The notes under the pieces were generated by a model. The model was not told where the DNA came from and did no database searches. It saw only the letters and a list, made by a program, of their open reading frames with translations. A stretch of DNA of 64,000 nt from positions 1 to 64,000 of the IMG/VR virus record IMGVR_UViG_3300029787_000010; one strand, written 5' to 3'. The first letter of the stretch is position 1. Each line of letters opens with the position of its first letter. This DNA comes from a virus. This document shows positions 1-64,000 of this stretch, piece after piece. The translations under genes were made by a program, and so were the position numbers.

Positions 1-38
1 CCGAAGAGGTCGCCATCCGCTTCGTCCGAACCCAGTGA
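1..38 (+). CDS. 3' end of an upstream gene (partial, ...EEVAIRFVRTQ*)
   Basis: Open frame from the window edge to TGA at 36-38. Confidence 0.4.
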   Translation, partial: EEVAIRFVRTQ

Positions 39-162
39 GCACAGACACTCAAACATGTGTGGCCAGTAGGGGGCCTGTACCCGCCACCCCGTGGGGTGCA
101 TACCACGGAACCAACCAGCAGCGATGCTAAAGCGACTTGGCGAACACCAAGAACAGGACAGG

Positions 163-199
163 CAGTCGCCTGCCCCACCGACCGTGGGGCGGGTGGCTG
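163..199 (+). promoter_or_regulatory. 16-bp RNA hairpin just upstream of the RBS of the 223 gene
   Basis: cagtcgcctgccccac (163-178) pairs with gtggggcgggtggctg (184-199) using 3 G-U pairs, 5-nt loop. Confidence 0.6.
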
Positions 200-222
200 A
201 CCCAAACAAAGGAGAGATTACC

Positions 223-444
223 ATGGCATGGGGACCACGAACACCGGAACAAGCAGAAGAACACCACCGACAAACAATGATGGCAGCAGCAGCCAAGCCG
301 CACAAGGAAAAAGCGGAACGACTTGAGGCGCGTTGTGCTAAGCAAGAGCGTGTCATTGACATACTCATCAGACATCTCAGACAGCATTGTGATGCCGACT
401 TCGTCATTGAGTTGATAGCAGAACTACTGGGGGCGGACGAATGA
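223..444 (+). CDS. Hypothetical coiled-coil protein (73 aa)
   Basis: AAGGAG RBS before ATG 223; the ORF-track start at 91 runs through the hairpin and is unlikely. Confidence 0.7.
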   Translation: MAWGPRTPEQAEEHHRQTMMAAAAKPHKEKAERLEARCAKQERVIDILIRHLRQHCDADFVIELIAELLGADE

Positions 445-593
445 GTCGCCTCCATTTTAGGAGGCTAAACTCGCAGCCCTACTGCGGGGATTGCCGCAGC
501 GCCACCCACACCCCCACCATCCTCACCCCCTCCGAGGGGCCATCCGATTCACACAGCCAGTCATGGCTACGCATACTATAGGGAGAGAAACAC

Positions 594-869
594 ATGACAC
601 AACCAAGTAAAGAATCCACCGACGAACTGTTCATGGTGCCTACCCGAAGCACCCGGGACTTGATTGAGTTAGCCATCCGAGAGACTGAGCAACTCTACAT
701 GAACGCTCTCGGTATCGTTGACTCATGCGCTCGTAGCGTGATGAAGAACCTCGCTACCGAAATCCTCACGACCCTTCGCTCCGCTGAGTCCACCCTCCCC
801 GCCGAGGTTCCCCGTGTGTCCTACCACGAAGGAGCCGTCACCATCAGCACCGTTCAATGGGAGGACTGA
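594..869 (+). CDS. Hypothetical protein (91 aa)
   Basis: GGGAG RBS; phage-like codon usage. Confidence 0.75.
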   Translation: MTQPSKESTDELFMVPTRSTRDLIELAIRETEQLYMNALGIVDSCARSVMKNLATEILTTLRSAESTLPAEVPRVSYHEGAVTISTVQWED

Positions 870-871
870 AC

Positions 872-1024
872 ATGACCAACAGGAGATACAGATACTGCAA
901 ATGCTGTGGAGCGAGACTCACAATCTCATTCTCTCAATACACGGACGATTATGCTTGCATCAAATGTGACTGGACCGGAGCGTTTGAGGAAACTTGGAGC
1001 ATGAAACCCTACTGGGAGGAATGA
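872..1024 (+). CDS. Zn-ribbon microprotein (50 aa)
   Basis: Translated by hand: MTNRRYRYCKCCGARL...ACIKCDWTG...YWEE; CxxC pairs; junction motifs at both ends. Confidence 0.75.
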   Translation: MTNRRYRYCKCCGARLTISFSQYTDDYACIKCDWTGAFEETWSMKPYWEE

Positions 1025-1030
1025 AACAGC

Positions 1031-1240
1031 CTCGCAGTCCCCTTTTTGCGGTGTTGTGCGGTGTATGCACTGCATGAAGTATGACCTTTTTCACCGTGGG
1101 GTTATCCTCATTATTCACTACTGTATAGAGAGTATATGTAACAATCTCTTAGTGACTTAAGGAATACCGCACAACCCTTTCCCCCATATTGCATCGTGCA
1201 TTGCATACTCCGCACAACGGTGCAAAATTGACACTGCAAG
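1031..1240. repeat. Long imperfect inverted repeat in non-coding DNA (candidate origin or structured RNA)
   Basis: 1053-1074 versus 1197-1218 are 20/22 complementary; further nested stems; CCGCACAAC occurs 3 times (one inverted). Confidence 0.7.
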
Positions 1241-1256
1241 CCATACTATTTACAGC

Positions 1257-1281
1257 CTTTATAAGGAGACATCAAACACAA
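1257..1281 (+). promoter_or_regulatory. Putative archaeal-type early promoter (TTTATAA)
   Basis: ctttataaggagacatcaaacacaa resembles the core of the 37-bp repeat and precedes the operon starting at 1303. Confidence 0.6.
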
Positions 1282-1302
1282 ACGAACAAAGAGGAATGAA
1301 AC

Positions 1303-1944
1303 ATGCCAATGACAGTAGGAATAAAGGACGGAACGAAGAAGGGATTCACAAAAGAGGAGTTAGGTTGGACCAACTCATTCACCATGGGAATACTCAGCAT
1401 GGTGACTGGCGTGAGCGACTTTGGTCGCCGTATCAGTTGGCGAACAGACGAAGTGATGACGGTAGAGAAAGCCCACGCTCGCTTCTGCATGGCTTGCCAT
1501 GTGGACAACACTTGGGATGAACTCAAGCCGTATGTCACGGACATCAACTTCGTGCAACGGATGGCTGACGCAGGCTGGTCTACCAACTGCGGTAGCAAGA
1601 CGGACCAAGAGTTCCTTGAGATAATGGCCGACACCATGGTTGAGAATGCACAGCGGGCCATCGGCGACGAGCGTGTCCACCTTGGGTGGCAACTGCGTCG
1701 CAACTTCCAAGGCACGGCTGAGCGTGAGCAGTATGCAAAAGACTGTGCACTTGGAGCCGTGCAGCGTATTGTTGAGGAACGCTACGAAGACGACGACTTG
1801 AACGCTGCTGCGGAAGAACTCGTTGACCACTTCAATCTGTACGGGATGACCGTCGCTTGGGACGAGCACGACAATGAACTGTGCTACGAAGTCAACGAGG
1901 ATGGAGACATCGTACTCACAGCCAAACTGGAAAAGGAGGAATGA
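1303..1944 (+). CDS. Hypothetical protein (213 aa)
   Basis: Junction motifs at both ends. Confidence 0.85.
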   Translation: MPMTVGIKDGTKKGFTKEELGWTNSFTMGILSMVTGVSDFGRRISWRTDEVMTVEKAHARFCMACHVDNTWDELKPYVTDINFVQRMADAGWSTNCGSKTDQEFLEIMADTMVENAQRAIGDERVHLGWQLRRNFQGTAEREQYAKDCALGAVQRIVEERYEDDDLNAAAEELVDHFNLYGMTVAWDEHDNELCYEVNEDGDIVLTAKLEKEE

Positions 1945-1947
1945 AAC

Positions 1948-2814
1948 ATGACGACAATGATATACAAACGAACTGTACAGAACAGTCTTGACTACGAACA
2001 AGGCCCCAGCGTGACGACGATTCTGCACGACAACTGGGACAGCATCAACGCACAGATTGCCGAGGTGCTGGAGCGCATGATACCGGGCAACCGAGAACAC
2101 TACGACTCGTACATGGTTGAAGAGTGGAACGACTGGGGCGACGAGTGGCGTGTTGAACAGCAGTACGCCAAAGGTGCCTTCATGTCCGAACTCTTCAACA
2201 GCGAGTTCGTACAGGCTGTCAAGCAGATGTACGGCTACCCTGTCCAAGCACGACTCACCATAACCGAACCCGTATTCCAATCGTTCCCCACGGAACCGGA
2301 GGAACTTGCGGCCGAGAAGAAAGCGATGGAAACATACCCTTCCACTTTCCTGCACGAGTTCACTGACCCCGACGACGACGAGGTGAACGAGGCCAATCAA
2401 GAGCGTGCGGGCAAGGCTATCAAAATGCTGTTCGCCATGTGCGACTACCTTCGCAACGGCGCACGGCCTCAACACAGTTCGTGGTGGAGTGCCATGCGTC
2501 ATTGGAAGGCATACGAGAACAGCGGAGCAATCAAAGACACCACGAATCACTTCCTGTTCACCGGACTGGGTGACCCTGCATTCTTCAACGCCGAGAACTT
2601 TGACGCACACAACATCACTTACCAAGACTACGAGCGAGCCAAGAACGATGCTGAATGGAGAGCGCACCTCGCTTACATGAAAACACCCGAGGGCAAGGCC
2701 GAAGAGAAAGCACGACAGCAAGCGGAGGCTGACCTTCGCACCTACATGGGCGAGGGTGGCTACACATCCTACGCTCGCAACGACAACGGCACAGTCACCG
2801 TGTGGAGAGACTGA
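1948..2814 (+). CDS. Hypothetical protein (288 aa)
   Basis: Long ORF with RBS junction motif. Confidence 0.85.
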   Translation: MTTMIYKRTVQNSLDYEQGPSVTTILHDNWDSINAQIAEVLERMIPGNREHYDSYMVEEWNDWGDEWRVEQQYAKGAFMSELFNSEFVQAVKQMYGYPVQARLTITEPVFQSFPTEPEELAAEKKAMETYPSTFLHEFTDPDDDEVNEANQERAGKAIKMLFAMCDYLRNGARPQHSSWWSAMRHWKAYENSGAIKDTTNHFLFTGLGDPAFFNAENFDAHNITYQDYERAKNDAEWRAHLAYMKTPEGKAEEKARQQAEADLRTYMGEGGYTSYARNDNGTVTVWRD

Positions 2815-2831
2815 AACAGGAGGAATGAAAC

Positions 2832-2978
2832 ATGACAAAGAAATGGACAACACGAACCGTAAGCAGAACATACCAAGGCCGACCCATGCGGGAGGTTGAA
2901 CGCATCAGTCTCACAGAAAGGCATCGCCGTCACCGGCTGGCCCACCCGAACGACTTGACAATGCGGAGGGATGAATGA
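2832..2978 (+). CDS. Small basic protein (48 aa)
   Basis: Translated by hand: MTKKWTTRTVSRTYQGRPMRE...; junction motif at 2820; ATGA overlap with the next gene. Confidence 0.7.
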   Translation: MTKKWTTRTVSRTYQGRPMREVERISLTERHRRHRLAHPNDLTMRRDE

Positions 2979-3988
2979 TGGCATACATCAACGAACGACA
3001 AGAAAACGGACAACTGAAAAACATCGCAATTGTTTGCGACCTAACCAAAGAGCGAGTGGAGAAGGCTGACGACCCCGTTTGGTTTGAACCCACGCTTCGG
3101 ACAAGTAAAGAAGAGCCGGACACAGCGCAGTACGACTTGTTCTGTTGCGCCTACTGCGAGCGAGGCTTCTCACGCAAAGCACTGGACACCTTGCGTTGGT
3201 CGTTTGAAACAGACCGAGACAGTGTGTGGGAGTTCTACTGTGGCGAGTGCGAGCACGACCTTGGCATCTTCCGCCTGCGACAGAAGGCTCACGGGATGTT
3301 GCTCAACTACCGCATGACGGACGACAAGTTCCTCATCCCACACTTCACGAGGGCGAAACGCTACGGGGACATCTACCCTCTTCAAGAAGAGGACACCACC
3401 CGCTACAAGCGTGGCCTTGAACACCGCATCTGCGAGTGGTTTGACAAGCGAGACGAGGCACGAGTAACTGAGTTCTCACTCTTTGACATGACCCACTCCG
3501 AGGAACATGGCTGGGGCGTTGAAGCAGAAGGCGATTGGTGTGACATATGGGACGCTGACCAAGCCATAGCGCAAGGCTTCAACCGATTCATGGACTACTT
3601 CTCTGCACACTTCATGCACTACGACTGGTCTTGGGACCGACGGGGCAACAGCAAAGGCAAGCGAGCCTTCGGCCTCCCCGAATACCACGACTTCCGTGTC
3701 CGTGTCTATGACTGGCGGATGCACTACGAGGATGGCATCGGTGGCTTCAACGCACCTGTCATCTTCCAAGTCATGATGTACTCGGGCGACACCGAAGCCA
3801 TGACACTCACCGTGCTGTGCAACAGCGAGTCCTACGGACAGGATGACCGATGGGACAACACCGACTCGTTCAATGCACTGGACTTGTACATGGCGATGGT
3901 TGAACACATGGGCCTGCGCTACATCAGTGCCACTACTCCGATTCACATCCGCAACAAAGCGACAATCACAACACCAAAAGAGGAATGA
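2975..3988 (+). CDS. Hypothetical protein with N-terminal Zn finger (337 aa)
   Basis: CAYC...CGEC pair. Confidence 0.85.
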   Translation: MMAYINERQENGQLKNIAIVCDLTKERVEKADDPVWFEPTLRTSKEEPDTAQYDLFCCAYCERGFSRKALDTLRWSFETDRDSVWEFYCGECEHDLGIFRLRQKAHGMLLNYRMTDDKFLIPHFTRAKRYGDIYPLQEEDTTRYKRGLEHRICEWFDKRDEARVTEFSLFDMTHSEEHGWGVEAEGDWCDIWDADQAIAQGFNRFMDYFSAHFMHYDWSWDRRGNSKGKRAFGLPEYHDFRVRVYDWRMHYEDGIGGFNAPVIFQVMMYSGDTEAMTLTVLCNSESYGQDDRWDNTDSFNALDLYMAMVEHMGLRYISATTPIHIRNKATITTPKEE

Positions 3989-4143
3989 ACATGAAAAAGC
4001 GACTGAGATTCTCACATCAAGAAGCAACTGTAGTGAACATCACCAACAATGGAAGCACGGTCTTCGTGACTATCCGCTTTCCACACGGTGACGAGATTTT
4101 CCTTGGGCGCATGAACGATGTGATGCTCAACGAGGAGGAATGA
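3985..4143 (+). CDS. Hypothetical microprotein (52 aa)
   Basis: MNMKKRLRFSHQEATVV...LNEEE; fills the gap between two junction motifs. Confidence 0.7.
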   Translation: MNMKKRLRFSHQEATVVNITNNGSTVFVTIRFPHGDEIFLGRMNDVMLNEEE

Positions 4144-4265
4144 ACATGACAAAACTATGCGACATCTGCCACAAAGAACCTGCGCTACCTGACTTCAAGG
4201 TATGCCAAAAGCACCACGACCAAATCATAAGTATGCGTGAAGCACTATTGAACTCGGAGGAATGA
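4140..4265 (+). CDS. Zn-finger microprotein (41 aa)
   Basis: MNMTKLCDICHKEPALPDFKVCQKHH...; CxxC and CxxH. Confidence 0.7.
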   Translation: MNMTKLCDICHKEPALPDFKVCQKHHDQIISMREALLNSEE

Positions 4266-4864
4266 ACATGACTGACACAGATATAGAACAACTGCACCCA
4301 TCACTGGGCAAGAAGAACGACGACATCCCACGGGTCTATGTGGCCTGCCTTGGATGCTACAACGAAGGTGTCCACCACGGCAAGTGGATGGACGCTGACG
4401 AACTGGAGGCCGAATGGGAACGGGAAGGGCGATGCTTCACAAGCGGGTTCTATCCCATGACAGCGTGCAAGAAAGAGCACCACGAGGAGTGGGCCATCCA
4501 CGACACCGATGGAGTGGAGTGTAGCGAGCACCCCGACATCCCCAAACTCATCACAGTTATGCGACTCATTGAGGAACATGGCGAAGGTTTCCGTGAGTGG
4601 TACAACTACTGTCCAAGCCACGCTAACTGGGACAACCCCGAAGAAACATGGCAAGACTGTTACCACGGCGAGTACGATTCCAAGAAAGCCTTTGCCGAAG
4701 AGTGGGCTGAGATGTGCGGGTACCTTGACGACATCACTGACGGATGGGGTCGCCGAATCAGCAACCCACTGCTCCGCTACATTGACTTTGAGTGGTACTG
4801 GCATGCCGACCTGCGCCACCACTTCGCATACTCCAACGGTCATGTGTGGGCGACCAACTACTGA
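4262..4864 (+). CDS. ardA: Antirestriction protein ArdA
   Basis: PRVYVACLGCYNEGVHHGKW, EEWAIHD, YHGEYDS..FAEE and RYIDFE motifs typical of ArdA; acidic. Confidence 0.88.
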   Translation: MNMTDTDIEQLHPSLGKKNDDIPRVYVACLGCYNEGVHHGKWMDADELEAEWEREGRCFTSGFYPMTACKKEHHEEWAIHDTDGVECSEHPDIPKLITVMRLIEEHGEGFREWYNYCPSHANWDNPEETWQDCYHGEYDSKKAFAEEWAEMCGYLDDITDGWGRRISNPLLRYIDFEWYWHADLRHHFAYSNGHVWATNY

Positions 4865-4876
4865 CACGAGACAACT

Positions 4877-4913
4877 GATTTCAACTTCTCTTTATAAAGA
4901 ATCAAAACAATAG
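4877..4913 (+). promoter_or_regulatory. 37-bp repeated promoter-like element, copy 1
   Basis: GATTTCAACTTCTCTTTATAAAGAATCAAAACAATAG, identical to 14513-14549; contains TATA box TTTATAAA. Confidence 0.8.
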
Positions 4914-4937
4914 TAAACCAAACTGGAGGACAAACAT

Positions 4938-6209
4938 ATGAACATACGAACTGCATTGAAAAACATGAACGAAGAACAACGAGTCACCTTTACGGACTGG
5001 CTGAACGAGAAGGACACAGGTAGCCACGGTCACAGTGTGACTGGCATTGACGGCTTTGCTAAGGCTGGCTTCCCACGAGCGTGGCTTGAGCCGATGGTCA
5101 ACCGTCGGTGGTCCAACTTTGTTCAAGTCCCCAAGGGCATCACGAAGTTGGCCAACGACACTGTCAATGGTCAGCCGATTGGATGGCACGAAGGCAGTGA
5201 GCGATGGGTGTTTCTGCTCACACCGAAAGACCAAGAGCGTGGCTACCTTGACAACAACTACCGTACTTGGACACAAAGTCGCACCAAGAAAGTGTGGGCA
5301 TCCCTGCCCGACTACGATGCGTGGAACGACAGTGAGCAAGACGAGTATGAAATTGACTCCATGACTGAACTGCACAAGCAGATTATGAAGCAACACGATG
5401 TTCACCCCGACGCCGAATATTGGCATCACGAAATGATGACCGAAGACAACTGTCGCAACTGGGGCTACAAGCACCCCGGTGTGATGATGGAGTTCCGCAT
5501 CCCCATCCGACCAAGCATGAACGGCTACGGTGACGAGTATCAAGAGTACGAGGTCACCAACAACTTCTACTACATCAAGTACGACGGGACGAAGCGCACC
5601 GAGTTCGTGGACCTCAAACGATACGCTTACTTCGTGATGAAGTCCGAGGAAGAACTTGACTCCCTTGAGGACAAGGTTGCCTTTGTCAAATCAAAGCAGG
5701 GAGAGAGTCCCGACATCGGCGCAATCGTCGGCCTCTTCGGTAGCGGCTATAACAACATTGATTGGCAAGACGATGAGCACAAGCCCCGCCCTGCCGAGGA
5801 CATTGCTAAAGAATTGCTTGCGGTTGACGAAGAAGAGAAGGCATCGTATGGGAAAGCCGTTGACAAGATGCGTCGGCAAATCCCCAACATTGACAACTAC
5901 ATCCGATTCAACGAAGACAAGACTCGCTGGGGCTACGACGACGAGAAGGCTCCACTTGGCTGGACGCTTGAAAACCTCAACTCAATGGGCTACGCCGATG
6001 TGCTGTGGAGCAACAACTTCATGCAACCTTGGGTTGACGGCATCGGCAACAGCAGTGTCATCAGTGCCTTGGCCGAACAGGTAGGTGGCGACACCACCAA
6101 GATTGTTTCACTTGGCCGTGGTTCAGCAGGTCGTGAACTTGCCGCCATCGCTTTGAAGGCGATTGAAGAAAACAAATGGTTCGCTGATTACAGCGAAGAG
6201 GAGGAATGA
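4938..6209 (+). CDS. Hypothetical protein (423 aa)
   Basis: GGAGG RBS; first gene after the promoter repeat. Confidence 0.9.
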   Translation: MNIRTALKNMNEEQRVTFTDWLNEKDTGSHGHSVTGIDGFAKAGFPRAWLEPMVNRRWSNFVQVPKGITKLANDTVNGQPIGWHEGSERWVFLLTPKDQERGYLDNNYRTWTQSRTKKVWASLPDYDAWNDSEQDEYEIDSMTELHKQIMKQHDVHPDAEYWHHEMMTEDNCRNWGYKHPGVMMEFRIPIRPSMNGYGDEYQEYEVTNNFYYIKYDGTKRTEFVDLKRYAYFVMKSEEELDSLEDKVAFVKSKQGESPDIGAIVGLFGSGYNNIDWQDDEHKPRPAEDIAKELLAVDEEEKASYGKAVDKMRRQIPNIDNYIRFNEDKTRWGYDDEKAPLGWTLENLNSMGYADVLWSNNFMQPWVDGIGNSSVISALAEQVGGDTTKIVSLGRGSAGRELAAIALKAIEENKWFADYSEEEE

Positions 6210-6442
6210 ACATGAACGACCACCAAGACAGCGAACACTTCGCCTACGACAAGACATGGGAAGAGATTGAAACCATGCTGGACAGGGCTGAACGCAAACA
6301 GAATCAACATTACACCGCCATGTTGGACGGGCCGAAGAAGAAACGGATGTACCACATGAGGAACTACAAAGCATTGGAGGGCGTGGTCAAGGCTCTTCGT
6401 TGGGTGCTTGGAGATAAAGACATTGACCACCCACTGGAGTGA
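6206..6442 (+). CDS. Hypothetical helical protein (78 aa)
   Basis: Junction motif at 6201; RNYKALEGVVKALRWVLGD. Confidence 0.8.
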   Translation: MNMNDHQDSEHFAYDKTWEEIETMLDRAERKQNQHYTAMLDGPKKKRMYHMRNYKALEGVVKALRWVLGDKDIDHPLE

Positions 6443-6448
6443 AGAAGA

Positions 6449-6664
6449 ATGATTGGACCAACAGCATACGAGATATACTTACAGACGAAGCACGAAGCCA
6501 TGAAGGAATACGCTGTGAAGCACAAAGGCATGCGGTACATCTACTGCTATGACTGGGGGGTTCTGTCCATGTTTGACAGCACCTTGGATTTCAAGAACTG
6601 GTGCTTCGCTGACATGATGGACAACGGCGGCGAGTACGCTGACAGAAAGGAAGTGGTAGAATGA
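6449..6664 (+). CDS. Hypothetical protein (71 aa)
   Basis: GGAGTGA RBS; tight packing. Confidence 0.7.
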   Translation: MIGPTAYEIYLQTKHEAMKEYAVKHKGMRYIYCYDWGVLSMFDSTLDFKNWCFADMMDNGGEYADRKEVVE

Positions 6665-6759
6665 AACCAATTGAAACACGACACGGCACAGCACACCCTA
6701 TCGGTCTTACGACTGACAGCGACGGACAGATGACACTCGTACTGGAGTTGATTGAATGA
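6661..6759 (+). CDS. Hypothetical microprotein (32 aa)
   Basis: MKPIETRHG...LELIE; ATGA overlaps at both ends. Confidence 0.55.
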   Translation: MKPIETRHGTAHPIGLTTDSDGQMTLVLELIE

Positions 6760-7601
6760 AAGCAAAAATGAAATACACGAAGATTGAAAACAAGGACGCA
6801 CGAAAGTGGCTTGAGGTCCTGCTGGAACCACACAACTGGGGCAAGCGAACCTTTGACGAACTGTTGCTGGTGCAACACTACGCACAGAAATACGAGGACT
6901 ACTGGTTCACAAGGAAGAGCACTCATTGGAGTTCCCGTCAAAATGGAGAACTGTTCATCGCTGCTGAACCGAATGTCAAATTGGAAGGGAGCGGACTCCG
7001 TGGTGTGTACGCCGGCTACCAACGCAGGCAGTTCAACATCAAGAGATACATCCACGGTGGCTCAAGCACCGAGGGCCTGCTCTCTTACCTTGCGAAGCGC
7101 AAGGAGCGTGGTGAGGACACCGTGTTCCAACAACAGGTGGACGAATGTGCCCGCCGCCTCAAACTCAACTACGATAAGAACACACTGCACGGCCTTCGGC
7201 GATTCACCGAAGAGAATGTCACCGAGGAGTACATTCGTAACCGTGTGAAGCAACACCTTGTCTCCATGAGTCAAGGCAACAGCAATGGATTGTCACTCAA
7301 CTTTGTAAACTACACGATGTTCTTGACACGCAAGGATATCAGTCGTTGGGAGAGCAGTGTACCCATCCTCAAGCCACAACCTGCCATGAGTGCCGAGGAC
7401 ATCACCACTTACATGCACAACTCACTGAACTACAACCGCCTCAAGCGTGATGGGTTCTCCGACGCACCCATCGCTGCGGCCATTCCGAAAGTGGTTGAGC
7501 ACCACTGGGGAGCCACCGTTCAAGGTATCAAACTCGCTGAGACAGCCGCCCGAAGTTGGTGTGCTGTTTGGACTGAACTGATTGGAGATGAAGAAGAATG
7601 A
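6756..7601 (+). CDS. Hypothetical protein (281 aa)
   Basis: ATGA coupling; RBS. Confidence 0.85.
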   Translation: MKAKMKYTKIENKDARKWLEVLLEPHNWGKRTFDELLLVQHYAQKYEDYWFTRKSTHWSSRQNGELFIAAEPNVKLEGSGLRGVYAGYQRRQFNIKRYIHGGSSTEGLLSYLAKRKERGEDTVFQQQVDECARRLKLNYDKNTLHGLRRFTEENVTEEYIRNRVKQHLVSMSQGNSNGLSLNFVNYTMFLTRKDISRWESSVPILKPQPAMSAEDITTYMHNSLNYNRLKRDGFSDAPIAAAIPKVVEHHWGATVQGIKLAETAARSWCAVWTELIGDEEE

Positions 7602-8014
7602 GCAACGAACAAGAACAAATAGACAAGAAGCAACAGCCGTTCTATCAAGAGTGGACACTGGGACAATTGAAGAACGCAAGGAACGGAGACACCGACCACT
7701 ACAGCCAAGGTAAGAACTGGGACAAACATTGGGGCATGACAGTAGGCGAACTCATTACCCAACTGTCAGCCTACCCACCCAGTCAGCCCATCGCCATCCG
7801 ACGAGATGTAGGGTGGAATGGGATGTGCAACTTTGGCATTGAGGTGGGCGAGGTTGTCGTCCGTGCCGACGGCGACGACGACTACACCCAGTGCCGTGAT
7901 GCAATGAAGAAGGGCGAGATAGACACGATGGTCATGGTTGCACTGATGTGCGAGGGCTACGGTGTTGAGAACATTGAGCCTCACGAGATTGAAGAAGAGC
8001 ACACGGAGGAATGA
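7598..8014 (+). CDS. Hypothetical protein (138 aa)
   Basis: Contains MTVGELITQLSAYPP, a motif common in small phage proteins. Confidence 0.8.
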   Translation: MSNEQEQIDKKQQPFYQEWTLGQLKNARNGDTDHYSQGKNWDKHWGMTVGELITQLSAYPPSQPIAIRRDVGWNGMCNFGIEVGEVVVRADGDDDYTQCRDAMKKGEIDTMVMVALMCEGYGVENIEPHEIEEEHTEE

Positions 8015-8017
8015 AAC

Positions 8018-8428
8018 ATGAACAAAGAAAGCAAATACACAGAACTAACGCAAGCCGAGACAATGAACCGACTGAACTACCTTGTCCAAGTACACAAGGA
8101 CAGAGATTACCCACTCTATGGGGTGAGGTCTTTGAAAATCACGCTGTTCTCACACGGCGACCTTGCACCTGTTGTCATTAGCATGACGAAGGCAAGGGAA
8201 GTCATTCGTGACACTTGGAAAAGAATGCCGCGTGATGCAGAACGCATGGTTGAAAATGGACTATTCGTTTCCGCTATCCCCACAATGGAACTACATCTCA
8301 CCAACTACGGTACACTGTGGCTGTCGGCTCACATTGAACGAGAGGCTGGCCCCGAACTGCAAGCGAAGTGGGACGCTGTTCAAGCGACCCGAGAAGAACA
8401 ATTCCCCGAACACTACGAGGAGGAATGA
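8018..8428 (+). CDS. Hypothetical protein (136 aa)
   Basis: Junction motifs at both ends. Confidence 0.8.
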   Translation: MNKESKYTELTQAETMNRLNYLVQVHKDRDYPLYGVRSLKITLFSHGDLAPVVISMTKAREVIRDTWKRMPRDAERMVENGLFVSAIPTMELHLTNYGTLWLSAHIEREAGPELQAKWDAVQATREEQFPEHYEEE

Positions 8429-8431
8429 AAC

Positions 8432-9079
8432 ATGATTAGGAAATGGATTGAAAAGAAAATTGAAGCACGAGTGAACGAATACCTTGACATCTTGCAGGAG
8501 AACGAATACTTTTCCGCCTTAGAGGTGGACGAGGAAGCGATTGCAGAACATGTGGAGGTTGACCCTGCACTGGTCGCCGAACACATTGAAGCGTCGGTCT
8601 TGGTTGACTACCTTGACCTTGACGACGCACTGGACGACGCACTGGACTACGACCGAGTCGCAGACTATGTGGACATGAACAACCTTGCTGACCACATCTG
8701 CAAGTACGACCTCGCCAGCGAGATTGACAAGCACGACCTCGTTGACTACATTGATACAAGCAACATCGCTTCCGAGATTGAAGTGAACGCACAGGAGATT
8801 GCCGACCACATTGACCTGCAAGACCTCTCCGACTATGTTGCCGACGAACATGCCCTCATCAGCGCACTGATTGACAACACCGACCTCGTGAGGTTGGTGG
8901 GCGAAGAGATTCAAGACAAGGTGGCTGATGCTATCACTGACACCATGAACCACATGGTGAACGAGAACACGACCAAGGTCAACGCTGTCGTTGAGGCACT
9001 GACCTTACTTGAGGACGCATTCTCCGGCGCAGTTGTTCAACTACGCTGGGCACTTGAGAAGAAGGAGGAGAGCGAATGA
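8432..9079 (+). CDS. Highly acidic protein with ~9-aa internal repeats (215 aa)
   Basis: Repeats such as DLASEIDKH / DLVDYIDTS / NIASEIEVN / EIADHIDLQ. Confidence 0.85.
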   Translation: MIRKWIEKKIEARVNEYLDILQENEYFSALEVDEEAIAEHVEVDPALVAEHIEASVLVDYLDLDDALDDALDYDRVADYVDMNNLADHICKYDLASEIDKHDLVDYIDTSNIASEIEVNAQEIADHIDLQDLSDYVADEHALISALIDNTDLVRLVGEEIQDKVADAITDTMNHMVNENTTKVNAVVEALTLLEDAFSGAVVQLRWALEKKEESE

Positions 9080-9243
9080 CTGACACAGAACCACACGATG
9101 ACTGGCAAAATATTGTGAATGCGTACCATCACCTGCTCACAGAAATCAAGCGGTTGCGAGCATGGAAGAAATTGGTGAGCGACATTGTTCAACAGCATGA
9201 TGGTTCACACTTGCGAGAGATGTTGAAGGAGATGATTGAATGA
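9076..9243 (+). CDS. KRLR-family microprotein (55 aa)
   Basis: MTDTEPHDDW...EIKRLRAW...LKEMIE; ATGA overlaps. Confidence 0.7.
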   Translation: MTDTEPHDDWQNIVNAYHHLLTEIKRLRAWKKLVSDIVQQHDGSHLREMLKEMIE

Positions 9244-9569
9244 TTGACACAGACAAATACGAAGGACACAGCCCTGCACCGTGGTATTACAGGCTTGAAA
9301 CTGAGGACAAGATTTGGGATGAACACGGTTCCGTGTTGGACAAGAACATGAACTGCCTTGCTCTCGTTGATGACGGCTCCGAACAGTTCCCCGATGCAGA
9401 CTTGAAACTCATAGCAGACGCACCACTTATCCTTGAAGCATACAAGCGGTTGCGTGAAGAGAACGACAATCGTTGGGTTGTGATTGGAAAGTTGAGGCGA
9501 CAAATCAAGGAACTGCAAGACGACCTTGAAGACTGGATGGCTGGCGAGTACCACGCAGGAAGTGATTGA
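9240..9569 (+). CDS. KRLR-family protein (109 aa) of the HxPxPW...LIADAP small phage protein type
   Basis: GHSPAPW and DLKLIADAPLILEAYKRLRE motifs. Confidence 0.8.
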   Translation: MIDTDKYEGHSPAPWYYRLETEDKIWDEHGSVLDKNMNCLALVDDGSEQFPDADLKLIADAPLILEAYKRLREENDNRWVVIGKLRRQIKELQDDLEDWMAGEYHAGSD

Positions 9570-9737
9570 ATGAAACGAACAGAATGGGAAGCACAAAAGA
9601 GAATGAAAGAAGAGGCGCAAGCCGAAGTCAAGCGGTTGCGTGAAGGTATTCGGCAAATCATAGAACACAACGAGGGTGTTGATGTTGACATGTTCGGCCC
9701 ACAGGTATCGGACAAATTGAAGGAGTTGATTGAATGA
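9570..9737 (+). CDS. KRLR-family microprotein (55 aa)
   Basis: MKRTEWEAQ...AEVKRLREG...LKELIE. Confidence 0.7.
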   Translation: MKRTEWEAQKRMKEEAQAEVKRLREGIRQIIEHNEGVDVDMFGPQVSDKLKELIE

Positions 9738-11725
9738 AAGCAACAGTACACAAACACAGCGACCAATACGGACAGCGACTGGCCATTGACTTCCCTTACA
9801 GCATGGCGGCCAAGGACCAACTCAAAGCAGAACTCCCCTTCCCACAGACCAAGTGGGAGCCACAGTTCCGAGCGTGGTCCATCAAGGACGAGCCGGGCGT
9901 TATCAAGAAGGCGGCTGACATTCTCACATCACACGGCATTGACTGTGCTGACATGTACGAACTCATTAAGGGGGTGGAGGTGCGTGACCCAAACTCTTGC
10001 TGGGTGGAGGTCAAGGGTCAGCGCCTCCATCTCCACTGGCCTTTCATCCGGGATGAAGGGCAGCGTGATAAAGTGCGCCTCACAGTCAAGGCAGTCAGCA
10101 ACTACAAGTGGCACAACGACATCAAGCAGTGGTCCATCCCTGTAATGCAAGCACGCACACTCTACGGTTTACTGGAGACAGTCTACCCACCACTGGCTAC
10201 AGCCATCATGGAGTGCGACCAAGTCAACGAGGACATCAACCAAAGCATCGCTCGTGTGGAGATGAGTTCCGCTGCCGAACTCAAGTCGGTGGATGCTGCC
10301 GAACTTGACAGGCGGCTGGCTCAGTCTCTCCCCGACGGCTTTGAACTGTACCCATTCCAAAAGGTGGGCGTAGCATTCGCCGAAGCATCCCATGGTCGCT
10401 GTCTTGTTGGAGACGACATGGGTGTAGGTAAGACCATTCAAGCACTGGCCTACGCTTCACTCTATCCGACCGAGCGTCCACTGCTCGTGGTGTGTCCAGC
10501 GAATGTCAAGTACAACTGGAAGAAGGAGGTTGGCCTTTGGCTCCCCGACGAATCCATCCATGTGGTCAACACCGGCAAGGCTGACGCTGTCAAGGACGCC
10601 GATGTTATCATCATCAACTACGACCTCATGGCTAAGCAGGCTGACCGCCTCAACAGGCTGGCTCCACAGATTACAGTCTTTGATGAGATTCACTACCTCA
10701 AGAACAGCAAGGCGAAGCGTACCTCTTCTTCCATCTCAGTCGGACGACTCAGTCCGAAAGTGCTTGGCTTGTCCGGTACAGCGATTGCCAGCCGGCCGGC
10801 TGAGTTCTTCAACTCACTGAACCTGTTGGCTCCGTCTCAGTTCACCAGCGAGTGGGATTACAAACAACGCTACTGCGACCCGTGGCACAACGGCTTCGGC
10901 TGGGACTTCTCCGGGGCGAGCAACACACAGGAACTCAACGAGCGGACACGAGACATGTGCATCCGCCGACTCAAGAAAGAAGTGCTCACGGAACTTCCCG
11001 ACAAGGTCCGCCAGTTCATTCCGATTGAACTGTCCAAGTCTGACAGGTCGGAGTATGATTACAAGCAGGAAGAATACTGGCACACGATGGACCACCATGC
11101 AGCCATGGGTGAGTCCTTACCACAGGGCTTCGCCTTGCAGATGATTCAAGACCTGCGCCACACATGTGGCCGACTCAAAGTGGCGGCGGCAGCCGACTGG
11201 ATTGGTACTCACAACGACAACACGGGCGGACCAATCGTTGTGTTCTGTCACCACAAGGATGTACTAAACGGCATCCTTGAACACCTCACAGCATCAAAGG
11301 ATTATAAACGGTTGAAAGTCGGTCGGATTGATGGCAGCGTCAAGGCACAGAACCGACAGCAATTGGTTGAGGACTTCCAAGCCGGGAGGCTGGATGTGAT
11401 GCTGTGCAACACAATGGCTGCGAAGGAGGGCATCACCCTCACTGCTGCTGACACAGTCCTCTTCGTTGAACGGGAGTGGGTTCCCACTGACGAGGAGCAA
11501 GCAGAGGACCGGGTGTATCGCATCGGCCAAGAGAGCCAGTCGGTTCACGCCGTCTACCTATCCGTATCAAACACCATTGACGAACACTTTGACCGTGTCG
11601 TAGAAGGCAAGCGTCAAGTTGTCAAAGCCGTTCTTGACGGCGGTGATGTAGAGGAGCGCAAGACGCTCGTCAAGGAGTTAGTCCAGCGACTCCGTCAAGA
11701 AAGAGGCTGGGCAATGGAGGAATGA
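9734..11725 (+). CDS. SNF2-family helicase/ATPase with two N-terminal HARP-like domains (SMARCAL1-like)
   Basis: GDDMGVGKT, VVCPA, DEIH, LSGT, EGITLT, QAEDRVYRIGQ; N-terminal FPY...KW....WSI unit present twice. Confidence 0.9.
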   Translation: MKATVHKHSDQYGQRLAIDFPYSMAAKDQLKAELPFPQTKWEPQFRAWSIKDEPGVIKKAADILTSHGIDCADMYELIKGVEVRDPNSCWVEVKGQRLHLHWPFIRDEGQRDKVRLTVKAVSNYKWHNDIKQWSIPVMQARTLYGLLETVYPPLATAIMECDQVNEDINQSIARVEMSSAAELKSVDAAELDRRLAQSLPDGFELYPFQKVGVAFAEASHGRCLVGDDMGVGKTIQALAYASLYPTERPLLVVCPANVKYNWKKEVGLWLPDESIHVVNTGKADAVKDADVIIINYDLMAKQADRLNRLAPQITVFDEIHYLKNSKAKRTSSSISVGRLSPKVLGLSGTAIASRPAEFFNSLNLLAPSQFTSEWDYKQRYCDPWHNGFGWDFSGASNTQELNERTRDMCIRRLKKEVLTELPDKVRQFIPIELSKSDRSEYDYKQEEYWHTMDHHAAMGESLPQGFALQMIQDLRHTCGRLKVAAAADWIGTHNDNTGGPIVVFCHHKDVLNGILEHLTASKDYKRLKVGRIDGSVKAQNRQQLVEDFQAGRLDVMLCNTMAAKEGITLTAADTVLFVEREWVPTDEEQAEDRVYRIGQESQSVHAVYLSVSNTIDEHFDRVVEGKRQVVKAVLDGGDVEERKTLVKELVQRLRQERGWAMEE

Positions 11726-12084
11726 ATATGAAACCAATGACAATGATAAACCAAATAGCGAAACTGATGGCAAGCGGAGAGGAGTTCAACTTCACTGCGT
11801 TCGGTCAAGACATGGGAGCGCAAGCAGAACTGGACGATGACGGACTCATCACGAGTTGGCAGAAGTGGAGTCGTGGAGGCACGGTTGTCGTTCTCGGCGG
11901 CGGCGCTTCTCACACCCCACAGCGTGCGGCACTGAGCCTACTCAAGACGCTCGTAGACGAGACACACGACTTGGACAACGCTGAGGACTACGAGCCACAT
12001 CGCAAGGAGTTCTACAACTTCATGGGCACCAAGGATGGACTGCGCCTTTGGCCAGCCAGTGAACGCTACAACGAGGAGGAATGA
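11722..12084 (+). CDS. Hypothetical protein (120 aa)
   Basis: Junction motifs at both ends. Confidence 0.8.
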   Translation: MNMKPMTMINQIAKLMASGEEFNFTAFGQDMGAQAELDDDGLITSWQKWSRGGTVVVLGGGASHTPQRAALSLLKTLVDETHDLDNAEDYEPHRKEFYNFMGTKDGLRLWPASERYNEEE

Positions 12085-12335
12085 ACATGGGAGTAAGTTA
12101 CATGATTATGCTTTGCACTTGTGCAGATGAAGGCTTGAAGGAAGAACATGAGATGTGTACCGACCACCAATGCGAAGGTGATGTGTGGGGCAACGAGAAC
12201 AAGCGTTATGCTGACAAGTTGATTCGCAACGCACCTCACACCATCAAGTATGTGGCGAAGTACATCACTGACAAATGGGATGAACTCGTGAGTGATGACA
12301 TCTACTGGGAACCACAAGACATGAAGGAGGAATGA
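12081..12335 (+). CDS. Hypothetical Cys-containing protein (84 aa)
   Basis: Junction motifs at both ends. Confidence 0.75.
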   Translation: MNMGVSYMIMLCTCADEGLKEEHEMCTDHQCEGDVWGNENKRYADKLIRNAPHTIKYVAKYITDKWDELVSDDIYWEPQDMKEE

Positions 12336-12505
12336 ACATGGAACAAGAAATGAAAATGAAGATACATGAAATTGTAAATTACGCAACACGGACTCTTGAG
12401 AGACACGACGCAGGTGATGAACATTGGGAGACGCTATCGTCTCTCTTACGCTTTCGTGCGAAAGAGTACATCGCTATCTATAATAAAAACAACGAGGAGG
12501 AATGA
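12332..12505 (+). CDS. Hypothetical microprotein (57 aa)
   Basis: MNMEQEMKMKIHEIVNY...NNEEE between two junction motifs. Confidence 0.7.
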   Translation: MNMEQEMKMKIHEIVNYATRTLERHDAGDEHWETLSSLLRFRAKEYIAIYNKNNEEE

Positions 12506-12508
12506 AAC

Positions 12509-12781
12509 ATGAAAGTAACAATAGAAAAAGGAACGAAATACAGAGAACTGACAGATGAACAAGGTGTGGTGGTTGACACAATCCACTCCATGATTTATGA
12601 GTTGGAAGAATTGCTCCCTACACTGAAAGAAGTGATTGACTACAACGACCCACGGACAATGATTCCGGGTGCAACGGAAGGCTACTGCTCTACTATTGAG
12701 GGCGACCCCTATGTTCTTGGCAAAATGCTTAAGCAAATCAAAAACCTGTACGCTCGCCTGCACAGCGCAGTGAAGTGGTGA
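12509..12781 (+). CDS. Hypothetical protein (90 aa)
   Basis: Junction motif at 12497. Confidence 0.8.
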   Translation: MKVTIEKGTKYRELTDEQGVVVDTIHSMIYELEELLPTLKEVIDYNDPRTMIPGATEGYCSTIEGDPYVLGKMLKQIKNLYARLHSAVKW

Positions 12782-12787
12782 TGAAAC

Positions 12788-13087
12788 ATGATTGATAAAC
12801 TACCTGCGATAAAACTGACGCCCGAACAAGCACGACACTTCGCTGTCGGTAAGCGAGCGTGGGCTCACCATGGTTGGTCACAGACGCACGACGGAATGCT
12901 TGAAACAATGTACCAAAGGCCCGAAGCCATTTTCCCAGCCACCTTTTGGTGTATGACCATTGACCCCAAAGGAGTAGGCGCAATTTCAACATACGAACCC
13001 AGCAAAGGTCGTTGGGTTACCAAAGAGATATTCGCACCAGTTGACGCTGACGCTATACTGATGTGGGACAAGGAGGAAGAAGAATGA
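12788..13087 (+). CDS. Hypothetical protein (99 aa)
   Basis: GGTGATGAAACATG start context. Confidence 0.8.
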   Translation: MIDKLPAIKLTPEQARHFAVGKRAWAHHGWSQTHDGMLETMYQRPEAIFPATFWCMTIDPKGVGAISTYEPSKGRWVTKEIFAPVDADAILMWDKEEEE

Positions 13088-13296
13088 ACTATGAACGAAT
13101 GACAAGAGTGGCACTATATGTTGCACAAGCAGGAATGGAAGACTGGCCCAAGAGCAGTGTTGAGAACATGGCTGACCAATGTGGAGCCGAAGCATCCTAC
13201 GATTTCTTCCAAGCCTTACAGCGAAAGTATGGCGTTGATTGCAGTCGGCAACTGGAATGGCTGGATGAAATCTACTGGCAAGAACAGGAGGAATGA
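13084..13296 (+). CDS. Hypothetical protein (70 aa)
   Basis: Start moved to ATG 13084 (ATGA overlap). Confidence 0.75.
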   Translation: MNYERMTRVALYVAQAGMEDWPKSSVENMADQCGAEASYDFFQALQRKYGVDCSRQLEWLDEIYWQEQEE

Positions 13297-13299
13297 AAC

Positions 13300-13470
13300 A
13301 TGAAAGGAACAATGATTGCACTACGAAAAGCACAGAAAGAAGTCAAGCAGTTGCGTGAAGAGAACCAACGCCTCCTTGACTACTTGATACAGGTGGCTGA
13401 TGAGTACACCGATGCAGACGGTGTCACATACGAGATTTACTGTGAGTTCGGAGATGATGAAAATGATTGA
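13300..13470 (+). CDS. KRLR-family microprotein (56 aa)
   Basis: MKGTMIALRKAQKEVKQLREEN...; junction motif at 13288. Confidence 0.7.
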   Translation: MKGTMIALRKAQKEVKQLREENQRLLDYLIQVADEYTDADGVTYEIYCEFGDDEND

Positions 13471-13543
13471 CACAAACGCACACAACCTCAAAATCAAAAT
13501 TGAAACAGATGAATACATCTACTGGGAATACACGGAGGCATGA
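13463..13543 (+). CDS. 26-aa micro-ORF, possibly a recombined gene remnant
   Basis: MIDTNAHNLKIKIETDEYIYWEYTEA; start ATGATTGACACA is shared with the 9240 gene. Confidence 0.4.
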   Translation: MIDTNAHNLKIKIETDEYIYWEYTEA

Positions 13544-13546
13544 AGA

Positions 13547-14302
13547 ATGAAAAGAAACAAGATAAAAATAATTGAATTGAAGAATGAAAAAGGTAAGCCT
13601 GTTGAAATGTTGGACTACAACCGTCCAGTTAATCGCAGCCTTGTGAACAAACTGAAAGAAAGCATGGAGAAATACGGCGTACTCTCATCAATCACTGTGT
13701 ACGATAGCGGTGATAAGTACATGGTCGTTGACGGACAACATCGCTGGACGGCAGCGAGTGAACTGGACTTGGTGATACCAGCAATCGTCATCGGCTGGGA
13801 CGCTATGAGTGCAATCGTTGAGATGAACACAATTCAAACCAACTGGACCATGGCGAACTTTGTTGATTTCTTTTCAGCACACACCGACCCTGTGGTCGCC
13901 AAGAATTATAACCTACTCAAACAGAAGAAGCAAGAATGCTCTCCCGCATTGACATACTCTTCCCTTGCGAAAATCTACGGTAAGCCGTATGGTGGCTCCT
14001 CTTTCAAGAAAGGAAAGTGGCGAATCACCGATGAGGCAAGAGGGGACCAGTTCGTGAAGCAGTTGAGTGACCTTGTTGAGTTTCTTCCTTATGCAAGGAG
14101 TGCGAGATTCATTTACGCTTACACCGATGTAGCGTATCACGAAGACTACGACCATCAACGCATGATGAAAAAGTTCAATCAAAATCATGGAGTGTCTTTG
14201 ATAACATCAAGCAATCCCAAGAACTACGGACAAATGCTCACGAAGGTTTACAACTTCCACCAATCCAAAAACTTGGTCATGTTCAAAGCAAGTTGGATTT
14301 AG
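13547..14302 (+). CDS. ParB/Srx N-terminal-domain protein
   Basis: NRPVN...LKESMEKYG...YMVVDGQHRWTAA motif. Confidence 0.8.
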   Translation: MKRNKIKIIELKNEKGKPVEMLDYNRPVNRSLVNKLKESMEKYGVLSSITVYDSGDKYMVVDGQHRWTAASELDLVIPAIVIGWDAMSAIVEMNTIQTNWTMANFVDFFSAHTDPVVAKNYNLLKQKKQECSPALTYSSLAKIYGKPYGGSSFKKGKWRITDEARGDQFVKQLSDLVEFLPYARSARFIYAYTDVAYHEDYDHQRMMKKFNQNHGVSLITSSNPKNYGQMLTKVYNFHQSKNLVMFKASWI

Positions 14303-14326
14303 GCAACACACACGGAGGAATGAAGA

Positions 14327-14509
14327 ATGGTAACAGCAAAAGAAGAACGATGGAGTGAACTGATGGCGAACCTTGAGGGCGCCGTCATGGTAGCGCACAA
14401 GATGATGAGAGAAGACGAGATGACTGCGTTGCAGTACGGTATATTCAACGGCACGATTGCACAACTGGAATCTTTGGCACGAGATTTATTGGAGGACTCG
14501 CACGAGTAG
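14327..14509 (+). CDS. Hypothetical protein (60 aa)
   Basis: GGAGGAATGAAGAATG start context. Confidence 0.7.
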   Translation: MVTAKEERWSELMANLEGAVMVAHKMMREDEMTALQYGIFNGTIAQLESLARDLLEDSHE

Positions 14510-14512
14510 CCC

Positions 14513-14549
14513 GATTTCAACTTCTCTTTATAAAGAATCAAAACAATAG
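14513..14549 (+). promoter_or_regulatory. 37-bp repeated promoter-like element, copy 2
   Basis: Exact match to 4877-4913; intergenic. Confidence 0.8.
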
Positions 14550-14562
14550 GAGACTGAGTAAA

Positions 14563-14931
14563 ATGCCACAATGCAGAGTATGCCAAATTGAATACAAAGC
14601 GGAGTCGCTGAAAAGTGACATTACTGCGAACAAGAAAATCTGCCGGTCTTGTCGGACCGAGCAACGACAAACAACGCTACAACAGAAACAGAACTCCGCC
14701 ATCTACAACGAAGTGATGGCACTGGAGGCCCGTGTTAATCGGGTGGAGGAAACCACTCAATACATTGACACCATCGTGGAGGCGACCATCGCCACCACAC
14801 TTGACACGATGGTGGAATCATTCGTGGAGAGATTGGTCAACGAGAAGGCGACCAAACTCACCGAACAAATAGCCACATTGAATAGCAGGGTGCTGGCCTT
14901 AACAAACAAACTGCAAAAACTGGAGGAATGA
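14563..14931 (+). CDS. Zn-finger plus coiled-coil protein (122 aa)
   Basis: CRVC...CRSC followed by heptad-like helix. Confidence 0.8.
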   Translation: MPQCRVCQIEYKAESLKSDITANKKICRSCRTEQRQTTLQQKQNSAIYNEVMALEARVNRVEETTQYIDTIVEATIATTLDTMVESFVERLVNEKATKLTEQIATLNSRVLALTNKLQKLEE

Positions 14932-15485
14932 AAATGAGAACAAAGCAAGGAGAGAAAGAAACGAAGCGTGGATTTGTGGTGAGGCTACTCACTACCCATG
15001 GTGACTACATTAGCGCAGAAGACGCATGGGCGCAACTGGTGGACAAGCGGGCGACAACCATTCGGTCTGCGACCGAGTTCGGGACAACCGCAAGTTCTGC
15101 CGAAGGCAGCGGGCAACTGAGCAAGAAGCGTGGGGTGAACAGTGAAGGGAAGAGTCGTATGCTTTACGGCCCACCCGGTATCAAGACAGCCATCGGCTAT
15201 CGTGAAGCCACGGTCTTTCCCGATGGGAAAATTGTCGCTGGGCAGAAGTTCGTGAAAGGACTTGAGAAGCACCATGCCAAGGATGCCATTGAGGCAGTAG
15301 TATGGCCAAAGAACCCTGCGGTGACTGACATCCCGTTGGGACAGTTGCTTGAATACCTCGGGACCGACATGGATGATGTCATGAGCGTCATTCGTGATGT
15401 CGTATGCGACCGACCGTTGACCAAACTGCGCAAGGATTACCCCGGACTTGAAGAGATTGTCAAGCGAGTGGCAGGTGTTGAGTGA
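14928..15485 (+). CDS. Hypothetical protein (185 aa)
   Basis: Junction variant at 14923; basic N-terminal half. Confidence 0.8.
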   Translation: MKMRTKQGEKETKRGFVVRLLTTHGDYISAEDAWAQLVDKRATTIRSATEFGTTASSAEGSGQLSKKRGVNSEGKSRMLYGPPGIKTAIGYREATVFPDGKIVAGQKFVKGLEKHHAKDAIEAVVWPKNPAVTDIPLGQLLEYLGTDMDDVMSVIRDVVCDRPLTKLRKDYPGLEEIVKRVAGVE

Positions 15486-15640
15486 TGCAGCGGATGTGTT
15501 GCGGCACTATCACCGTTGCCACTACCTGTGATTATTCCGGAATGGATATTTGTCGGGGCTGTGTTGCTTTGGAAGTAAAGAAAGGTGCCCTTGTGGTGCG
15601 CCACAAAGGGGTTAAAAGAATGAGAAAGGTGATTGAATGA
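15485..15640 (+). CDS. Cys-rich microprotein (51 aa)
   Basis: MQRMCCGTITVATTCDYSGMDICRGC...KVIE; TGATG and ATGA overlaps. Confidence 0.55.
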   Translation: MQRMCCGTITVATTCDYSGMDICRGCVALEVKKGALVVRHKGVKRMRKVIE

Positions 15641-15933
15641 AGACAACGAAATGTTTGAACTGCGAAGAGACAGTGGACTTGGACTACACAGATGGAGACA
15701 TGGACAACTGGGGTGGCCACGGCGACCCGCATGAGTACGGTTATGTCTCTTTCCGATTCAAGCCCTGCACCTGTGGGTTTGTGACGGTGTTGGAATACAA
15801 AATCAACTGGAACTACTCACTGCGAGCATCGGAAGAAGCCAGCAACGAATCGCTTGACAACAGCAAGGAAGGCTGGAGTGCCCATATGCAAGCACCGACG
15901 CAGTTCATTGAGAAATGGAGTGAGGAAGAATGA
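15637..15933 (+). CDS. Zn-ribbon protein (98 aa)
   Basis: CLNC...CTCG. Confidence 0.75.
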   Translation: MKTTKCLNCEETVDLDYTDGDMDNWGGHGDPHEYGYVSFRFKPCTCGFVTVLEYKINWNYSLRASEEASNESLDNSKEGWSAHMQAPTQFIEKWSEEE

Positions 15934-16076
15934 CCTACACTTGTCCTTACAACGGTAAGACCTACAAACGAGTTCGTATTGACAAAGAGAGCAAGGGCCT
16001 CCCCGATTGGTTTCGTCCCGAACACTGTTGGAACTGTGGTAGGTTCTGCCCACTTAATAGTAGGTGGAAAGCATGA
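15930..16076 (+). CDS. Cys-rich microprotein (48 aa)
   Basis: MTYTCPYNG...HCWNCGRFCP; ATGA overlaps. Confidence 0.65.
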   Translation: MTYTCPYNGKTYKRVRIDKESKGLPDWFRPEHCWNCGRFCPLNSRWKA

Positions 16077-16183
16077 ATTGGGCTATACACAGGGCGTATT
16101 ACATTGACCTACTCAAGAAGGGTTGGCCTCTCAAGAAGGCTTACGATGAAGCAATTAGATTAAGCGTGGAGGTGAAGGCGTGA
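16073..16183 (+). CDS. Microprotein (36 aa)
   Basis: MNWAIHRAYYIDLLKKGW...EVKA; coupled at both ends. Confidence 0.6.
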   Translation: MNWAIHRAYYIDLLKKGWPLKKAYDEAIRLSVEVKA

Positions 16184-16332
16184 AGTGCATGTGTAAAGCA
16201 AATGACCCCGACCCCGATATTCGGGAGGAATACTGCGATGGTGCGGCCATGACCTTATTTGACTACGAGGGTAAAACATGGTGGTACTGCTACGAATGCG
16301 GCAATCACAAAGCCTTGGAGGTGAAAGCATGA
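16180..16332 (+). CDS. Zn-ribbon microprotein (50 aa)
   Basis: GTG start after GGAGGTGA; MKCMC...WYCYECG...EVKA. Confidence 0.65.
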   Translation: MKCMCKANDPDPDIREEYCDGAAMTLFDYEGKTWWYCYECGNHKALEVKA

Positions 16333-16877
16333 GCCTACACGAGAACTTTGGCAGTGGCAACGCTGATGCCAACCCCGACCTCAAGCCCAACGACATGGTG
16401 ATGACCCCACGACACATCGCCAAGCAGATGATTGACTTCTACCACATTCACGAATACGAGCGAGTGCTTGACCCGTGTGCTGGCGATGGTGCATTCTTTG
16501 ACCAATACCCCTCACACATCCTTGGGAAGTGGCGCATGGAAATCACAGAAGGCTTGGACTTCTTTGGTTGGAATGTGAGCCGTAGCCCTCACATTGACTG
16601 GATTATCACCAACCCACCCTACAGCATTTTCCCTCAGTTCTTGGAGAAGTGCTTTGAGGTGGCCGACAATGTGGCCCTGCTGATACCGCTTGCGAAGTTG
16701 GTGTCAAGCCTTAAGCGAATCAACATGGTCATGGACTATGGAGGCATTGTGTCAATGCGAGTTATTGGAGCGAGCAAGTGCGGGTTCCCCTTCGGGTTTC
16801 CTGCCGCCGCTATCCACATGAAGCGAGGCTACGATGGCAACACGCTGATTGAGATGTGGCCGGACGAGGAGGAATGA
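16329..16877 (+). CDS. Solitary DNA amino-methyltransferase (probably N6-adenine)
   Basis: MTP, VLDPCAGDGAF (motif I) and IITNPPYS (motif IV); start moved to ATG 16329 after GGAGGTGA. Confidence 0.88.
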   Translation: MSLHENFGSGNADANPDLKPNDMVMTPRHIAKQMIDFYHIHEYERVLDPCAGDGAFFDQYPSHILGKWRMEITEGLDFFGWNVSRSPHIDWIITNPPYSIFPQFLEKCFEVADNVALLIPLAKLVSSLKRINMVMDYGGIVSMRVIGASKCGFPFGFPAAAIHMKRGYDGNTLIEMWPDEEE

Positions 16878-17026
16878 ACATGGGACAAATGAATGATGGA
16901 AGCGAATGCCTACTGTGCGAACTGTGGCAAGACCTTGACAGCACTGACGACTTAGACAAGTGCTGTAAGGAATGCCGAAGCGAGATTGAATGGATGCTCG
17001 CACGACGAAGAGCAGGTGATGAATGA
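16874..17026 (+). CDS. Zn-finger microprotein (50 aa)
   Basis: ECLLC...CCKEC; junction motif at 16869. Confidence 0.7.
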   Translation: MNMGQMNDGSECLLCELWQDLDSTDDLDKCCKECRSEIEWMLARRRAGDE

Positions 17027-17205
17027 TGATGGATTATGAAGAAGCGATAAATCATGAAACGCTTTCAATGTTGATAGATTTAGAGTCCATCATGTTCTAT
17101 TTTGCTGACCTGTGGCAAGAGGGAATCATAACGCCCGACCAGTATCAAGTCTTCCGAGAGAGTTTTGAAAATGCTCACGAGGTCATTCGGAGGCAATTGA
17201 AGTGA
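17023..17205 (+). CDS. Hypothetical protein (60 aa)
   Basis: ATGA coupling. Confidence 0.7.
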   Translation: MMMDYEEAINHETLSMLIDLESIMFYFADLWQEGIITPDQYQVFRESFENAHEVIRRQLK

Positions 17206-17393
17206 CCGAAGTGCTTGACGCTGAGATGAAGGACGAGTGCCACATCATGCTCCTCGTGCGACGAGACAGCGGCGATGTGTGGGAGGACTACGGTTCCATC
17301 CTACGCCTGCGCCGTGCCATTTACGACGGACTGCTTGATTGGGTGGGCGAGAAAGACGCACCCGAATGGTGGGAGGGAAAGAAGAATGTCTGA
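17202..17393 (+). CDS. Hypothetical protein (63 aa)
   Basis: GTGA coupling with GGAGG RBS. Confidence 0.7.
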   Translation: MTEVLDAEMKDECHIMLLVRRDSGDVWEDYGSILRLRRAIYDGLLDWVGEKDAPEWWEGKKNV

Positions 17394-17832
17394 GTCATCA
17401 TATCTCTTGAGAGTCTGCAAACTATGTGGTGGTTGTCTGCTTGCCGAAACGAAGTTCCGTCACCGTGTGGGGGAATACCGAGCGAGCACAGGGGGTACCA
17501 AGCACTGGTGCCTGTCCTGTCAACGCAATGTCCCAACCTTGCTCAAAGAGTCCTACACGCCTTGGGAACAACATGACAAGAACTTACACACGGGAGAGGA
17601 ATTGGAAGGTAAGCATAGTTGGATTCATTCTGCTTTCATTGACAAAGGCGAGACAACGGGGAAGTTCTACTTTTACCTTGACGGCGTTGAAGAAATCCCC
17701 GACCCTTGGGTGCGGGAGTTGGTTCGGCGATACAAGGAGACAAAGGAACAGTTGTCCGAAATGACGAACAGGTACAACGACCATGTTTCCACTGTGATGA
17801 ATTGGAGTTTTGGAGGAGAGAAGAATGAATGA
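17386..17832 (+). CDS. Zn-finger protein (148 aa)
   Basis: CKLC...CLSC; start moved to ATG 17386. Confidence 0.75.
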   Translation: MSESSYLLRVCKLCGGCLLAETKFRHRVGEYRASTGGTKHWCLSCQRNVPTLLKESYTPWEQHDKNLHTGEELEGKHSWIHSAFIDKGETTGKFYFYLDGVEEIPDPWVRELVRRYKETKEQLSEMTNRYNDHVSTVMNWSFGGEKNE

Positions 17833-18091
17833 CGACGAATGGTGCACAAACCTACTGGGCCTACTGACGATGCTTGACGAACTGATTCGCCTTTACGGCG
17901 ACGACGAAGAAGCACTCAAGCGTGTCGTAGGTAAATTCATTTGGCGTGTGACGCAGGCGAACCTGTCGTATGAAACACAGCCGGACTGGTCGGATGTTGG
18001 CACCTTTTTCAAGTTCGCTGGCGAGCCGGGCATCAGTCACTTGGTGGCCGAGTTTCGTCGCCGGCCTCTACCCACTGAGGCCGATGTGTGA
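17825..18091 (+). CDS. Hypothetical protein (88 aa)
   Basis: GGAGG RBS before ATG 17825. Confidence 0.7.
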   Translation: MNDDEWCTNLLGLLTMLDELIRLYGDDEEALKRVVGKFIWRVTQANLSYETQPDWSDVGTFFKFAGEPGISHLVAEFRRRPLPTEADV

Positions 18092-18865
18092 GAACATGCG
18101 GTTGATGGCTCGCTCTCTTTGAGCCAGCCTATTCTGTAAGGCATCGTAGCCCCTTCCACTGTGGAAATCGTGATATGAATCTTCAATGGGCTCTACGAAC
18201 TTATCAAACGGCGTCCGGTCAATTCGTCTTTGAAGTAAAGACAAATCAATTTCGGGTACATCAAAGTCAACACCGGGGTGTCTGCGACCAGTCCCCCGCT
18301 TTGGTTGAAAGTGACCCGCATCGCCAAAGTCGGGGTCATGAATGAGCACAGGCTTGGGGTCCCGAGGTGAACCTATCCCCGGCTTCCTCAATTGATACCT
18401 GTTCATCAAACCACTGGCACTGTGGTGCTCCATCCAGTTCTGTGGTTTGAGGTCAGTCAAGTTCATCGCTTCAAGAAGTGGCATTTTGTCATATACGCTT
18501 TGTTGAATGATTCTTCCTCTCGCTGTGTCTTCATTCATCCCTAAAGGACTGCCGTCAATTGCTCTACCACGGGGCTGCTGCGACAAAATTGGCAGACTCA
18601 TATCCCCTAACTCTACCGGCAATGACATCCTTTGTTCAATGGGCTGCTGCCCTGCGAATAGTCCAATAGGCATTTGACTGAGTAGTTGGTTGTAGTACAT
18701 CGCATCCAACTGAGAGGGGTTTTTGTCAAGGTCGCTGACCTTCACCACATCGGGGTTTCCTGTTTGACCAAACACCACTTGGTTCATCCCTGCTCCAATC
18801 TGTACTCCTTTGGCTGGCTGAAAGGCCGCCTTCAATATGGACCACGCTATATCAACCGGGTCCAT
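18068..18865 (-). CDS. Protein-kinase-like protein (Ser/Thr type) with an N-terminal AWxxLK leader
   Basis: Ordered motifs IGAGMNQVVF (Gly loop), VVKV (beta3 Lys), TDLKPQNW (catalytic loop) and LIHDPDFG. Confidence 0.72.
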   Translation of the reverse strand: MDPVDIAWSILKAAFQPAKGVQIGAGMNQVVFGQTGNPDVVKVSDLDKNPSQLDAMYYNQLLSQMPIGLFAGQQPIEQRMSLPVELGDMSLPILSQQPRGRAIDGSPLGMNEDTARGRIIQQSVYDKMPLLEAMNLTDLKPQNWMEHHSASGLMNRYQLRKPGIGSPRDPKPVLIHDPDFGDAGHFQPKRGTGRRHPGVDFDVPEIDLSLLQRRIDRTPFDKFVEPIEDSYHDFHSGRGYDALQNRLAQRERAINRMFSHIGLSG

Positions 18866-18886
18866 GTACGAGCCAAGTGCTCGTAC
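18866..18886. promoter_or_regulatory. Perfect 8-bp inverted repeat abutting the kinase start codon
   Basis: GTACGAGC-caagt-GCTCGTAC. Confidence 0.55.
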
Positions 18887-18904
18887 GAGATAACCATTTC
18901 CTAT

Positions 18905-18932
18905 TTCTCTTTAAAAAGAATCAAAACAATAG
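18905..18932 (+). promoter_or_regulatory. Promoter-like repeat, copy 3 (27/28 match to the core)
   Basis: TTCTCTTTAAAAAGAATCAAAACAATAG in a divergent intergenic region; leader hairpin ccggctc/gagccgg at 18946-18972 follows. Confidence 0.75.
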
Positions 18933-19001
18933 TCTACTGGGTTTCCCGGCTCCCCCATTCCAAATGAGCCGGACGAATTAAATACAGGATAGTGAACCAA
19001 A

Positions 19002-20555
19002 ATGAATATGCAGACCGGGACGACAGTGATTGGAAGAGTGACAGAGAGCAGAAAAGACAGGGTGTTTATGGACTACCCGTCCAATGCTGGGGTGAAGAAC
19101 CTCAACATTGAGCGACAGGACATTGAACGCTTTGAATCGTTAGACGACGGCCGAGTGGCCATCACCTTGAGTGGTGCCACAGAAGCCCAACTCTACGGCA
19201 GCAATGCCCCGCTGATTGTCACAGCACAAGACATTGCCATCGTTGAAGCGATGGAATATGGAGAACAAATACCAAACGGAGAGAACAACATGAACGAAGA
19301 ACACAACGACGAGGTGCCAAACTTTGGCACAGAAGAGCGACTGGTGATGGAAGTTGGAGCAGATGGACAGGTGTCGGTGAACGCCGCCGGTCCCTTTGAC
19401 GACTTCCTTTACGCAGGAAACAGAAAGAACAAGGCGACGGCCGACTGGGACTTCCAGCCTACTGAGAAAATGGGCTTTGTCCTGTACGAAGACGAACGAA
19501 GCGGGCAAACTTCGGCGGCGAAGATTGTGGACAACGATGGCAAGCCCATCGTGAAGCACATTTTCAACCCGAACTACGCCAACGAGAAGCGGCCCCTTGG
19601 TGCCCACCTTGGGATGTTCAGCCCGACCTACTACGCCATGCCGTATGCACGGGGCTTCCGTCCCATCTTGGACATGTGTGCCAAAAACGGATGGCCAGCA
19701 AAGGTCTTTGCTTACAGCGAAGGTAAGAACGCTCGCCTTGATGTAGATGTCACCAGCAGTGTTGACTGGGATGCAGCCGCACAGAACAAACTTGGTAGCC
19801 GATGGCAGAACCTTGGCTTTGTGAAAGAGGGCGATTATCGTGTTGGCTTCTCCATCTACAACAGTTTGGACGGGTCCTCATCATTCAAGGTCGCCGCCAT
19901 CGCTCAGCGACTGGAGTGCACTAACGGCATGGTTGTTGGCAAATCACAAACCCTGCTCAAGTTGCGACACACCAAGGGCGTTATGGAGAATTACGACTTC
20001 AACTCACTCGCTGACAAACTTGAACAAGTCATGATGTCAGCCGCTGAGGAACTGATTGAGGTTGAAGCCATGCGCAACATCACCGTCAGCGACGAAGCCT
20101 TTGAGCGACTGATGACGCTGAGTGAGAAAGCCGGCCTCATTACCAAGCCGACTGTTCACCGTGATGACAAGGGAGAAATCACCCACCTTAGCCGTGGCCA
20201 CATGTGGCGAGTCATGGGACAAGGGTGGACCAACCCTGCCAACACATGGGTCCGTGTCCAAGGTGATGACCAACACACCCTCTACCATGTCTACAACATC
20301 CTTACCGGAGCGGTGACTCACAAGCCAATCTACCAAGACAACGAGCACTACCGCAACAAACCACTGGAAGGTAAGACCCTCGGCTTCAACGCCATGGACA
20401 AGAAACTCACTGATACACACACCATGCTCCGCAAGGTCAGCGACAGTGTTATCACTGCAATCGGCGGCGACCCCAATGCGCTGCTTGACCAGTCCGAGTC
20501 AGTCCTTGAGGACCAACTCGCCTCAGTGCCACTCTTCTCGGAGGTAATCTACTGA
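19002..20555 (+). CDS. DUF932-family protein
   Basis: IYNSLDGSSSFKV....RLECTNGMV....LRHTK motif and the TLYHVYNILT..VTH tail typical of DUF932. Confidence 0.8.
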   Translation: MNMQTGTTVIGRVTESRKDRVFMDYPSNAGVKNLNIERQDIERFESLDDGRVAITLSGATEAQLYGSNAPLIVTAQDIAIVEAMEYGEQIPNGENNMNEEHNDEVPNFGTEERLVMEVGADGQVSVNAAGPFDDFLYAGNRKNKATADWDFQPTEKMGFVLYEDERSGQTSAAKIVDNDGKPIVKHIFNPNYANEKRPLGAHLGMFSPTYYAMPYARGFRPILDMCAKNGWPAKVFAYSEGKNARLDVDVTSSVDWDAAAQNKLGSRWQNLGFVKEGDYRVGFSIYNSLDGSSSFKVAAIAQRLECTNGMVVGKSQTLLKLRHTKGVMENYDFNSLADKLEQVMMSAAEELIEVEAMRNITVSDEAFERLMTLSEKAGLITKPTVHRDDKGEITHLSRGHMWRVMGQGWTNPANTWVRVQGDDQHTLYHVYNILTGAVTHKPIYQDNEHYRNKPLEGKTLGFNAMDKKLTDTHTMLRKVSDSVITAIGGDPNALLDQSESVLEDQLASVPLFSEVIY

Positions 20556-20848
20556 TGACAGACGAACGACGAATGACAGCAGAATCAATTGACGATGATG
20601 GCAACTTCAACTACGATGGGAAGCGGTGGAGCCTACTGGGCTCCTCGCTTCCTATCCCCGCCGACGCTTCGTTGTCGGGAGAGTTGGAGCATGAAGAGGT
20701 GCTGGCAGTGGTGAACACCGAAATATCAAAGTGCCCCGTATGTGGCACCGAAGACTGCGCCACTGCGGTCATCATGACTGAGCGTTATCGCATGGTACCG
20801 ACTCGCTGTTGCAGGAAAATCGTATGGTACACGGAGGAATCAAAATGA
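20555..20848 (+). CDS. Zn-binding protein (97 aa)
   Basis: CPVC...RCC. Confidence 0.75.
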   Translation: MTDERRMTAESIDDDGNFNYDGKRWSLLGSSLPIPADASLSGELEHEEVLAVVNTEISKCPVCGTEDCATAVIMTERYRMVPTRCCRKIVWYTEESK

Positions 20849-21537
20849 CGATGGAAGAAGAAATTGGAGCGATACTTGACAGACTACAACCCCACCAAGT
20901 GTGGGACTTGACCGGGCAGGGCCTTGTCTACATGAAGGGGGAGGGTGAGATGCTGACGCTGATTGCCACCTTCAACACCATGGACGCTGCCAAGGTGCAC
21001 GGCGTAGTCAAGGGCGAAGCACTCAAGCGTGGATGGATGGTCAATGACGAGTCTCCCCGTGTCATCCAATCACAGGATGAACAGATGGAGTTCTCGCTTG
21101 ACCTTAAGCGTCAACAGATTGGACAGATGGTTTGTCCCGATGAAGACTGTGACCTACCCATTGCTGCCTATGATTTCCAAAACGCCAACTGGCGGTTCCT
21201 TGGTGACAAGGTAGTGGAGCAGGACGGCGAGGAGTTGTCTTACGAGGACTGGGGTGTTGAGGCATGTTGTCCTGTTTGTGACAATACCATCCTCATGCCA
21301 CCACGGGACTTTGAACTCGTGGTCGGTACTGACGCACTGGAGACTTTCCGAGGGCAGAAGCAGACTTACAGAGTTATGCATCCATCGGAAATCACTGAGC
21401 ACATTGACAAAGGGCATCTGTTCAACAATCATGGCTTGGTCATTCTCGGTACGATTTGCCCAGTGAGTGGCGAGCGACTACCCATTCACCTGCGAGGTAG
21501 AGTGGCTGCCTCATTCAACAACGAAGAAGAGGAATGA
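20845..21537 (+). CDS. Zn-binding hypothetical protein (230 aa)
   Basis: CPDEDC, CPVC, CP; start at ATG 20845. Confidence 0.8.
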   Translation: MTMEEEIGAILDRLQPHQVWDLTGQGLVYMKGEGEMLTLIATFNTMDAAKVHGVVKGEALKRGWMVNDESPRVIQSQDEQMEFSLDLKRQQIGQMVCPDEDCDLPIAAYDFQNANWRFLGDKVVEQDGEELSYEDWGVEACCPVCDNTILMPPRDFELVVGTDALETFRGQKQTYRVMHPSEITEHIDKGHLFNNHGLVILGTICPVSGERLPIHLRGRVAASFNNEEEE

Positions 21538-21540
21538 AGA

Positions 21541-22155
21541 ATGACAGTTAAGCGGATTCAGCGAATGTGTCAGCGGATAGGCTGCACTGAAACATGGGAT
21601 GCAAGGCCATCCGACGGGAAGCGATACTGTAGGGAGTGCATCCCTCAGTCATCCAGTGGTCCAAAATATCCTTTCCGTATGCAGAAGCAATGTGCCTGTG
21701 GTGCTAAGGAGATTAAAGAGATTCATAGTGAGCAGGAACGAGTCGCACCATTTGAGTGCAAATCATGCACCGATGCTTCTGCAAACTACAAGTGGCATGA
21801 AATGCAACTGCTTTACCTTGTCATGTTAAATGATGACTTCCCCGCCCATGAGTTCGTGAGACAAGGAGTGTTCAAGAACAAGGAAGAATACTATGCATTC
21901 CGAACTTTTACAAAAGAAGTCATGCAGATTGACTTGGATTGGACCAACACGCACCCCGGCTACAAACGAATTAAGTGGGGAAAGCCAACATGGTCATGGG
22001 GCACCCTTGCCGACAATCATGCCGTTATCAAGCGTTCACCTGTACCTGTGCCACCCGGACCAGCAATTGGTACGGTCGCACCCGACTGTACGGTCGCACC
22101 CGACTTTCTTCACAAAGTACAGTTGTATGATACAAAAAGGAGAAATGAAGAATGA
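21541..22155 (+). CDS. Double Zn-finger protein (204 aa)
   Basis: CQRIGC..CREC and CACG..CKSC. Confidence 0.75.
   Translation: MTVKRIQRMCQRIGCTETWDARPSDGKRYCRECIPQSSSGPKYPFRMQKQCACGAKEIKEIHSEQERVAPFECKSCTDASANYKWHEMQLLYLVMLNDDFPAHEFVRQGVFKNKEEYYAFRTFTKEVMQIDLDWTNTHPGYKRIKWGKPTWSWGTLADNHAVIKRSPVPVPPGPAIGTVAPDCTVAPDFLHKVQLYDTKRRNEE
22070..22105 (+). repeat. Perfect 18-bp tandem duplication (in frame)
   Basis: GTACGGTCGCACCCGACT x2. Confidence 0.95.
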
Positions 22156-22403
22156 CACAAACAATTCAGTGGAAAGCACCTTGCACAATGCGCAAATGGA
22201 AGAAGCAAGCGGAGGTGGTGATGAGTGTCGTCACCTCCGAGAAGGAGAATGTAGAGCCCACCATTGACATCCGAGTGAGGCGCACGACCGACCATCCCAG
22301 CGGCGCTGGGTGGACGAAGGAAGGCGTTCGGATGGAACTGGAGGACGCATATCAACTGGCCCAATCAATCATCCACATGGTGGACAGCCTCAAGAGTGAG
22401 TGA
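22152..22403 (+). CDS. PC4/YdbC-like ssDNA-binding protein
   Basis: IDIRV...GWTKEGVRMELED motif and size fit the PC4 fold. Confidence 0.7.
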   Translation: MTQTIQWKAPCTMRKWKKQAEVVMSVVTSEKENVEPTIDIRVRRTTDHPSGAGWTKEGVRMELEDAYQLAQSIIHMVDSLKSE

Positions 22404-23856
22404 CATGCTCTTGTCCTTGGCCACACAAGTGGCACGCACCCTTCGTAAGTTGCACTATGGCCGTGGCTCCGGCGACAGTGGGGAAGACTTTCGTCAATCC
22501 CTGTCAGCCATCACGGAACTCATGGAGGCTTGCGACGGAGACTACGAAGACATCGTGGACATTTTCTACCCACGGCATTCCAAGCACCCGCCCCGCTTCG
22601 TTACAGACGGCTGGGTCAAAGAGAATGTGTGTGCCGAGTTGGCCATCTCTCCCCTTGTGTGGGACGAGGTGTTCACCGGCAAACCCTTCGTACCGATGCT
22701 GGCCAAGGAGAGTGAGGGCAACATGCCGAGCAACATGACGGTGAAGCAAGCCCTCCGCCACATGCACCAACTGAGCGAGACGACTGTGCTGACCATGGCA
22801 CGGATGATGAGCGAGGACGAGGCCGAGTTGTTTTGGGCAAGGGTGCTGGGCGAGAACGCCCCCTACCCGATTGACCGATTCATTCAGCGTTGCTCTCACA
22901 TCGGTGAGGGTGAGGCGCTGAGCCTCAAAGCAGTGCGGCAGAAGTTGGACACGACATCAGCGCCCGAACTGTTGGTGAGGATGCTCAAGTATTCCAACAC
23001 TGAGGCTACACCCCTTGAACAGATTCAACCGGGTCAGCCGTTTCGTGCCCCACTCTACAAAGCGTGGACACAGACGACTGCTCCTCCCAGCATCTATGCT
23101 GAGGTGATTCGTCACCCCCGTCGCTATCTACACATCACTGAGTTCCCGACCGGCACCTTTGCTGGTGTCCTCTACAATCGGGACAAACGACCGGCGGGTA
23201 AGGTGCACAACCTTGACCTCCCATTGAACCAGCCTTGTGTGCTGGAAGTGGAGGTGCAGGGGAACATCATCAAGTCAATCACTGATATACTGTCACTGGA
23301 CGACGACTGGTGCGTGTACCAAAGACCGATGAGTGAACGGCTTGCTCTACTGAGTGGGCTGACTGTGAAAGGAACTGTCCGAACAGGGCAGCGAATTGAG
23401 GCAGGCTCATCCATTACGCACCTTACAAACGCACTGGAAGAAGGTGAGCGACTACGCCTCACCTACGACGGCCCATTCAACATCGGCGAGCAAGGAGGCT
23501 GGCTGGTAATGGATGGCGCTTACAACATCAACATGCTTCTCATGTCCCTCAAGAAAGACGCCGAGTATGAAACCCATGCAAGGCTCGGGGTATTGGACGG
23601 GATTGACCCGTACCAAGTTATGGAAGCACGGCTGTCAATGGAGACAGCCCAACACATTCGCACACGGCTGGCAAGGCAAGGCGTCCTTGTTGGTCCCCAC
23701 TGGCTACCTGTTGAAGAGCAGGCTGTGGTGGTGGCGGCGAAGGTCAACGATGTCCGACTGAGCACGATGACCATAACAGGAGAAATCCTGTACGCTGATG
23801 ATGAACTCGGATTCAGCGACATCAGTCAACTAACCGACATAATTGAAATGGAGTGA
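22396..23856 (+). CDS. ATP-dependent DNA ligase homolog, apparently catalytically inactive
   Basis: Ligase landmarks in order (IQPGQPF, LYNRD, VLEVE, TDIL, PMSERLALL, GGWL), but the KxDG motif reads EVIRHP. Confidence 0.65.
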   Translation: MSDMLLSLATQVARTLRKLHYGRGSGDSGEDFRQSLSAITELMEACDGDYEDIVDIFYPRHSKHPPRFVTDGWVKENVCAELAISPLVWDEVFTGKPFVPMLAKESEGNMPSNMTVKQALRHMHQLSETTVLTMARMMSEDEAELFWARVLGENAPYPIDRFIQRCSHIGEGEALSLKAVRQKLDTTSAPELLVRMLKYSNTEATPLEQIQPGQPFRAPLYKAWTQTTAPPSIYAEVIRHPRRYLHITEFPTGTFAGVLYNRDKRPAGKVHNLDLPLNQPCVLEVEVQGNIIKSITDILSLDDDWCVYQRPMSERLALLSGLTVKGTVRTGQRIEAGSSITHLTNALEEGERLRLTYDGPFNIGEQGGWLVMDGAYNINMLLMSLKKDAEYETHARLGVLDGIDPYQVMEARLSMETAQHIRTRLARQGVLVGPHWLPVEEQAVVVAAKVNDVRLSTMTITGEILYADDELGFSDISQLTDIIEME

Positions 23857-23862
23857 AGAAAA

Positions 23863-23973
23863 ATGAAGACACAGCAACAAAGAAAAGCAGGACTGAGCCG
23901 ATACCGAGCGAAGTTCAAAGCCCGAGAAGCCCGACGACGAAAAGCCCTACCGAACCAAGAGGAGGAAGAGTGA
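23863..23973 (+). CDS. Basic microprotein (36 aa)
   Basis: MKTQQQRKAGLSRYRAKFKAREARRRK...EEEE; TGATG overlap. Confidence 0.6.
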   Translation: MKTQQQRKAGLSRYRAKFKAREARRRKALPNQEEEE

Positions 23974-24230
23974 TGGCTTACCTATTGAAAGTGGATGGCA
24001 CGATTGAACAAATGGGCTGGAACCCCTCGCTTGAAGTAATTCAAAAAGCGGTGGGTGGCTACATTGAACTCATCCCAACTGGCAACCTTGGCTACATGTA
24101 CGGCAACGAAGAAGGAAAACTGTTGGGACTGCCCGTGAACAAAGCGGCGACCAGCATGATTGCATTTGATGATGTCGTCGTTGGCAATGTTGTGGTCATG
24201 GAGATTGGTGAGGAGGATGAGGATGAATGA
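23973..24230 (+). CDS. DUF3846-family protein
   Basis: LEVIQKAVGGYIE...NEEGKLLGLPVN..AT...VVGNVV; start moved to 23973. Confidence 0.85.
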   Translation: MAYLLKVDGTIEQMGWNPSLEVIQKAVGGYIELIPTGNLGYMYGNEEGKLLGLPVNKAATSMIAFDDVVVGNVVVMEIGEEDEDE

Positions 24231-24499
24231 AGCGAATTAGAATATCCATTGGACGAAACGCGTGGGCCCTGCTGGAGCCGATTGGGATTACCTATAACTT
24301 GGGTCGTGAGCAATACCAAGTTATGATGGTCAACCGCATTCCACAACTCAAGGTGGGGCATATCGTGATGGAACTTACCAATGGCTGGGTTGCTATGGAC
24401 CACCGACCGCTCCGTTATCCGTTGACCGTCCCTGTTTACCGGTTCCCGTCAAGGGCCATTGTTGAACCAGTCCCGACCCATGGAGGCGAAGAAGAATGA
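24227..24499 (+). CDS. Hypothetical protein (90 aa)
   Basis: ATGA coupling. Confidence 0.7.
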   Translation: MKRIRISIGRNAWALLEPIGITYNLGREQYQVMMVNRIPQLKVGHIVMELTNGWVAMDHRPLRYPLTVPVYRFPSRAIVEPVPTHGGEEE

Positions 24500-24657
24500 G
24501 AAAGTCAAAAAGACATGTTGAGCGAGCACAAGCGATACTCCGGAAGCGGGCCGAATTGAAGAAAGGAAGTCCACTCACTCCCAAAGAGATAGAAGAATTG
24601 GAATACAAGAAGTACCGAGGTAAAGCATCAAAGTGGGCACGAGGTGATAAGCGATGA
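24496..24657 (+). CDS. Basic microprotein (53 aa)
   Basis: MRKSKRHVERAQAILRKRAELKKG...; ATGA overlaps at both ends. Confidence 0.65.
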   Translation: MRKSKRHVERAQAILRKRAELKKGSPLTPKEIEELEYKKYRGKASKWARGDKR

Positions 24658-24935
24658 CAATTGAAGACACGATACGGATAGAAATGACGAGACTTGAGCA
24701 ACTACTGGGCCGGCTTGAAGAGTTCAAGCAAGACTACGAAAGAACCGAGGTATGTTTAGATGAGAAGCACCTGTGGTACAGTCGTGGGTTTCAATCGTTT
24801 GAGCCGCCCCTTGGGCTGGTTGAACAGAAGTTGGTATGTGGCATTTGCGGTTTGGAGAAAACGAAGAAGTACAGGTTTTGTGAAGAATCAACAATTGACC
24901 GATGGTCCGACTTGAGGGAGGATGAGGAAGAATGA
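24654..24935 (+). CDS. Hypothetical protein (93 aa), possible Zn ribbon
   Basis: C....H and CGIC. Confidence 0.7.
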   Translation: MTIEDTIRIEMTRLEQLLGRLEEFKQDYERTEVCLDEKHLWYSRGFQSFEPPLGLVEQKLVCGICGLEKTKKYRFCEESTIDRWSDLREDEEE

Positions 24936-25873
24936 TGGCTTGGCGTGAGAAGTACCGACCTACCACGATAGATGAACTGGTCGGTTGTGAAGCCTTCAAG
25001 GCTGATGCACGAGACTGGACGATTGATTCGGCTCCCCCCAACATCATGTTAGTGGGTCCACCCGGTACCGGAAAGACCACAGCAGCCCGAGCATTGGCAC
25101 GCCACTTCCTCGGTGAATACTTTGACTCATCCAACTTCGTCGTCACCAATGCCAGTGATGAACGGGGCATCGGTTATGTTCGTGATGAGTTGAAGCACAT
25201 CGTCAAACACAAGGGACTGATGGTCAGTCGCCGCATCGTGTTCTTGGATGAAGCCGAGAACCTTACCAGCGATGCACAGAAAGCCCTCCGCCAAATCATG
25301 GAGGACAGTTACAAGACTACTATTTTCATTCTCGTTGCGAACGACATCACAGGATTCCACAGTGCTATCAAAGACAGATGCACTGTTTACCGATTCAATC
25401 CACTCACACCAGCCCAAGTTGAGCAAGCCTGCACCCGCATCCATGATGGGGAGCAACTTCCCGAGGAATGGGCAATGCATTACAGGAACCTCAGTCAGAC
25501 AGAAGGGGGCAGTCTACGCTCCGTCATAGACCTCCTTCAATCACTGGCCAAGACACCGGATGCCCTCGTCCAGCGGATTCGGGGGCACAGTGAGAACCTG
25601 TCAAAAGCCGCCCTTCACTTGGCGGCGGGAGACTACTCCTCGCTCAGTGCATACTTAAGAAAGGAATTGAACACTGGGAACAACCGATTCTACATTTTAA
25701 AGGGGCTGCGTTTCCGAGCAAAAGGTCTACTTGAGGAGGGCGCTGAATGGTTCGCCTTCATGAAAACTCACGGGGACTTTACGATGATGGCCACGCAGTG
25801 GCCCGATGACGATGCATCCTTCTTTGATTACTTCGTCGCCACGCTGGCGACAAATAAGGAGAGGATGCAATGA
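24932..25873 (+). CDS. rfcS: Replication factor C small subunit (clamp loader)
   Basis: WREKYRP, GPPGTGKTT, NASDERGI, LDEAE..T.DAQ.ALR, and DRC in place of SRC. Confidence 0.93.
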   Translation: MMAWREKYRPTTIDELVGCEAFKADARDWTIDSAPPNIMLVGPPGTGKTTAARALARHFLGEYFDSSNFVVTNASDERGIGYVRDELKHIVKHKGLMVSRRIVFLDEAENLTSDAQKALRQIMEDSYKTTIFILVANDITGFHSAIKDRCTVYRFNPLTPAQVEQACTRIHDGEQLPEEWAMHYRNLSQTEGGSLRSVIDLLQSLAKTPDALVQRIRGHSENLSKAALHLAAGDYSSLSAYLRKELNTGNNRFYILKGLRFRAKGLLEEGAEWFAFMKTHGDFTMMATQWPDDDASFFDYFVATLATNKERMQ

Positions 25874-25964
25874 AAACAACCTTAGAAAAGAAAGGTTTGA
25901 TATACTCCAAGCACGACGGCGATGATGCCGCCGAGCGGCGAGATACCACAAGAGGTGAAGAAAA

Positions 25965-27209
25965 ATGAGCAACGAATGGAAAGACAAAATCCGAGGCTAT
26001 GCCGAACGGATGAGCAAGACAGAAGAAGAAGCGATGAAGGAGTTCAAGGACTGGGTGCAAACCGAGTTCTCTACTTCCATTGAAGGTGAAGACGAATACT
26101 TCGTCAACGAATGGGCAGAAATGTTCGTGATTGAAACCCGAAACTTGGGACGAAGCGGCGGTGGTAGAGACACTGTTACCTTCATGGGACACATCACCGG
26201 ACTGAACGACAGCATCCGTGACCAGCGACAGACACAACGAGAGAAGGCCGTGCAGATGTTCCGTCAAGACCGGGACCGAGCCATCAACCAAGGTTTGATT
26301 GGCATTGTCAAAATCAAAGACGGCGTGTGGCATGTCAACGGCGAGCCCACCAGCGAGCGTGTTGGTGAAGGTCTACCGTGGTTTGGTTTCAAGTGCGACG
26401 ACGCCATTGTCACCCTTCTCAATACCAACCGAGAGTCCCCTTCTCATGGCAAGCCAATGGCCCATGAGAGCAAGGTGCGCTATCTACAGTTCCTCGGCAA
26501 CACGACCAACGAGTTCGTGAACAACCCGAAGATGTGGCGTGTTGCTTTGGGCGGTGAAGACATGACCGCTTCTTACAAACTCGGTCAACTGTGTGAGATT
26601 CAAGTGGTTCCCTCTTCCAATCAAGAGTCGGACATTCTCTACACCAACCGTTCCTTTGTCAACACGGTCAAGTATGCTGACGCTGGGGACTTGCCCGCTG
26701 ACTTTACAGATGCTGCTCGCTTTTGGGTGAGCAACAAGCACGACTCCTATGTCAACCTCGCCAACTTGTTGGAGGAATACGACGACAGGAAAATCCCCTA
26801 CAACGACGGCTACATCCCACCGACCATCATTACAAAGGGCTACATCAGTCGGATGTCCACTGAACCCTCCAACAACGAGTACGACCAAACAGGTCGTAAC
26901 TTCCGCATCAGTGTCACGAGCCTTGACCTCCAGTCAACCTATGGTCGTGATTCGTCTTTGTCCGAAGTCACGGTATGGATTCCGGGGCGCACCTTTGACG
27001 ACACAAACCCCTTTGAGTTCTTCAACGGGGAGGAGTGGATGCCATATGCTGAGCGCACACAAGTGCTCATTTGTGGTAAGTTGAAGTCCCGAAAGTTCCG
27101 TGATGACATGGTGCCCAGCCTTACTGCACTGGGTATCTATGTTCCCCCACGAACGGCCCGACCCGGTGCCCGTGGTGGAAACACAGACACATCGCAGTTT
27201 GAGGAGTGA
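25965..27209 (+). CDS. Putative RPA-like ssDNA-binding protein (OB folds)
   Basis: Position between RFC and ATPase/clamp; beta-rich; acidic/aromatic tail DTSQFEE; no diagnostic motif. Confidence 0.5.
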   Translation: MSNEWKDKIRGYAERMSKTEEEAMKEFKDWVQTEFSTSIEGEDEYFVNEWAEMFVIETRNLGRSGGGRDTVTFMGHITGLNDSIRDQRQTQREKAVQMFRQDRDRAINQGLIGIVKIKDGVWHVNGEPTSERVGEGLPWFGFKCDDAIVTLLNTNRESPSHGKPMAHESKVRYLQFLGNTTNEFVNNPKMWRVALGGEDMTASYKLGQLCEIQVVPSSNQESDILYTNRSFVNTVKYADAGDLPADFTDAARFWVSNKHDSYVNLANLLEEYDDRKIPYNDGYIPPTIITKGYISRMSTEPSNNEYDQTGRNFRISVTSLDLQSTYGRDSSLSEVTVWIPGRTFDDTNPFEFFNGEEWMPYAERTQVLICGKLKSRKFRDDMVPSLTALGIYVPPRTARPGARGGNTDTSQFEE

Positions 27210-27214
27210 AGAAC

Positions 27215-28258
27215 ATGAGTGCATTTGACATTTTGAAGAAACACATTGCCGAGCAAGACCAAGCCCAAGAGGCGGAAGAACCAGTCGTGGACGAAGCACA
27301 GACTACCCTTCCGCTGAATGAGCCAGCCGAACCTACCGTCAACGAGGTAGCGCCTACTGAGGCCAAGCCCTTGTATCAAAACAGTAACTATCCCCAACTC
27401 CTCAAGGAGTTCAAGGAGCAGGCTGCCATCAACGGCTCGCCCATTTTCATGGGCATTGGTGGACACAGTGGTCGGGGCAAGACCGGTATCGCTATGGATG
27501 CTTTCATGCACTACCGCAAGGACAACGAGATGATGTGGTGCTACGACTTTGACTTTGGTGCCAACGACTGCAAGCAAGCCCACTACCCCGGTGCTGATGA
27601 CATTATCCGCATTTGGAACCCGTGGGTCACACAGCCCAACGACCGCACTGCCTTTGACTACCCCAAGACTCACCAGCGTGTTATGGACCTGTGTCGCTTT
27701 GCGATTGAGTATGCCAAGAAACAGAAAGAGCCCGGCTTCAACGGGCAAGTTCTCAAGGCCCTGCTTGTCACTGCTGTTGACCAGTTTGACAATGTGTGCA
27801 TCAACAACATGAAAATCTACGACCTTGAGATGGATGCCAAGGACGCTATTGAGGCAGCCGCTTCCAAACTCAACAAAGAAATCGGTTGGAACTGGAGCAT
27901 CCGGAAGACTCGTTTCAAGCAACTGACTGCACTGTGCCGACAGTTGAACTTCCTTGGCGTGGATGTCTTTTGGGAGACACACATCAAATCGGGTGAAGAC
28001 GAGTACAGTCACGATGGCTGGAAGTTCGTGTGGGAGAAGGACGCCAACAACGACCTTACCCAAATCCTGTGGTGCAAAGACGAGGTTGTCCGAGACGAGG
28101 ACGGCAAGCCTACTGGCGAAACCCGATACAAGGTTGAGTTCACCAAGTGCAAGACGAACGCTGACCTCCAAGGTCAAGAGCGGACCTTCTTCGTCACCAA
28201 GAAAGGACAGCCGGCCGAATGGCTTGGCCTCGCCGAACTCCGCTCTCGCAGTGTGTGA
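27215..28258 (+). CDS. RecA-superfamily P-loop ATPase (RadA/Sak4-like)
   Basis: Walker A GHSGRGKT; Walker-B-like LLVTAVD; C-terminal KCK; acidic disordered N-terminus. Confidence 0.7.
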   Translation: MSAFDILKKHIAEQDQAQEAEEPVVDEAQTTLPLNEPAEPTVNEVAPTEAKPLYQNSNYPQLLKEFKEQAAINGSPIFMGIGGHSGRGKTGIAMDAFMHYRKDNEMMWCYDFDFGANDCKQAHYPGADDIIRIWNPWVTQPNDRTAFDYPKTHQRVMDLCRFAIEYAKKQKEPGFNGQVLKALLVTAVDQFDNVCINNMKIYDLEMDAKDAIEAAASKLNKEIGWNWSIRKTRFKQLTALCRQLNFLGVDVFWETHIKSGEDEYSHDGWKFVWEKDANNDLTQILWCKDEVVRDEDGKPTGETRYKVEFTKCKTNADLQGQERTFFVTKKGQPAEWLGLAELRSRSV

Positions 28259-28267
28259 GGTGGTTGA

Positions 28268-29026
28268 ATGCCATCTTTCACAGCGAGCCGGAAGGAGTTG
28301 CTGTCGTTTATTGACACCTTCTCCAAAGGCGTGGACAACCTTGCCATCCGAGTCAAGGCTGAGCAAATCACCGTGGCGGTCGGTGCATTGACGCATTACC
28401 TGCGTCGCAGCATGGACTGCCACGACGGGGACACCGGGAAAATCTACATCTCGGACCTCGTGCGATTCAGCGAGTTCTTGAAGGCGACGAAGGCTGCGGA
28501 AGTTACAGTCAGCCAGTCTGCACGAGGCAGACCAATACAGGTGAAGGCCGGACGGTCCAGCCTTGAATTGCCGTCGTCTACCTACATCGCCTCCGAGACT
28601 GATGTCCCACTCATTGAGCGTGTCGTCGGCAAAGCCGAGGACAACATGTGGCAGTCGTTTGGCGAAGCCAATCTACCCGCCTGTGGCAATGTCACTGGGA
28701 CAGACCTCTACGGCATCAGCAAAGCGAGCAAGGTTATCGGGTCGGGCATCACCTGCAAGGTAGACTACCGGCCCAAAGACACTGAGTTGGCGCTGATGGC
28801 CGAGCAGAAGAACAAAGGAAAAATGTTCGCCGCTGTGGAGGCCGAGCCTATCAGCGGTACGGCGGAGTCCTACCAATCACACTACGCTCACTGGCTCCCC
28901 GAACTCCTCAACACCGTTCCCGACAGTGTGGTGCAGTTTCACATGGGTGAAAGTGCCCCGTTTGTGGTGAGAGACTTAGACGGCTCATACCTCCTCATCG
29001 TATTTGACCAAGAGGTGGACGAATGA
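28268..29026 (+). CDS. Sliding clamp (PCNA-like)
   Basis: 252 aa, two-domain alpha/beta pattern ending FHMGESAPFVV...YLLIVF; lies between RFC and PolB. Confidence 0.65.
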   Translation: MPSFTASRKELLSFIDTFSKGVDNLAIRVKAEQITVAVGALTHYLRRSMDCHDGDTGKIYISDLVRFSEFLKATKAAEVTVSQSARGRPIQVKAGRSSLELPSSTYIASETDVPLIERVVGKAEDNMWQSFGEANLPACGNVTGTDLYGISKASKVIGSGITCKVDYRPKDTELALMAEQKNKGKMFAAVEAEPISGTAESYQSHYAHWLPELLNTVPDSVVQFHMGESAPFVVRDLDGSYLLIVFDQEVDE

Positions 29027-29187
29027 GGCGAGATGTTTGCTGGCTCTGTGGAGGCCGCCTCATTTGGGGAGCGGACTTCAATCCCGAAGACTACGGCTAT
29101 GAGGGCGACGGCATTGTCGCTACTCTCCACTGCTCCGATTGTGGGGCCGAAGTGACCTATGTTCAAATACACGAGGAAGAAGAATGA
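29023..29187 (+). CDS. Zn-ribbon microprotein (54 aa)
   Basis: MRRDVCWLCGGRLIWGAD...LHCSDCGAEV..EEEE; ATGA overlaps at both ends. Confidence 0.8.
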   Translation: MRRDVCWLCGGRLIWGADFNPEDYGYEGDGIVATLHCSDCGAEVTYVQIHEEEE

Positions 29188-31574
29188 TTGTTGACAACTA
29201 CCTGCCCGACTACGACGGAAGAGATGTACTCTACTGTCGCTGGAGGTCTGTGGACGGGACGCTAATTGAGCGGAATGTTACAGACTTTGAGCCCTACTTT
29301 TGGGTCAAGGCTGACACAGACCCCCGCCTCATCAAGCACTTGGTGGACCGATACCCCGGCTCACGAGTGGACCGGGAGGCGAAGGCTGTCGGGATAGGTG
29401 GTGAGAACCTTATCAAAATCATACCGTATCGCCAAGGCGATGTGTACCCCATGCGAAAAGAGATGACATCGTGGGAGGGCGACTTGACGCTACCCGACCG
29501 ATTCCTCATGGACCGCTACGATACGATGCCCGAATGGAAGCCGAGAGTGTGGCACCTTGACCTTGAGTGGGACCCGAAGGAAGACTTCACGACAGTGATA
29601 GGCATTGCTGACAACTACAGTGACGAGCGCATCGCTTTCTGCTGGTCGGAAGAATCAGCCAAATCACTGGGCGATGACGAGTTTATTGAAACAATCCGCT
29701 CCATGTCATGGGAGAACAGCAAGGGTGTAGAAAGCACGCTCAAATACCGCAGAGTCCTTTGTAACTCGGAGGCTTCTGTCTACAAAGAGTTCCTTGCTTA
29801 CCTTGAGAAGTGCGACCCCGATGTGCTGGTGGCCCACGCTCTCATGTGGGCTGACCTCCCTCACATCATCCGACGCCTTGACAACAAGGATGTTCTCGGC
29901 AAGGGCCTGTTTCGGAAACTCAGCCCACTCAATCGGGTGCGTAAGCCCGACAAAGAGAAGGGCTACGATTACACTGACCAGCCTGTTCGCGGGCGGCTGT
30001 GCTTTGATACGGCTGCCCCACTCAGCAGCGGCACTGGCTTTGAACGGGTGTGGAAAGACAGCGGTAAACCCCAGTTAGCCAGCCGAAAGTTGGACCACAT
30101 CACGGGAGAAGATGTACTGGACTACGGTGGCAAGTTGGAGATGGATGTCTTCACAGGTTGGTACGAACGCTTTGACGAGTTCGTAGACTACTGTATGCGG
30201 GATGTAGAACTGCTCAAAATGGTGGACGAACGCAACCACATCCTTGAGTTTTACATGTCGCTCCAGCAAGTCTGCGGCGTCAGTTTCCCCTCCTGTCACA
30301 ATGTCACTCGCTTTGCACGGGGCCTCATCAGTCGCCGGACTGATTGGAAACCCCCGACACTAAGCCCTCATTCCAAAGCCGAATTTGAGGGTGCTTACAT
30401 TCCACCCCCTACACCGGGTCGCTACGAGGGCGTCGCCTGTGTGGATTACAAGGGGCTCTACCCCTCACTCATCCTTAGTCACAACCTCTCATGGGAGTCA
30501 CAAGTTGACCGAGAGTATCGCTTTGACGATGATGTAAGGGAACTGCCGGACGGTACCTGTTGGCGACAGGGCGAGCCGGCTCTATTACCTCGCATCGTCA
30601 CTGAGATGTTTGAACTCCGAGATGAATACAAACGCCGCATGCGTGAATCCAAGAGCGACACAGAACGCTCCGGTTGGAACACCATGCAACTGGCAGTAAA
30701 GCGCGTCATGGCGAGCCTATACGGTATGTGCGCCAGCACCTACTGGGGTTGGTCGGCTCCTGCCATCGCCAGTGCCATCACGGCCTGTGGTCGTGAGGCT
30801 ATCCGATTCCTTATGGAAGAGTCCGAGAAGCAGGGCTACAGTGCTCTGTACGGTCACACCGACTCGGCCTTTGTCCAAATCCCATTTGATGAAGCCCCTG
30901 CTCTTGCCCGCCATTTGACAGAGACGGTTCAACGAGAACACCAAGCCAATGCCCTCTATGTGGAATTTGAAGCCTACATGCCTTATTGGATTGTAGGCGG
31001 AAAGAACCTCTACTACGGCGTGTGCTCATGGCCACCCGAGGACGAAGGTAAAGCCAAATCAGCACGCTGGGGTAAAATCAGCACGCTTGCTCCTGTGTCT
31101 CGCACCCTTGAGCGAGATGTACTCACCAAAGTGTGTAGTGGGGCCAATGAGAACGAAGTCGTGGACCATGTGCGAGGTATCAGTCTCGGTATCATGCAGG
31201 GTGACTACGCCATTGCCGATGTTGCAGGCGTCACCCGTATTCAAAAGTCATTGGACCAATACCAAGAAAGCGTGGGTGTGTCCGGAGTCAAAGGTGCCCG
31301 TTATTACAACCTCCATCTCGCTGAAAAAAGCGTTCATCCCAAGTTCAAGAAGGGAGATAGCACCAAATGGGTCTATGTGAGCGAGTCGCCTCAAGGAATG
31401 CCGCCCACTGACATCGTCTCTTATCATGAAGAAGAGGAGTTGAAAGACTTCACTCTTGACTACGACAAAATGGTGGACAAATTGGTGTCCCAAAAAATCA
31501 AACCTATTTTCAATGCACTCGGCTGGTCGCTGGACTACGCCACAGGGAAGCCAAAACCCAAGAAATACTGGTAG
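29184..31574 (+). CDS. polB: Family B DNA polymerase
   Basis: Exo motifs DLE, ADLP, YCMRD; polymerase motifs DYKGLYPS, KRVMASLYG, YGHTDS; start moved to ATG 29184. Confidence 0.97.
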   Translation: MIVDNYLPDYDGRDVLYCRWRSVDGTLIERNVTDFEPYFWVKADTDPRLIKHLVDRYPGSRVDREAKAVGIGGENLIKIIPYRQGDVYPMRKEMTSWEGDLTLPDRFLMDRYDTMPEWKPRVWHLDLEWDPKEDFTTVIGIADNYSDERIAFCWSEESAKSLGDDEFIETIRSMSWENSKGVESTLKYRRVLCNSEASVYKEFLAYLEKCDPDVLVAHALMWADLPHIIRRLDNKDVLGKGLFRKLSPLNRVRKPDKEKGYDYTDQPVRGRLCFDTAAPLSSGTGFERVWKDSGKPQLASRKLDHITGEDVLDYGGKLEMDVFTGWYERFDEFVDYCMRDVELLKMVDERNHILEFYMSLQQVCGVSFPSCHNVTRFARGLISRRTDWKPPTLSPHSKAEFEGAYIPPPTPGRYEGVACVDYKGLYPSLILSHNLSWESQVDREYRFDDDVRELPDGTCWRQGEPALLPRIVTEMFELRDEYKRRMRESKSDTERSGWNTMQLAVKRVMASLYGMCASTYWGWSAPAIASAITACGREAIRFLMEESEKQGYSALYGHTDSAFVQIPFDEAPALARHLTETVQREHQANALYVEFEAYMPYWIVGGKNLYYGVCSWPPEDEGKAKSARWGKISTLAPVSRTLERDVLTKVCSGANENEVVDHVRGISLGIMQGDYAIADVAGVTRIQKSLDQYQESVGVSGVKGARYYNLHLAEKSVHPKFKKGDSTKWVYVSESPQGMPPTDIVSYHEEEELKDFTLDYDKMVDKLVSQKIKPIFNALGWSLDYATGKPKPKKYW

Positions 31575-31607
31575 CATTGAAATAGTAGACTAAAGTGGTG
31601 AAAAATT

Positions 31608-32156
31608 ATGCGCAACATTGACGAAGAAATCAAACGAACGATTGGAGACAACCCCGGCTTGGGCCGTAGTGACTTGGTAAAGAAATCCGACTTGCTGCAA
31701 ACCAAGAGCAGCCAATACATTGGGCTGCGCCTACGGGAACTGGTGAAACAAGGCATCATCCGGAAAGAGGGTAAAAAGAAGGGAACGAAATACTTCCCTC
31801 ATTCGCCAAATGAGCCAGCCAACTCAAACAAACTGGTGTCCTCTGCCCGTATTATCCAAGTCTTTGATGAAGTGAAGCGGATGGTCGTAGCCAAGAATCA
31901 AGCCTATGGCGACAGCGTCTTTGAGCCCCTACGGGTGTTCTACAAAGGCGGCGCTCAACCGGCTGACCTCATCCGTATTCGGATGGACGACAAAATCAGC
32001 CGCCTCATTCAAGGCAGTGAGGGCATTGAGAATGACGAGGATGTCATCAAGGACTTGATGGGCTACTGTGCTATCCTGCTGGTCGCCATGCGCCAAGGGC
32101 AAACACGGTTGGACGAGTACGAATACTTCAAGTTCAACCCCAAGTACAACAAGTGA
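31608..32156 (+). CDS. Winged-HTH fused to a DUF1599/Nmad1-like all-alpha domain
   Basis: LRELVKQGIIRKEG..KGTKY (wHTH); KNQAYGDS...IRMDDKISRL...DLMGY (Nmad1-like). Confidence 0.75.
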   Translation: MRNIDEEIKRTIGDNPGLGRSDLVKKSDLLQTKSSQYIGLRLRELVKQGIIRKEGKKKGTKYFPHSPNEPANSNKLVSSARIIQVFDEVKRMVVAKNQAYGDSVFEPLRVFYKGGAQPADLIRIRMDDKISRLIQGSEGIENDEDVIKDLMGYCAILLVAMRQGQTRLDEYEYFKFNPKYNK

Positions 32157-32165
32157 GGTGATAAA

Positions 32166-33155
32166 ATGAGTGACAGGAATTGGGAAGCATATGCTAAATC
32201 CACCTACCAGTGGAAACAGGGAGACGAAAAGTACCTGCGCATGACCAAGACCAGTCTTACCAGCGACTTCGGCTACTGCCGCTTCCAATACAAGAAGAAG
32301 CGCATTGAGGGTCGCAAGTCCCCTACTACAGACGCCATGACCCGTGGGACAAATGTCCACGACGCCATGGAGGAGTTCTACATCAATGTCCGACCTGTTT
32401 ACAAAAAGGCACACTCACTACTCAAGAAGCAAGACCGTGAGGGGGCCAAGGCTCTCCTTATGGACGCCCTTCCTACACCGGAGGAGCCGTACCACTTGGG
32501 CGAAGAGCCCATCATTGAACAACGCATTGATTGGGAACTGGTTCGCCTTGAAGCGGACCCCGACCGATTCCTCCCCATCATCAATGAGTTGGAGGTCCAC
32601 GCCTTCGTGGATGTCCCATTCAACTTTAACGGTGAAGAACTGAGCATCCCTGTGCACTTCGCAGGCAGTATTGACCGGGGCTACCACACCGAAGAGGATA
32701 AGGTGGCCCTCATGGAATTGAAGACTGGTAAGTGGGTCGGGACCAATTTCAAGGTCCGAAGTATGAGGAAGGAGATGGCCTTCTATTGGGACTTGCTTCG
32801 CAAGGCTGACCACCCCTTACAAGATGTCACGCATTGGGGTTGGTTCTACCCTGCTGGTTACAGGGAAGACGCAGCCGGCTCCGAGAACCATGTGGCTTAC
32901 GAGAAGGTAAGTAAGCGATACCTCACAACAATCAGCAAAGCCGTCAACGAACTGATTGAGGCATATCTCACTGACAACTTCCCACCTCAGCCGTCCACCG
33001 GTAAATGCGCTTATTGCGATTTTGTAGACGAGTGCCCCGCATGGGCTGAGGGTGGCGACATCTACTGGAAAGGCGGGTGGGGCAACACGCTGACATCAAA
33101 GAGTGCTGCCCAACGACTCAAAGAATTGGAAGAAAAGAAGGAGGCGAAGAAATGA
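32166..33155 (+). CDS. Cas4/AddB-like PD-(D/E)xK exonuclease with Fe-S cysteines
   Basis: YC, RGTNVH, GSIDR, ELKTG, EMAFY, CAYCDFVDEC. Confidence 0.88.
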   Translation: MSDRNWEAYAKSTYQWKQGDEKYLRMTKTSLTSDFGYCRFQYKKKRIEGRKSPTTDAMTRGTNVHDAMEEFYINVRPVYKKAHSLLKKQDREGAKALLMDALPTPEEPYHLGEEPIIEQRIDWELVRLEADPDRFLPIINELEVHAFVDVPFNFNGEELSIPVHFAGSIDRGYHTEEDKVALMELKTGKWVGTNFKVRSMRKEMAFYWDLLRKADHPLQDVTHWGWFYPAGYREDAAGSENHVAYEKVSKRYLTTISKAVNELIEAYLTDNFPPQPSTGKCAYCDFVDECPAWAEGGDIYWKGGWGNTLTSKSAAQRLKELEEKKEAKK

Positions 33156-33451
33156 ATGACGCAATGAACAAAATAGCCCAGTGCATTGAATACCATCTAC
33201 ATGACAAGTTTGGCATGATTAGCCAAATCAAATGGGAGCACATGGGAAAGGACAAGCGCCTTTCTGTATCATGTAACAGAACTCTCGCTGACTACTCGGG
33301 TGAGCAATCTAATCCTCACCCCTTCCTACTTGCAGAAATCGTGTTGAGCCCACGACTGATGTTGCCGGACGAAGACATTCAAATGAATGACATCATGCGG
33401 TCACTTGACGATATGATAAAGAGAGTGAAGAATCGTGCAGTTGAAACTTGA
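33152..33451 (+). CDS. Hypothetical protein (99 aa)
   Basis: Start at ATG 33152 (ATGA overlap, GGAGG RBS). Confidence 0.7.
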   Translation: MNDAMNKIAQCIEYHLHDKFGMISQIKWEHMGKDKRLSVSCNRTLADYSGEQSNPHPFLLAEIVLSPRLMLPDEDIQMNDIMRSLDDMIKRVKNRAVET

Positions 33452-34538
33452 TTATCCGCGAGAAGTCCTTGAACTCAGTACAGAAAAGGGAAGAGGCTAC
33501 AGGAAACTGGTCAACAGCAAAGAGCAGTTTGAACGATACTGGGCTGGTAAGAATGGTGTGTCTAACGCCTACATGACTGTGTATGGCTACCGTGCTACAG
33601 AAGCCCCTCACCATCGTAGGGTAAACCTCTACACGCCTATCATCCGGCACTTCGTGATGGACTTTGATGCTATCAATTTCCGAGACAGGAACCGTGCTAC
33701 AGTAGAGCCCGAAATACCACTGGAGCAAACGCTTCGCCTGCATCGGCACCTCCTTGAGCAAGACATCCGGCACGGGATTTGGTTCAGTGGAGGCGGCTTT
33801 CATGTGTGGGTGGCGCTGGATGAAACACTGACTCCGGGCGACGGCCCCCACCTATCGGCTGTCAAGGAGGCTGGCATTCAACTGGTCAATGATTGGGTCA
33901 AGGACATGGATTTGTACTGCTGTGACCCAATGGTGCCGTTTGATACGAGTGGCTTAATTCGCATCCCCAACTCTTTCAACGCCAAGCGTGGCTTTTGGAG
34001 CATCCCTGTTAGCACCGAAGACTTGGAGGCCGGACATCAGCACATTATTTTTGAAGCGATGGATGCCAAAAGCGGCTACCAAGAGTATGGCTCAAAAGGC
34101 ATCAAACTCACCATCCGACCAGTCACTGAAAAGGTGCAGATATTCAACAACTCGGACAAGGTACTGGACTTGCCAACTGTTCGTATGAACGGCGTTATCA
34201 TTCTCCCATGCTTGAATCAAGCAGCCTGCCAAATAGGTGGCAACCCGAGCCACGATGCTCGTGTCCAGTTGGTCAAATACCTCGCTAAGCGGAAGCGAAA
34301 TTTCATGCCGATTGAGCGGTTCACGAAAGAACAATTACAGGAACATGCTGACGAGATTGTTCAGTACCTCATGGGACTCAAATGGGCTGACCAAGATGAA
34401 GGAGTTACTCGTTATCAAGTCAGCACCGTCGTATTCAAAGACTACCCCCAAACATGCAAAATGCTGTGGGGCAAAGGTCTGTGCATAGGGAAATGCAGGT
34501 ATTGGGACAAAACCGGAAGCGGTGAGGTGATAGAATGA
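33435..34538 (+). CDS. Archaeo-eukaryotic primase: PriS catalytic domain fused to a PriL-like Fe-S C-terminal domain
   Basis: MDFD, SGGGFH, D....RIPNS; C-terminal LPC...HDAR...TRYQV...TC....LC..KC. Confidence 0.88.
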   Translation: MQLKLDYPREVLELSTEKGRGYRKLVNSKEQFERYWAGKNGVSNAYMTVYGYRATEAPHHRRVNLYTPIIRHFVMDFDAINFRDRNRATVEPEIPLEQTLRLHRHLLEQDIRHGIWFSGGGFHVWVALDETLTPGDGPHLSAVKEAGIQLVNDWVKDMDLYCCDPMVPFDTSGLIRIPNSFNAKRGFWSIPVSTEDLEAGHQHIIFEAMDAKSGYQEYGSKGIKLTIRPVTEKVQIFNNSDKVLDLPTVRMNGVIILPCLNQAACQIGGNPSHDARVQLVKYLAKRKRNFMPIERFTKEQLQEHADEIVQYLMGLKWADQDEGVTRYQVSTVVFKDYPQTCKMLWGKGLCIGKCRYWDKTGSGEVIE

Positions 34539-34768
34539 CCGAGGATTGGGAATATGAATTGTTGCTGAACATTGACGAGACTTGGAGAACGCGCGCTCAA
34601 TTCTGCAAGCCGAGTGATACGCTACGCAACATGTCGCACCATAAAATCGTCCGCCTCCTTACCAAATTGAGAGGGAAAGGCCTTGTTGAATACCGAAAGG
34701 TGAGCAACAAACACATAGAATACAGGCGTGCTTCAAGACTTCCCGACCATGCGGGGTGCCAAAGTTGA
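34535..34768 (+). CDS. Small winged-HTH protein (77 aa)
   Basis: IVRLLTKLRGKGLVEYRK pattern. Confidence 0.65.
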   Translation: MTEDWEYELLLNIDETWRTRAQFCKPSDTLRNMSHHKIVRLLTKLRGKGLVEYRKVSNKHIEYRRASRLPDHAGCQS

Positions 34769-35472
34769 CGATACCACTGGTAGCGGACAGCAATGAGCGA
34801 GGCCCGCTCTTTGAGGCTGTAGAGCGCATGGCCCGCAAAGAGGGCCTGCTTGTTAAGTCGCAGTTCTTACAGGGCATGGGTGACTACAAGGCCGGAGACG
34901 GGCATATTGAATGTAAGAGCCTCAGTGATTTCTTCCAGTCCAGTCACAGCGGTCACCTATGGAGACAACTGGATAACATGGATGCCAACTGCGGCCGGGT
35001 GTTTCTTGTGGTGCATGGCGACATCGCCAAGTACATCAAAATGGCACAGAATCAAGGGCGCAAGGTATCGTACTCACGAGTGACGAACGAACTCATGGGT
35101 ACCTTCGCACGCATCATGTCTGACTTTGACTGTCACATTTACAAGGCAAAGGACCATGTGGAAGCGGCTATGTTCATTGTGAAACTTCATCAAAAGTTGC
35201 ACAAACCAGCCAGCCGACATGGTGCTAAAGCAATTACGAGAGTATCAACCAATGATGTACGCACGGATTTGCTTCTCTCAATTCCCGGCTTTGGTCCCGA
35301 TTTAGTGAGCAAACTTATCCAAACTTGTGGCAGTATAGAGGAGATGCTTTATGTAGAGTCACTGAAACGGGTCAAAGGTATGGGCCCCGTACTACGGAAA
35401 CGACTCATTGAAGTTTTAACGAGCGAAGAGCCAGTTAAGGTGGAACGGACCTATCAAAAGAAGAGGGAATGA
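34756..35472 (+). CDS. ERCC4/XPF-family nuclease with HhH2 domain
   Basis: ADSNE, GDY, IECKSLSDF; HhH motifs IPGFG and VKGMG. Confidence 0.92.
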   Translation: MPKLTIPLVADSNERGPLFEAVERMARKEGLLVKSQFLQGMGDYKAGDGHIECKSLSDFFQSSHSGHLWRQLDNMDANCGRVFLVVHGDIAKYIKMAQNQGRKVSYSRVTNELMGTFARIMSDFDCHIYKAKDHVEAAMFIVKLHQKLHKPASRHGAKAITRVSTNDVRTDLLLSIPGFGPDLVSKLIQTCGSIEEMLYVESLKRVKGMGPVLRKRLIEVLTSEEPVKVERTYQKKRE

Positions 35473-35473
35473 A

Positions 35474-36895
35474 ATGATGAATCACACTGCTGAAAAGTAT
35501 GAAGCCGTGCAGAGGTACCCTGTATTGAAGGGGTATCTCAGCCATTTTAGAGAGGTCAGTATAAACAACGAGATTCCCGGTCTTCTTTCGTTCTTCTTTA
35601 TATTGGGACAAGTGAGCCTACCCTTCGTCCGCATTCCCGTAGGCGGTAGCAACTTGTGTACACGGGTCAGTGTGTTTTGGCTACAGGACACAAGGACAGG
35701 TAAATCTGTTGCCTTTGAAACAATTCAAAAGGTATGTAGAGACATCGGTGTAGAAGCCATGGATTACAGTACGGGCACTGACGCTGCACTTGTCGGCTCA
35801 TTTGTCAGTGAAGATAGAGATGCGCCCCCCGTCCAGCGTAACGGTGTGCTGGCAGGGCGCAAGGCAATGAACTTTGATGAAGGCTCAATCCTGCTCAAAC
35901 CCAATCAACACTCCGAAGGGACTGTACTGTTCCTACAGTCTGCCCTCAACTCCGCTGGTACAGGTCGTAACATTCTCACCAAGCACCTTCGGGATGGAAC
36001 TATTACCATCAAGTCCGAAGTTTCACTTTGGATTACCACCTTTCCTCCGAAGGGTATCAAAGAACATGTTCTTGACAAAGGTATTTTTCAGCGTGTCCTG
36101 CTCTACTGGAGGGACTGGACGATTGAGATGAAGAAGGATGTTGCCTATCAACTGGCAGCAAGCGTTCACAAGCGTGTCAAACACGAGGTGTCCTACAAAG
36201 AAATTACCGACTTCTTTGAGGAATTACAGCAGCAACTCAAATCACGAGTATGTCACTTGGTTGGCATCACAGGGTTACAATGGGACGAAGCAGACGATGA
36301 TACTCAAGAGGAATGGGTTATGAAAGTCATGGACGAAATGTTTCTCATTGACGGGTCGTATGTCCCCGCTCTCATCAGTGCCATTGACGAATACTACTCA
36401 CTGGTAGAACAAATGGACCCCCATAAGCAAGGCGTCTGTGCCTCGTTTATCATGGGTCTACAGAATTACACCAACATCATCGCTCACCACATGGCCATGC
36501 TTGAAGGCACATGGGTGGTTCGGGGCGACCATATTGACATGGCTAAGGAGATTCTGTACGACTTGTATCACAACTTGATTCACTGGCTTGAGGCCGAAGT
36601 GAAAGTCGGTATGGGTGCCAAAGAAGCCAAGAACATGGAGATTGGCTGGAAGAAAGCCTACTTCGCCTGTGAAAAGGTGGACTTTGACGATTCTCGTGGA
36701 GACGGGTGGGTAGCCAAGTCGTCCATGTATTCTGCTTACGGGAAGCAACAGAACCTCAGTAGCAATAACTCTATCAACAAGCGTTACAACCAATACGGTG
36801 CGAAAATGTTTGAAGAAACAACCGAAAGCGGCGTCAAGAAATACACTCGGCTACGCAAGGACTACCGACAAACAAAGGTGGATAACGATGCATGA
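35474..36895 (+). CDS. Divergent MCM-like AAA+ helicase
   Basis: TRTGKS Walker A, TDAALVG, GVL, FDEG Walker B, FQR Arg finger; no MCM N-terminal Zn/OB domain. Confidence 0.7.
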   Translation: MMNHTAEKYEAVQRYPVLKGYLSHFREVSINNEIPGLLSFFFILGQVSLPFVRIPVGGSNLCTRVSVFWLQDTRTGKSVAFETIQKVCRDIGVEAMDYSTGTDAALVGSFVSEDRDAPPVQRNGVLAGRKAMNFDEGSILLKPNQHSEGTVLFLQSALNSAGTGRNILTKHLRDGTITIKSEVSLWITTFPPKGIKEHVLDKGIFQRVLLYWRDWTIEMKKDVAYQLAASVHKRVKHEVSYKEITDFFEELQQQLKSRVCHLVGITGLQWDEADDDTQEEWVMKVMDEMFLIDGSYVPALISAIDEYYSLVEQMDPHKQGVCASFIMGLQNYTNIIAHHMAMLEGTWVVRGDHIDMAKEILYDLYHNLIHWLEAEVKVGMGAKEAKNMEIGWKKAYFACEKVDFDDSRGDGWVAKSSMYSAYGKQQNLSSNNSINKRYNQYGAKMFEETTESGVKKYTRLRKDYRQTKVDNDA

Positions 36896-37037
36896 ATGCG
36901 TGGTGTGCAAAGTCCCCGAAGACAGGGACACTCTCTACGGCATTGGTGACCGTAGAGGGAAACTGGTGTGTATCTGTGAGTCTTGTTCAATTGAAATGAG
37001 AAAGGTCATAAAGAGCGTCATGGAGGTATTTGCATGA
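36888..37037 (+). CDS. Zn-finger microprotein (49 aa)
   Basis: MHECVVC...ICESC. Confidence 0.75.
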   Translation: MHECVVCKVPEDRDTLYGIGDRRGKLVCICESCSIEMRKVIKSVMEVFA

Positions 37038-37645
37038 GCGAAGTAATGGCCATTGATATTGAAACTGAGAACTTCTCTCACGAAATTGGAGGCTGGGGCA
37101 ACACTCACATGTTCTCCCCAACGGTCGTGGCTACATGGACTGGCGATGGCGGTACAGTCTACTGCAACAAATCACAGGCGAGTGAGTTCCTACCCGAAGG
37201 TGTCAAACTCAAGTCGTTGTCTCCCGAGGTACTTGGTCGGGACATTGAAGAGCACATCGCTAAAGGAGGTAGAGTGGTCGGGCACAACATCATCGGCTTT
37301 GACCTTCCTGTATTGCGGGACAGTCTTGATTGCTGGACAGCAGGGGACCTTCTTGGTAAAGCATCCGAAACGCTCATTGATACCTCGGCAAAATTGCGGT
37401 CGGCTTCTAAATCAGCCATCCCACTCTCCGACGCTTGTATTCACACGCTTGGCATGGACAAGACCATGAAAAGTCATGACGCTCCGCTTGAATGGCGGAA
37501 AGGCAACTACGGCAAGGTAGCCGAGTATTGCCTCAAAGACGCTCAACTCTCGTACGACCTGTGGAAGTTTGGTAACAAAGAAGGCTTCGTGAAAGCACGA
37601 TGCCGAGAAACCGGCTCAATCAAGGAGTACGAGGTTGAATGGTAG
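37034..37645 (+). CDS. DEDDy 3'-5' exonuclease (RNase H-like)
   Basis: DIET, GHNIIGFDLPVL, YCLKD. Confidence 0.88.
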   Translation: MSEVMAIDIETENFSHEIGGWGNTHMFSPTVVATWTGDGGTVYCNKSQASEFLPEGVKLKSLSPEVLGRDIEEHIAKGGRVVGHNIIGFDLPVLRDSLDCWTAGDLLGKASETLIDTSAKLRSASKSAIPLSDACIHTLGMDKTMKSHDAPLEWRKGNYGKVAEYCLKDAQLSYDLWKFGNKEGFVKARCRETGSIKEYEVEW

Positions 37646-37656
37646 GAGAGGAACCT

Positions 37657-39153
37657 ATGACAAATGAAAAGAAACAAACAGCACAAAGCATGAACATCCG
37701 AGCAGCAAAGGCCATTGCCGATACGGTGCGGTCCACCTTGGGCCCAGCGGGTATGGACAAAATGATGGTGGATGGCGGTGGCAATGTCATCGTCACCAAC
37801 GATGGGGCTACCATCCTACAGCAACTTGACATCAGTCACCCCGGTGCGAAAATGATTGTGGAAGCAGCAAACACTCAAGAAAGCATGTGCTACGACGGCA
37901 CGACGACGACCACGATTTTGGCTGGCTCTTTGCTCGCCAACACAGAAGGCTTGTTCAACAAGGGTTTGCACCCGAATGTGGTATGCCGTGGTTACAGGCA
38001 GGCTGCCCAGTGGGCGGTGGAAGCCATCACTGAGACAGCACAGGGTAGTAGCAAAGACTTGCTGAATGTAGCCAAGACAGCCATCACGGGTAAGTCGTTG
38101 GAAAGCAGCATGGACCATGTGTCCGGACTGTGTGTTGAGGCAGTGGAGCAAGCCAACGGGGACATCAAGCGCATCAATGTAGTGTGCCAACCGGGTGCTT
38201 CATTGGAGGATTCATATTGCTTTAACGGGGTCGTTATCAACACGACCTTCATGATGCCGAGCATGAGCAAGGTGCCTGCAAAGAACATCATCCTGCTCAA
38301 CACAGGGCTGTCGTCAAAGAAGGATGACAGTGTCCAAGTCAATGTGCAGAATGTTGGCGACTTCAAGAACTACCAGCAGTACGCCACCAAGGATGTGTGG
38401 GAGACGAAGGTAGAAGCACTCACAGAACTACTCCCCGAAGGCGGGGCAGTGTTCTGCCGCGACAGTGTGAACGAACTCGTGGCCGCTCTCTTGTCTAAGA
38501 AAGGCATCAGTGTAGCACACCGTGTTCCACCTACTACCCTTGACGCCATGTCGGCGCTACTGGACACACCCGTCGCTCACACTGTAGAGGACATTGGCGG
38601 AGTAGCGCAGCCGACTGAGTTAGAACAGCGCACGATTGGTGACATGGATTACATCGTCGTGGCCGGCGAAGGTAATGTCACAACACTCGTTCTGCGAGGA
38701 GCCACCCGACAGACCCTTGACGAAACAGAGCGTGGATTTGACGACGCCATCGGCGTGGTCTGCTTGGCCTTCAACAGTGACCAAATCGTAACGGGCGGCG
38801 GCTCGTCCTACATCCATGCTGCGCTCGCTCTACGCAACCGTGCGGCCGAGATTGGCGGTCGGGCGCAAATGGCCATTGAAGCCTTTGCAGACGCCTTGGA
38901 AGCGATTCCTGCGACCATCGCTGAGAACGCTGGCTTTGACCCGTTGGACACGGTGCTGGCTCTACGCAGCGCCCACCTCCTTGGCAAGAAGGACTTCGGT
39001 CCGAACATTGAGGAAGGCGGTGTCTGTTCTATGATTGGGCTGAATGTGTACGAACCATTGGCCTTGGTGAAGCAGGCGATTCAGTCAGCAAGCGAAGTCA
39101 GCATCAGCATCCTGCGCATTGACGACATCATCGGGAAGCGTTCCGAAGAGTGA
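37657..39153 (+). CDS. Group II chaperonin (thermosome-like)
   Basis: STLGPAGMDKM, TNDGATIL, DGTTT, GGG, AENAG.D, ILRIDD. Confidence 0.96.
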   Translation: MTNEKKQTAQSMNIRAAKAIADTVRSTLGPAGMDKMMVDGGGNVIVTNDGATILQQLDISHPGAKMIVEAANTQESMCYDGTTTTTILAGSLLANTEGLFNKGLHPNVVCRGYRQAAQWAVEAITETAQGSSKDLLNVAKTAITGKSLESSMDHVSGLCVEAVEQANGDIKRINVVCQPGASLEDSYCFNGVVINTTFMMPSMSKVPAKNIILLNTGLSSKKDDSVQVNVQNVGDFKNYQQYATKDVWETKVEALTELLPEGGAVFCRDSVNELVAALLSKKGISVAHRVPPTTLDAMSALLDTPVAHTVEDIGGVAQPTELEQRTIGDMDYIVVAGEGNVTTLVLRGATRQTLDETERGFDDAIGVVCLAFNSDQIVTGGGSSYIHAALALRNRAAEIGGRAQMAIEAFADALEAIPATIAENAGFDPLDTVLALRSAHLLGKKDFGPNIEEGGVCSMIGLNVYEPLALVKQAIQSASEVSISILRIDDIIGKRSEE

Positions 39154-39955
39154 TTTGCCCAGCGATGTGAGAGGCAACCTTGAGGGCTTCTTCATCCACC
39201 CCTGTGGTGAAGCCCCAAGCGTGCAGGTGAGACACCAGTGTTTCGGTGGATAGGTTAGCCCCGCTGTTGGCAGCAAACGGGCACCCACCAAGACCACCGA
39301 TACTTGAATCAATCTCGTAAATGCCGTTCATTAACGCAGCCCGAACCAACTCAAGTGCACGGTCCTCCTCACCATTGTGATGAAGATGAAGTGCTGCTCG
39401 CATACCCTCGTTCTTGGCTAACTCAGCCAATTCAGCGACCTCTTTACGAGTTCCTGCTCCGACTGTATCAGCGAAGACGATAGTGCCACCGAACATTTTG
39501 GCATCGCGGATGCAAGAAAGAAGTGTACTCATGCGAGGCACCCCGCTCCAAGGCGAACCGAAGGCCATACTAATGTAAACTCGGACATTCTCTTTGGGCA
39601 CTTTGTCCATGAAAGTTTTGTACATCAGTACAATCTCACTACGGGTCTTACCCATGTTCTTCATGTTGAAGTCCTCGCACGGCGAGAACACGATGTTGAA
39701 CTTCTCAACACCTGTCGCCACAGCACGCTCGTAACCACGCTTGTTCATGACCAGTGCACTACCACGGTCAAACACTTCCTCAGCATCAGCCATTTGCGGC
39801 ACAAGGCGAGGGTGAGCAAAACTTACTTCCTCTATAGACTGCAAGCCTGCGTCGTATAGGCTTGCGATTAACTGTCGCTTGGTTGCTGTTTCAACAGGCT
39901 GTTTCAGTGCTTGGAGTCCATCACGAGGACCGACCTCGTAGATGGAGATGTTCAC
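39128..39955 (-). CDS. hmgL: Hydroxymethylglutaryl-CoA lyase
   Basis: EVGPRDGLQ, SF..P..VPQMAD, ADTVG, HLH, SSIGGLGGCPFA, N.STE. Confidence 0.92.
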   Translation of the reverse strand: MNISIYEVGPRDGLQALKQPVETATKRQLIASLYDAGLQSIEEVSFAHPRLVPQMADAEEVFDRGSALVMNKRGYERAVATGVEKFNIVFSPCEDFNMKNMGKTRSEIVLMYKTFMDKVPKENVRVYISMAFGSPWSGVPRMSTLLSCIRDAKMFGGTIVFADTVGAGTRKEVAELAELAKNEGMRAALHLHHNGEEDRALELVRAALMNGIYEIDSSIGGLGGCPFAANSGANLSTETLVSHLHAWGFTTGVDEEALKVASHIAGQITLRNASR

Positions 39956-40107
39956 TGGATTCCCCTCCGCATGCCATTGAAGCAGGCTTGGTGAAAGGCC
40001 TCCTCGTCTTCAATATAAATCATGGTGTCAGTGGGGTCGGGCGTTGCCAACCAAATGGTCACAAAGCCTGCAATAAATGAGAGGATGAAGAGAGTCGGCA
40101 GCAGCAT
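39952..40107 (-). CDS. Small membrane-anchored protein (51 aa)
   Basis: MLLPTLFILSFIAGFVTIWLATP...; GTGA overlap with hmgL. Confidence 0.7.
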   Translation of the reverse strand: MLLPTLFILSFIAGFVTIWLATPDPTDTMIYIEDEEAFHQACFNGMRRGIQ

Positions 40108-40132
40108 GTACAGACCGAGCGCGGTGTGAAAA

Positions 40133-40399
40133 TTAAAGTTGTCGGCCTAAGTTGTGATTGAGAAGCATTTTTGACAGTGCTCCGTACTTCTTCGCCTTCA
40201 ATCTCAAGACTGATTTTTTAAGCGAGTTCTTTTTTCCTACAGGTCCCATGTCACCGTGCTTGCGCATGTAGCCACAGGTGGGACACTCGTGGATAACCAC
40301 CTGCTTCCCTTTGAGGTAGCGGGCTGAAATGGTGAGGGGCAGGGCTGTGGTCTTGCAGAACTCACAGGTGTAGGTCAGCGCATCAATGAGTGCACCCAT
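40133..40399 (-). CDS. Basic Zn-ribbon protein (88 aa)
   Basis: CEFC...CPTCG; start at ATG 40399 (TGATG overlap). Confidence 0.75.
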   Translation of the reverse strand: MGALIDALTYTCEFCKTTALPLTISARYLKGKQVVIHECPTCGYMRKHGDMGPVGKKNSLKKSVLRLKAKKYGALSKMLLNHNLGRQL

Positions 40400-41538
40400 C
40401 AACTCACCACATGGAGGTCCAATTTCGCCCATGCTGAACCCGTGTAGACGAACTTCCCGTAGTTGGTAGCGGCTACATTGACATTGATACCTGTTGAATC
40501 AAAGTTGAGGTTGTGTGCTCCGGACGGGTGATAGACCTCAATGATGTGTCCGTGAGGGAATGTGCCCGATGGGTTGAGGTTGATTGCTCCACTTGTTGTG
40601 ACTATCCAAATGTTCGGCCCGTCAAAGGTGAAGGTTTGGTTAGCCGATGTGGACAGCACTTTGACTTCATTCGGGGCCAGTCGCCATGTACCACGGGCAG
40701 GGCTTCCGCCTATGTCTCGCTGTGCACTGTAAAGCAGCACGCTATGTCCATCGGGACTGTGCGTCTGCCACATACCACCGAAAGGCGACGCCGCAAAGCC
40801 ACCACCCGAAGGTGATGCAAAAATTGAATCAATGGTCTTTTGATTGGTGTTGTCAATTGCGTTCGTGTTGGTGACTGAACCAGCCGCACCTGCGGTGAGA
40901 TGGTTGAAGTAGACTGGATTTGGCCGGACGAATATACGCTTGTCGTGTACGGTCGGCGTGTTGAGCGAGGCTGTCAACGCCCCTCCTGCTGACACCGTGT
41001 AGTGAAGGATAGCGAGTACGACGGCCTGTTGATTGTTGGCTGGTCCGGGTGCTGACAAAAATGTGTTCGGCACCTGTGGAGTCTCAGTGGCTGGGTCAGC
41101 CAGTGTCCCAAACTCGTACATGATGTTGTTATTCGCTCCCATGGCAGCAACATAAATGACGACATACGCTTCTTTGTTGACTGACGCGTGTGGTGTGGGG
41201 AGAGTTCCGACTTTGTTCGTGCTTGTTCCAATGACGGTGCTGGTGTGCGTACCACCCACGCCTCCGCCAAACTGGTAGACTACCCCGTCAAGGACAGCAA
41301 AGCCGCCCGACACAGTGATTGCGCCACCGGAGCCGACTGCTACATGTCCTTCTGTAGAGGAGCCAGTAGCGTTCCGAGTGCCCCCGTATGCCCCATCAGC
41401 CACGCGAAGGATGCCATTGCCGTGCAAGCCCTCGTAAGGATTGGTCAACGAGGGACTGGTCAAACCATCGCCATCTCGTAGCCCACTGCCACCAGTGAAG
41501 CCTTGAGCAGCGGTGTGTCCGGAGAGTGGATTAGACAT
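40399..41538 (-). CDS. Putative tail fibre/baseplate protein (379 aa)
   Basis: G/S/T-rich beta protein at the distal end of the tail operon. Confidence 0.6.
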   Translation of the reverse strand: MSNPLSGHTAAQGFTGGSGLRDGDGLTSPSLTNPYEGLHGNGILRVADGAYGGTRNATGSSTEGHVAVGSGGAITVSGGFAVLDGVVYQFGGGVGGTHTSTVIGTSTNKVGTLPTPHASVNKEAYVVIYVAAMGANNNIMYEFGTLADPATETPQVPNTFLSAPGPANNQQAVVLAILHYTVSAGGALTASLNTPTVHDKRIFVRPNPVYFNHLTAGAAGSVTNTNAIDNTNQKTIDSIFASPSGGGFAASPFGGMWQTHSPDGHSVLLYSAQRDIGGSPARGTWRLAPNEVKVLSTSANQTFTFDGPNIWIVTTSGAINLNPSGTFPHGHIIEVYHPSGAHNLNFDSTGINVNVAATNYGKFVYTGSAWAKLDLHVVS

Positions 41539-41539
41539 T

Positions 41540-41893
41540 TCAGTTCACCTCTATGATAGTAGCGAAACGCAATTCATTATTTTGCGTTTTGGTCACGGCT
41601 CGGTGCGTGTAGCGGAAAAGCACAGTTGTGTCAGTGGAGTCGGCTGGGTTTTGATATTGGACGCACACCTCTTTTAGTGGGATAGTAAATGTAGATGAAA
41701 GGGGCACGACTGCCTCTACGAGAAGAGAATGGTCGTCAACGATGCGCACAGTAGGTGTGGCTACAAAAGCGGGCCTCCCTGCGCCTCCGTCTTCACTGGT
41801 AGCCAGTGTCCCATCAAATCCAAAGACCACTTGGTTGATGCGGTCTTTCAGCGTGTCAATCAAAAATCGGTTTCCTTCTGTCAGTAGTGGCAT
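41540..41893 (-). CDS. Putative baseplate/tail-fibre attachment protein (117 aa)
   Basis: LLTEG...G.DG...LKEV...LFR....TK pattern resembles fibre N-terminal attachment domains. Confidence 0.55.
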   Translation of the reverse strand: MPLLTEGNRFLIDTLKDRINQVVFGFDGTLATSEDGGAGRPAFVATPTVRIVDDHSLLVEAVVPLSSTFTIPLKEVCVQYQNPADSTDTTVLFRYTHRAVTKTQNNELRFATIIEVN

Positions 41894-41894
41894 A

Positions 41895-43304
41895 TCATCC
41901 TCTCCAAATGGTTATTGGTTTGCGCTTTGGATTCTGTATTTTGAGTAGATTGGCTTGCTCAGTCTTCGGACGAGTGGCTTTTCCACCTATGATGCTGCGG
42001 TCCCCTTGGCCAATGATATAGCCTTCTTGGCGAACCGTTGCAGCAGTGAGTTGCCAGCGAGTGGTAATTTGATAGCGAGCACTGGTTCCAAACTCAATCG
42101 TCTCCGTCTGCCGACTCTTTTCTTGGCTGGCTTCGCTAAGTTCCACGATGTCATTCTGTTGGAACCGCTGTAGTAAATCAGCGATACCCGTGTCCATGGA
42201 TGTGACACGGAGGTCAGTCTTCTTTTGTACAAGGTGGTGGGTGGCTGTCAAGACATTGTAGTTGTCGTTGTCCGTCTGTGTTTGGTAGCGGATAGCCTCA
42301 CCCGGCTGAACCGTAGTGGCCCTCACAACCTCGTGCAAAGTAGTAGCACCTTTAGCCCGATTGGCCGCTGCTAAAAACTTGCGACCAATGGCCCTTGCAC
42401 TTGCCTTGGACACGGCCGTAGGGGCGTTGATACCACCGGGTACTTCAATGACCCCAGTTTCTTGTGCACTAAAGTCATCAATTGTGACGCTATTGCTGTC
42501 ATTCAACGCTCTCGCTTTTCCACGAACCACGAGCCTATTTGGTAGGTGCTGAGTTTCGCTTTCGGTTTTCCCACCTGTAACGGCTACATTGCTGAGATAG
42601 TGAGAGCGGTTAGATTGGAGTTGATGTTGGTAAAACAGATTACCAAATCGGTCAGTGATGAGGCGGTGCCCATCATGTCTGCTCAAGAAGCGCATAGCAC
42701 TGACACCATCTATGCCATTGAAGTCTTTGGCCACGAAGGTGGTACTGCCACGCTTCCTGCTCACATTGACGGAGTTGAGGGAAGACGATTGACTGTCGCC
42801 AAGGCGTGCAGCAAGGTCGCTTGTTCGCAGTCCTACATTGACTGGCTGTGTTATTTGCACAGTCTTTGCACTCATCCCGATGTCCGTCAGCGCCCGACCT
42901 TTGAGGTTGGGCACCATGAGTCGTGAGCCTTTAGTGGCCGTCACTACTTGGTCAACAACGAGGTTTTCCTTCGTGTTGGAATCACTGGTGACCATGGCCG
43001 GCTTCGTCGCACCACTGGACAGTTTGCCGCCTTGGTGAAACACAACGCCCTCATACCGCATGTGCTCAGTCGGCGTGTGCACTAAGTCAATGGAGTCGTC
43101 CTGCTCAGTCAGCGTGTAAGTGCGCTGGTGAGTAGGTTGAAAGTCACTTTGCTTTGGTTTGGCTACACTACGCTTGGACGCAGTCTGCGTGTAGATACCG
43201 TGGCGAACAGCATTGTCCACAAACTTAGGCTTGCGGATGCGCTTCATGACCGTAGGCTGGGCTGCATCACTTCGCCCGGTGTTGGTGTTCTTTGCGACCG
43301 CCAT
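41895..43304 (-). CDS. Putative baseplate hub / tail-tip protein (469 aa)
   Basis: AMRFLS....LITDRFGNLFY, NRLVVRG, VQPGEAI hub-like landmarks; start moved to 43304. Confidence 0.6.
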   Translation of the reverse strand: MAVAKNTNTGRSDAAQPTVMKRIRKPKFVDNAVRHGIYTQTASKRSVAKPKQSDFQPTHQRTYTLTEQDDSIDLVHTPTEHMRYEGVVFHQGGKLSSGATKPAMVTSDSNTKENLVVDQVVTATKGSRLMVPNLKGRALTDIGMSAKTVQITQPVNVGLRTSDLAARLGDSQSSSLNSVNVSRKRGSTTFVAKDFNGIDGVSAMRFLSRHDGHRLITDRFGNLFYQHQLQSNRSHYLSNVAVTGGKTESETQHLPNRLVVRGKARALNDSNSVTIDDFSAQETGVIEVPGGINAPTAVSKASARAIGRKFLAAANRAKGATTLHEVVRATTVQPGEAIRYQTQTDNDNYNVLTATHHLVQKKTDLRVTSMDTGIADLLQRFQQNDIVELSEASQEKSRQTETIEFGTSARYQITTRWQLTAATVRQEGYIIGQGDRSIIGGKATRPKTEQANLLKIQNPKRKPITIWRG

Positions 43305-43308
43305 GTTA

Positions 43309-46300
43309 TCACTCCGTACTGTGGTCACCCGTGTTGAAGTTCGTATCGCCGTCTGCGCCCTTGGGGTGCAACGATTGACTGTAGCGAGGCTCTACCGAAA
43401 AGTCTTCCTTTCGTGCAGCGTCGCTGCGGAAATGTTCCAAGGTGTTCTCACTCATGACAATGCGGGCCACTGGATTGGTAATGTCAGTCTTGTCATAGCC
43501 CGTCACATCCACACCCAAAATTTTGGGTCCGTTGCTGTCCGAAGCAGTGACACTCGTGTTGGGAGCGATGCTGTAGACCGGTGAATATGGAGGACTGCTG
43601 GGCGTACCTGTCCGTGCGGACGGGGCATCACTGGTGTAGATACCGTACTTACCTCCACCTGTAGCGAGGTAGAAGTTGCTGCCGTCTTGAGGGCTGCCCG
43701 TCTTGAGCATACGCTTACCACGGAACAACTGGGCATGATGCTTGTCCAGCGTGCGCACAGGGCGCACAAGGAACTCAATGCGACTGTCGGAGACATTGGT
43801 CTTGCCGTCAGTCGGGTCATGGTTAGCGTCTTGATATGGATTGGATGTAGAAGCAGTGTTAGCCTTGCCCCAACCCTCGTCGGAAAGTGCACCTTGTCGC
43901 ACTGACCAATCCATGATGTAGGTGCCACCAAGACTCCACATGCTGTGAGCATCCGAGATTTTCAAAATACCCTTGACAGGCTGGGCTGACCAACTGAGGG
44001 CTGTCATGTCCAAGTGACCAAGAGTCTGTGAGCCGACATCCTTTGCACCACGCAGCGTGATTCGCTGACCGACGCTTCGGTTGCTGTGTAGACTATGTGC
44101 CTCAGTTGACATAATGATGTACTCTTGACTTTCACCGTCGTTGAGTTCACTCATTGTGTCCACATCAAGTCCTATACGCACACCGTCTGCACCTACAGGG
44201 TCAGTCATATCTGTGTTAGCACTGACTGTTTCAATGCTCTCACTGACCATGGCCTCGGGCTTGAGAAGGCCTTCTTCGCTGTCCAGTTCCAACCTCGCGC
44301 TGATACCACGCTCAATCTCCTCCGCTTGAAGCACATCGTTGCGTGGACGATTGAGTCCTTTACCAATAGTCGGCTCACTTGTCGGCTGTGAGAGGACGAG
44401 GCCGGTTGGCTCAATTGATTCGGACACATCCATTAGCAGACTTTCATTGAAATGCGTGGGCCAGCGCACACCACGACCGTCTCCACGGTCGCCGACACGC
44501 ATGGAGTTAGCCGGATTGAACCAATCCACCGTACCCATGTCTGTAGCATCGTTGTTGACTGTGTTGCTGTTGCCGCTTTGACGGTCGTCGTAGGATGCAA
44601 ACAAACCTCGGTTGGCAGGTCGGTCATTACGACCGCCGTCTGTGTAAGCGTTCTCCGGGTCCCACGCAGGACTGATGCCGAAGCCACGGACAGGGAACCG
44701 GCGAACATCCTCACCACGAGTGTTGCCCCACCAGTCTACAAGGTAGTAACGATGAGCGTTAGCAAGTTCGTAAATCTCCTTGCCAGCAGCATCTCCTGCG
44801 TACATTTTCCGGACAGTAGACGGGTTGCGTAGAACACGCACAGGGCAGCCAAACGGCTTTGTCATTCGGCGACCGTCGCTGTAGCGAACCTGTCGCCCGA
44901 GTTGGTCTTCGTTGAACAACGCACTGATTTGCGTCAGTCGTTCAAGAATACCCGCGTAAGACGCTGGGTAATCTGTACCGGCCTTCCAGCCGTCCGTCTT
45001 GCTATCCTGTTGTACAAACGGCCCGTGGTAGTAACCAAGCAATGCGTTGCTGTTAGCCACTTCCAAGTAGCCCCGAACATACGGTGACCAACGAGGGCGA
45101 TTCATTGGTTGACGCACAGCCATGCGGTAGCCAAAGCAGTAGTTACGAGCATCGTCGGAATCGCTGGTCATTTGTGCATAGGTACGCTCATCTACACCAC
45201 TATTGTCACGGAAACTTACACAGTCCACTCCGAACAACTTGCCACCCCAACCAATCAGCGCCTCAAGGAATCCGTCAAGGCGACTGGAACCAGCGCCGCC
45301 ACGAGAGCCGCCGGGCCAATAGCCTGCAAAGTTGAACTTGTCCGAGCCGATTGTCCCACCTTGATGTGAAAGTGCCGATGTGGCGTCCAGTTGACTGGCA
45401 GTGAAAATGGCTCCAGTGCCACCTACGGAACTGGTGGTAGAAATGCTGATTTCCATTATTGGGAAACGGTTAGTGGTGCTGGCTCCGTCTACTCCGTTGA
45501 CCGTCGCTGGACTTGGATTGTTGGACATTTTGCTGTCATCAATGACACCCCAAAGTGTTGAAACATAGAGTTTGGTCCCATCGTCACTCCAGTCAATACC
45601 TGAAACCCAAGGGGTGGTATCACTGCCGGACTGAGAAACCGAAGCAGATTTGTTAAGGAAGTAAGTACGCAAGTCAAGTGTCACATCCAAACTGGAAGTA
45701 GAGGTGTCATAAGGTGTAGACAAAGTGTACTCTCGTACATAGCCGGACGCTCCACTCAGCCACATTTTAGTCCCGTCCGAGTTGAACAATATGTCGCTGA
45801 TTGTACTTGCGCTGATTGACGCTGATGTACCTTCGGTATCGCCACTGGCCACGATGTAGGGGCTGGCAGTGGAGAATTGACGAAGAGTAGAAGCATACCC
45901 TACGAAATACTTGGTACCGTCTCCGTTCCAAGCGGCGGCACGAATACCTGTTTGGCTTGACAAATTCTTACTACCGGTGAAAGTAAAGGTGCTTGACACA
46001 TCAAATGCGGATGCGAGTGTTGCACTTCGTATGCCGCCGCCATGGAAATCTGTGACAATCATCTTTGTGCCACTGGGGTCAATATCAAATCCGTCACAAC
46101 TGTTGAGGTCCGAATCTCCAAGGCCCGCACTCTGTTGGTCGTAAAGTCCGTCAGTATTGGCAATGTCAATTTTAGAGAAAAATACATTGTCAGTATCGTA
46201 ATCGTTATTGTTACCACGGTTAGAAACAATGATGTCGTCCCCAACTACGCGCATACCTGTCAACCATGTAGTCGTGGCATGAATTTGTTGGAAGTTGATA

Positions 46301-49300
46301 CCTTTGCGGTTAGCCGTCGTCCCTACTGAATCGGACACTGCTTGTAGTGAATATGAAATGGTTTCTTCATAGGGCGGCTTCAACCAGTTCATGCCAAGTG
46401 CAAACGGACCTTTGGAAGCAGCGTAAAAGAAATCATTGTAATGGACTGTTTCATAGTGCTCGGGGATGTTATTCAGTCCTTTCTTGAGTACAGGGCTGTC
46501 CACATCACCTGCTTTTGTGTAGAATGAACGGGAACCATCGTCCGAATAGTAGGTGAATGGTCGTCCGAGATTGGGGTGCCACATACACAGGAACGCATCG
46601 GGAAGATGAAGACTGTTTGTATCACGAGTACCAGTGTAAGTTTGTAAGAGGTTACGAGTGACTATGCTCTTATTTGAATCAGTGTAGATTTCATCAGCGA
46701 ACCGGTTAGCATAAGGCCCGGTCAATTTGACGATAGTGCCCGAACCACTGACAGTCAAGTTAGTCCAAAAGTTCGGAGTGATGTTGACCACTCCAGCAAA
46801 TTGCACAGGGGAGCCAAGTGTCGCGTGAGCCAATGTGCCCACACGGTGCGTGTAAGTAGCCAATTGCCTTTCTCCATTGGAGTCTATATATTCCAATTGC
46901 TCTCCGTAATACGGGTCTACTGGGAACAACTCAGCGTTAGTCACTGTGATTGTTTTAGCAGAATCGTCTTTCGCAGTAGCACGGGTGTTGGGATTGAGTG
47001 AGCGTATTCGGAAATGCTCAGCGTAGATGTCGGGGTAGCAAGTGGGGTAGCCTGCCAATGTAATCTGTGCACCAACAGCGCCGAATGTAGCCCTGTTCAA
47101 TTGATAGTAATGGTCGGGAGTGTGCCATTCTAAATGACGGAAGTATGTCGCTGCTGCCGCTCTTGCGCCGTCTTTGTGCAACTGTGCCCACCAAGGTACA
47201 GTGATGGTGAAGCCGGGCGTGGTTTCTACGAACATGTTCGGGTGGTATGGTAGCGAACGACGACTGAATGCGGGTGAAGCAGACTCCTCTACGCCCAAGG
47301 GATTGTAGAGAGCAAGAGGTGGAAGGTTGGTGAATTGACTACCTGCATCGGGCTCAATGTCCAACATCAGTTCGTTAAGAAGTATTTCACAACCACGCAC
47401 ATCGGCCATGGTAGCCTCAGCAAGAACAAGTGTGTAGCCGCCGTCTCCACTCGTAGAGTGCTCAATAGCGATGACCGTGTTGACCTGTTGACCCGTGAGT
47501 TCAATAACAGACCCATCGGGCACATTGTTAGCAGGCCCGTTCCGGTGATAGCCATTGAATTGTTGCTTAAACAAATTTGGCTGAATAACAATTTGGTAAG
47601 CACCTACTTCCATAGGGTCGGGGAAGTGATTGTTTTGAGTGTAAGTTCCAGCAGCCTCCAGCACAATGCTATGGCCACCTGTCTTATTGGCATCTATAGA
47701 AGCAGCAATACCGTAGCCTTCAAACTTCAATTTTGTCTCTGTGAGCAAGGTGAATGCGCCGCCGTGGATGTCCGATGGAGAAACGGATGCAGTTGGGCCG
47801 GAGAACCAAATCAAGGGGTCACGATGAGGGCGCTTTCCTTCGTCACTGAACTCTTCTTCAACTGAAATAACCGATGCTGCGGAAGCGGCCCTGTGCAAAT
47901 CATACAGTCGTTGATACGCAGGATGAGCGTAATGGCCCGGCATCATTGCCATGGTGGCGTTGACATAATGGTGACCCATGCGAGGGATTGGCATCGGTGT
48001 CAATTTAGGTGTACCCAATTGTGTCATTGGAGTGGTACCGACATTTGGCCAATCAATGGTAGGCATGTCCGGGCTGGCACCGCTGTACTCTGCATGGTCA
48101 CGCAGACGGCGAGCGGCAAAGAATCGGGTGCTACCGGCTGGCATGTAGTACGATGGGACAACCTTGAGTCCAGTCTTCCCAGCCACGAATGACGAGAAGT
48201 CGGGACTGTAGACGACGCCTGTGAACTTGTTTGTCCCCACCCCCGTATACGAAGCGATGACGCCTTTATCGGTCGTCGGGTCATAAACGCGCAGGAAATA
48301 CCGACCGCTACTTTGCTCGTTTGAATCTGTCCATGTAGCCGCTTCGGGTGTAGACCCGACGGTGATTTCTGTACCGCTGAAACTGGAGTAGGTCAGTTCG
48401 TCAACATCGTACCGATGCGTCATGGTCGCACCCATTTTTGTCACATGGAAGTGCAGGGCACGGTCGTGTGGCTCATAGGCTGTCTTGAGAGAAGCGTTAT
48501 CCGTATGTTGCTGCCAGCCCTGCGTTGAACTGTTAGGGAACGCAAGTCGGTCATTACTTACATCTGACCCATCTTGAGAAAGGTGTTCCCACCCATTGTT
48601 CTCCCAAGTTGGCCAAAGGCGAGGACCGGTGTAGGTATCAGCAAAGGTGTCCTTGACAGCCCCTTCTCCCTGCAACGGGTGCATAATACCGCCAGCCCCC
48701 ATCGTTTCGGTTTGGTAGCCCTGTATTCGGTCAAATCCGGGTCGCACGATGATGTTGCCCGGAATCTCGTTCGCAAGTGGTAGACGGATGCGCATGTTTG
48801 GTGAGACACCGTCACCGGCAAGCGAAGGGGCCAAGCCCTCAAGGTCCCGGTCGCTGACATGTCGGAAGTCATAGATGATGGTACCCAGTGGACTACCTCC
48901 TTCTAACCGGTGCTCTTGCCCTGTATCGTCAACGACCTGTAAACTTCGGAACTGCAATTCTTCGTTGGGTATGTTGAGTGCACTTTCTACAAGTGGATAG
49001 TTCAGTTCCAATTGCGGATGGCTCAATTCTTGCGCTTGGATAAGTGGCATCATGGCTTTATTTGTGGTTTCAAAAGAAAACCGATTGTTACCAAGGACTT
49101 TTTCACCCACTGTTTTGTAAGTTGAGGAGTCTTTGCGCACGACCCATGGTGTCATGCCCAGTCCACGAGCGTTGCTGGCAGGAAGCGTGAGGTTGCCACC
49201 GTCCATTCGCTTCCAAACGACATGTTCTTCAAGGAAATTACGAGCAGCCTGTCGCCCGTTGTAATACTTGTACAGACCTTCACTTGTGCTGTAATACTGT

Positions 49301-52300
49301 ATTTTGGTTGTCACACCCGTACACTCAACTCCATAGGTTGCACTGTCTTCGTGATTGGCGCGTGCCGGTACGATTGACTTATCCCAAAACAAATCACCTG
49401 TCGGACTGTGACAGGCATCGCCGCGACTAATGTGAGAAGCGGCTGTGACTCGTGAATGCCAGTAGGCTTCCGTGCCGACCGCTGGATAGGAGGTGGCTTT
49501 TTGTGGGAAAGAAGTTGTTGTATTGACCATAGTAGCCTCAATGTGAGGCCCGGCAGTAGCGTGTGAAACATAGCGGTCTTTGTTGTGTACCTTACCAGTG
49601 TTCCAAGCAACCGTGCCAGCATTAGCAAGCGTGGCACTTCGTTTCACATCCAACCAGTCCCCCATGGCAATAATGCCGTCTCGGTCGGTCTTTGCGATGA
49701 GTGGCAATTCGCTTTCGTGCGTCACAGCAATCAAGTGTCGGGAAGCAAGACCATGAACGCAACTTTCCGATGACAAAGTAGTGATGGTGTCTATAGAGCC
49801 ATGAGGGGAAACGCTGCCTATACAAGACTCTGCACTACCGTATGGAGAGAACCCTAAGAATGGGTGCCATGCACCGAGTCCGGCAGCAAAGGTGGAGGTA
49901 GTGCCTACTTCCAATGAGTTGAGATATGAGTATCGTTCACCTGCCCAACCTACTGCGCCAATCGGTTTCGTGCGGTCAACGGCGTCCATAAGTCCGTTGA
50001 AGTGCACTTGTGTACGCTCATTGATTGATTCATTGGAATTGTCGTAGCGATGCGTACCAGCCTTGGTCCACACATACACTTTGACATTTGGACCATTGAA
50101 TGTTGCAGAAGGTATGGCTGCCTTTGAAACTGGGTTGACAATGTTACTGTTGGAGGTAATCGTATTGACACCAAGCGTAAAAGTAGCGCCTGTGTACGAA
50201 ACATAGGGTGCAAACCCACTGACTGCTCCATCGCTAACTCTTAGCCAGCCGTATTGAGGTAGTGTGGTAGGAATGGCAGATGTCACTGTAAGGGTCGCCG
50301 CAGTTGGTCCGGAAGCATGTTCAGTGTAACCTGTGTTTTGAACTGCATCCAGTGTCACCCAACCGTAGCGGTCTTGCTTTGCAGCGTGCTGCATAGACGG
50401 TAAGAAGGTTCCACCAATCGCTTTCAATGGTTCAGTACCGGGGAAAGTGTTGATGGATGTAGCGACAACAGCCGCTAACTCTTCTGCATTTTGGCAACGC
50501 GTGGCATCAATGATGAAAATGTTATCAGTGTGGTCCATAGCGGCTTCGGAACCGTAAGTGCCAAGGTATGCTTTGGCCAAAGCAGAAGCAACACGGAACA
50601 CCGACGGGTTTTGTGATGTGCCCGAACCTGTTGCCAATCGCTGGGTGGATTTAGGATGCTTGATGTTACGGATGATATGGTTGTCCAAGAAATGCCCACC
50701 GGGATGGTAGCCGCCGTCCATGTGCCAAACACAGCCACTGGCATGCGTTGTCGGCAAAGAAGCGTGCCCCATCGCCACACCGGCAACATTGGTGAAAACT
50801 TCATTCATCAAATGAGCGTTTGCTGGAGGACTTGATGCTCCTAATTGACTTTGATAATAGCGCCCTTCTCCTGCACTTTGACCGTAATAAGTGGCGTTGG
50901 GTGAACCTTTAGTCGGCTCCCAATTTAAAATGAAATTGAAACCTTGGACATTGGTCTTTTGGTATTCTTTTGCAGGAGGTAACCTTGCTCCGAAGCCTTG
51001 GATAGAAGCATCTCCGTGCGTGATGATGTTTGGAAGAAGAGAAAGACCCGACACTGGGTGATTTGTGGGTACAGCACTGTAGCCGTTACCTGTTTCAATG
51101 ATGTTTGAAAGTTGGGGCTCAAAGGAAGCAAAGTTGTGAGGCACGGCTTGACCCGGTCCAAAGACGAGATAGGTGGTAGAATCGTCCGCTTGTGGCGTAG
51201 AGTCATAACGGGCATGAGGATGTCCAAAGCGTATGACAATGGGGCTTGGACGAGCGCAATTCACAGTGAATCCTCCTCCAGCATAAGTGACACCAGTAGA
51301 TGATGCATTGGTGTTGTTCCCCGCATCCAAGTCCGGACTTAGCATAGCGTCTTGATTGAAGAACGGCATGTGATTGCGACCGTTATGTTGGTTGAGGTAA
51401 GGTGTTCCGGGGAACATAGCCAGCATAGCGTTAGCGTCAAGTAATGCGTACGAACCTGCAACCTCACCTACATTTTGCATTCCACTCGCACCTGTTGGTC
51501 CATCGGCGTACGGATGCGTGTAAAACTCCGAGTAGTCATTTTCTGTACCGTCGTTGATGTCTACGGTCACGCCCGAGAAACCGCCGCCAAAGTACAGAGG
51601 TACCCACCGGTCGGGACTGGGCTTACCCCCACGGAAGTAAAGGAAAGGCTCCCCGTGTTTACTTCCCTTCGTACGAATGCCTTGCAGGTATCTACTCTTC
51701 GCAATGCTGTTTTGCTTTACCAGTATGTCTCCTGCCACAGCAGTTGTCAAAAAGTCGTCGGAATGAGAAACTATGGTTGCGTGGTAATGAGAAGTTGAGC
51801 CAGCGGTGCTTTGCACACGAGCCCAGTTTTCTTCACCTAACCAAAGTACAACTTGGTTCCCCCATGAGTTACTGTCATTTGAGGCCGGCGTTAATGCCAA
51901 GAACAGTAACTCGTTATTGCTATTATCTGTTTCAATGTGAGGAGTACCAGTGTTGATAGTGGCGATTTCAATCATTGGTGAGTTGACCATGGGTATGATT
52001 CGGTCGCCGGGCAACCTGTAGAAGTTATCTCCACGCAAATTTTGACGCCACAAATCAGTGCTGACAATGTTGTTTTGACTGTTGACCAAAACTGGAGTAG
52101 CCGTGTTAGCGTTTGGACCTCGGAACTTGGTGGTAATCGTCAACAGCGTCTTTGGTAAGTAGCCACAATCAATGCGCATACTGTCGTTGATTTGACTTGC
52201 ACTCAAATCAGCATCAGCGACAGAGGCTTGAATACCCAAGTCGGGGGTCAATGAAGACTCAAAGAGATGGTTAAGTGGTACGACACGGTCTTTGGAACTG

Positions 52301-55300
52301 TAGGCTTTGATTCGCACAGCGCCGGGCTTTACGCCCCACTCACCCAAAGTGCGCCCGTCGGGAGCGTAGAGTCCAGTGCAATCAAAGGTAGTGGCTGCCA
52401 CATCGTCTGTGTTGGGGTCATCCATGTTGATGGCAAAGTTGACGGCCGCTGCCATCACTTCGTCTGTTAAAACACAAGTGAAATTGATACGAGGGCTCAT
52501 GATACGAGTCACTTTTCCACTTTGATAATTGGACCCTATATTCTTGACACCATACAAAAAGTGCTCATTGGACCCGCCAATACCAGCCTTACCCTCATGT
52601 GAACGAGAAGTATAGTAGTAGACTTCACCATTGTTGCCCGAGCCCATGTCATTCAACTGAATCAGCCCACTGTCCGGCAGTCCGAGATAACCAAGAATAT
52701 CTGTGTGCGTGAACGAACCACCATTGTCGTATGGCGAAGCGAGCGTGAACTTCAAGTTGTCATTTGAGCCGTCCTTTTCAACGGAGATGGAAATGCCCAC
52801 AGCAGGAGAATTGTAGTTGTTCCAAAGGTTGCCCTTGAACGACGACTTCGTCCCTGCTGTATAACGCCCGTTGACATCACCTTTCCCGGCCATGTGCTTA
52901 CCGACAGTGAATCCGCCCTGCCCAACATCTCGGTCATCAAAGTAAATGACAATTTCATCGTCAAGTGTTTCGGGGAGATGTGTCAAGTCGCCTGCAAAAG
53001 CCTCGCCAAACTGCCTGTACACGAAGCGTACAGTGTGAGACTTACCACGATGGTCAGCGAGTCGGATGCCGTACATTTGCCCATCACCAATTTTGTCGGG
53101 GCGTATCTCATCGTCGGGGATGTAGGAACCAGCCAACTGATTGACCAAGCCATGCTGCTTTGTCCCAATGTGCTCGTTGTCTCCGTAGATGTGGTCAAAG
53201 CGGACATTTTCCCCATCGGGACCATAACCCCAGCGACTACAATCGGGTGCCCATCCGGGTATGCCAGCCTGTGTCAATCCGCCAAAATTGATGCGACCAA
53301 TCGCCTGTGACCCTACTCGGAGTCCGTTGACGATGACTTGACCACTTGCTTTGGGCTCAAAGTTTGAATCAACAACTGTGTTAGCACTGCGCCCAGTAGC
53401 GTGCTCAGTGGTTGATTCTGTGTTGAGGGAAACGCTGCTTTGAATCTCGGGACCAAAGTCCAAGTTGTTTCGGTATTCGTCCGAAGTTTGCTCAACAGGA
53501 AGGTATTCTCGTAGCGTGGTGATGGGAGCAAACGGGCGACCGAGACGGTTAATTGGCATAGGTGCAGGGTGCATATTTTCGCCATCCTTTTCATTTGGTT
53601 GACACCAATAGTTGCGGAAGCGGCCACCATGCCCAATCAAAAATTCCGGACGATAAGGCGTCTGTGCACGGGATGCGTCTAACCACACACAGAAGTTGCG
53701 ACCGGATGCACCGGGAACCGTTGAGTGGATGACAACAGAATAGCCTTCTTTCCCATCTTCATCAGTGACAATGCGTCCCAAATGTGCTCGCATGTAGCCC
53801 ATATGACTACCACGGTCATGGCTACCAAACGCTGTGTCTTTGTTCCAAAACGGAGCAGGGTCATGAGTTGAGCCCGTAGCCGCAAAGTCAGCGCGCTGAT
53901 GTCTTGCTGCTGGGTCTTTGATACGCCCTGTGTTGACAGAAGTCTCACCCTTACCCAAATCAAACCGCTCACCTTCACCCAAATACTGGTCCGCTGGACG
54001 CCGTGCGTGAGTGCGTCCGTTCTTAGCACCTGCTTGATTGATGAGTCGGACCACCTCTTTTGCGGCTGCCTCAATATCAGTTACACCTTCTTTGACACCA
54101 ACCTCGCCTAAATCAATAACAAGGCGGCGAACGAAGTCCATGTTCGTCCAATGCGGGAGATGCTGGAGGCGGTCCTCTTCGTGAGTGGATAAATCAAGTG
54201 TAGATGAACGAATGCCCTTCATTGACAAGAATGCAGGAATGACTCTCGTCCCATCGGGGGTATCAAAGAATGTAGCCTGCTCAGTAGTGTCTTTGAGCAT
54301 TTGCTGATGCAAAGTGTTGGCCTCGGATGTATCAACCGTGGCGTCTTGAGTTCGTGGCATGATTGAACTGACTTGAGGGGTTTGCTCATGATAACCAGTT
54401 GCGTGGCTACCTATCGCTACATTTGCGTTCCAAGTGCTGTTATGCGACATTGACGCTTCTACAAATTCGGACGACGCACTGCTTGCCAAGTTCTTGTTTT
54501 GTGAGGCGAACCCTGCTGCGACATCAATTCCGGAGTTTCGCTTGTCATTGTCGTGGGCCCCGGAACCTTCGTTGTCAGTGCCAATTTTGACAGCGGCTGG
54601 ACTTGACTGAACTTGCATGTGCAAATCTTGGAACGCTATGAACTCCCGGTCATGAGCGACATCGTAAAGCAATACCCTCGCATGCTCTTCTGTAGACTGG
54701 TATGGGTCAAGGTATGCTACGACAGGTATAGCAGATGACAAACCGAGTGATTCATAATTCATCTCAATCGTTTTATTCACATGCTGTACGAAATTGCGAG
54801 CCGTTTCCAAACAAGAGTTCCCAATCAAAAAGTTCTCCAATGGTAGACTGCTACGAGGTATAGTAGCAAGGTCGCCCTCTCCACCAAGGAATCCTTCCCA
54901 CACCTCGCCTTCATTCAATGTTCCACGACTCTTGCAGAAAAGGCCTTCCGTGGCGTGAGGGTTCGTGTAGTGCATGTTCATCCACACAGTGTCACCAGCA
55001 CGCAGTCCACCCGGACAATACGGATTTGCCCAAGCCGTATTGAGGAAATAGTTGGTATTCACCTCGGGGAAAATAGATGTCGTAGTGTGCACATCTATGA
55101 GTGTGATTTCAGTCCCAACTGGAGGATTAAAGCCCGAATCAATTGAAACCAGTGCTAATGAATTACCAGTGCGAGTGTTGTAATGAGCATGTTTAAAGGC
55201 ACTTGCGGTGGTATCATAGTACCTTACACGGTAAGCATAATTGGAGTTAGCAGTTATGTCAAGAGGGAAATCCGACCCGTCTTTCAATACAAGAGTAGGA

Positions 55301-58300
55301 CTACTAAAAGAAGAAACGATGCCTTTCGCACGCTTGTTTTTGATGCGTGCCAAATGTGGGTTGATAGATGGCCCTGCTCTAAACTCAACCGCACTGACAT
55401 ACTGTTTGAGCCCATAGTCAATGTTTCCACCCTGTGTCATGGCGTTCGCTCGGTCAAAGTAGAACGAATCCCGACCCTCATAACCTGCACTGGAGACTAA
55501 GGGGTTGTCAGCCACGCTTTGGTAATTGAGGTTTTCATTGTCAAGCGGTGGCATGACTTGCATGCCCACTTGAAACTCTCGTTTGAAGCCCGCTGAAAAA
55601 GCCCAGTTGTCATCAGCGGCAGCGTTCCCCGCCACTTCTAAATAGCCATTTGCAGTGTTGACCCCACTGTACATGACCCACTCACCATTAGCAGTGTACG
55701 CTGTCCGTAATCGCAAAGCGCCGTTGATGTTTGCCACAGTGACAGGTATTGATGATGGAGCGGGAAAGACCTTGTGATTCGTGACATAAACTCGGCGATT
55801 AGCAGCATCATATTCAGCACTGACAGTTGTGCCTTCTCGGTGGGTTTTGTCTACGACTGAAACAGAATAAGCACTGTGTAAGGCAGGGTCTTCCGGCGAT
55901 GTGCTCGTCGGTCGCCTCCCTACCGGATTCGGTGACCAAGAAGGAGCGGTATATGTAGCATCCAAATGCAACTTCATACTGTTGTCCGGTCCAACCAAAG
56001 CGTTGAAAAATTGGTCATGGAATAATGGAATCTCAACCATAGCACGAGTGCTGGCATACTGCGTGCCCAGTTGATAATCATGCTGAACGCTGTTCAATGA
56101 TTGGAACATACGGTCGTTAATTGTTGTACCATCGTGCACAACAGAACCCTCGTCAAACTTGTTATCCACATGTAAGTTATTGCCTACTGATATGCCAACA
56201 GCCGTTTTCCAAGCCGCAAAAGAATCCAATTCTCTTCCGTCAAAGTCCACGAAAGTGCCCAAGCCTCGTTGACCTGTACTTGAAGTAAAGGTAAATGCAG
56301 TTCCTGTCTTTGATGAATATGTAGCGTAAGCAAAAGCATTATCGGTACCAGTATCAGTGGAGACTGGTTGCTTGAAGTAAATACGCCCATTTTGAGGGAA
56401 GCAGTATGTGCCCCACGATGCCAAGTCAGTGGCGGCGTTGTTTAACGGAACAACAGTGATAGTGGTTGAGCCAAGTGCACTCACTTTAGTTACGCAATCT
56501 CGTCGCAGCGACCAGCCAAGGCGTGAAACAGCACTGGGACTAAAGGTGGGCTTTGTGTTGACAGCCCCTTGACCGGGACCGCCCATGGTCATGGTGACGA
56601 CAGGGGCACCGGGCATAATCTCCTTGACAACAAACGAGTCGGGCGCACCATCGCCTTTGACATTGACGGAGTTGGACAGTGCGTCAGCCACTAACCCATG
56701 TGCTCGCAAAGTAATGTCTTGTCCGTTCATGGACAACTGGAAATCCAATACTTTCCCACGGGACATGACATATTGTACAGCGACTTTATTGGGCGTTGTT
56801 GAGTCTTCCTCAAGCGTCAGCATTTTTGACAGTTGGTTGAAACGAGTGCGGTCATTGGGTTGAACAATAAGTCGTACACTTGCTCCTTGGCCACGATGAC
56901 TGACAATGTCAAACACTTCATTGATAGGAGTGCCTTGATTGCTGTTGCTACGAGATTGGCGTATGGGTTGGTAGAACAGTTCTTCTCTGTGAACAATCGC
57001 CGCTGTGCTTCCCGAAGAAATGGTGATACTGGTCGCTGATAATGCTGAAATCTCACCCAAATTTTGACCATGTAAACTGTAAAGCGGAACACCAACAGCG
57101 AACACAGTAGTAGCATCAACGCCACTGACGGTAAAGTTAGTAGTAGATGCCGCATAGCCACCTGCGTTATTGACGAGGACGCCTGTGCGGACACGACGAC
57201 CATGAGCAAACTTTGCTTTGAAATTACCATTGGAGTCAACCTCCGAACCAAGGTCTTCTACTTCGGACGGGGTTACAATCAATTTATGGAAGTAGGACGG
57301 ACGAGCGTTATCATCGTAGAACGCAGTGGGTATGATACTTGGTGCACTTTGTGGACTGTCCGATGAGTGAGACGGCAGGTAGTTTTTAGGTGATTTTGTT
57401 TCATCCAAAGCCCCTTCATGCAGCGTTCCTTCTGTGTCATCACCGATTAAGTCGCCGTCTTCAAAGTAAAAATCCGATGTTGCTCCAAACTCAATGACAC
57501 CACCGGGAGCGTAGAGAACAGCAGTGCCGGCTGCAATGTCCGTATGCATGATGTCCAGCACTCGTGTGCCCGAAGTCACCTCTACGCTGGCCTTGGGCAC
57601 GGTCTTGTTGACAATCAGTGCGCTGCCGTCAAGTGTTGTCCGTACAATAGCACCAGTCACTGCGGCTGTTTGGAAGGCTGAGGTGGGTGCCGAAGAAAAG
57701 GTAAGAGTGGCAGGTGAATGACTGATAGTCACAGTGATGGACGATGCTCCTGCAACTTCGGAGCCAATGAATACCTTGTCAGCCGTCGTTGTTCCTGTGT
57801 CCTTACCAAACGCTTTCGTGCTTTGTAAAGTGATGACATTGCTGCTGTAGTTTGCTGCCAAGCGACCTGTAGCAGCGTACTGCAAGCCCGTGCCACCGAA
57901 GTCAATCGCTTCGTAGTGAACTTGTACAAAGGGTGCATAATCGTGAGTGGCCAGTGTTGGGAGTTTAAGGATGGCAATACGAGGCTCCGACGAAGGTGTA
58001 AGGTGACGAGTATGCTCAGTTCCTGTCGGGTCCGTGTCCTGTAGACCTTTGAGTGCAAACGGCTCTGCATCAAATCCTGTGCCCCCAATAGCCAGTAGAC
58101 CACGCTTTGTGTCATCAATGCCAGCCATTCCATTTTCTACGACCTGTGTAGGGCTTGAAGTAAAGGTAGCGTGGCTAACTGAGAAATCACCAACTTCGTC
58201 ATGGAACGCTACTTCCGAGCCAGCCACGACGACATCTTTCAACTGACCATAGCGACCTGTAAAGGTGGCTTCCATAATTTGAGCAACGGCGTCTACTGAT

Positions 58301-59769
58301 TGTTCTACAAAGGCAGCACTTGCTTCGGGTAAAACACCCATAAAGGGGTGGCCAGCGACATGGTTGAGCGTGTGTCGCCCAGTATGTCCAATCAAGAACT
58401 TGTCATCCATCCGAGTCGTGGCCGAGAACTTGGTGTAGTCATTATCAGTGATAGCCATCGTTGTAGAGAACATGATGCCGTGATTTTGCAGGTCACTTTC
58501 ATCAATCAAAACTTGTCCTTGCCGGTGAGAAAATTGTGTTCCTGTTCCAACCTTTTGGTTCGGGTTGTCTTGACCCGCATCTACCAAACAATCCCCAGTC
58601 ACAATCACGCCAATACCTGCGCTGTGTGTCATCAATGCTCCACGACGACCCGTGCTGGCATTTGAAGCAAAGTCCAAATGAATGCTCTCTACAGTCATGG
58701 TCCCAGCAGAAGCATCTACCGCAGTGATGCGCATACGCTCGGGGGCTTCTCGGTTTGGAATACCAGTATCGTTGTCATAGCCCAACGGGTTGATAAGCAA
58801 GTTGTAAGGGACATGCGGTATTGAAACAGTAGAAGTCGTACCTCCGCTGTTTGTACGAGTCACAGCGTAATTACCAGTTGATTGGGGCGAAGTGGTCAAA
58901 GTAACTGATGACTCACCTGCCTTTCCAGTGAATGAGTCAACCAATGTTTGAGCAAGCGTAGTCCCAATGCTGATAGACGAAGACACACCTGTCTGCGCAG
59001 ATATGGAAGGTAGGTCAAGAACTGTCGTGAACGGCTCTACAGGCTCTTCAAATCGCCAAAGTCCAATTGTACTGTCACTCTTGATAGGCATTTCAAAACG
59101 AGAAGCAGCGTCGGAAGCCCCACGCATCCAGTGAATGGCTTCAATGACTCCACGATATTCACCTCCGGTACCGCCGATACTGAGGGTCGTAGGGTAGAGC
59201 ACAAGTTCATGGTCTTCTGTAAGTTGACGCTGTGCCACGACAGTACCGTTAATAGCCAGTGAAAGGACTCGCCGGTCAAAGGTCGCCGTGACCAGCATCA
59301 ATTCTCGGTGCCCCAAGTTAAGGGCCGTAAGGTCATTCTTCCCTTTGTCCTGCGCACTGAATGTGTCGTGTACATCGTCACCTGCTTGTGGAAAAGTAAT
59401 GCCGTCCCAATAAGCAATTTCGCCGTCGGGCCCGGACACACTTTTCGCAGTGCTCAGTGTAAATGTGTTGACAGCGCCGTTGTTGGCGTTTCGCAACTGA
59501 ACTTGGAAATGAGCCGGGCCCGGACTTGATGGGCTGCCGACAATGAGGCGGCAGATGTTTTCTTGTTCCCACACGATACCTCCCGAGTCGGGGATGACCC
59601 ACGCTTCAAGTGTAAACGAAGAAAGTGAATTGAGTGGTGACTGGTTGTTCAAATCACTCCCTTCGTGCAACTCACCGAAGTTGCTTCGGAAGTTCATGCG
59701 CGGGACAGTGACACCATCAGTGACGCCATTGAAGAAGAGAGCGTGACTTGGCTTCATCAATAACGACAT
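43309..59769 (-). CDS. Giant virion/tail protein (5486 aa) with an N-terminal LamG-like domain and an internal beta-propeller
   Basis: Uninterrupted 16.5-kb ORF; ALFFNG..D, FTLEAWV, GLWRFEE (LamG-like); DGTK repeats; located between Dit-like and hub genes. Confidence 0.85.
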   Translation of the reverse strand: MSLLMKPSHALFFNGVTDGVTVPRMNFRSNFGELHEGSDLNNQSPLNSLSSFTLEAWVIPDSGGIVWEQENICRLIVGSPSSPGPAHFQVQLRNANNGAVNTFTLSTAKSVSGPDGEIAYWDGITFPQAGDDVHDTFSAQDKGKNDLTALNLGHRELMLVTATFDRRVLSLAINGTVVAQRQLTEDHELVLYPTTLSIGGTGGEYRGVIEAIHWMRGASDAASRFEMPIKSDSTIGLWRFEEPVEPFTTVLDLPSISAQTGVSSSISIGTTLAQTLVDSFTGKAGESSVTLTTSPQSTGNYAVTRTNSGGTTSTVSIPHVPYNLLINPLGYDNDTGIPNREAPERMRITAVDASAGTMTVESIHLDFASNASTGRRGALMTHSAGIGVIVTGDCLVDAGQDNPNQKVGTGTQFSHRQGQVLIDESDLQNHGIMFSTTMAITDNDYTKFSATTRMDDKFLIGHTGRHTLNHVAGHPFMGVLPEASAAFVEQSVDAVAQIMEATFTGRYGQLKDVVVAGSEVAFHDEVGDFSVSHATFTSSPTQVVENGMAGIDDTKRGLLAIGGTGFDAEPFALKGLQDTDPTGTEHTRHLTPSSEPRIAILKLPTLATHDYAPFVQVHYEAIDFGGTGLQYAATGRLAANYSSNVITLQSTKAFGKDTGTTTADKVFIGSEVAGASSITVTISHSPATLTFSSAPTSAFQTAAVTGAIVRTTLDGSALIVNKTVPKASVEVTSGTRVLDIMHTDIAAGTAVLYAPGGVIEFGATSDFYFEDGDLIGDDTEGTLHEGALDETKSPKNYLPSHSSDSPQSAPSIIPTAFYDDNARPSYFHKLIVTPSEVEDLGSEVDSNGNFKAKFAHGRRVRTGVLVNNAGGYAASTTNFTVSGVDATTVFAVGVPLYSLHGQNLGEISALSATSITISSGSTAAIVHREELFYQPIRQSRSNSNQGTPINEVFDIVSHRGQGASVRLIVQPNDRTRFNQLSKMLTLEEDSTTPNKVAVQYVMSRGKVLDFQLSMNGQDITLRAHGLVADALSNSVNVKGDGAPDSFVVKEIMPGAPVVTMTMGGPGQGAVNTKPTFSPSAVSRLGWSLRRDCVTKVSALGSTTITVVPLNNAATDLASWGTYCFPQNGRIYFKQPVSTDTGTDNAFAYATYSSKTGTAFTFTSSTGQRGLGTFVDFDGRELDSFAAWKTAVGISVGNNLHVDNKFDEGSVVHDGTTINDRMFQSLNSVQHDYQLGTQYASTRAMVEIPLFHDQFFNALVGPDNSMKLHLDATYTAPSWSPNPVGRRPTSTSPEDPALHSAYSVSVVDKTHREGTTVSAEYDAANRRVYVTNHKVFPAPSSIPVTVANINGALRLRTAYTANGEWVMYSGVNTANGYLEVAGNAAADDNWAFSAGFKREFQVGMQVMPPLDNENLNYQSVADNPLVSSAGYEGRDSFYFDRANAMTQGGNIDYGLKQYVSAVEFRAGPSINPHLARIKNKRAKGIVSSFSSPTLVLKDGSDFPLDITANSNYAYRVRYYDTTASAFKHAHYNTRTGNSLALVSIDSGFNPPVGTEITLIDVHTTTSIFPEVNTNYFLNTAWANPYCPGGLRAGDTVWMNMHYTNPHATEGLFCKSRGTLNEGEVWEGFLGGEGDLATIPRSSLPLENFLIGNSCLETARNFVQHVNKTIEMNYESLGLSSAIPVVAYLDPYQSTEEHARVLLYDVAHDREFIAFQDLHMQVQSSPAAVKIGTDNEGSGAHDNDKRNSGIDVAAGFASQNKNLASSASSEFVEASMSHNSTWNANVAIGSHATGYHEQTPQVSSIMPRTQDATVDTSEANTLHQQMLKDTTEQATFFDTPDGTRVIPAFLSMKGIRSSTLDLSTHEEDRLQHLPHWTNMDFVRRLVIDLGEVGVKEGVTDIEAAAKEVVRLINQAGAKNGRTHARRPADQYLGEGERFDLGKGETSVNTGRIKDPAARHQRADFAATGSTHDPAPFWNKDTAFGSHDRGSHMGYMRAHLGRIVTDEDGKEGYSVVIHSTVPGASGRNFCVWLDASRAQTPYRPEFLIGHGGRFRNYWCQPNEKDGENMHPAPMPINRLGRPFAPITTLREYLPVEQTSDEYRNNLDFGPEIQSSVSLNTESTTEHATGRSANTVVDSNFEPKASGQVIVNGLRVGSQAIGRINFGGLTQAGIPGWAPDCSRWGYGPDGENVRFDHIYGDNEHIGTKQHGLVNQLAGSYIPDDEIRPDKIGDGQMYGIRLADHRGKSHTVRFVYRQFGEAFAGDLTHLPETLDDEIVIYFDDRDVGQGGFTVGKHMAGKGDVNGRYTAGTKSSFKGNLWNNYNSPAVGISISVEKDGSNDNLKFTLASPYDNGGSFTHTDILGYLGLPDSGLIQLNDMGSGNNGEVYYYTSRSHEGKAGIGGSNEHFLYGVKNIGSNYQSGKVTRIMSPRINFTCVLTDEVMAAAVNFAINMDDPNTDDVAATTFDCTGLYAPDGRTLGEWGVKPGAVRIKAYSSKDRVVPLNHLFESSLTPDLGIQASVADADLSASQINDSMRIDCGYLPKTLLTITTKFRGPNANTATPVLVNSQNNIVSTDLWRQNLRGDNFYRLPGDRIIPMVNSPMIEIATINTGTPHIETDNSNNELLFLALTPASNDSNSWGNQVVLWLGEENWARVQSTAGSTSHYHATIVSHSDDFLTTAVAGDILVKQNSIAKSRYLQGIRTKGSKHGEPFLYFRGGKPSPDRWVPLYFGGGFSGVTVDINDGTENDYSEFYTHPYADGPTGASGMQNVGEVAGSYALLDANAMLAMFPGTPYLNQHNGRNHMPFFNQDAMLSPDLDAGNNTNASSTGVTYAGGGFTVNCARPSPIVIRFGHPHARYDSTPQADDSTTYLVFGPGQAVPHNFASFEPQLSNIIETGNGYSAVPTNHPVSGLSLLPNIITHGDASIQGFGARLPPAKEYQKTNVQGFNFILNWEPTKGSPNATYYGQSAGEGRYYQSQLGASSPPANAHLMNEVFTNVAGVAMGHASLPTTHASGCVWHMDGGYHPGGHFLDNHIIRNIKHPKSTQRLATGSGTSQNPSVFRVASALAKAYLGTYGSEAAMDHTDNIFIIDATRCQNAEELAAVVATSINTFPGTEPLKAIGGTFLPSMQHAAKQDRYGWVTLDAVQNTGYTEHASGPTAATLTVTSAIPTTLPQYGWLRVSDGAVSGFAPYVSYTGATFTLGVNTITSNSNIVNPVSKAAIPSATFNGPNVKVYVWTKAGTHRYDNSNESINERTQVHFNGLMDAVDRTKPIGAVGWAGERYSYLNSLEVGTTSTFAAGLGAWHPFLGFSPYGSAESCIGSVSPHGSIDTITTLSSESCVHGLASRHLIAVTHESELPLIAKTDRDGIIAMGDWLDVKRSATLANAGTVAWNTGKVHNKDRYVSHATAGPHIEATMVNTTTSFPQKATSYPAVGTEAYWHSRVTAASHISRGDACHSPTGDLFWDKSIVPARANHEDSATYGVECTGVTTKIQYYSTSEGLYKYYNGRQAARNFLEEHVVWKRMDGGNLTLPASNARGLGMTPWVVRKDSSTYKTVGEKVLGNNRFSFETTNKAMMPLIQAQELSHPQLELNYPLVESALNIPNEELQFRSLQVVDDTGQEHRLEGGSPLGTIIYDFRHVSDRDLEGLAPSLAGDGVSPNMRIRLPLANEIPGNIIVRPGFDRIQGYQTETMGAGGIMHPLQGEGAVKDTFADTYTGPRLWPTWENNGWEHLSQDGSDVSNDRLAFPNSSTQGWQQHTDNASLKTAYEPHDRALHFHVTKMGATMTHRYDVDELTYSSFSGTEITVGSTPEAATWTDSNEQSSGRYFLRVYDPTTDKGVIASYTGVGTNKFTGVVYSPDFSSFVAGKTGLKVVPSYYMPAGSTRFFAARRLRDHAEYSGASPDMPTIDWPNVGTTPMTQLGTPKLTPMPIPRMGHHYVNATMAMMPGHYAHPAYQRLYDLHRAASAASVISVEEEFSDEGKRPHRDPLIWFSGPTASVSPSDIHGGAFTLLTETKLKFEGYGIAASIDANKTGGHSIVLEAAGTYTQNNHFPDPMEVGAYQIVIQPNLFKQQFNGYHRNGPANNVPDGSVIELTGQQVNTVIAIEHSTSGDGGYTLVLAEATMADVRGCEILLNELMLDIEPDAGSQFTNLPPLALYNPLGVEESASPAFSRRSLPYHPNMFVETTPGFTITVPWWAQLHKDGARAAAATYFRHLEWHTPDHYYQLNRATFGAVGAQITLAGYPTCYPDIYAEHFRIRSLNPNTRATAKDDSAKTITVTNAELFPVDPYYGEQLEYIDSNGERQLATYTHRVGTLAHATLGSPVQFAGVVNITPNFWTNLTVSGSGTIVKLTGPYANRFADEIYTDSNKSIVTRNLLQTYTGTRDTNSLHLPDAFLCMWHPNLGRPFTYYSDDGSRSFYTKAGDVDSPVLKKGLNNIPEHYETVHYNDFFYAASKGPFALGMNWLKPPYEETISYSLQAVSDSVGTTANRKGINFQQIHATTTWLTGMRVVGDDIIVSNRGNNNDYDTDNVFFSKIDIANTDGLYDQQSAGLGDSDLNSCDGFDIDPSGTKMIVTDFHGGGIRSATLASAFDVSSTFTFTGSKNLSSQTGIRAAAWNGDGTKYFVGYASTLRQFSTASPYIVASGDTEGTSASISASTISDILFNSDGTKMWLSGASGYVREYTLSTPYDTSTSSLDVTLDLRTYFLNKSASVSQSGSDTTPWVSGIDWSDDGTKLYVSTLWGVIDDSKMSNNPSPATVNGVDGASTTNRFPIMEISISTTSSVGGTGAIFTASQLDATSALSHQGGTIGSDKFNFAGYWPGGSRGGAGSSRLDGFLEALIGWGGKLFGVDCVSFRDNSGVDERTYAQMTSDSDDARNYCFGYRMAVRQPMNRPRWSPYVRGYLEVANSNALLGYYHGPFVQQDSKTDGWKAGTDYPASYAGILERLTQISALFNEDQLGRQVRYSDGRRMTKPFGCPVRVLRNPSTVRKMYAGDAAGKEIYELANAHRYYLVDWWGNTRGEDVRRFPVRGFGISPAWDPENAYTDGGRNDRPANRGLFASYDDRQSGNSNTVNNDATDMGTVDWFNPANSMRVGDRGDGRGVRWPTHFNESLLMDVSESIEPTGLVLSQPTSEPTIGKGLNRPRNDVLQAEEIERGISARLELDSEEGLLKPEAMVSESIETVSANTDMTDPVGADGVRIGLDVDTMSELNDGESQEYIIMSTEAHSLHSNRSVGQRITLRGAKDVGSQTLGHLDMTALSWSAQPVKGILKISDAHSMWSLGGTYIMDWSVRQGALSDEGWGKANTASTSNPYQDANHDPTDGKTNVSDSRIEFLVRPVRTLDKHHAQLFRGKRMLKTGSPQDGSNFYLATGGGKYGIYTSDAPSARTGTPSSPPYSPVYSIAPNTSVTASDSNGPKILGVDVTGYDKTDITNPVARIVMSENTLEHFRSDAARKEDFSVEPRYSQSLHPKGADGDTNFNTGDHSTE

Positions 59770-61064
59770 CAATTCACCCCTATTACATGGTCCGCACTGA
59801 CTACTTGTAAATCAAACCTGTAGTAGTTTTCCGCACCTTCTTTGCTCATGTGGAATGATTCGGGTATCACCGAAATGCCACCGCTATTGAGGGTCGCACC
59901 TCGCGCCGTAACCTTAGCCCACGCATCTCCAATGACATCGCCAATACCATCTATAGAAAAGCCAAACACATCTTCAATCACACTGGATTCGGGCTCACCT
60001 GTTTCTTCTTGGCCACTGCTGTCAAAAGCGCCGATGTCCATCGGCAGCGTACTCGGGCGAGTGTTGCGAAGCGAGCCCTTCTGCAAAGGAGACACTTTGC
60101 CCGCAGTGAGAAAAAAATTGCGTACAACAGGCGTAATGTCGTTTGAAGTGATGAGTGAGTTGTAGGGTATTTGGATGCCTCGTAAAAGGTCCTTGTCCTT
60201 TGTGCTATTCGCCAGCAAACCAAGCAAATTTTGGGCCTTATCACCTGCGCTCAAAACCTTACCTCCCAAGCCGTCCGAACTGGTTTTTTGAACTGCGATT
60301 GGGACCGGCCGACCTAATCCTGTATTCATAGCGAAAAACGGATTGTATCGCACAGCGTCGTTGACAAAGGTGTCCACCAATGTTAGCGTAGTACCCGAAA
60401 CGGAGTCATTGAAAGCATCAGTCACTTGCTTTCCACTCACGCCGTCCACGCTACTTGTTTTGGTAATTTCAGTGGTCAATTGAAGGGCATCCTGTACGAT
60501 AAGTGCTAATGTGCTGGCGGGGTTTGAGTTGGCTGAACTGTACATCACACCGCCAACCGGGACATCAATTTGCACTTTGCCTGTTTTTTCAGCCAAATTA
60601 AACGATGCGTTGACAGATGGTGTAGCGGAGCCGCCTGCACGGTTTGAAACAGAACTGTTGAATTGTAGGACTATGTAGTTGCCCGACAGAAGCGAAGCAC
60701 CACCATTTGGTGAGTTGTATCGCCAGTAGGCTGGCTGCAAGCCGATGAGCGAAGATTGTAGGTTGGTCTGTGTCGCAGTGTTTTGTACATTAACGACAGG
60801 TGTAGTTGTCGGCAATATGTTGGCGAAGTTCATGACGAGGGACGAAGGTGCAGAAGTAGTAAGGGCGCTCATAGGGTCGTCTTGAATGATGCCTTGTACA
60901 CTGATGACGATTTGGGGTATGTTGGTATCAATGGCTGCACGATAGGAACTGATAGGTACAGGGAATGCAGCCACTGTCCGCTCGGCCACGATGTTGATGT
61001 CGGTGGCGTCCACGAAGACCTCATGTCGGTCTTTCTCGCCAAAAATCAGTCGCAGCGGAATCAT
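59769..61064 (-). CDS. Dit-like tail protein, paralog 2 (431 aa)
   Basis: Shares SAGDKAQ.LLG..ANS, GIQIPY.S and RNFF.T.GK with 61074-62729; position. Confidence 0.6.
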   Translation of the reverse strand: MIPLRLIFGEKDRHEVFVDATDINIVAERTVAAFPVPISSYRAAIDTNIPQIVISVQGIIQDDPMSALTTSAPSSLVMNFANILPTTTPVVNVQNTATQTNLQSSLIGLQPAYWRYNSPNGGASLLSGNYIVLQFNSSVSNRAGGSATPSVNASFNLAEKTGKVQIDVPVGGVMYSSANSNPASTLALIVQDALQLTTEITKTSSVDGVSGKQVTDAFNDSVSGTTLTLVDTFVNDAVRYNPFFAMNTGLGRPVPIAVQKTSSDGLGGKVLSAGDKAQNLLGLLANSTKDKDLLRGIQIPYNSLITSNDITPVVRNFFLTAGKVSPLQKGSLRNTRPSTLPMDIGAFDSSGQEETGEPESSVIEDVFGFSIDGIGDVIGDAWAKVTARGATLNSGGISVIPESFHMSKEGAENYYRFDLQVVSADHVIGVN

Positions 61065-61073
61065 CGTGGCACC

Positions 61074-62729
61074 TCACAGGATAAAGTCCGACGCAATCAT
61101 TTGTAGTCGGAAATTGTAAACATTGGATTGGGCTTGGTGTTCAAGTTGAAGGTCCGTGATAATCGCTTTGATACCTTTGGTTCTTGCACCATTTTGTGTT
61201 GAACTGAATGCGTCACTGGCTGGGTATGGGTTGCTGGAAGACAACTTGCTATCCGTTGATTTGCTCTTACCGTGTGTGATGAAAAAGTTGCGCTGCTCCT
61301 TTATCTCGCTGCTTGAAGTAGCGGAAGAATCGTATGGGATTTGAATGCCCAAGATGTAATCCCCCTTGTCGCTGGCTTCATAACTGCGTAAGTTCTCAAC
61401 AGCGGTCATAACTGCTTCGGAAAATTCGGAAGGAGTAGACGAATTGGGCTGAAAGTTTTGACTGTTGGCTACAATGCCAAGGAGGTCTTGCGCCTTGTCA
61501 CCTGCTGATTTGACCTTCTTACCAGCCCGACCACCAGTGAATCCAGTTGACTCAAACGACACAGCGTAGGGAATGTTGTCTTGAATGGTGCCTTCCAATG
61601 CCCCTAACTCTACATCGGTCTTCTGTGTAATCGTGAGGAAGGTTTGGTCCCCTCCAACTCCAGCAGATGTCACTGCCGAATAAACATCTCCGACTTCTTT
61701 CCCTCCAGCAGCGTCAACACTCCGACTGCACATTCCTCCGACATTGGTAGGCGAACTGCTGTTGAATGCATTCATTACGATGTGTGCCAAGACCTCACCG
61801 GGGTTGGTAGCAGTGCCTATACTACGGGCTGCTCCATTTTGGAAAGCGGGGGCCGTTTGGTCAAACATGTGATTGATTGGAATAACCACAACTGGCATGG
61901 TGTCATTCAAAATAGAAGAATAGGGGACATGAGTGGCTGCCAGTATTTTGACAGCATGGCCGTTTGTCGGCGTTGTGTTGGAATCGTTGAATAGTGTAAT
62001 GGTGTTGGAAGTGACGCTGCTGACAGCGCCGAAAAGGTTCGCAGCAGAACCGTTACCAGTTATAGTGAATGAGTTGGACTGAGCACCAGTGGTTTCAAAC
62101 CATTCACGCGGGTCCCCTCCAGTCACGGTAATGGTGCGAGTTGAACTATTATAACTGTCAACGACAAGGTTTGTCGTTCGGAAACGATTAACATAAGCAT
62201 ACGGCTCTTGGACAGAGCCACTTCGCCTGCTATCAAAGACGAAGCGAACATGACGACTTCCTACAGGTTCGTCTGTCTTGTACCAGTAGCCAACGGGTAA
62301 ATCAAAGTATTTCCCATGGAGATTATTGAGGTAAGCAAAATGAGTATTGCTGGGCGTAGTTGGTGGCATAGTCGGCAATAAAAATCCAATGTCTGCAAAG
62401 CGAGAGAATCCGGATTTAGTACCAGTTGAAGGAGGGAAAAGGTTCGTGTGCCCATTACCGGGAGGGTTAGCGAATGGAGCATCCGTACCAAAGTCCATCG
62501 TAGCCGTGGCAAACTCGGACTTCTCTTGCCCTTTGTCATCCACGAATGTTCCTTCCAACTCCAGCATGACAGCGGCCATGTTGAGGTCAATACCAAATTT
62601 CGCACCGTCCGTGAAAGGCGTTGTGATAGCCGAAGAAGTCCGGTCTACGACAAACTCCACCTTGTGAGCCAAGAGTTCAATGGTGTCACCATCCTCTCGC
62701 ACAAGTCGGACAGGCAATTGCTCTACCAT
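61074..62729 (-). CDS. Dit-like tail protein, paralog 1 (551 aa)
   Basis: Same shared blocks; follows the candidate tape measure. Confidence 0.6.
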   Translation of the reverse strand: MVEQLPVRLVREDGDTIELLAHKVEFVVDRTSSAITTPFTDGAKFGIDLNMAAVMLELEGTFVDDKGQEKSEFATATMDFGTDAPFANPPGNGHTNLFPPSTGTKSGFSRFADIGFLLPTMPPTTPSNTHFAYLNNLHGKYFDLPVGYWYKTDEPVGSRHVRFVFDSRRSGSVQEPYAYVNRFRTTNLVVDSYNSSTRTITVTGGDPREWFETTGAQSNSFTITGNGSAANLFGAVSSVTSNTITLFNDSNTTPTNGHAVKILAATHVPYSSILNDTMPVVVIPINHMFDQTAPAFQNGAARSIGTATNPGEVLAHIVMNAFNSSSPTNVGGMCSRSVDAAGGKEVGDVYSAVTSAGVGGDQTFLTITQKTDVELGALEGTIQDNIPYAVSFESTGFTGGRAGKKVKSAGDKAQDLLGIVANSQNFQPNSSTPSEFSEAVMTAVENLRSYEASDKGDYILGIQIPYDSSATSSSEIKEQRNFFITHGKSKSTDSKLSSSNPYPASDAFSSTQNGARTKGIKAIITDLQLEHQAQSNVYNFRLQMIASDFIL

Positions 62730-62730
62730 C

Positions 62731-63195
62731 TCAAATACCCCTGCTCACTCCACTGTTCTGCAACGAGCCGCCCATTTTGGAACGGAGTTGCTTAGACACC
62801 ATGGCCCCAAGTTCTTCTGCCAGTTTCTTCTTGTCACTGCGGTCAGTGATTCCGGAGACATCAATTTTGATAGCGCCGATGTTGACATTTTGGTTTTGTT
62901 CTACTGAGCCAGCCGGCTGATTTTGCGGAAGGGCATCGGTCTGCTGAGGAGGTCGGAACGCTGTCTGCTGTGCTTCTTCTAACACACCCTGCACATTGCG
63001 CATGGGCTCAATGCTTTGCATTTGGCGCAATGCCTCACGCAAATCACGAGTGCGGGTGTGTGAAACATTCATGATGCGATTGAATCCACTGAGTTCGTCT
63101 CGTAGCCGATTCATGTTTTTGGTGGAATCATCGCTGTATTCAGCGAAGCGACGCATGGAATCAACTGTGCGTGGGTCAAGGTTCTCGTCTACCAT
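62731..63195 (-). CDS. Candidate miniature tape measure protein (154 aa)
   Basis: Position after the chaperone pair; helical N-terminus; C-terminus QNVNIGAIKIDVSG...KKLAEELG typical of TMP ends. Confidence 0.5.
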   Translation of the reverse strand: MVDENLDPRTVDSMRRFAEYSDDSTKNMNRLRDELSGFNRIMNVSHTRTRDLREALRQMQSIEPMRNVQGVLEEAQQTAFRPPQQTDALPQNQPAGSVEQNQNVNIGAIKIDVSGITDRSDKKKLAEELGAMVSKQLRSKMGGSLQNSGVSRGI

Positions 63196-63201
63196 ACTTC
63201 A

Positions 63202-63468
63202 TCACTCCAGTGGAGGCACATAGTCATAGCCCAAATAGACTGCGTCGGTTCGTTGTGCTTCTTGCTTTTTTCTCATTGCCACTGCCCATGCCAGCAGTTG
63301 TCGTGCGTCTTGTGGTCCCAGTTCCCTCACTTCTCTCAGCCCCATGTTGTAATGTGTCATCAGCAAGTATTCGTTTCCTTCTCTTTGTAAGCGAAGCCAG
63401 TCAGTCGTTTGTTTACCCGTTATAAAGTCTACAACGACGCTGACTTCGCCTCCCGAAAACTGAGCCAT
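63202..63468 (-). CDS. Tail assembly chaperone, downstream (T-like) frame
   Basis: -1 frame overlapping the end of the upstream chaperone; no RBS; YNMGLREVREL pattern. Confidence 0.6.
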   Translation of the reverse strand: MAQFSGGEVSVVVDFITGKQTTDWLRLQREGNEYLLMTHYNMGLREVRELGPQDARQLLAWAVAMRKKQEAQRTDAVYLGYDYVPPLE

Positions 63469-63725
63469 TCTACGACTTGGTCGGGATGAGGCACCAGTTC
63501 TCTAAGCGCCATACCTTCTGTGATGGTCAAGTCCTTGAAAGAAATGTTGTCGGGCATATCAAGCCACATATCAAACGCAGCGAGCCAGTATTGAACAAGG
63601 TTGAACTCGGAAGCAGAAAACAATGCTGCGAGAGATTGAACTTCAAAGAAGGTCGGCTCATGCACAGCCACCTCTATAGTCTCTCCATCAATGTCAATTT
63701 TCGTCTGTTTGGTTTTCCTCGTCAT
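63429..63725 (-). CDS. Tail assembly chaperone (G-like)
   Basis: KIDIDGETIEVAVHEPTF N-terminus; ~98 aa; position. Confidence 0.6.
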   Translation of the reverse strand: MTRKTKQTKIDIDGETIEVAVHEPTFFEVQSLAALFSASEFNLVQYWLAAFDMWLDMPDNISFKDLTITEGMALRELVPHPDQVVEWLSFREAKSASL

Positions 63726-63927
63726 ACTCACTCACTTCGTCGTTTGAGGCAGCCTCTTCCGAGGGGTCCTCTTGAGAGTCTGTCGCCTGCTCTTGCGAGG
63801 GGGCGGTGTGCTCTCCAAATGGGTCATCCGAAGCACGACCTGCTTCGGGATTGAATACTTCGTCTTCAACAACTTCGGCCTCGTGCTCCGAACGAGGGTG
63901 TAGTCGTGAAGGGCGTTTCATGGGCAT
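63694..63927 (-). CDS. Acidic disordered protein (77 aa)
   Basis: E/D-rich; start at ATG 63927. Confidence 0.6.
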   Translation of the reverse strand: MPMKRPSRLHPRSEHEAEVVEDEVFNPEAGRASDDPFGEHTAPSQEQATDSQEDPSEEAASNDEVSEYDEENQTDEN

Positions 63928-63935
63928 GGTATCAC

Positions 63936-64000
63936 TCAGCAATGGAAAAGGGTGTCGGTGCTAATGACCTTGACATTTTTTGGATGAATCATGACACGAG
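63936..64000 (-). CDS. 3' end of an upstream gene, probably the tail tube protein (partial)
   Basis: ...RVMIHPKNVKVISTDTLFHC*; identity inferred from position only. Confidence 0.45.
   Translation of the reverse strand, partial: RVMIHPKNVKVISTDTLFHC

Follow-up and report, generated by a model that had tools for sequence, protein, structure and literature searches.

The left end of this viral genome poses a question: is the short sequence that recurs between its genes only a place where translation restarts, or also a place where genes are exchanged? The window analysed here, 64,000 nucleotides in all, covers positions 1 to 64,000 of IMG/VR record IMGVR_UViG_3300029787_000010, which is 104,980 bp long (~105 kb) and represents a 98%-complete genome. 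Its gene content points to a marine, archaeal, magrovirus-like virus: it encodes PolB, SNF2, an RFC-like AAA protein and a thermosome whose closest cellular relatives include Poseidoniaceae (40-42%), and no GenBank phage matches it at the nucleotide level. The left 20 kb is a hyperplastic accessory region whose genes are probably early and anti-defence. The accessory cassettes lie on the + strand throughout with zero intergenic space, and the majority of genes flanking the repeat have no Pfam family. An initial annotation had read the repeat as a possible crossover site of a candidate gene-cassette shuffling system, a reading that our analysis supports in part.

A stereotyped coupling joint recurs in the accessory region

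The core of the repeat, GAGGAATGA, occurs 19 times in forward and never in reverse orientation in the 104,980-bp record, between 1016 and 21529; GAGGAATGAA likewise gives 19 exact matches, on the + strand only and at the positions given in the annotation. Dinucleotide shuffles average 0.19 copies and never exceed 2. The remaining 83 kb of the virus holds zero copies, and the replication and structural modules are free of the motif; the annotation had not seen its full form in the replication or tail modules. Its count of 14 exact copies plus variants at accessory gene boundaries is also borne out: 14 copies read GAGGAATGAA(A)CATG, seven continuing AACATG and seven AAACATG. Variant endings are found at 11717-11730 (GAGGAATGAATATG, AATATG), 14923-14936 (GAGGAATGAAAATG, AAAATG) and at 14315 and 21529 (both AGAATG), with further variants at 861-874 (GAGGACTGAACATG) and 13535-13549 (GAGGCATGAAGAATG). 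All joints given by coordinates here lie on the + strand.

The motif is a 15-letter Shine-Dalgarno (SD), stop and start coupling joint. The 3' end of archaeal 16S rRNA carries CCUCC, and the GAGG core of the motif lies 7-8 nt upstream of the ATG. In 15 of the 19 copies the TGA is the stop of a called ORF (the number becomes 16 with a dubious 36-aa ORF before 1291), and because this TGA terminates the upstream gene, many of the proteins end in EE. The same joint is used by the probable host lineage. Across 101 Poseidoniales genomes the 14-mer occurs 65 times against once for a reversed control, and 12 of 13 sampled copies are followed by an ORF of 50 codons or more. The identical joint is present at real host gene boundaries, although it is ~1000 times denser in the virus. 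The remaining viral genes, core genes included, use SD and ATGA overlaps (GGAG-N-ATGA).

The annotation had further held that plain translational coupling is insufficient to explain the orphan copies and the extended identities. Coupling is a genuine function of the motif and is not to be dismissed; the orphans and the extended identities are real. Among 22 sites of the form GAGG-NN-TGA-N2-3-ATG, the 'free' letters (AA, then AC or AAC) are identical in 14, for which regional base composition gives a binomial P = 6e-25. Ahead of start codons in the accessory region, identical 15-mers turn up 6+5+2+2 times; none is repeated in the + strand core genes, and the - strand has a single recurring pair. 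Longer identities join the 4128/12069 and 8000/14309 pairs. Three orphan copies and one half-site keep letters that act there as neither stop nor start. The copy at 1291-1305 (GAGGAATGAAACATG), the first past a TATA-like box (~1258), starts gene 1303-1944, and its TGA closes no convincing gene; those at 2820-2834, which starts gene 2832-2978, and 14315-14329 (GAGGAATGAAGAATG) lie past the true stops at 2812-2814 and 14300-14302 (TAG). The half-site at 1016-1027 (GAGGAATGAAAC) ends a 55-aa ORF (857-1024) and leads to no gene, as annotated: AGC stands in place of ATG and is followed by a T-rich stretch. The joints are A-rich and unstructured, with folding z-scores of -1.4 to +1.2 and no common helix in eight joint windows of 60 nt, and no palindrome or hairpin was found in the motif.

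A promoter-like 59-nt repeat containing TTTATAAA was found on the + strand at 4860-4918, with more copies at 14496-14554 and 18879-18937 and a diverged copy at genome position 104688; its gene context differs in the relative G001. TATA-like repeats lie at ~1258, 4886 and 14522.

Relatives differ by whole genes at motif and other joints

Four relatives, all of them IMG/VR metagenome contigs, were compared; being metagenome-assembled, they may hold a few mis-joins at repeats. G001 and the window genome are collinear over 22-105 kb (82-95% nucleotide identity), and the gene order of G001 is permuted across 1.3-17.8 kb. The core of G006 is distant (SNF2 53%, DUF932 46% and PolB 59% at the amino acid level; 64-72% nucleotide identity), and G006 has eleven accessory cassettes in common with the window at 76-98% amino acid identity (84-97.5% nucleotide), in another order and with homology that begins and ends sharply at joints. 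Whole cassettes have been transferred laterally between viruses whose cores diverge.

Many of the discontinuities fall at copies of the motif. The joint between genes 1303-1944 and 1948-2814 (1936-1950) is a breakpoint against G001, and the orphan copy at 2820, the joint between the 423-aa and 76-aa genes (6201-6214) and that ahead of gene 8432-9079 (8420-8434) are breakpoints against both G001 and G006. Homology to both starts at 4257-4270, ahead of the ArdA-like gene 4268-4864. Upstream of it, joints separate the 337-aa from the 50-aa gene (3980-3993, GAGGAATGAACATG) and the 50-aa from the 39-aa gene (4135-4148); the latter has 21 nt in common with 12069-12089. The cassette behind 8006-8020 (gene 8018-8428) is missing in G001 and has 79% amino acid identity in G006. 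At the joint 12076-12089, G001 has one additional gene at exactly 12076, between two motif copies, and at 16869-16882, which has 22 nt in common with 12071-12092, G001 and G006 each have other genes between the flanking cassettes. Adjacency is kept in G001 at the variants 11717, 3' of the SNF2 helicase gene, and 14923.

One- and two-gene indels are bounded by joint repeats at both ends (17-22 of 28 letters matching), precisely and without scars. The 55-aa gene 12338-12505, an indel relative to G001, lies between repeats at 12327-12340 and 12497-12511, the second of which is also where homology to G006 starts. The two-gene indel 12788-13296 is bounded by TGATGAAACATG (~12779-12790) and 13288-13302, and the ParB_N-like cassette 13547-14302 by the variant at 13535 and the orphan copy at 14315, where 22 of 28 letters match. 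The 204-aa gene 21541-22155, again an indel relative to G001, has GAGGAATGAAGAATGAC (21529-21545) on its left and GAGAAATGAAGAATGAC (22139-22155) on its right.

Other stereotyped joints take part as well. A second class is represented by GGAGTGAAGAAGAATGA at 6436-6452, with an ATGA overlap and a breakpoint against both G001 and G006, and by GGAGATGAAGAAGAATGA at 7584-7601, which in G001 couples the homologue of 6756 with that of 6449 and has two alternative upstream neighbours in contigs from three runs. A third class, GGAGATGATTGAATGA at 9228-9243, recurs at 6744-6759 and 9722-9737. Related viruses have joint dialects of their own: AATATG is favoured in G002, G003 and other relatives, and G004 and L246 repeat GGAGGTGACGGC(A/G)TG up to 6 times.

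Breakpoints follow gene boundaries

No more than 20 nt separates a homology-block end from a gene start in 27 of 36 cases in G001 (random mean 3.4) and 21 of 28 in G006 (random mean 2.6); 15 of the 36 and 12 of the 28 fall inside the motif, where random placement gives 1.1 and 0.9. Set against other gene junctions of the same region, the motif joints are not enriched (11/2 vs 10/4, Fisher p = 0.65; in a second comparison 11/0 vs 8/1, p = 0.45), and between G002 and G003 they are no more broken than others (3/3 vs 13/13). Since motif joints break no more than other junctions, gene boundaries as such, not the motif, predict breakpoints. The proposal that the junction is a crossover site stands insofar as synteny and homology breaks in G001 and G006 fall at the joint far more often than chance placement gives and direct repeats bound single-gene indels. 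It falls short in that breakpoints are not motif-specific: other stereotyped joints of the region break about as often.

Probable short-homology recombination and its alternatives

Whole genes are thus acquired, lost, rearranged and exchanged among relatives at motif and similar joints, and the best reading, which we consider probable, is short-homology recombination at coupling joints. Small co-oriented genes would form a few operons, joined by a handful of stereotyped coupling joints, of which GAGGAATGAA(A)CATG is the commonest. Since many boundaries carry the same 14-22 nt, both within the genome and across co-infecting relatives, crossovers by short homology could take place at the joints. 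Whole genes would then be deleted, inserted, reordered and laterally transferred when joints undergo unequal or non-allelic exchange, or when the template switches from one joint to another; every product would be in frame and retain its own ribosome site, and repeated exchange may homogenise the joint into lineage dialects. We infer both the dependence of crossover on joint homology and the identity of the acting enzymes. Against this reading, besides the equal breakage of other junctions, short Logan contigs showed no within-population joint at the motif, and the window arrangement is stable for 96-98% of sampled words in runs from 2014 to 2025. From the machinery proposed in the annotation, an SNF2 helicase and a PD-(D/E)XK nuclease are confirmed, as is an ERCC4+HhH nuclease, although as present and nothing further; Sak4/RecA-like and PC4-like proteins were undetected by Pfam and PHROG scans.

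A rival account, possible but rather unlikely in our view, is that the motif is merely the optimal initiation or coupling context of highly expressed early genes: recombination would be illegitimate and random, selection would retain the breaks at gene boundaries, and uniformity would stem from translational selection or from the ribosome site that each gene brings with it. The identical joint at real host gene boundaries, the A-rich, unstructured joints and the equal breakage of non-motif junctions all suit this account, as does at least one exchange, in G006 between the 8432 and 6449 homologues, where only ~6 nt of microhomology (GAATGA) is in common. Moreover, where genes leave no intergenic space, selection alone would retain solely boundary-precise recombinants. 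Against it, core genes also use SD and ATGA overlaps without a recurring + strand 15-mer, 14 of 22 sites agree in the letters that neither pair nor act as stop or start (p ~6e-25), and orphan copies keep a useless TGA. Other viruses of the group have repeated joints of their own, and the indels are scar-free with 17-22 of 28 letters matching at both ends.

It is improbable that the motif is instead recognised by a dedicated factor, whether a nuclease or recombinase moving cassettes (a true integron-like system) or an RNA-acting endoribonuclease or translational repressor timing early genes, in the way that T4 RegB cuts GGAG in early ribosome sites and RegA binds such sites. The strict limitation of the motif to genes of a single expression or plasticity class, a conservation that exceeds SD, stop and start, and the encoded PD-(D/E)XK nuclease, ERCC4+HhH nuclease and SNF2 helicase would fit such a factor. 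Against it, searches of the 98%-complete 105-kb genome returned zero matches for tyrosine recombinases (PF00589, with positive controls) and serine recombinases (PF00239), the motif has neither palindrome nor hairpin, other joint classes are exchanged equally, and relatives with the same nucleases differ in dialect. An assembly artefact, in which co-occurring strains were chimerically joined at short repeats, is more improbable still. Every relative is a metagenome contig, and repeats of up to 21-22 nt would equal the smallest k of some assemblers. However, the cassettes in common have diverged from one another (63-98%) and therefore come from distinct genomes; G001 and G006 would each need at least ten chimeric joins in 20 kb, with collinearity kept over the other 80 kb. 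The order of the window is reproduced by an independent assembly (99.97% match over 7436-10925), and contigs of other studies span 3-5 joints each.

Comparison with known gene-shuffling systems

Short-homology recombination at the joints, which we favour, can be placed beside several known arrangements. Canonical SD spacing, a stop a few nt from the next start and a joint in common with host boundaries are what ordinary translational coupling would give, whereas 14 letter-identical 14/15-mers limited to one region, orphan TGAs that close nothing and homology blocks that end inside the joint are not. In lambdoid phages, short conserved sequences at gene boundaries have been proposed as crossover points that give rise to mosaic genomes, and recombination systems encoded by phages can work with homology that is very short or diverged; boundary 'linker' sequences, in HK620 among others, and relaxed phage recombinases that act on short homology have reportedly been described. 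Lambdoid linkers connect functional modules of several genes each in temperate phages, whereas the viral joint recurs ~20 times and joins single small genes.

The virus resembles an integron in its arrays of single-gene cassettes, which are co-oriented, unrelated in function and, for the most part, apparently devoid of promoters, with a repeated element at each junction and a cassette content that varies among relatives. Integrons combine IntI with attC; the virus has no integrase of either class and no identified attI-like site, and neither an imperfect palindrome nor a hairpin forms its boundary, which overlaps instead with coding sequence and ribosome site. Because integrase and attC-like hairpin are both missing, the 'integrase-free integron' of the annotation is an analogy only.

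A closer parallel is offered by the promoter-early stem-loops (PeSLs) of T4-type phages, repeated regulatory elements that run from an upstream stop to a downstream SD and start, are concentrated in hyperplastic regions near ORFans and are nearly missing from core modules (Arbiol et al. 2010, PMC2839356; Comeau et al. 2014, PMC4122927). PeSLs bound insertions, deletions and replacements between close relatives, which has been read as homologous exchange between copies, and PeSL mini-circles have been shown (Arbiol et al. 2010; Comeau et al. 2014). The viral joint likewise spans upstream stop to downstream SD and start, has 19 of 19 copies in the hyperplastic 1-21.5 kb while the other 83 kb is collinear with G001, and bounds indels and replacements between relatives. 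Unlike a PeSL, it is 14-22 nt of SD, stop and start alone, lacking an early promoter and a significant or shared stem-loop because the genes are coupled inside operons; the promoter-like 59-nt repeat is a separate element, and the carrier is an apparently archaeal, magrovirus-like virus, where PeSLs belong to bacterial myoviruses. As part of the reading that we hold to be probable, the system may thus be likened not to a new integron-like system but to the linker-mediated gene shuffling of T4-type phages, and would constitute a promoter-less, hairpin-less analogue of their PeSLs in an archaeal virus.

A translational joint is repeated through the accessory region

The window covers positions 1–64,000 of an IMG/VR virus record that is linear, 104,980 bp long and an estimated 98% complete. 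Genes lie on the + strand until ~39 kb and on the − strand thereafter, and encode a family-B DNA polymerase (PolB), an SNF2 helicase, a DUF932 protein, an RFC-like AAA ATPase and a thermosome, together with a PD-(D/E)XK nuclease and an ERCC4+HhH nuclease. A single 5,487-codon ORF (43309–59772, − strand) is kept in all relatives at 54–91% amino acid identity, and presumably encodes a giant tail or structural protein. A nucleotide search of the GenBank phage collection with positions 1–22000 gave no match, and haloarchaeal viruses were the only GenBank phages matched by PolB (23% amino acid identity). The nearest cellular thermosomes include those of Poseidoniaceae archaea, at 40–42% identity to the viral protein. 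Assignment of the genome to the magroviruses is plausible. Two contigs binned in a bacterial MAG, 'Parvibaculum sp.' (L159 and L160; NZQM01000180.1 and NZQM01000043.1), also encode thermosomes, with 61% and 49% identity to that of the virus, and are probably mis-binned magrovirus contigs.

The accessory region, the left ~20 kb of the genome, is characterized by a joint that merges Shine-Dalgarno (SD), stop and start letters at gene boundaries, GAGGAATGAA(A)CATG. The sequence GAGGAATGAA occurs 19 times, throughout on the + strand, against 0.19 expected, and a whole-genome scan placed every copy between 1016 and 21529 with none on the reverse strand; the initial annotation had placed the copies at gene boundaries of the accessory region and had seen no full motif in the replication or tail modules. 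Seven copies read GAGGAATGAACATG and seven GAGGAATGAAACATG, the remainder being close variants. Among 22 sites of the form GAGG-NN-TGA-N2-3-ATG, 14 are also identical in letters that serve neither for pairing nor as stop or start (binomial ~6e-25), and 15-mers before start codons in the accessory region are repeated 6, 5, 2 and 2 times. No identical 15-mer recurs before the starts of + strand core genes, which also use GGAG/GAGG and ATGA overlaps. The further features attributed to the joint were likewise recovered, namely longer identities between the contexts of some joint pairs, orphan copies whose TGA closes no gene (1291, 2820 and 14315), and a half-site at 1016 that leads to no gene.

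GAGG stands 7–8 nt ahead of the ATG, and 15 of the 19 copies supply, with their TGA, the stop of a called upstream ORF (16 if a dubious 36-aa ORF before 1291 is counted), which explains, as had been proposed, why many of the proteins end in EE*. The joints are weakly structured, and a hairpin shared among them was looked for and not found. Across 101 Poseidoniales genomes the 14-mer form occurs 65 times, against once for the reversed control. When 13 of these host copies were sampled, 12 were followed by an ORF of 50 codons or more, and the majority also ended an ORF on the upstream side. Its density is ~0.4 per Mb in the hosts versus ~400 per Mb in the viral accessory region. Host use at gene boundaries, SD spacing and ORF closure together identify the motif as a genuine coupling joint, presumably read by host ribosomes.

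Several calls in the region were set aside. An antisense ORF at 1375–2871 (− strand, 498 aa), opposite genes 1303–1944 and 1948–2814, was judged spurious on account of strand composition (the opposite strand is A-rich coding sequence) and of the motif-led + strand genes, which have homologs in relatives; + strand ORFs at 18175–18967, opposite a 265-aa minus-strand gene, were also taken as spurious. Small paralogs at 9076, 9570 and 13300 share a KRLRE motif. The interval 9238–9645 (genes 9240–9569 and 9570–9737) reaches a contig depth of ~600x versus ~7x in its flanks in two marine runs, with many internal length variants (skips of 120–137 and 353–364 nt) and several differing neighbors both upstream and downstream; this small gene, with the motif ...DADLKLIADAPLILEAYKRLREEN, seems to be common to very many genomes.

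Single cassettes are exchanged between diverged viruses

Six related contigs were retrieved with the SNF2 protein and one more, G006, with gene 8432–9079; the full records of G001, G002, G003, G004 and G006 were compared with the window genome. Related loci sought with gene 1948–2814 were not found, a metagenome scan with gene 8018–8428 recovered only the same virus (99.97%, same order), and an exact 15-mer scan of IMG/VR gave, among the matches listed, single, unrelated hits at chance level. G001, G002, G003 and G006 each carry 12–21 copies of the motif, in one 13–23-kb segment and on the coding strand. G004 and G005 lack it, though their SNF2 proteins are nearer to the window's than those of G002 and G003.

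Over 22–105 kb, G001 and the window genome are collinear at 82–95% nucleotide identity; over 1.3–17.8 kb the same genes are permuted, and each genome has some unique genes. The core of G006 is considerably more diverged (SNF2 53%, DUF932 46%, PolB 59% and thermosome 59% amino acid identity; 64–72% at nucleotide level), yet 11 accessory cassettes, single small genes between joints, are common to both genomes at 76–98% amino acid and 84–97.5% nucleotide identity, in yet another order. Nucleotide homology starts at (A/G)GGAGGAATGAA(A)CATG and stops just past the next joint, between unrelated flanks. That these ORFans are far more alike than the polymerase or capsid genes implies that single cassettes moved laterally and recently between diverged viruses. 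The firmest and most useful result of this analysis is that diverged magroviruses exchange cassettes laterally.

Gains and losses are also found at the joints. Gene 12338–12505, with motif copies at 12327 and 12497, is missing from G001, as is gene 21541–22155, flanked by GAGGAATGAAGAATGAC and GAGAAATGAAGAATGAC; at the 12076 joint of the window, by contrast, G001 carries an extra gene with a motif copy on either side. Repeats matching at 22 of 28 letters bracket a ParB_N-like gene (13547–14302), and the two-gene block 12788–13296 is bracketed by ...ATGAAACATG. Indels with such flanking repeats are the footprints to be expected from exchange between short direct repeats.

One mobile cassette, at 4268–4864, encodes a homolog of the anti-restriction protein ArdA (Pfam E = 6e-23) in a presumed archaeal virus, with 75–78% amino acid identity in G001 and G006. 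Outside the motif region, a two-gene unit at 39128–40107 (− strand) is 78% and 96% identical in amino acids to G006 (~98.5–99.5 kb there), where cores are 50–60% identical; its genome position differs in G006, and it is another laterally moved module. At the border of the replication module, the window (compared over 24219–24502) has a single copy of a 90-aa gene (24227–24499) and a DUF3846 gene, versus two tandem paralogs of the 90-aa gene in G001 (reverse-complement coordinates 85059–85589), which could be a product of unequal exchange.

Breakpoints fall at gene joints of several types

The initial annotation had proposed the motif as a possible crossover site, with which synteny breakpoints between relatives should coincide. 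Homology-block ends lie at most 20 nt from a gene start in 27 of 36 cases against G001 (random mean 3.4) and 21 of 28 against G006 (2.6), and fall within the motif itself in 15 of 36 and 12 of 28 (random 1.1 and 0.9). Breakpoints are thus strongly concentrated relative to random positions, but show no enrichment at motif joints over other gene junctions in the same region, with broken/conserved counts of 11/2 versus 10/4 for G001 (p = 0.65) and 11/0 versus 8/1 for G006 (p = 0.45). The independent pair G002/G003 gave 3/3 versus 13/13, with imperfect start calls. A second joint, GGAG(A)TGAAGAAGAATGA, links 6756|7598 in the window and 6756|6449 in G001; contigs of three sequencing runs show two more upstream neighbors at the 7584 joint, and in the G006 exchange 8432|6449 the only shared letters are GAATGA. 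Among short contigs from sequencing runs, two joints touch a motif copy (1581>12070 and 12090>14919); as their sides have 21 letters, they are probably copies of the joint from other viruses, and these contigs showed no within-population variant at the motif. The region's gene joints are therefore exchange points. They are of several types, of which GAGGAATGAA(A)CATG is the most frequent and the longest, and no unique site. The earlier interpretation is partly supported, as regards exchange at joints and not motif specificity.

Joint letters differ between lineages

A DUF932 profile search gave 12 further loci, 10 of them new contigs, in which joint dialects, the joint letters favored by a lineage, are seen. 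Their favored repeated joints differ, and include GGAGGAATGAATATG, GGAGGAATAGATATG and AGAGGAATAAATATG. The related viruses L246 and G004 (L010 8649–9020) lack the GAGGAATGA joint and instead repeat GGAGGTGACGGC(A/G)TG, in up to six copies in L246; its letters correspond to the longer canonical SD, GGAGGTGA. Letters that are uniform within a lineage and have no rRNA pairing are, short of proof, better explained by exchange that has repeatedly homogenized them than by one optimum for translation that holds everywhere.

The region also holds three copies of a 59-nt promoter-like repeat (4860–4918, 14496–14554 and 18879–18937), which recurs at ~104688 of the genome. A 28-nt core, TTCTCTTTATAAAGAATCAAAACAATAG, is identical in two copies, with a TATA-box-like TTTATAAA inside, and the repeat stands 30–70 nt ahead of the next + strand ORF start. 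The copy at 4862–4940 lies between different genes in G001. This repeat may be a second kind of mobile boundary, and a nearer structural analog of the promoter-early stem-loop (PeSL) of T4-type phages.

A probable route of exchange and its alternatives

Exchange would probably take place between the coupling joints of the same or co-infecting genomes, through short-homology recombination or through template switching; the molecular job of the motif would be translation, and its role as a linker an evolutionary side-effect. We infer a causal role of joint homology in exchange. The main alternative is random recombination that selection trims to gene ends, which is favored by both the lack of motif specificity and an exchange with only 6 nt of shared sequence. 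Scar-free repeats, orphan copies, the frozen state of otherwise free letters, and dialects speak against it, and we consider it unlikely on balance. Chimeric assembly is a very unlikely source of the apparent shuffling: the cassettes have diverged and are not identical, the window order is matched in an independent assembly at 99.97%, and contigs cross several joints. Over the years 2014–2025, sequencing runs contain 96–98% of the words sampled, which makes the arrangement a stable one for that span.

A dedicated factor could be a nuclease or recombinase, or could regulate at the RNA level as T4 RegB/RegA do. Such a factor is possible, though unsupported and very unlikely, since the genome has neither integrase nor resolvase and the joints no hairpin. 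Slightly less remote, yet still speculative, is that the joint goes beyond passive homology, with a virus-encoded activity (e.g. the PD-(D/E)XK or ERCC4 nuclease with the SNF2 annealing-type helicase) targeting or favoring joints. In that case archaeal viruses would have, in the accessory region, a dedicated system for cassette exchange that needs no recombinase, with lineage-specific dialects setting the trading partners.

Magroviruses, whose hosts have not been cultured, rank with the most abundant viruses of archaea in the surface ocean. To our knowledge, the acquisition and turnover of their accessory genes have not been described. Here, a defined 20-kb region trades single genes between viruses whose core proteins are only 50–60% identical, always at a few stereotyped joints; among the traded genes are those for an anti-restriction protein like ArdA, a ParB-like protein and a fragment of a methylase. 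The joints thereby offer a testable rule for finding the fast-evolving, probably anti-defense gene pool of these viruses.

Comparison with known modular shuffling systems

The earlier comparison with an integrase-free integron is only an analogy: searches of the genome for integrase and resolvase and of the joints for hairpins were negative, so that integron membership fails on both integrase and attC structure. Two magrovirus papers, in a text search for these terms, make no mention of recombination, Shine-Dalgarno sites or shuffling, and literature searches gave nothing specific on ribosome-site joints as recombination linkers. The PeSL is a repeated element running from an upstream stop to a downstream SD and start; PeSLs are concentrated in hyperplastic regions beside ORFans, and bound indels and replacements between relatives (PMC2839356; PMC4122927). 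The joint has the same position, distribution and evolutionary footprint, but lacks the promoter and the stem-loop, both defining components of a PeSL. The PeSL of T4-type phages is the closest published system, and the joint appears to work like a PeSL without being one. The observation is confirmed and its interpretation partly supported: an archaeal virus would shuffle its modules through linkers, as is known elsewhere, but with a linker reduced to SD, stop and start. While a new recombination mechanism is not established, a bare ribosome-site/stop/start joint can serve as a linker, extending to archaeal viruses a mode of shuffling known from T4-type phages.

Follow-up and report, generated by a model that had tools for sequence, protein, structure and literature searches.

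The window, that is, the whole stretch of 64,000 nucleotides of viral DNA analysed here, encodes on its minus strand a protein of 265 residues for which structure prediction supports a protein-kinase-like (PKL) fold with the full set of catalytic residues, and whose first twelve residues recur at the start of unrelated proteins of the same virus. The gene is conserved in magroviruses of the SNF2/thermosome type, which infect Marine Group II archaea. Our preferred overall reading, which we advance tentatively, is that of a tagged, divergent kinase that may be packaged in the virion and delivered into the host cell. To our knowledge, almost nothing is known about how magroviruses take over the host cell, and the magrovirus papers searched make no mention of a kinase or of a shared leader peptide.

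The gene itself was delimited by ORF analysis in window coordinates:

18068..18865, minus strand: coding sequence of the tagged kinase-like protein (265 aa), an ATG ORF with a conserved family and the sole positive coding frame of six.

The frame is the only one with positive codon-usage log-odds at these positions, and its family comprises about 30 metagenomic members with identities down to 23%. The gene is therefore confirmed as real, and the observation is more than chance. The earlier note had extended it to 18886, which is 21 nt too far: the stop-to-stop frame continues upstream, and the true start is at 18865. The automatic gene call P0002 (239 aa, starting at Met27) is also wrong, because conservation in the family is highest over residues 1-17 and does not extend to Met27. 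The same note had described the gene as a lone antisense gene, and it is indeed the sole credible minus-strand gene in the first 39 kb, on three lines of evidence. All other minus-strand ORFs of at least 100 aa in 1-39 kb overlap a plus-strand ORF, the codon-usage log-odds are negative for those of these rivals that were scored, and the rivals with matches in relatives show a lower cross-genome identity than the plus frame. An all-library search also returned matches to giant proteins that we do not count as homologues: the match to P0028 is a chance one, between residues 108-139 and a repeated tail-fibre-like unit, P0033 is itself a repetitive protein, and P0030 is presumed to be a repetitive match like these two. 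The window's own 5487-aa ORF has no similarity to the kinase-like protein.

All four kinase motifs quoted in the earlier note are present in the protein. They are listed here with the insert that separates the last two:

18773..18802, minus strand: Gly-rich loop IGAGMNQVVF, residues 22-31, across strands b1-b2; G26 is invariant and G24 nearly so.
18737..18748, minus strand: strand b3 with the ATP-anchoring Lys42 (VVKV, residues 40-43); K42 is invariant.
18437..18454, minus strand: catalytic loop DLKPQN, residues 138-143; D138 and N143 are invariant and K140 is found in 25/26 sequences.
18353..18427, minus strand: variable insert of 25 residues (147-171) between strands b7 and b8, rich in indels in the family.
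18323..18340, minus strand: metal-binding loop HDPDFG, residues 176-181; D177 is invariant, P178 and F180 nearly so.

Invariance was assessed in a family alignment of 26 sequences with identities down to 24%, in which G26, K42, D138, N143, and D177 never vary and occupy canonical kinase positions. The glycines G24 and G26 lie 16-18 residues from K42, on strands b1-b3, and 96 residues separate K42 from D138, a spacing comparable to that of PKA. A catalytic loop of the form D-x-K-x-x-N, with a Lys at D+2, is the signature of Ser/Thr protein kinases. The sequence around the catalytic Asp reads L-T-D-L-K-P-Q-N, without His-Arg ahead of D138. The invariant Asp of the metal loop is D177, in the 'HDP' part of the motif, and the DFG-looking D179 is not conserved; across the family the loop reads (H/M)-D-P-x-F, with 'DP' where DFG is expected. 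No invariant acidic residue was found in helix 51-63 of the 26 sequences that could serve as the helix-C Glu (most members have an Asp at 54 or 55), and no canonical activation segment could be named in this alignment.

These features bear on the proposal that the protein is a Hanks-type kinase. The DLKPxN-type loop, with K140 in 25 of the 26 sequences, is in line with it. However, the protein is not a member of the Hanks (Pfam Pkinase) family: there is no match to the Pkinase HMM (PF00069) at any threshold, either for the protein or for the whole genome, there is no HRD, and DP replaces DFG. The protein has no match in Pfam or PHROGs, none of its 26 relatives has a Pfam match at E<=10, and searches of PDB profiles with two family alignments gave only chance matches (a designed FN3 domain, SPT16, and a DEAD-box helicase). 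No sequence method was significant against any kinase family, be it Pfam, PHROGs, PDB profiles, or hhalign.

The T7 gp0.7 kinase had been invoked as a precedent for a viral kinase, and it turned out to be more than that, as it is the closest sequence family that we found, though weakly. In a single profile-profile comparison by hhalign with a T7 gp0.7 family alignment of 21 sequences, built in this analysis, we obtained two weak co-linear segments (E 0.017 and 0.15); the global alignment failed, and only these local segments align. Between them, the segments bring the five catalytic residues of both families into register, and the Asp-Pro...Phe metal loop is common to the two: the T7 invariants W58, L61, G74, G76, K93, D195, N200, D213, P214, and F217 align with W8, L11, G24, G26, K42, D138, N143, D177, P178, and F180, respectively. 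The language-model neighbours without the tag were YrbL, Phage_T7_kinase, Kinase-PolyVal, and OspG_kinase, with scores of 0.90-0.92; Phage_T7_kinase scored 0.92, and this annotation is carried by 11% of the members of its cluster. Comparisons by hhalign of the family alignment with the single E. coli sequences of AceK and HipA were not significant; in the non-significant alignment with AceK, K42 pairs with residue 336.

A first AlphaFold run with 17 close sequences gave an unusable model (pLDDT 47) and a deeper alignment was required. AlphaFold2 on the 26-row alignment resulted in a model with pLDDT 87.5 and pTM 0.87. Its N-lobe has the kinase-type topology b1-b2-b3-helix C-b4-b5, and each catalytic residue is predicted at its canonical secondary-structure position. 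The strands of the Gly loop, at 21-25 and 29-33, are aligned with the T7 kinase loop around G74/G76; K42 is in the middle of strand 39-45 and pairs with K93 of T7 gp0.7; strand 144-146 directly follows the catalytic loop, which aligns with T7 D195...N200; and the loop of D177 comes directly after strand 172-175, aligned with T7 D213-P214...F217. The insert at 147-171 is modelled at a pLDDT of about 70-79 and stands opposite a gap of 21 residues in T7 gp0.7. The end of the protein is different:

18086..18253, minus strand: C-terminal helical part, residues 205-260, with three or four helices, unlike the canonical kinase C-lobe.

These helices (205-217, 220-234, and 240-260) have pLDDT values above 90.

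The check on the fold that the earlier note had proposed came out in its favour: the model is bilobal and kinase-like, and kinases are found throughout the best-listed PDB rows. With Foldseek, the best 50 of the 70 PDB matches at E<=1e-3 are all kinases, with AceK at the top (6.8e-6). With VIA-align, 48 of the top 50 rows are kinase-like, including CtkA (Z 7.4), HipA (7.3), and CotH (6.7) over residues 9-263, as well as the actin-fragmin kinase (AFK), at 6.5 over nearly the whole model. Full-length structural matches are to atypical kinases only, namely these four. The VIA-align list also holds the lipid or atypical kinases PI4KII-alpha and MavQ and the ATP-grasp-like SAICAR synthetase. In BFVD, the majority of the named matches are viral kinases, T7-like phage kinases being among the best. 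The structural scores are middling, with TM values of 0.3-0.36 and Z values below 8, which according to the alignment tool can arise from common arrangements.

Could the relation to kinases be spurious, with coincidental motifs, an AlphaFold model drawn toward a common fold, and a protein that is just an orphan tagged cargo? The lack of a significant sequence match to kinase families, the pLDDT of 47 of the first model, the Z values below 8, and the TM of about 0.35 would fit this explanation, which we nevertheless regard as very improbable in view of five independent lines of evidence. It would leave to chance the invariant G/K/D/N/D, in canonical order and spacing and on the expected predicted strands, together with the co-linear hhalign segments to the T7 kinase, the rare Asp-Pro loop included. 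Furthermore, kinases fill the best-listed PDB rows and predominate in BFVD, and the language-model neighbours are all kinase-like.

A second alternative accepts the fold and denies the protein substrate: the protein would phosphorylate small molecules, lipids, or nucleotides, or it would be a pseudokinase that binds nucleotides and has a structural role inside the head. The presence of PI4KII-alpha, MavQ, and CotH among the best full-length structural matches, and of SAICAR synthetase in the list, points in this direction, as do the lack of a nameable helix-C Glu or canonical activation segment and the non-canonical C-terminal part. We consider it improbable, given that all residues for phosphotransfer are invariant, which argues against a pseudokinase, that the D-x-K-x-x-N loop has the Lys at D+2 typical of Ser/Thr kinases, and that the nearest sequence and language-model neighbours (T7 gp0.7, OspG, and YrbL) are protein kinases. 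Judging from motifs and model, the protein is most likely a very divergent, catalytically intact-looking enzyme that resembles the minimal kinases of phages and effectors, such as T7 gp0.7, OspG/NleH, YrbL, and CtkA. Kinase activity is probable, and the substrate is somewhat more likely to be a protein than a small molecule.

The kinase-like domain is preceded by a leader that recurs elsewhere in the genome:

18830..18865, minus strand: shared N-terminal leader, residues 1-12, MDPVDIAWSILK; A7, W8, L11, and K12 are invariant in 26 sequences.

The motif AW..LK has 12 copies in the six-frame translation of the 105-kb genome, whereas 200 shuffles gave 0.435 on average and never more than 3. In ten of the 12, the distance from the preceding start codon is 6-7 residues; all ten are on the minus strand, and 9 of them are at 97-104 kb. 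Hence, the leader is found on 9 unrelated ORFs of the genome besides the kinase. The consensus is M-x-P-h-[D/E]-x-A-W-x-h-L-K, which the kinase start matches in full (P3, D5, A7, W8, L11, and K12). Beyond the tag, the proteins are unrelated to one another (best BLASTP E 0.03), and the codons of the tag vary synonymously. The recurrence of AWxxLK starts on unrelated proteins, which the earlier note had mentioned for magroviruses, is therefore true of this genome and also of two relatives (G001 and G004), which have the same layout of tagged genes.

The block of tagged genes directly adjoins the genes for head and packaging. The tag ends in h-h-L-K, an ending also seen at the candidate cut sites in capsid protein and prohead protease. 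The candidate site of the major capsid protein (MCP) is SELLK/ADAP, at residue 34 (the slash marks the putative cut). Those of the prohead protease are SLSVLK/SS near the N-terminus (residue 21) and EATFRILK/ED at the junction between protease and scaffold (residue 175). The junction motif is invariant, save for R/S at one position, in all the protease ORFs matched among 80 related loci, and the residues that follow it vary. Packaging of the kinase through its tag is about evenly balanced in our judgement, and clipping of the protein after the tag is more doubtful.

The tag had been described as a short helix separate from the kinase fold. A helix is indeed modelled at residues 3-12, with a mean pLDDT of 55 over residues 1-10. 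However, W8 and L11 align with the T7 invariants W58 and L61, at the same distance from the Gly loop, so the first helix may not be fully separate from the fold. It could be an integral element of the kinase that is not removed.

The position of the gene is conserved, and so is its orientation. In 17/18 related loci, it lies alone and inverted within the replication module, antisense to the conserved replication genes, and in the 18 loci no tagged ORF other than the kinase homologue lies within 8 kb of it in either direction. In 7/7 genomes, the gene is co-oriented with the MCP gene. This agrees with the claim of a late-strand orientation as far as the head genes are concerned; against it, the gene is back-to-back with a promoter-like element of the kind that heads plus-strand operons in the early/replication region. 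The region upstream of the start contains three features:

18866..18886, minus strand: perfect hairpin of 8 bp (GTACGAGC / GCTCGTAC), which ends at position -1 of the start codon.
18887..18893, minus strand: TTATCTC, 21 nt upstream of the kinase ATG.
18908..18919, no strand assigned: near-palindromic TATA-like core, the third copy of a promoter-like repeat, in the divergent intergenic region.

The hairpin has a predicted RNA folding energy of -15.9 kcal/mol (z -3.35) and is weaker in the closest relative, L004. The arrangement TTATCTC-N17-GTAC-ATG is also found ahead of a tagged gene at 102.7 kb. With 8 copies, the heptamer shows no enrichment in the genome, and its candidacy as a distinct late-type promoter box is weakened by its overlap with the upstream arm (ACGAG-ATAAC) of the plus-strand promoter-like repeat. 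The TATA-like core has 6 matches on both strands, for 0.24 expected; read in the plus orientation, its copy here has the same downstream ATCAAAACAATAG as those at 4889 and 14525. A distance of 43 nt separates this core from the kinase gene, and elements of this type head the plus-strand operons of the early region. Since the gene is close to an early-type core, its early expression is possible on the basis of this arrangement.

DNA nearly identical to that of this virus occurs in several marine studies. Short RNA contigs were found on the neighbouring genes only (19106-19269 and 17872-18045) and none on the kinase gene; they come from one metatranscriptome and one doubtful run and cannot show strand or level.

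The location of the gene in the replication module, beside a promoter-like element of the early-region type, speaks in favour of an active kinase that acts within the infected cell without ever being packaged. The leader would then serve another purpose, such as binding to a viral hub or chaperonin, timed proteolysis, or localisation, or it would simply be the N-terminal helix of T7-type kinases. In line with this, T7 gp0.7, the closest sequence family, is early and non-packaged by annotation, W8 and L11 align with the invariant W58 and L61 with equal spacing to the Gly loop, and the virus encodes its own thermosome-type chaperonin. We nonetheless find this explanation less likely than packaging. 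The kinase matches the full 12-residue consensus of the leader, not just W..L, and carries it at the extreme N-terminus as the other tagged proteins do. The strand of the gene follows that of the head genes in all seven genomes despite its opposite-strand surroundings, the tag block adjoins the genes for head and packaging, and the end of the tag resembles the candidate protease sites.

The reading that we prefer, a packaged and delivered kinase, could proceed as follows. The gene would be read together with the genes of the head strand, and the leader would dock the kinase inside the assembling procapsid. The prohead protease might then clip it after Lys12, and the kinase would enter the host cell along with the DNA, where, as infection begins, it would phosphorylate host proteins, or viral proteins injected along with it, on Ser/Thr residues. 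Injection and action on the host carry as much doubt as the clipping. The most far-reaching form of this reading is slightly more speculative still: magroviruses might load a dedicated Ser/Thr kinase into the capsid by means of an N-terminal address peptide that is then clipped off, for injection into Marine Group II archaea. The kinase and the tag block would together make up a T4-like system for the delivery of internal proteins that arose independently and has its own h-h-L-K cut rule; the kinase would be the one cargo conserved in the lineage while the others turn over.

If packaging and injection hold true, it would be the first case of an archaeal virus that delivers a kinase by its virion. 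Packaging would also imply that protein injection by a removable address tag is not peculiar to T4-like phages and is recurrent among HK97-fold viruses, archaeal ones included. The conserved, catalytically intact-looking kinase is a concrete, expressible enzyme, whose substrates can be sought in the proteomes of Poseidoniales. The family adds to the protein-kinase-like superfamily a branch that is an orphan in sequence, tentatively linked to the T7 gp0.7 kinases via the rare Asp-Pro metal loop.

Among known systems, the Hanks kinases (PF00069) share with the magrovirus protein the order and spacing of the Gly loop, the b3 Lys, the D-[LIV]-K-[P]-x-N loop, and the metal-binding Asp. They differ from it in that it lacks an HMM match, H-R-D, and an identifiable helix-C Glu, has D-P for D-F-G, and has a non-canonical C-lobe. 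T7 gp0.7 (PF27024), which acts on host proteins (PMC5512222), is likewise a minimal viral kinase, with a W-x-x-L helix 16 residues before the G-x-G loop, a V-x-K-V-G b3 strand, a D-x-x-x-x-N-h-M catalytic loop, and an (I/T/H/M)-D-P-x-(x)-F metal loop, all co-linear. However, its loop has D-x-H where the magrovirus protein has D-x-K, and the latter has an insert of 21-25 residues between b7 and b8 and a different C-terminal half. The T7 gene is early and has an extra host-shutoff region, whereas the W-x-x-L helix of the magrovirus protein is its very N-terminus and is identical to the leader on unrelated proteins.

OspG/NleH, YrbL, CtkA, HipA/HipT, CotH, the actin-fragmin kinase, and AceK resemble the protein by their bilobal kinase-like fold with a reduced or altered C-lobe, and provide the best structural matches, yet they have no detectable sequence similarity to it; unlike in HipA and CotH, its catalytic loop is of the Ser/Thr ePK type (D-L-K-P-x-N). 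Several of these effector and atypical kinases are delivered into another cell; the effectors are delivered by secretion systems, whereas delivery by the virus head is proposed for the magrovirus kinase. Another relevant comparison is with the kinase domains in the polyvalent proteins of phages and conjugative elements (PF18762). According to the prediction of Iyer et al. (2017, PMC5512222), they are packaged and, once injected together with the DNA, serve in early conflicts with the host. These are also much-modified kinase domains, and the Kinase-PolyVal cluster is a language-model neighbour, but they are domains of giant multidomain proteins, in contrast to the stand-alone tagged protein, and gave no HMM match.

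As for the leader, it may be likened to the cargo-loading peptides of encapsulins and to the capsid-targeting tail of the HK97 prohead protease, short terminal peptides that dock unrelated cargo inside an HK97-fold shell; they are usually C-terminal, whereas the leader is N-terminal. A parallel in layout is the capsid-targeting sequence (CTS) of T4, carried by the internal proteins IPI-III and Alt: in both cases a short N-terminal peptide is common to diverse proteins encoded near the head genes. The magrovirus leader ends in a sequence that resembles the virus's own candidate maturation sites. In T4 the cut follows L/I-x-E, and the candidate magrovirus site is h-h-L-K. The two peptides have no sequence similarity, the magrovirus host is an archaeon, and about 20 kb separate the magrovirus kinase gene from the tag block. 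In T4, the CTS guides the internal proteins into the scaffolding core, and foreign proteins can be loaded by it as well (PMC3012670; PMC5512222).

The kinase-like gene occupies 18068-18865 on the minus strand, starts with ATG and encodes 265 aa. The earlier note had located this ORF but ended it at 18886, 21 nt too far; the four motifs it quoted are all found in the 265-aa protein. Its description of a lone antisense gene in the first 39 kb also stands, because the remaining long minus-strand ORFs there are shadows of plus-strand genes: those that were scored have negative codon-usage log-odds, and those comparable across relatives have an identity below that of the plus frame. Two protein searches returned about 30 unnamed relatives, every one from metagenomes; most have 252-277 aa, and identities reach down to about 24%. 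In IMG/VR, 18 loci have such a relative. Thirteen positions are invariant in the alignment of 26 family members (A7, W8, L11, K12, F15, G26, P38, K42, P92, Q97, D138, N143 and D177). Since residues 1-17 are the best-conserved stretch of the family and Met27 varies, the Met27 start (window 18787) of the automatic call P0002 and of the ESM Atlas record can be ruled out. Public gene calls from Met27 drop the tag, i.e. the first 12 residues, and the first strand of the protein. Automatic annotation may thus systematically hide this leader.

The protein had no match in Pfam or PHROGs, also when searched member by member, nor in a sequence search of the PDB, and PF00069 matched nothing in the whole genome. 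AlphaFold2 gave a pLDDT of 47 on 17 close sequences, and of 87.5 (pTM 0.87) on a deeper alignment. The elements of the model are:

residues 21-25, 29-33, 39-45, 74-76 and 92-98: strands
residues 51-63: helix
residues 110-133: helices
residues 144-146 and 172-175: short strands
C-terminal part: helical

In this model, the invariant residues of the family occupy the positions that a kinase requires. G24 and G26 are placed between b1 and b2, K42 is mid-strand in b3, the loop immediately preceding strand 144-146 contains D138 and N143, and D177 directly follows strand 172-175. Foldseek found 70 matches in the PDB at E<=1e-3; ranks 1-50, which were listed, are all kinases, and the best among those listed is AceK (6.8e-6). 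In a VIA-align comparison with 48,161 representative chains, 48 of the best 50 rows were kinase-like, including, over residues 9-263, CtkA (Z 7.4), HipA (7.3), CotH (6.7) and actin-fragmin kinase (6.5). The structure matches in BFVD are for the most part viral kinases, T7-like phage kinases among them, and the language-model atlas, queried without the tag, returned the YrbL, Phage_T7_kinase, Kinase-PolyVal and OspG_kinase clusters at 0.90-0.92. The structural matches score in the middle range (TM about 0.35, Z < 8), and what argues for a kinase is therefore that independent lines agree, and no single score. Fold, structure searches and invariant residues together support well a kinase-like protein, predicted to be probably active. 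This part of the earlier reading is upheld; membership of the Hanks-type (Pfam Pkinase) family is not, because the protein has no HMM match, no HRD and no DFG.

To place the protein, we collected the T7 gp0.7 family, aligned 21 members and compared the two family alignments profile to profile. This gave two weak but co-linear local alignments. The first pairs residues 8-44 with T7 58-95 (E 0.017-0.019), matching W8 with W58, L11 with L61, G24/G26 with G74/G76 and K42 with K93. The second, weaker in E value (0.15), pairs residues 128-208 with T7 185-233, matching D138 with D195, N143 with N200, D177-P178 with D213-P214 and F180 with F217, with a 21-residue insert on the magrovirus side. Both families have an Asp-Pro...Phe metal loop in place of DFG, and because this shared feature is unusual and specific, we place the protein as a probable new, sequence-orphan branch of the protein-kinase-like superfamily, nearest the minimal T7-type kinases. 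In kinase families generally, a Lys at D+2 of the D-L-K-P-x-N loop is a pointer to Ser/Thr protein substrates. This Lys is present in 25 of the 26 sequences, and the loop points to Ser/Thr residues of proteins as the likely substrates here.

The AW..LK motif of the tag is found once inside the window and 12 times in the whole genome, whereas shuffles gave 0.435 on average and at most 3, which confirms the proposed recurrence. Ten copies, of the longer form M-x-P-h-[D/E]-x-A-W-x-h-L-K, sit 6-7 residues past a start codon. The minus strand carries all ten, nine of them packed into one block at 97.2-104.0 kb, on the strand of the head and packaging genes and upstream of these. Beyond the tag, these proteins are mutually unrelated (best pairwise E 0.03). 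The tag codons vary synonymously between genes, and selection therefore acts on the peptide. A Pfam scan of the strictly N-terminally tagged block proteins found no domain in those scanned; two block proteins with an internal motif match DUF5872 and DUF6321. With a relaxed pattern, three more minus-strand proteins, one of them 425 aa long, have copies at internal or C-terminal positions. ORFs with internal copies, in stretches of the genome beyond the window (L002 and L003), are:

L003:6523-7800 (genome 96522-97799), minus strand: ORF of 425 aa whose basic N-terminal part is DUF5872-like
L003:9305-10099: ORF with PMDNAFALMK ahead of a DUF6321 domain
L002:5602-6654: ORF with GEPMDIAFQLLK

In the 425-aa protein, the internal copy (about residue 185) is a complete tag, GDPMDIAWLLLK, and the C-terminus, GEPMDLSFRLLK-GEW, resembles one; its sequence has the look of a polyprotein interspersed with tags. 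In the full genomes of two related magroviruses (G001 and G004), the tagged genes likewise form a block at one genome end and the kinase gene is alone, far off. Two peptide patterns, based on the tag and on the b3 strand respectively, matched 288 stretches in IMG/VR, of which only 18 encode kinase relatives. The earlier note's mention of AWxxLK starts on unrelated magrovirus proteins was therefore correct.

The whole record, a single IMG/VR virus entry, is 104,980 bp long, classed as linear and 98% complete. The window encodes a family-B DNA polymerase, an SNF2 helicase, a ParB-like protein, a methylase, a DUF932 protein, a PD-(D/E)XK nuclease and a thermosome-type chaperonin; terminase, portal, prohead protease and major capsid protein (MCP) are all beyond it. 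SNF2 helicase and thermosome subunit occur together in group A magroviruses (Philosof et al. 2017, PMC5434244). The chaperonin gene (Cpn60_TCP1, E 1e-124; 37639-39153, plus strand) is convergent with the HMGL-like gene, with a 26-nt overlap. Other genes of this region are:

39128-39955, minus strand: HMGL-like (HMG-CoA lyase family) gene, end of the head strand
43309-59772, minus strand: single ORF of 5487 aa, head strand
L001:10897-16584 (beyond the window): 1895-aa ORF, further along than the former

The 5487-aa ORF has no similarity to the kinase-like protein, and the 1895-aa ORF has no PHROG match. DNA near-identical to window 17800-19300, with every sampled word matched, occurs in marine metagenome runs that come from several separate studies dated between 2014 and 2025. 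The virus with this genome is widespread.

Each of the 18 related loci has the kinase homologue as its sole tagged ORF over 8 kb to the left and 8 kb to the right. In 17 of them, this homologue runs antisense to one conserved set of neighbours, made up of the SNF2 helicase, the DUF932 protein and four other replication-module genes, and in the seven genomes (7/7) where both genes could be placed, it is on the capsid-gene strand. An inverted head-strand gene within the replication module is therefore a deeply conserved trait. By codon-usage score (0.055) and GC3 (0.53), the gene is nearer the tagged genes than the core genes. The kinase gene and the tagged genes (the latter at 97-104 kb) range over log-odds of 0.04-0.23 and GC3 of 0.42-0.64; replication and head genes are higher (0.18-0.33, GC3 mostly 0.55-0.67).

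The divergent spacer of 137 bp contains a near-palindromic TATA-like core, 43 nt from the kinase ATG. It belongs to a promoter-like repeat with three copies (4889-4900, 14525-14536 and 18908-18919; 6 strand-matches against 0.24 expected). Each copy combines the palindromic core TCTTTATAAAGA, which has a single mismatch in the third, with ACGAG upstream and the same ATCAAAACAATAG downstream, and each points to a plus-strand gene start (4938, 14563 and 19002). Being the third plus-oriented copy, with the same downstream ATCAAAACAATAG, the 18908 element belongs to the heads of plus-strand operons, and it might fire both ways. Two further features accompany the kinase start:

18866-18886, minus strand: perfect 8-bp hairpin GTACGAGC-ACTTG-GCTCGTAC, ending at -1 of the start codon
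18863-18893 and genome about 102,705-102,735, both minus strand: TTATCTC-N17-GTAC-ATG

The hairpin (RNA fold -15.9 kcal/mol, z -3.35), of which the closest relative has a weaker version, overlaps with its 5' arm the ACGAG of the plus-strand repeat. The second arrangement, 14 fixed bases with identical spacing, is common to the kinase gene and a 427-aa tagged gene at 102.7 kb, and in G001 a GTGGC(C)TTTTT box is common to the kinase gene and two tagged genes. Hairpin, arrangement and box hint at co-regulation of the kinase gene with the cargo genes.

The prohead protease (P0036; L001:9463-10869, minus strand, genome 73463-74869) is a fusion with an acidic scaffold-like tail, and the capsid protein is P0037. 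Candidate cut sites (caret) that end like the tag are:

MCP residue 34: ...SELLK^ADAP
protease residue 21: ...SLSVLK^SS
protease residue 175, exact end of the protease domain: ...EATFRILK^ED

Across 80 related IMG/VR loci, every matched protease ORF has the last junction unchanged but for an R or S at one position, and the residues after it are variable. The MCP site is invariant in 19 sequences, as is most of that N-terminus. The N-terminal S-h-S-h-h-K^[AS] of the protease is conserved too, and its C-terminal tail finishes with the loosely tag-like ...MSWDEVHQLAGRAFN. These sites fit a protease that would cut after h-h-L-K and a tag that would end in its own removal site, a resemblance and not a proof.

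The W and L of the tag align with W58 and L61, which the T7 kinase family keeps invariant, and the 16-residue distance to the Gly loop is the same on both sides. The first helix, at 3-12 in the AlphaFold2 model (mean pLDDT only 55 for residues 1-10), may then be an intrinsic kinase element, besides or instead of a detachable tag. This match lowers the odds that the kinase itself is clipped and leaves unaffected those that the shared peptide functions. The proposed capsid targeting, clipping, injection and late timing of the kinase-like protein range in likelihood from about even to rather doubtful. Neither a kinase nor a shared leader appears in the magrovirus papers that were searched. Kinases are known to recur in phage proteins for which packaging and injection are predicted (PMC5512222). 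In T4, the capsid targeting sequence finishes with the site at which it is removed (PMC3012670), and the magrovirus tag similarly ends like a candidate protease site.
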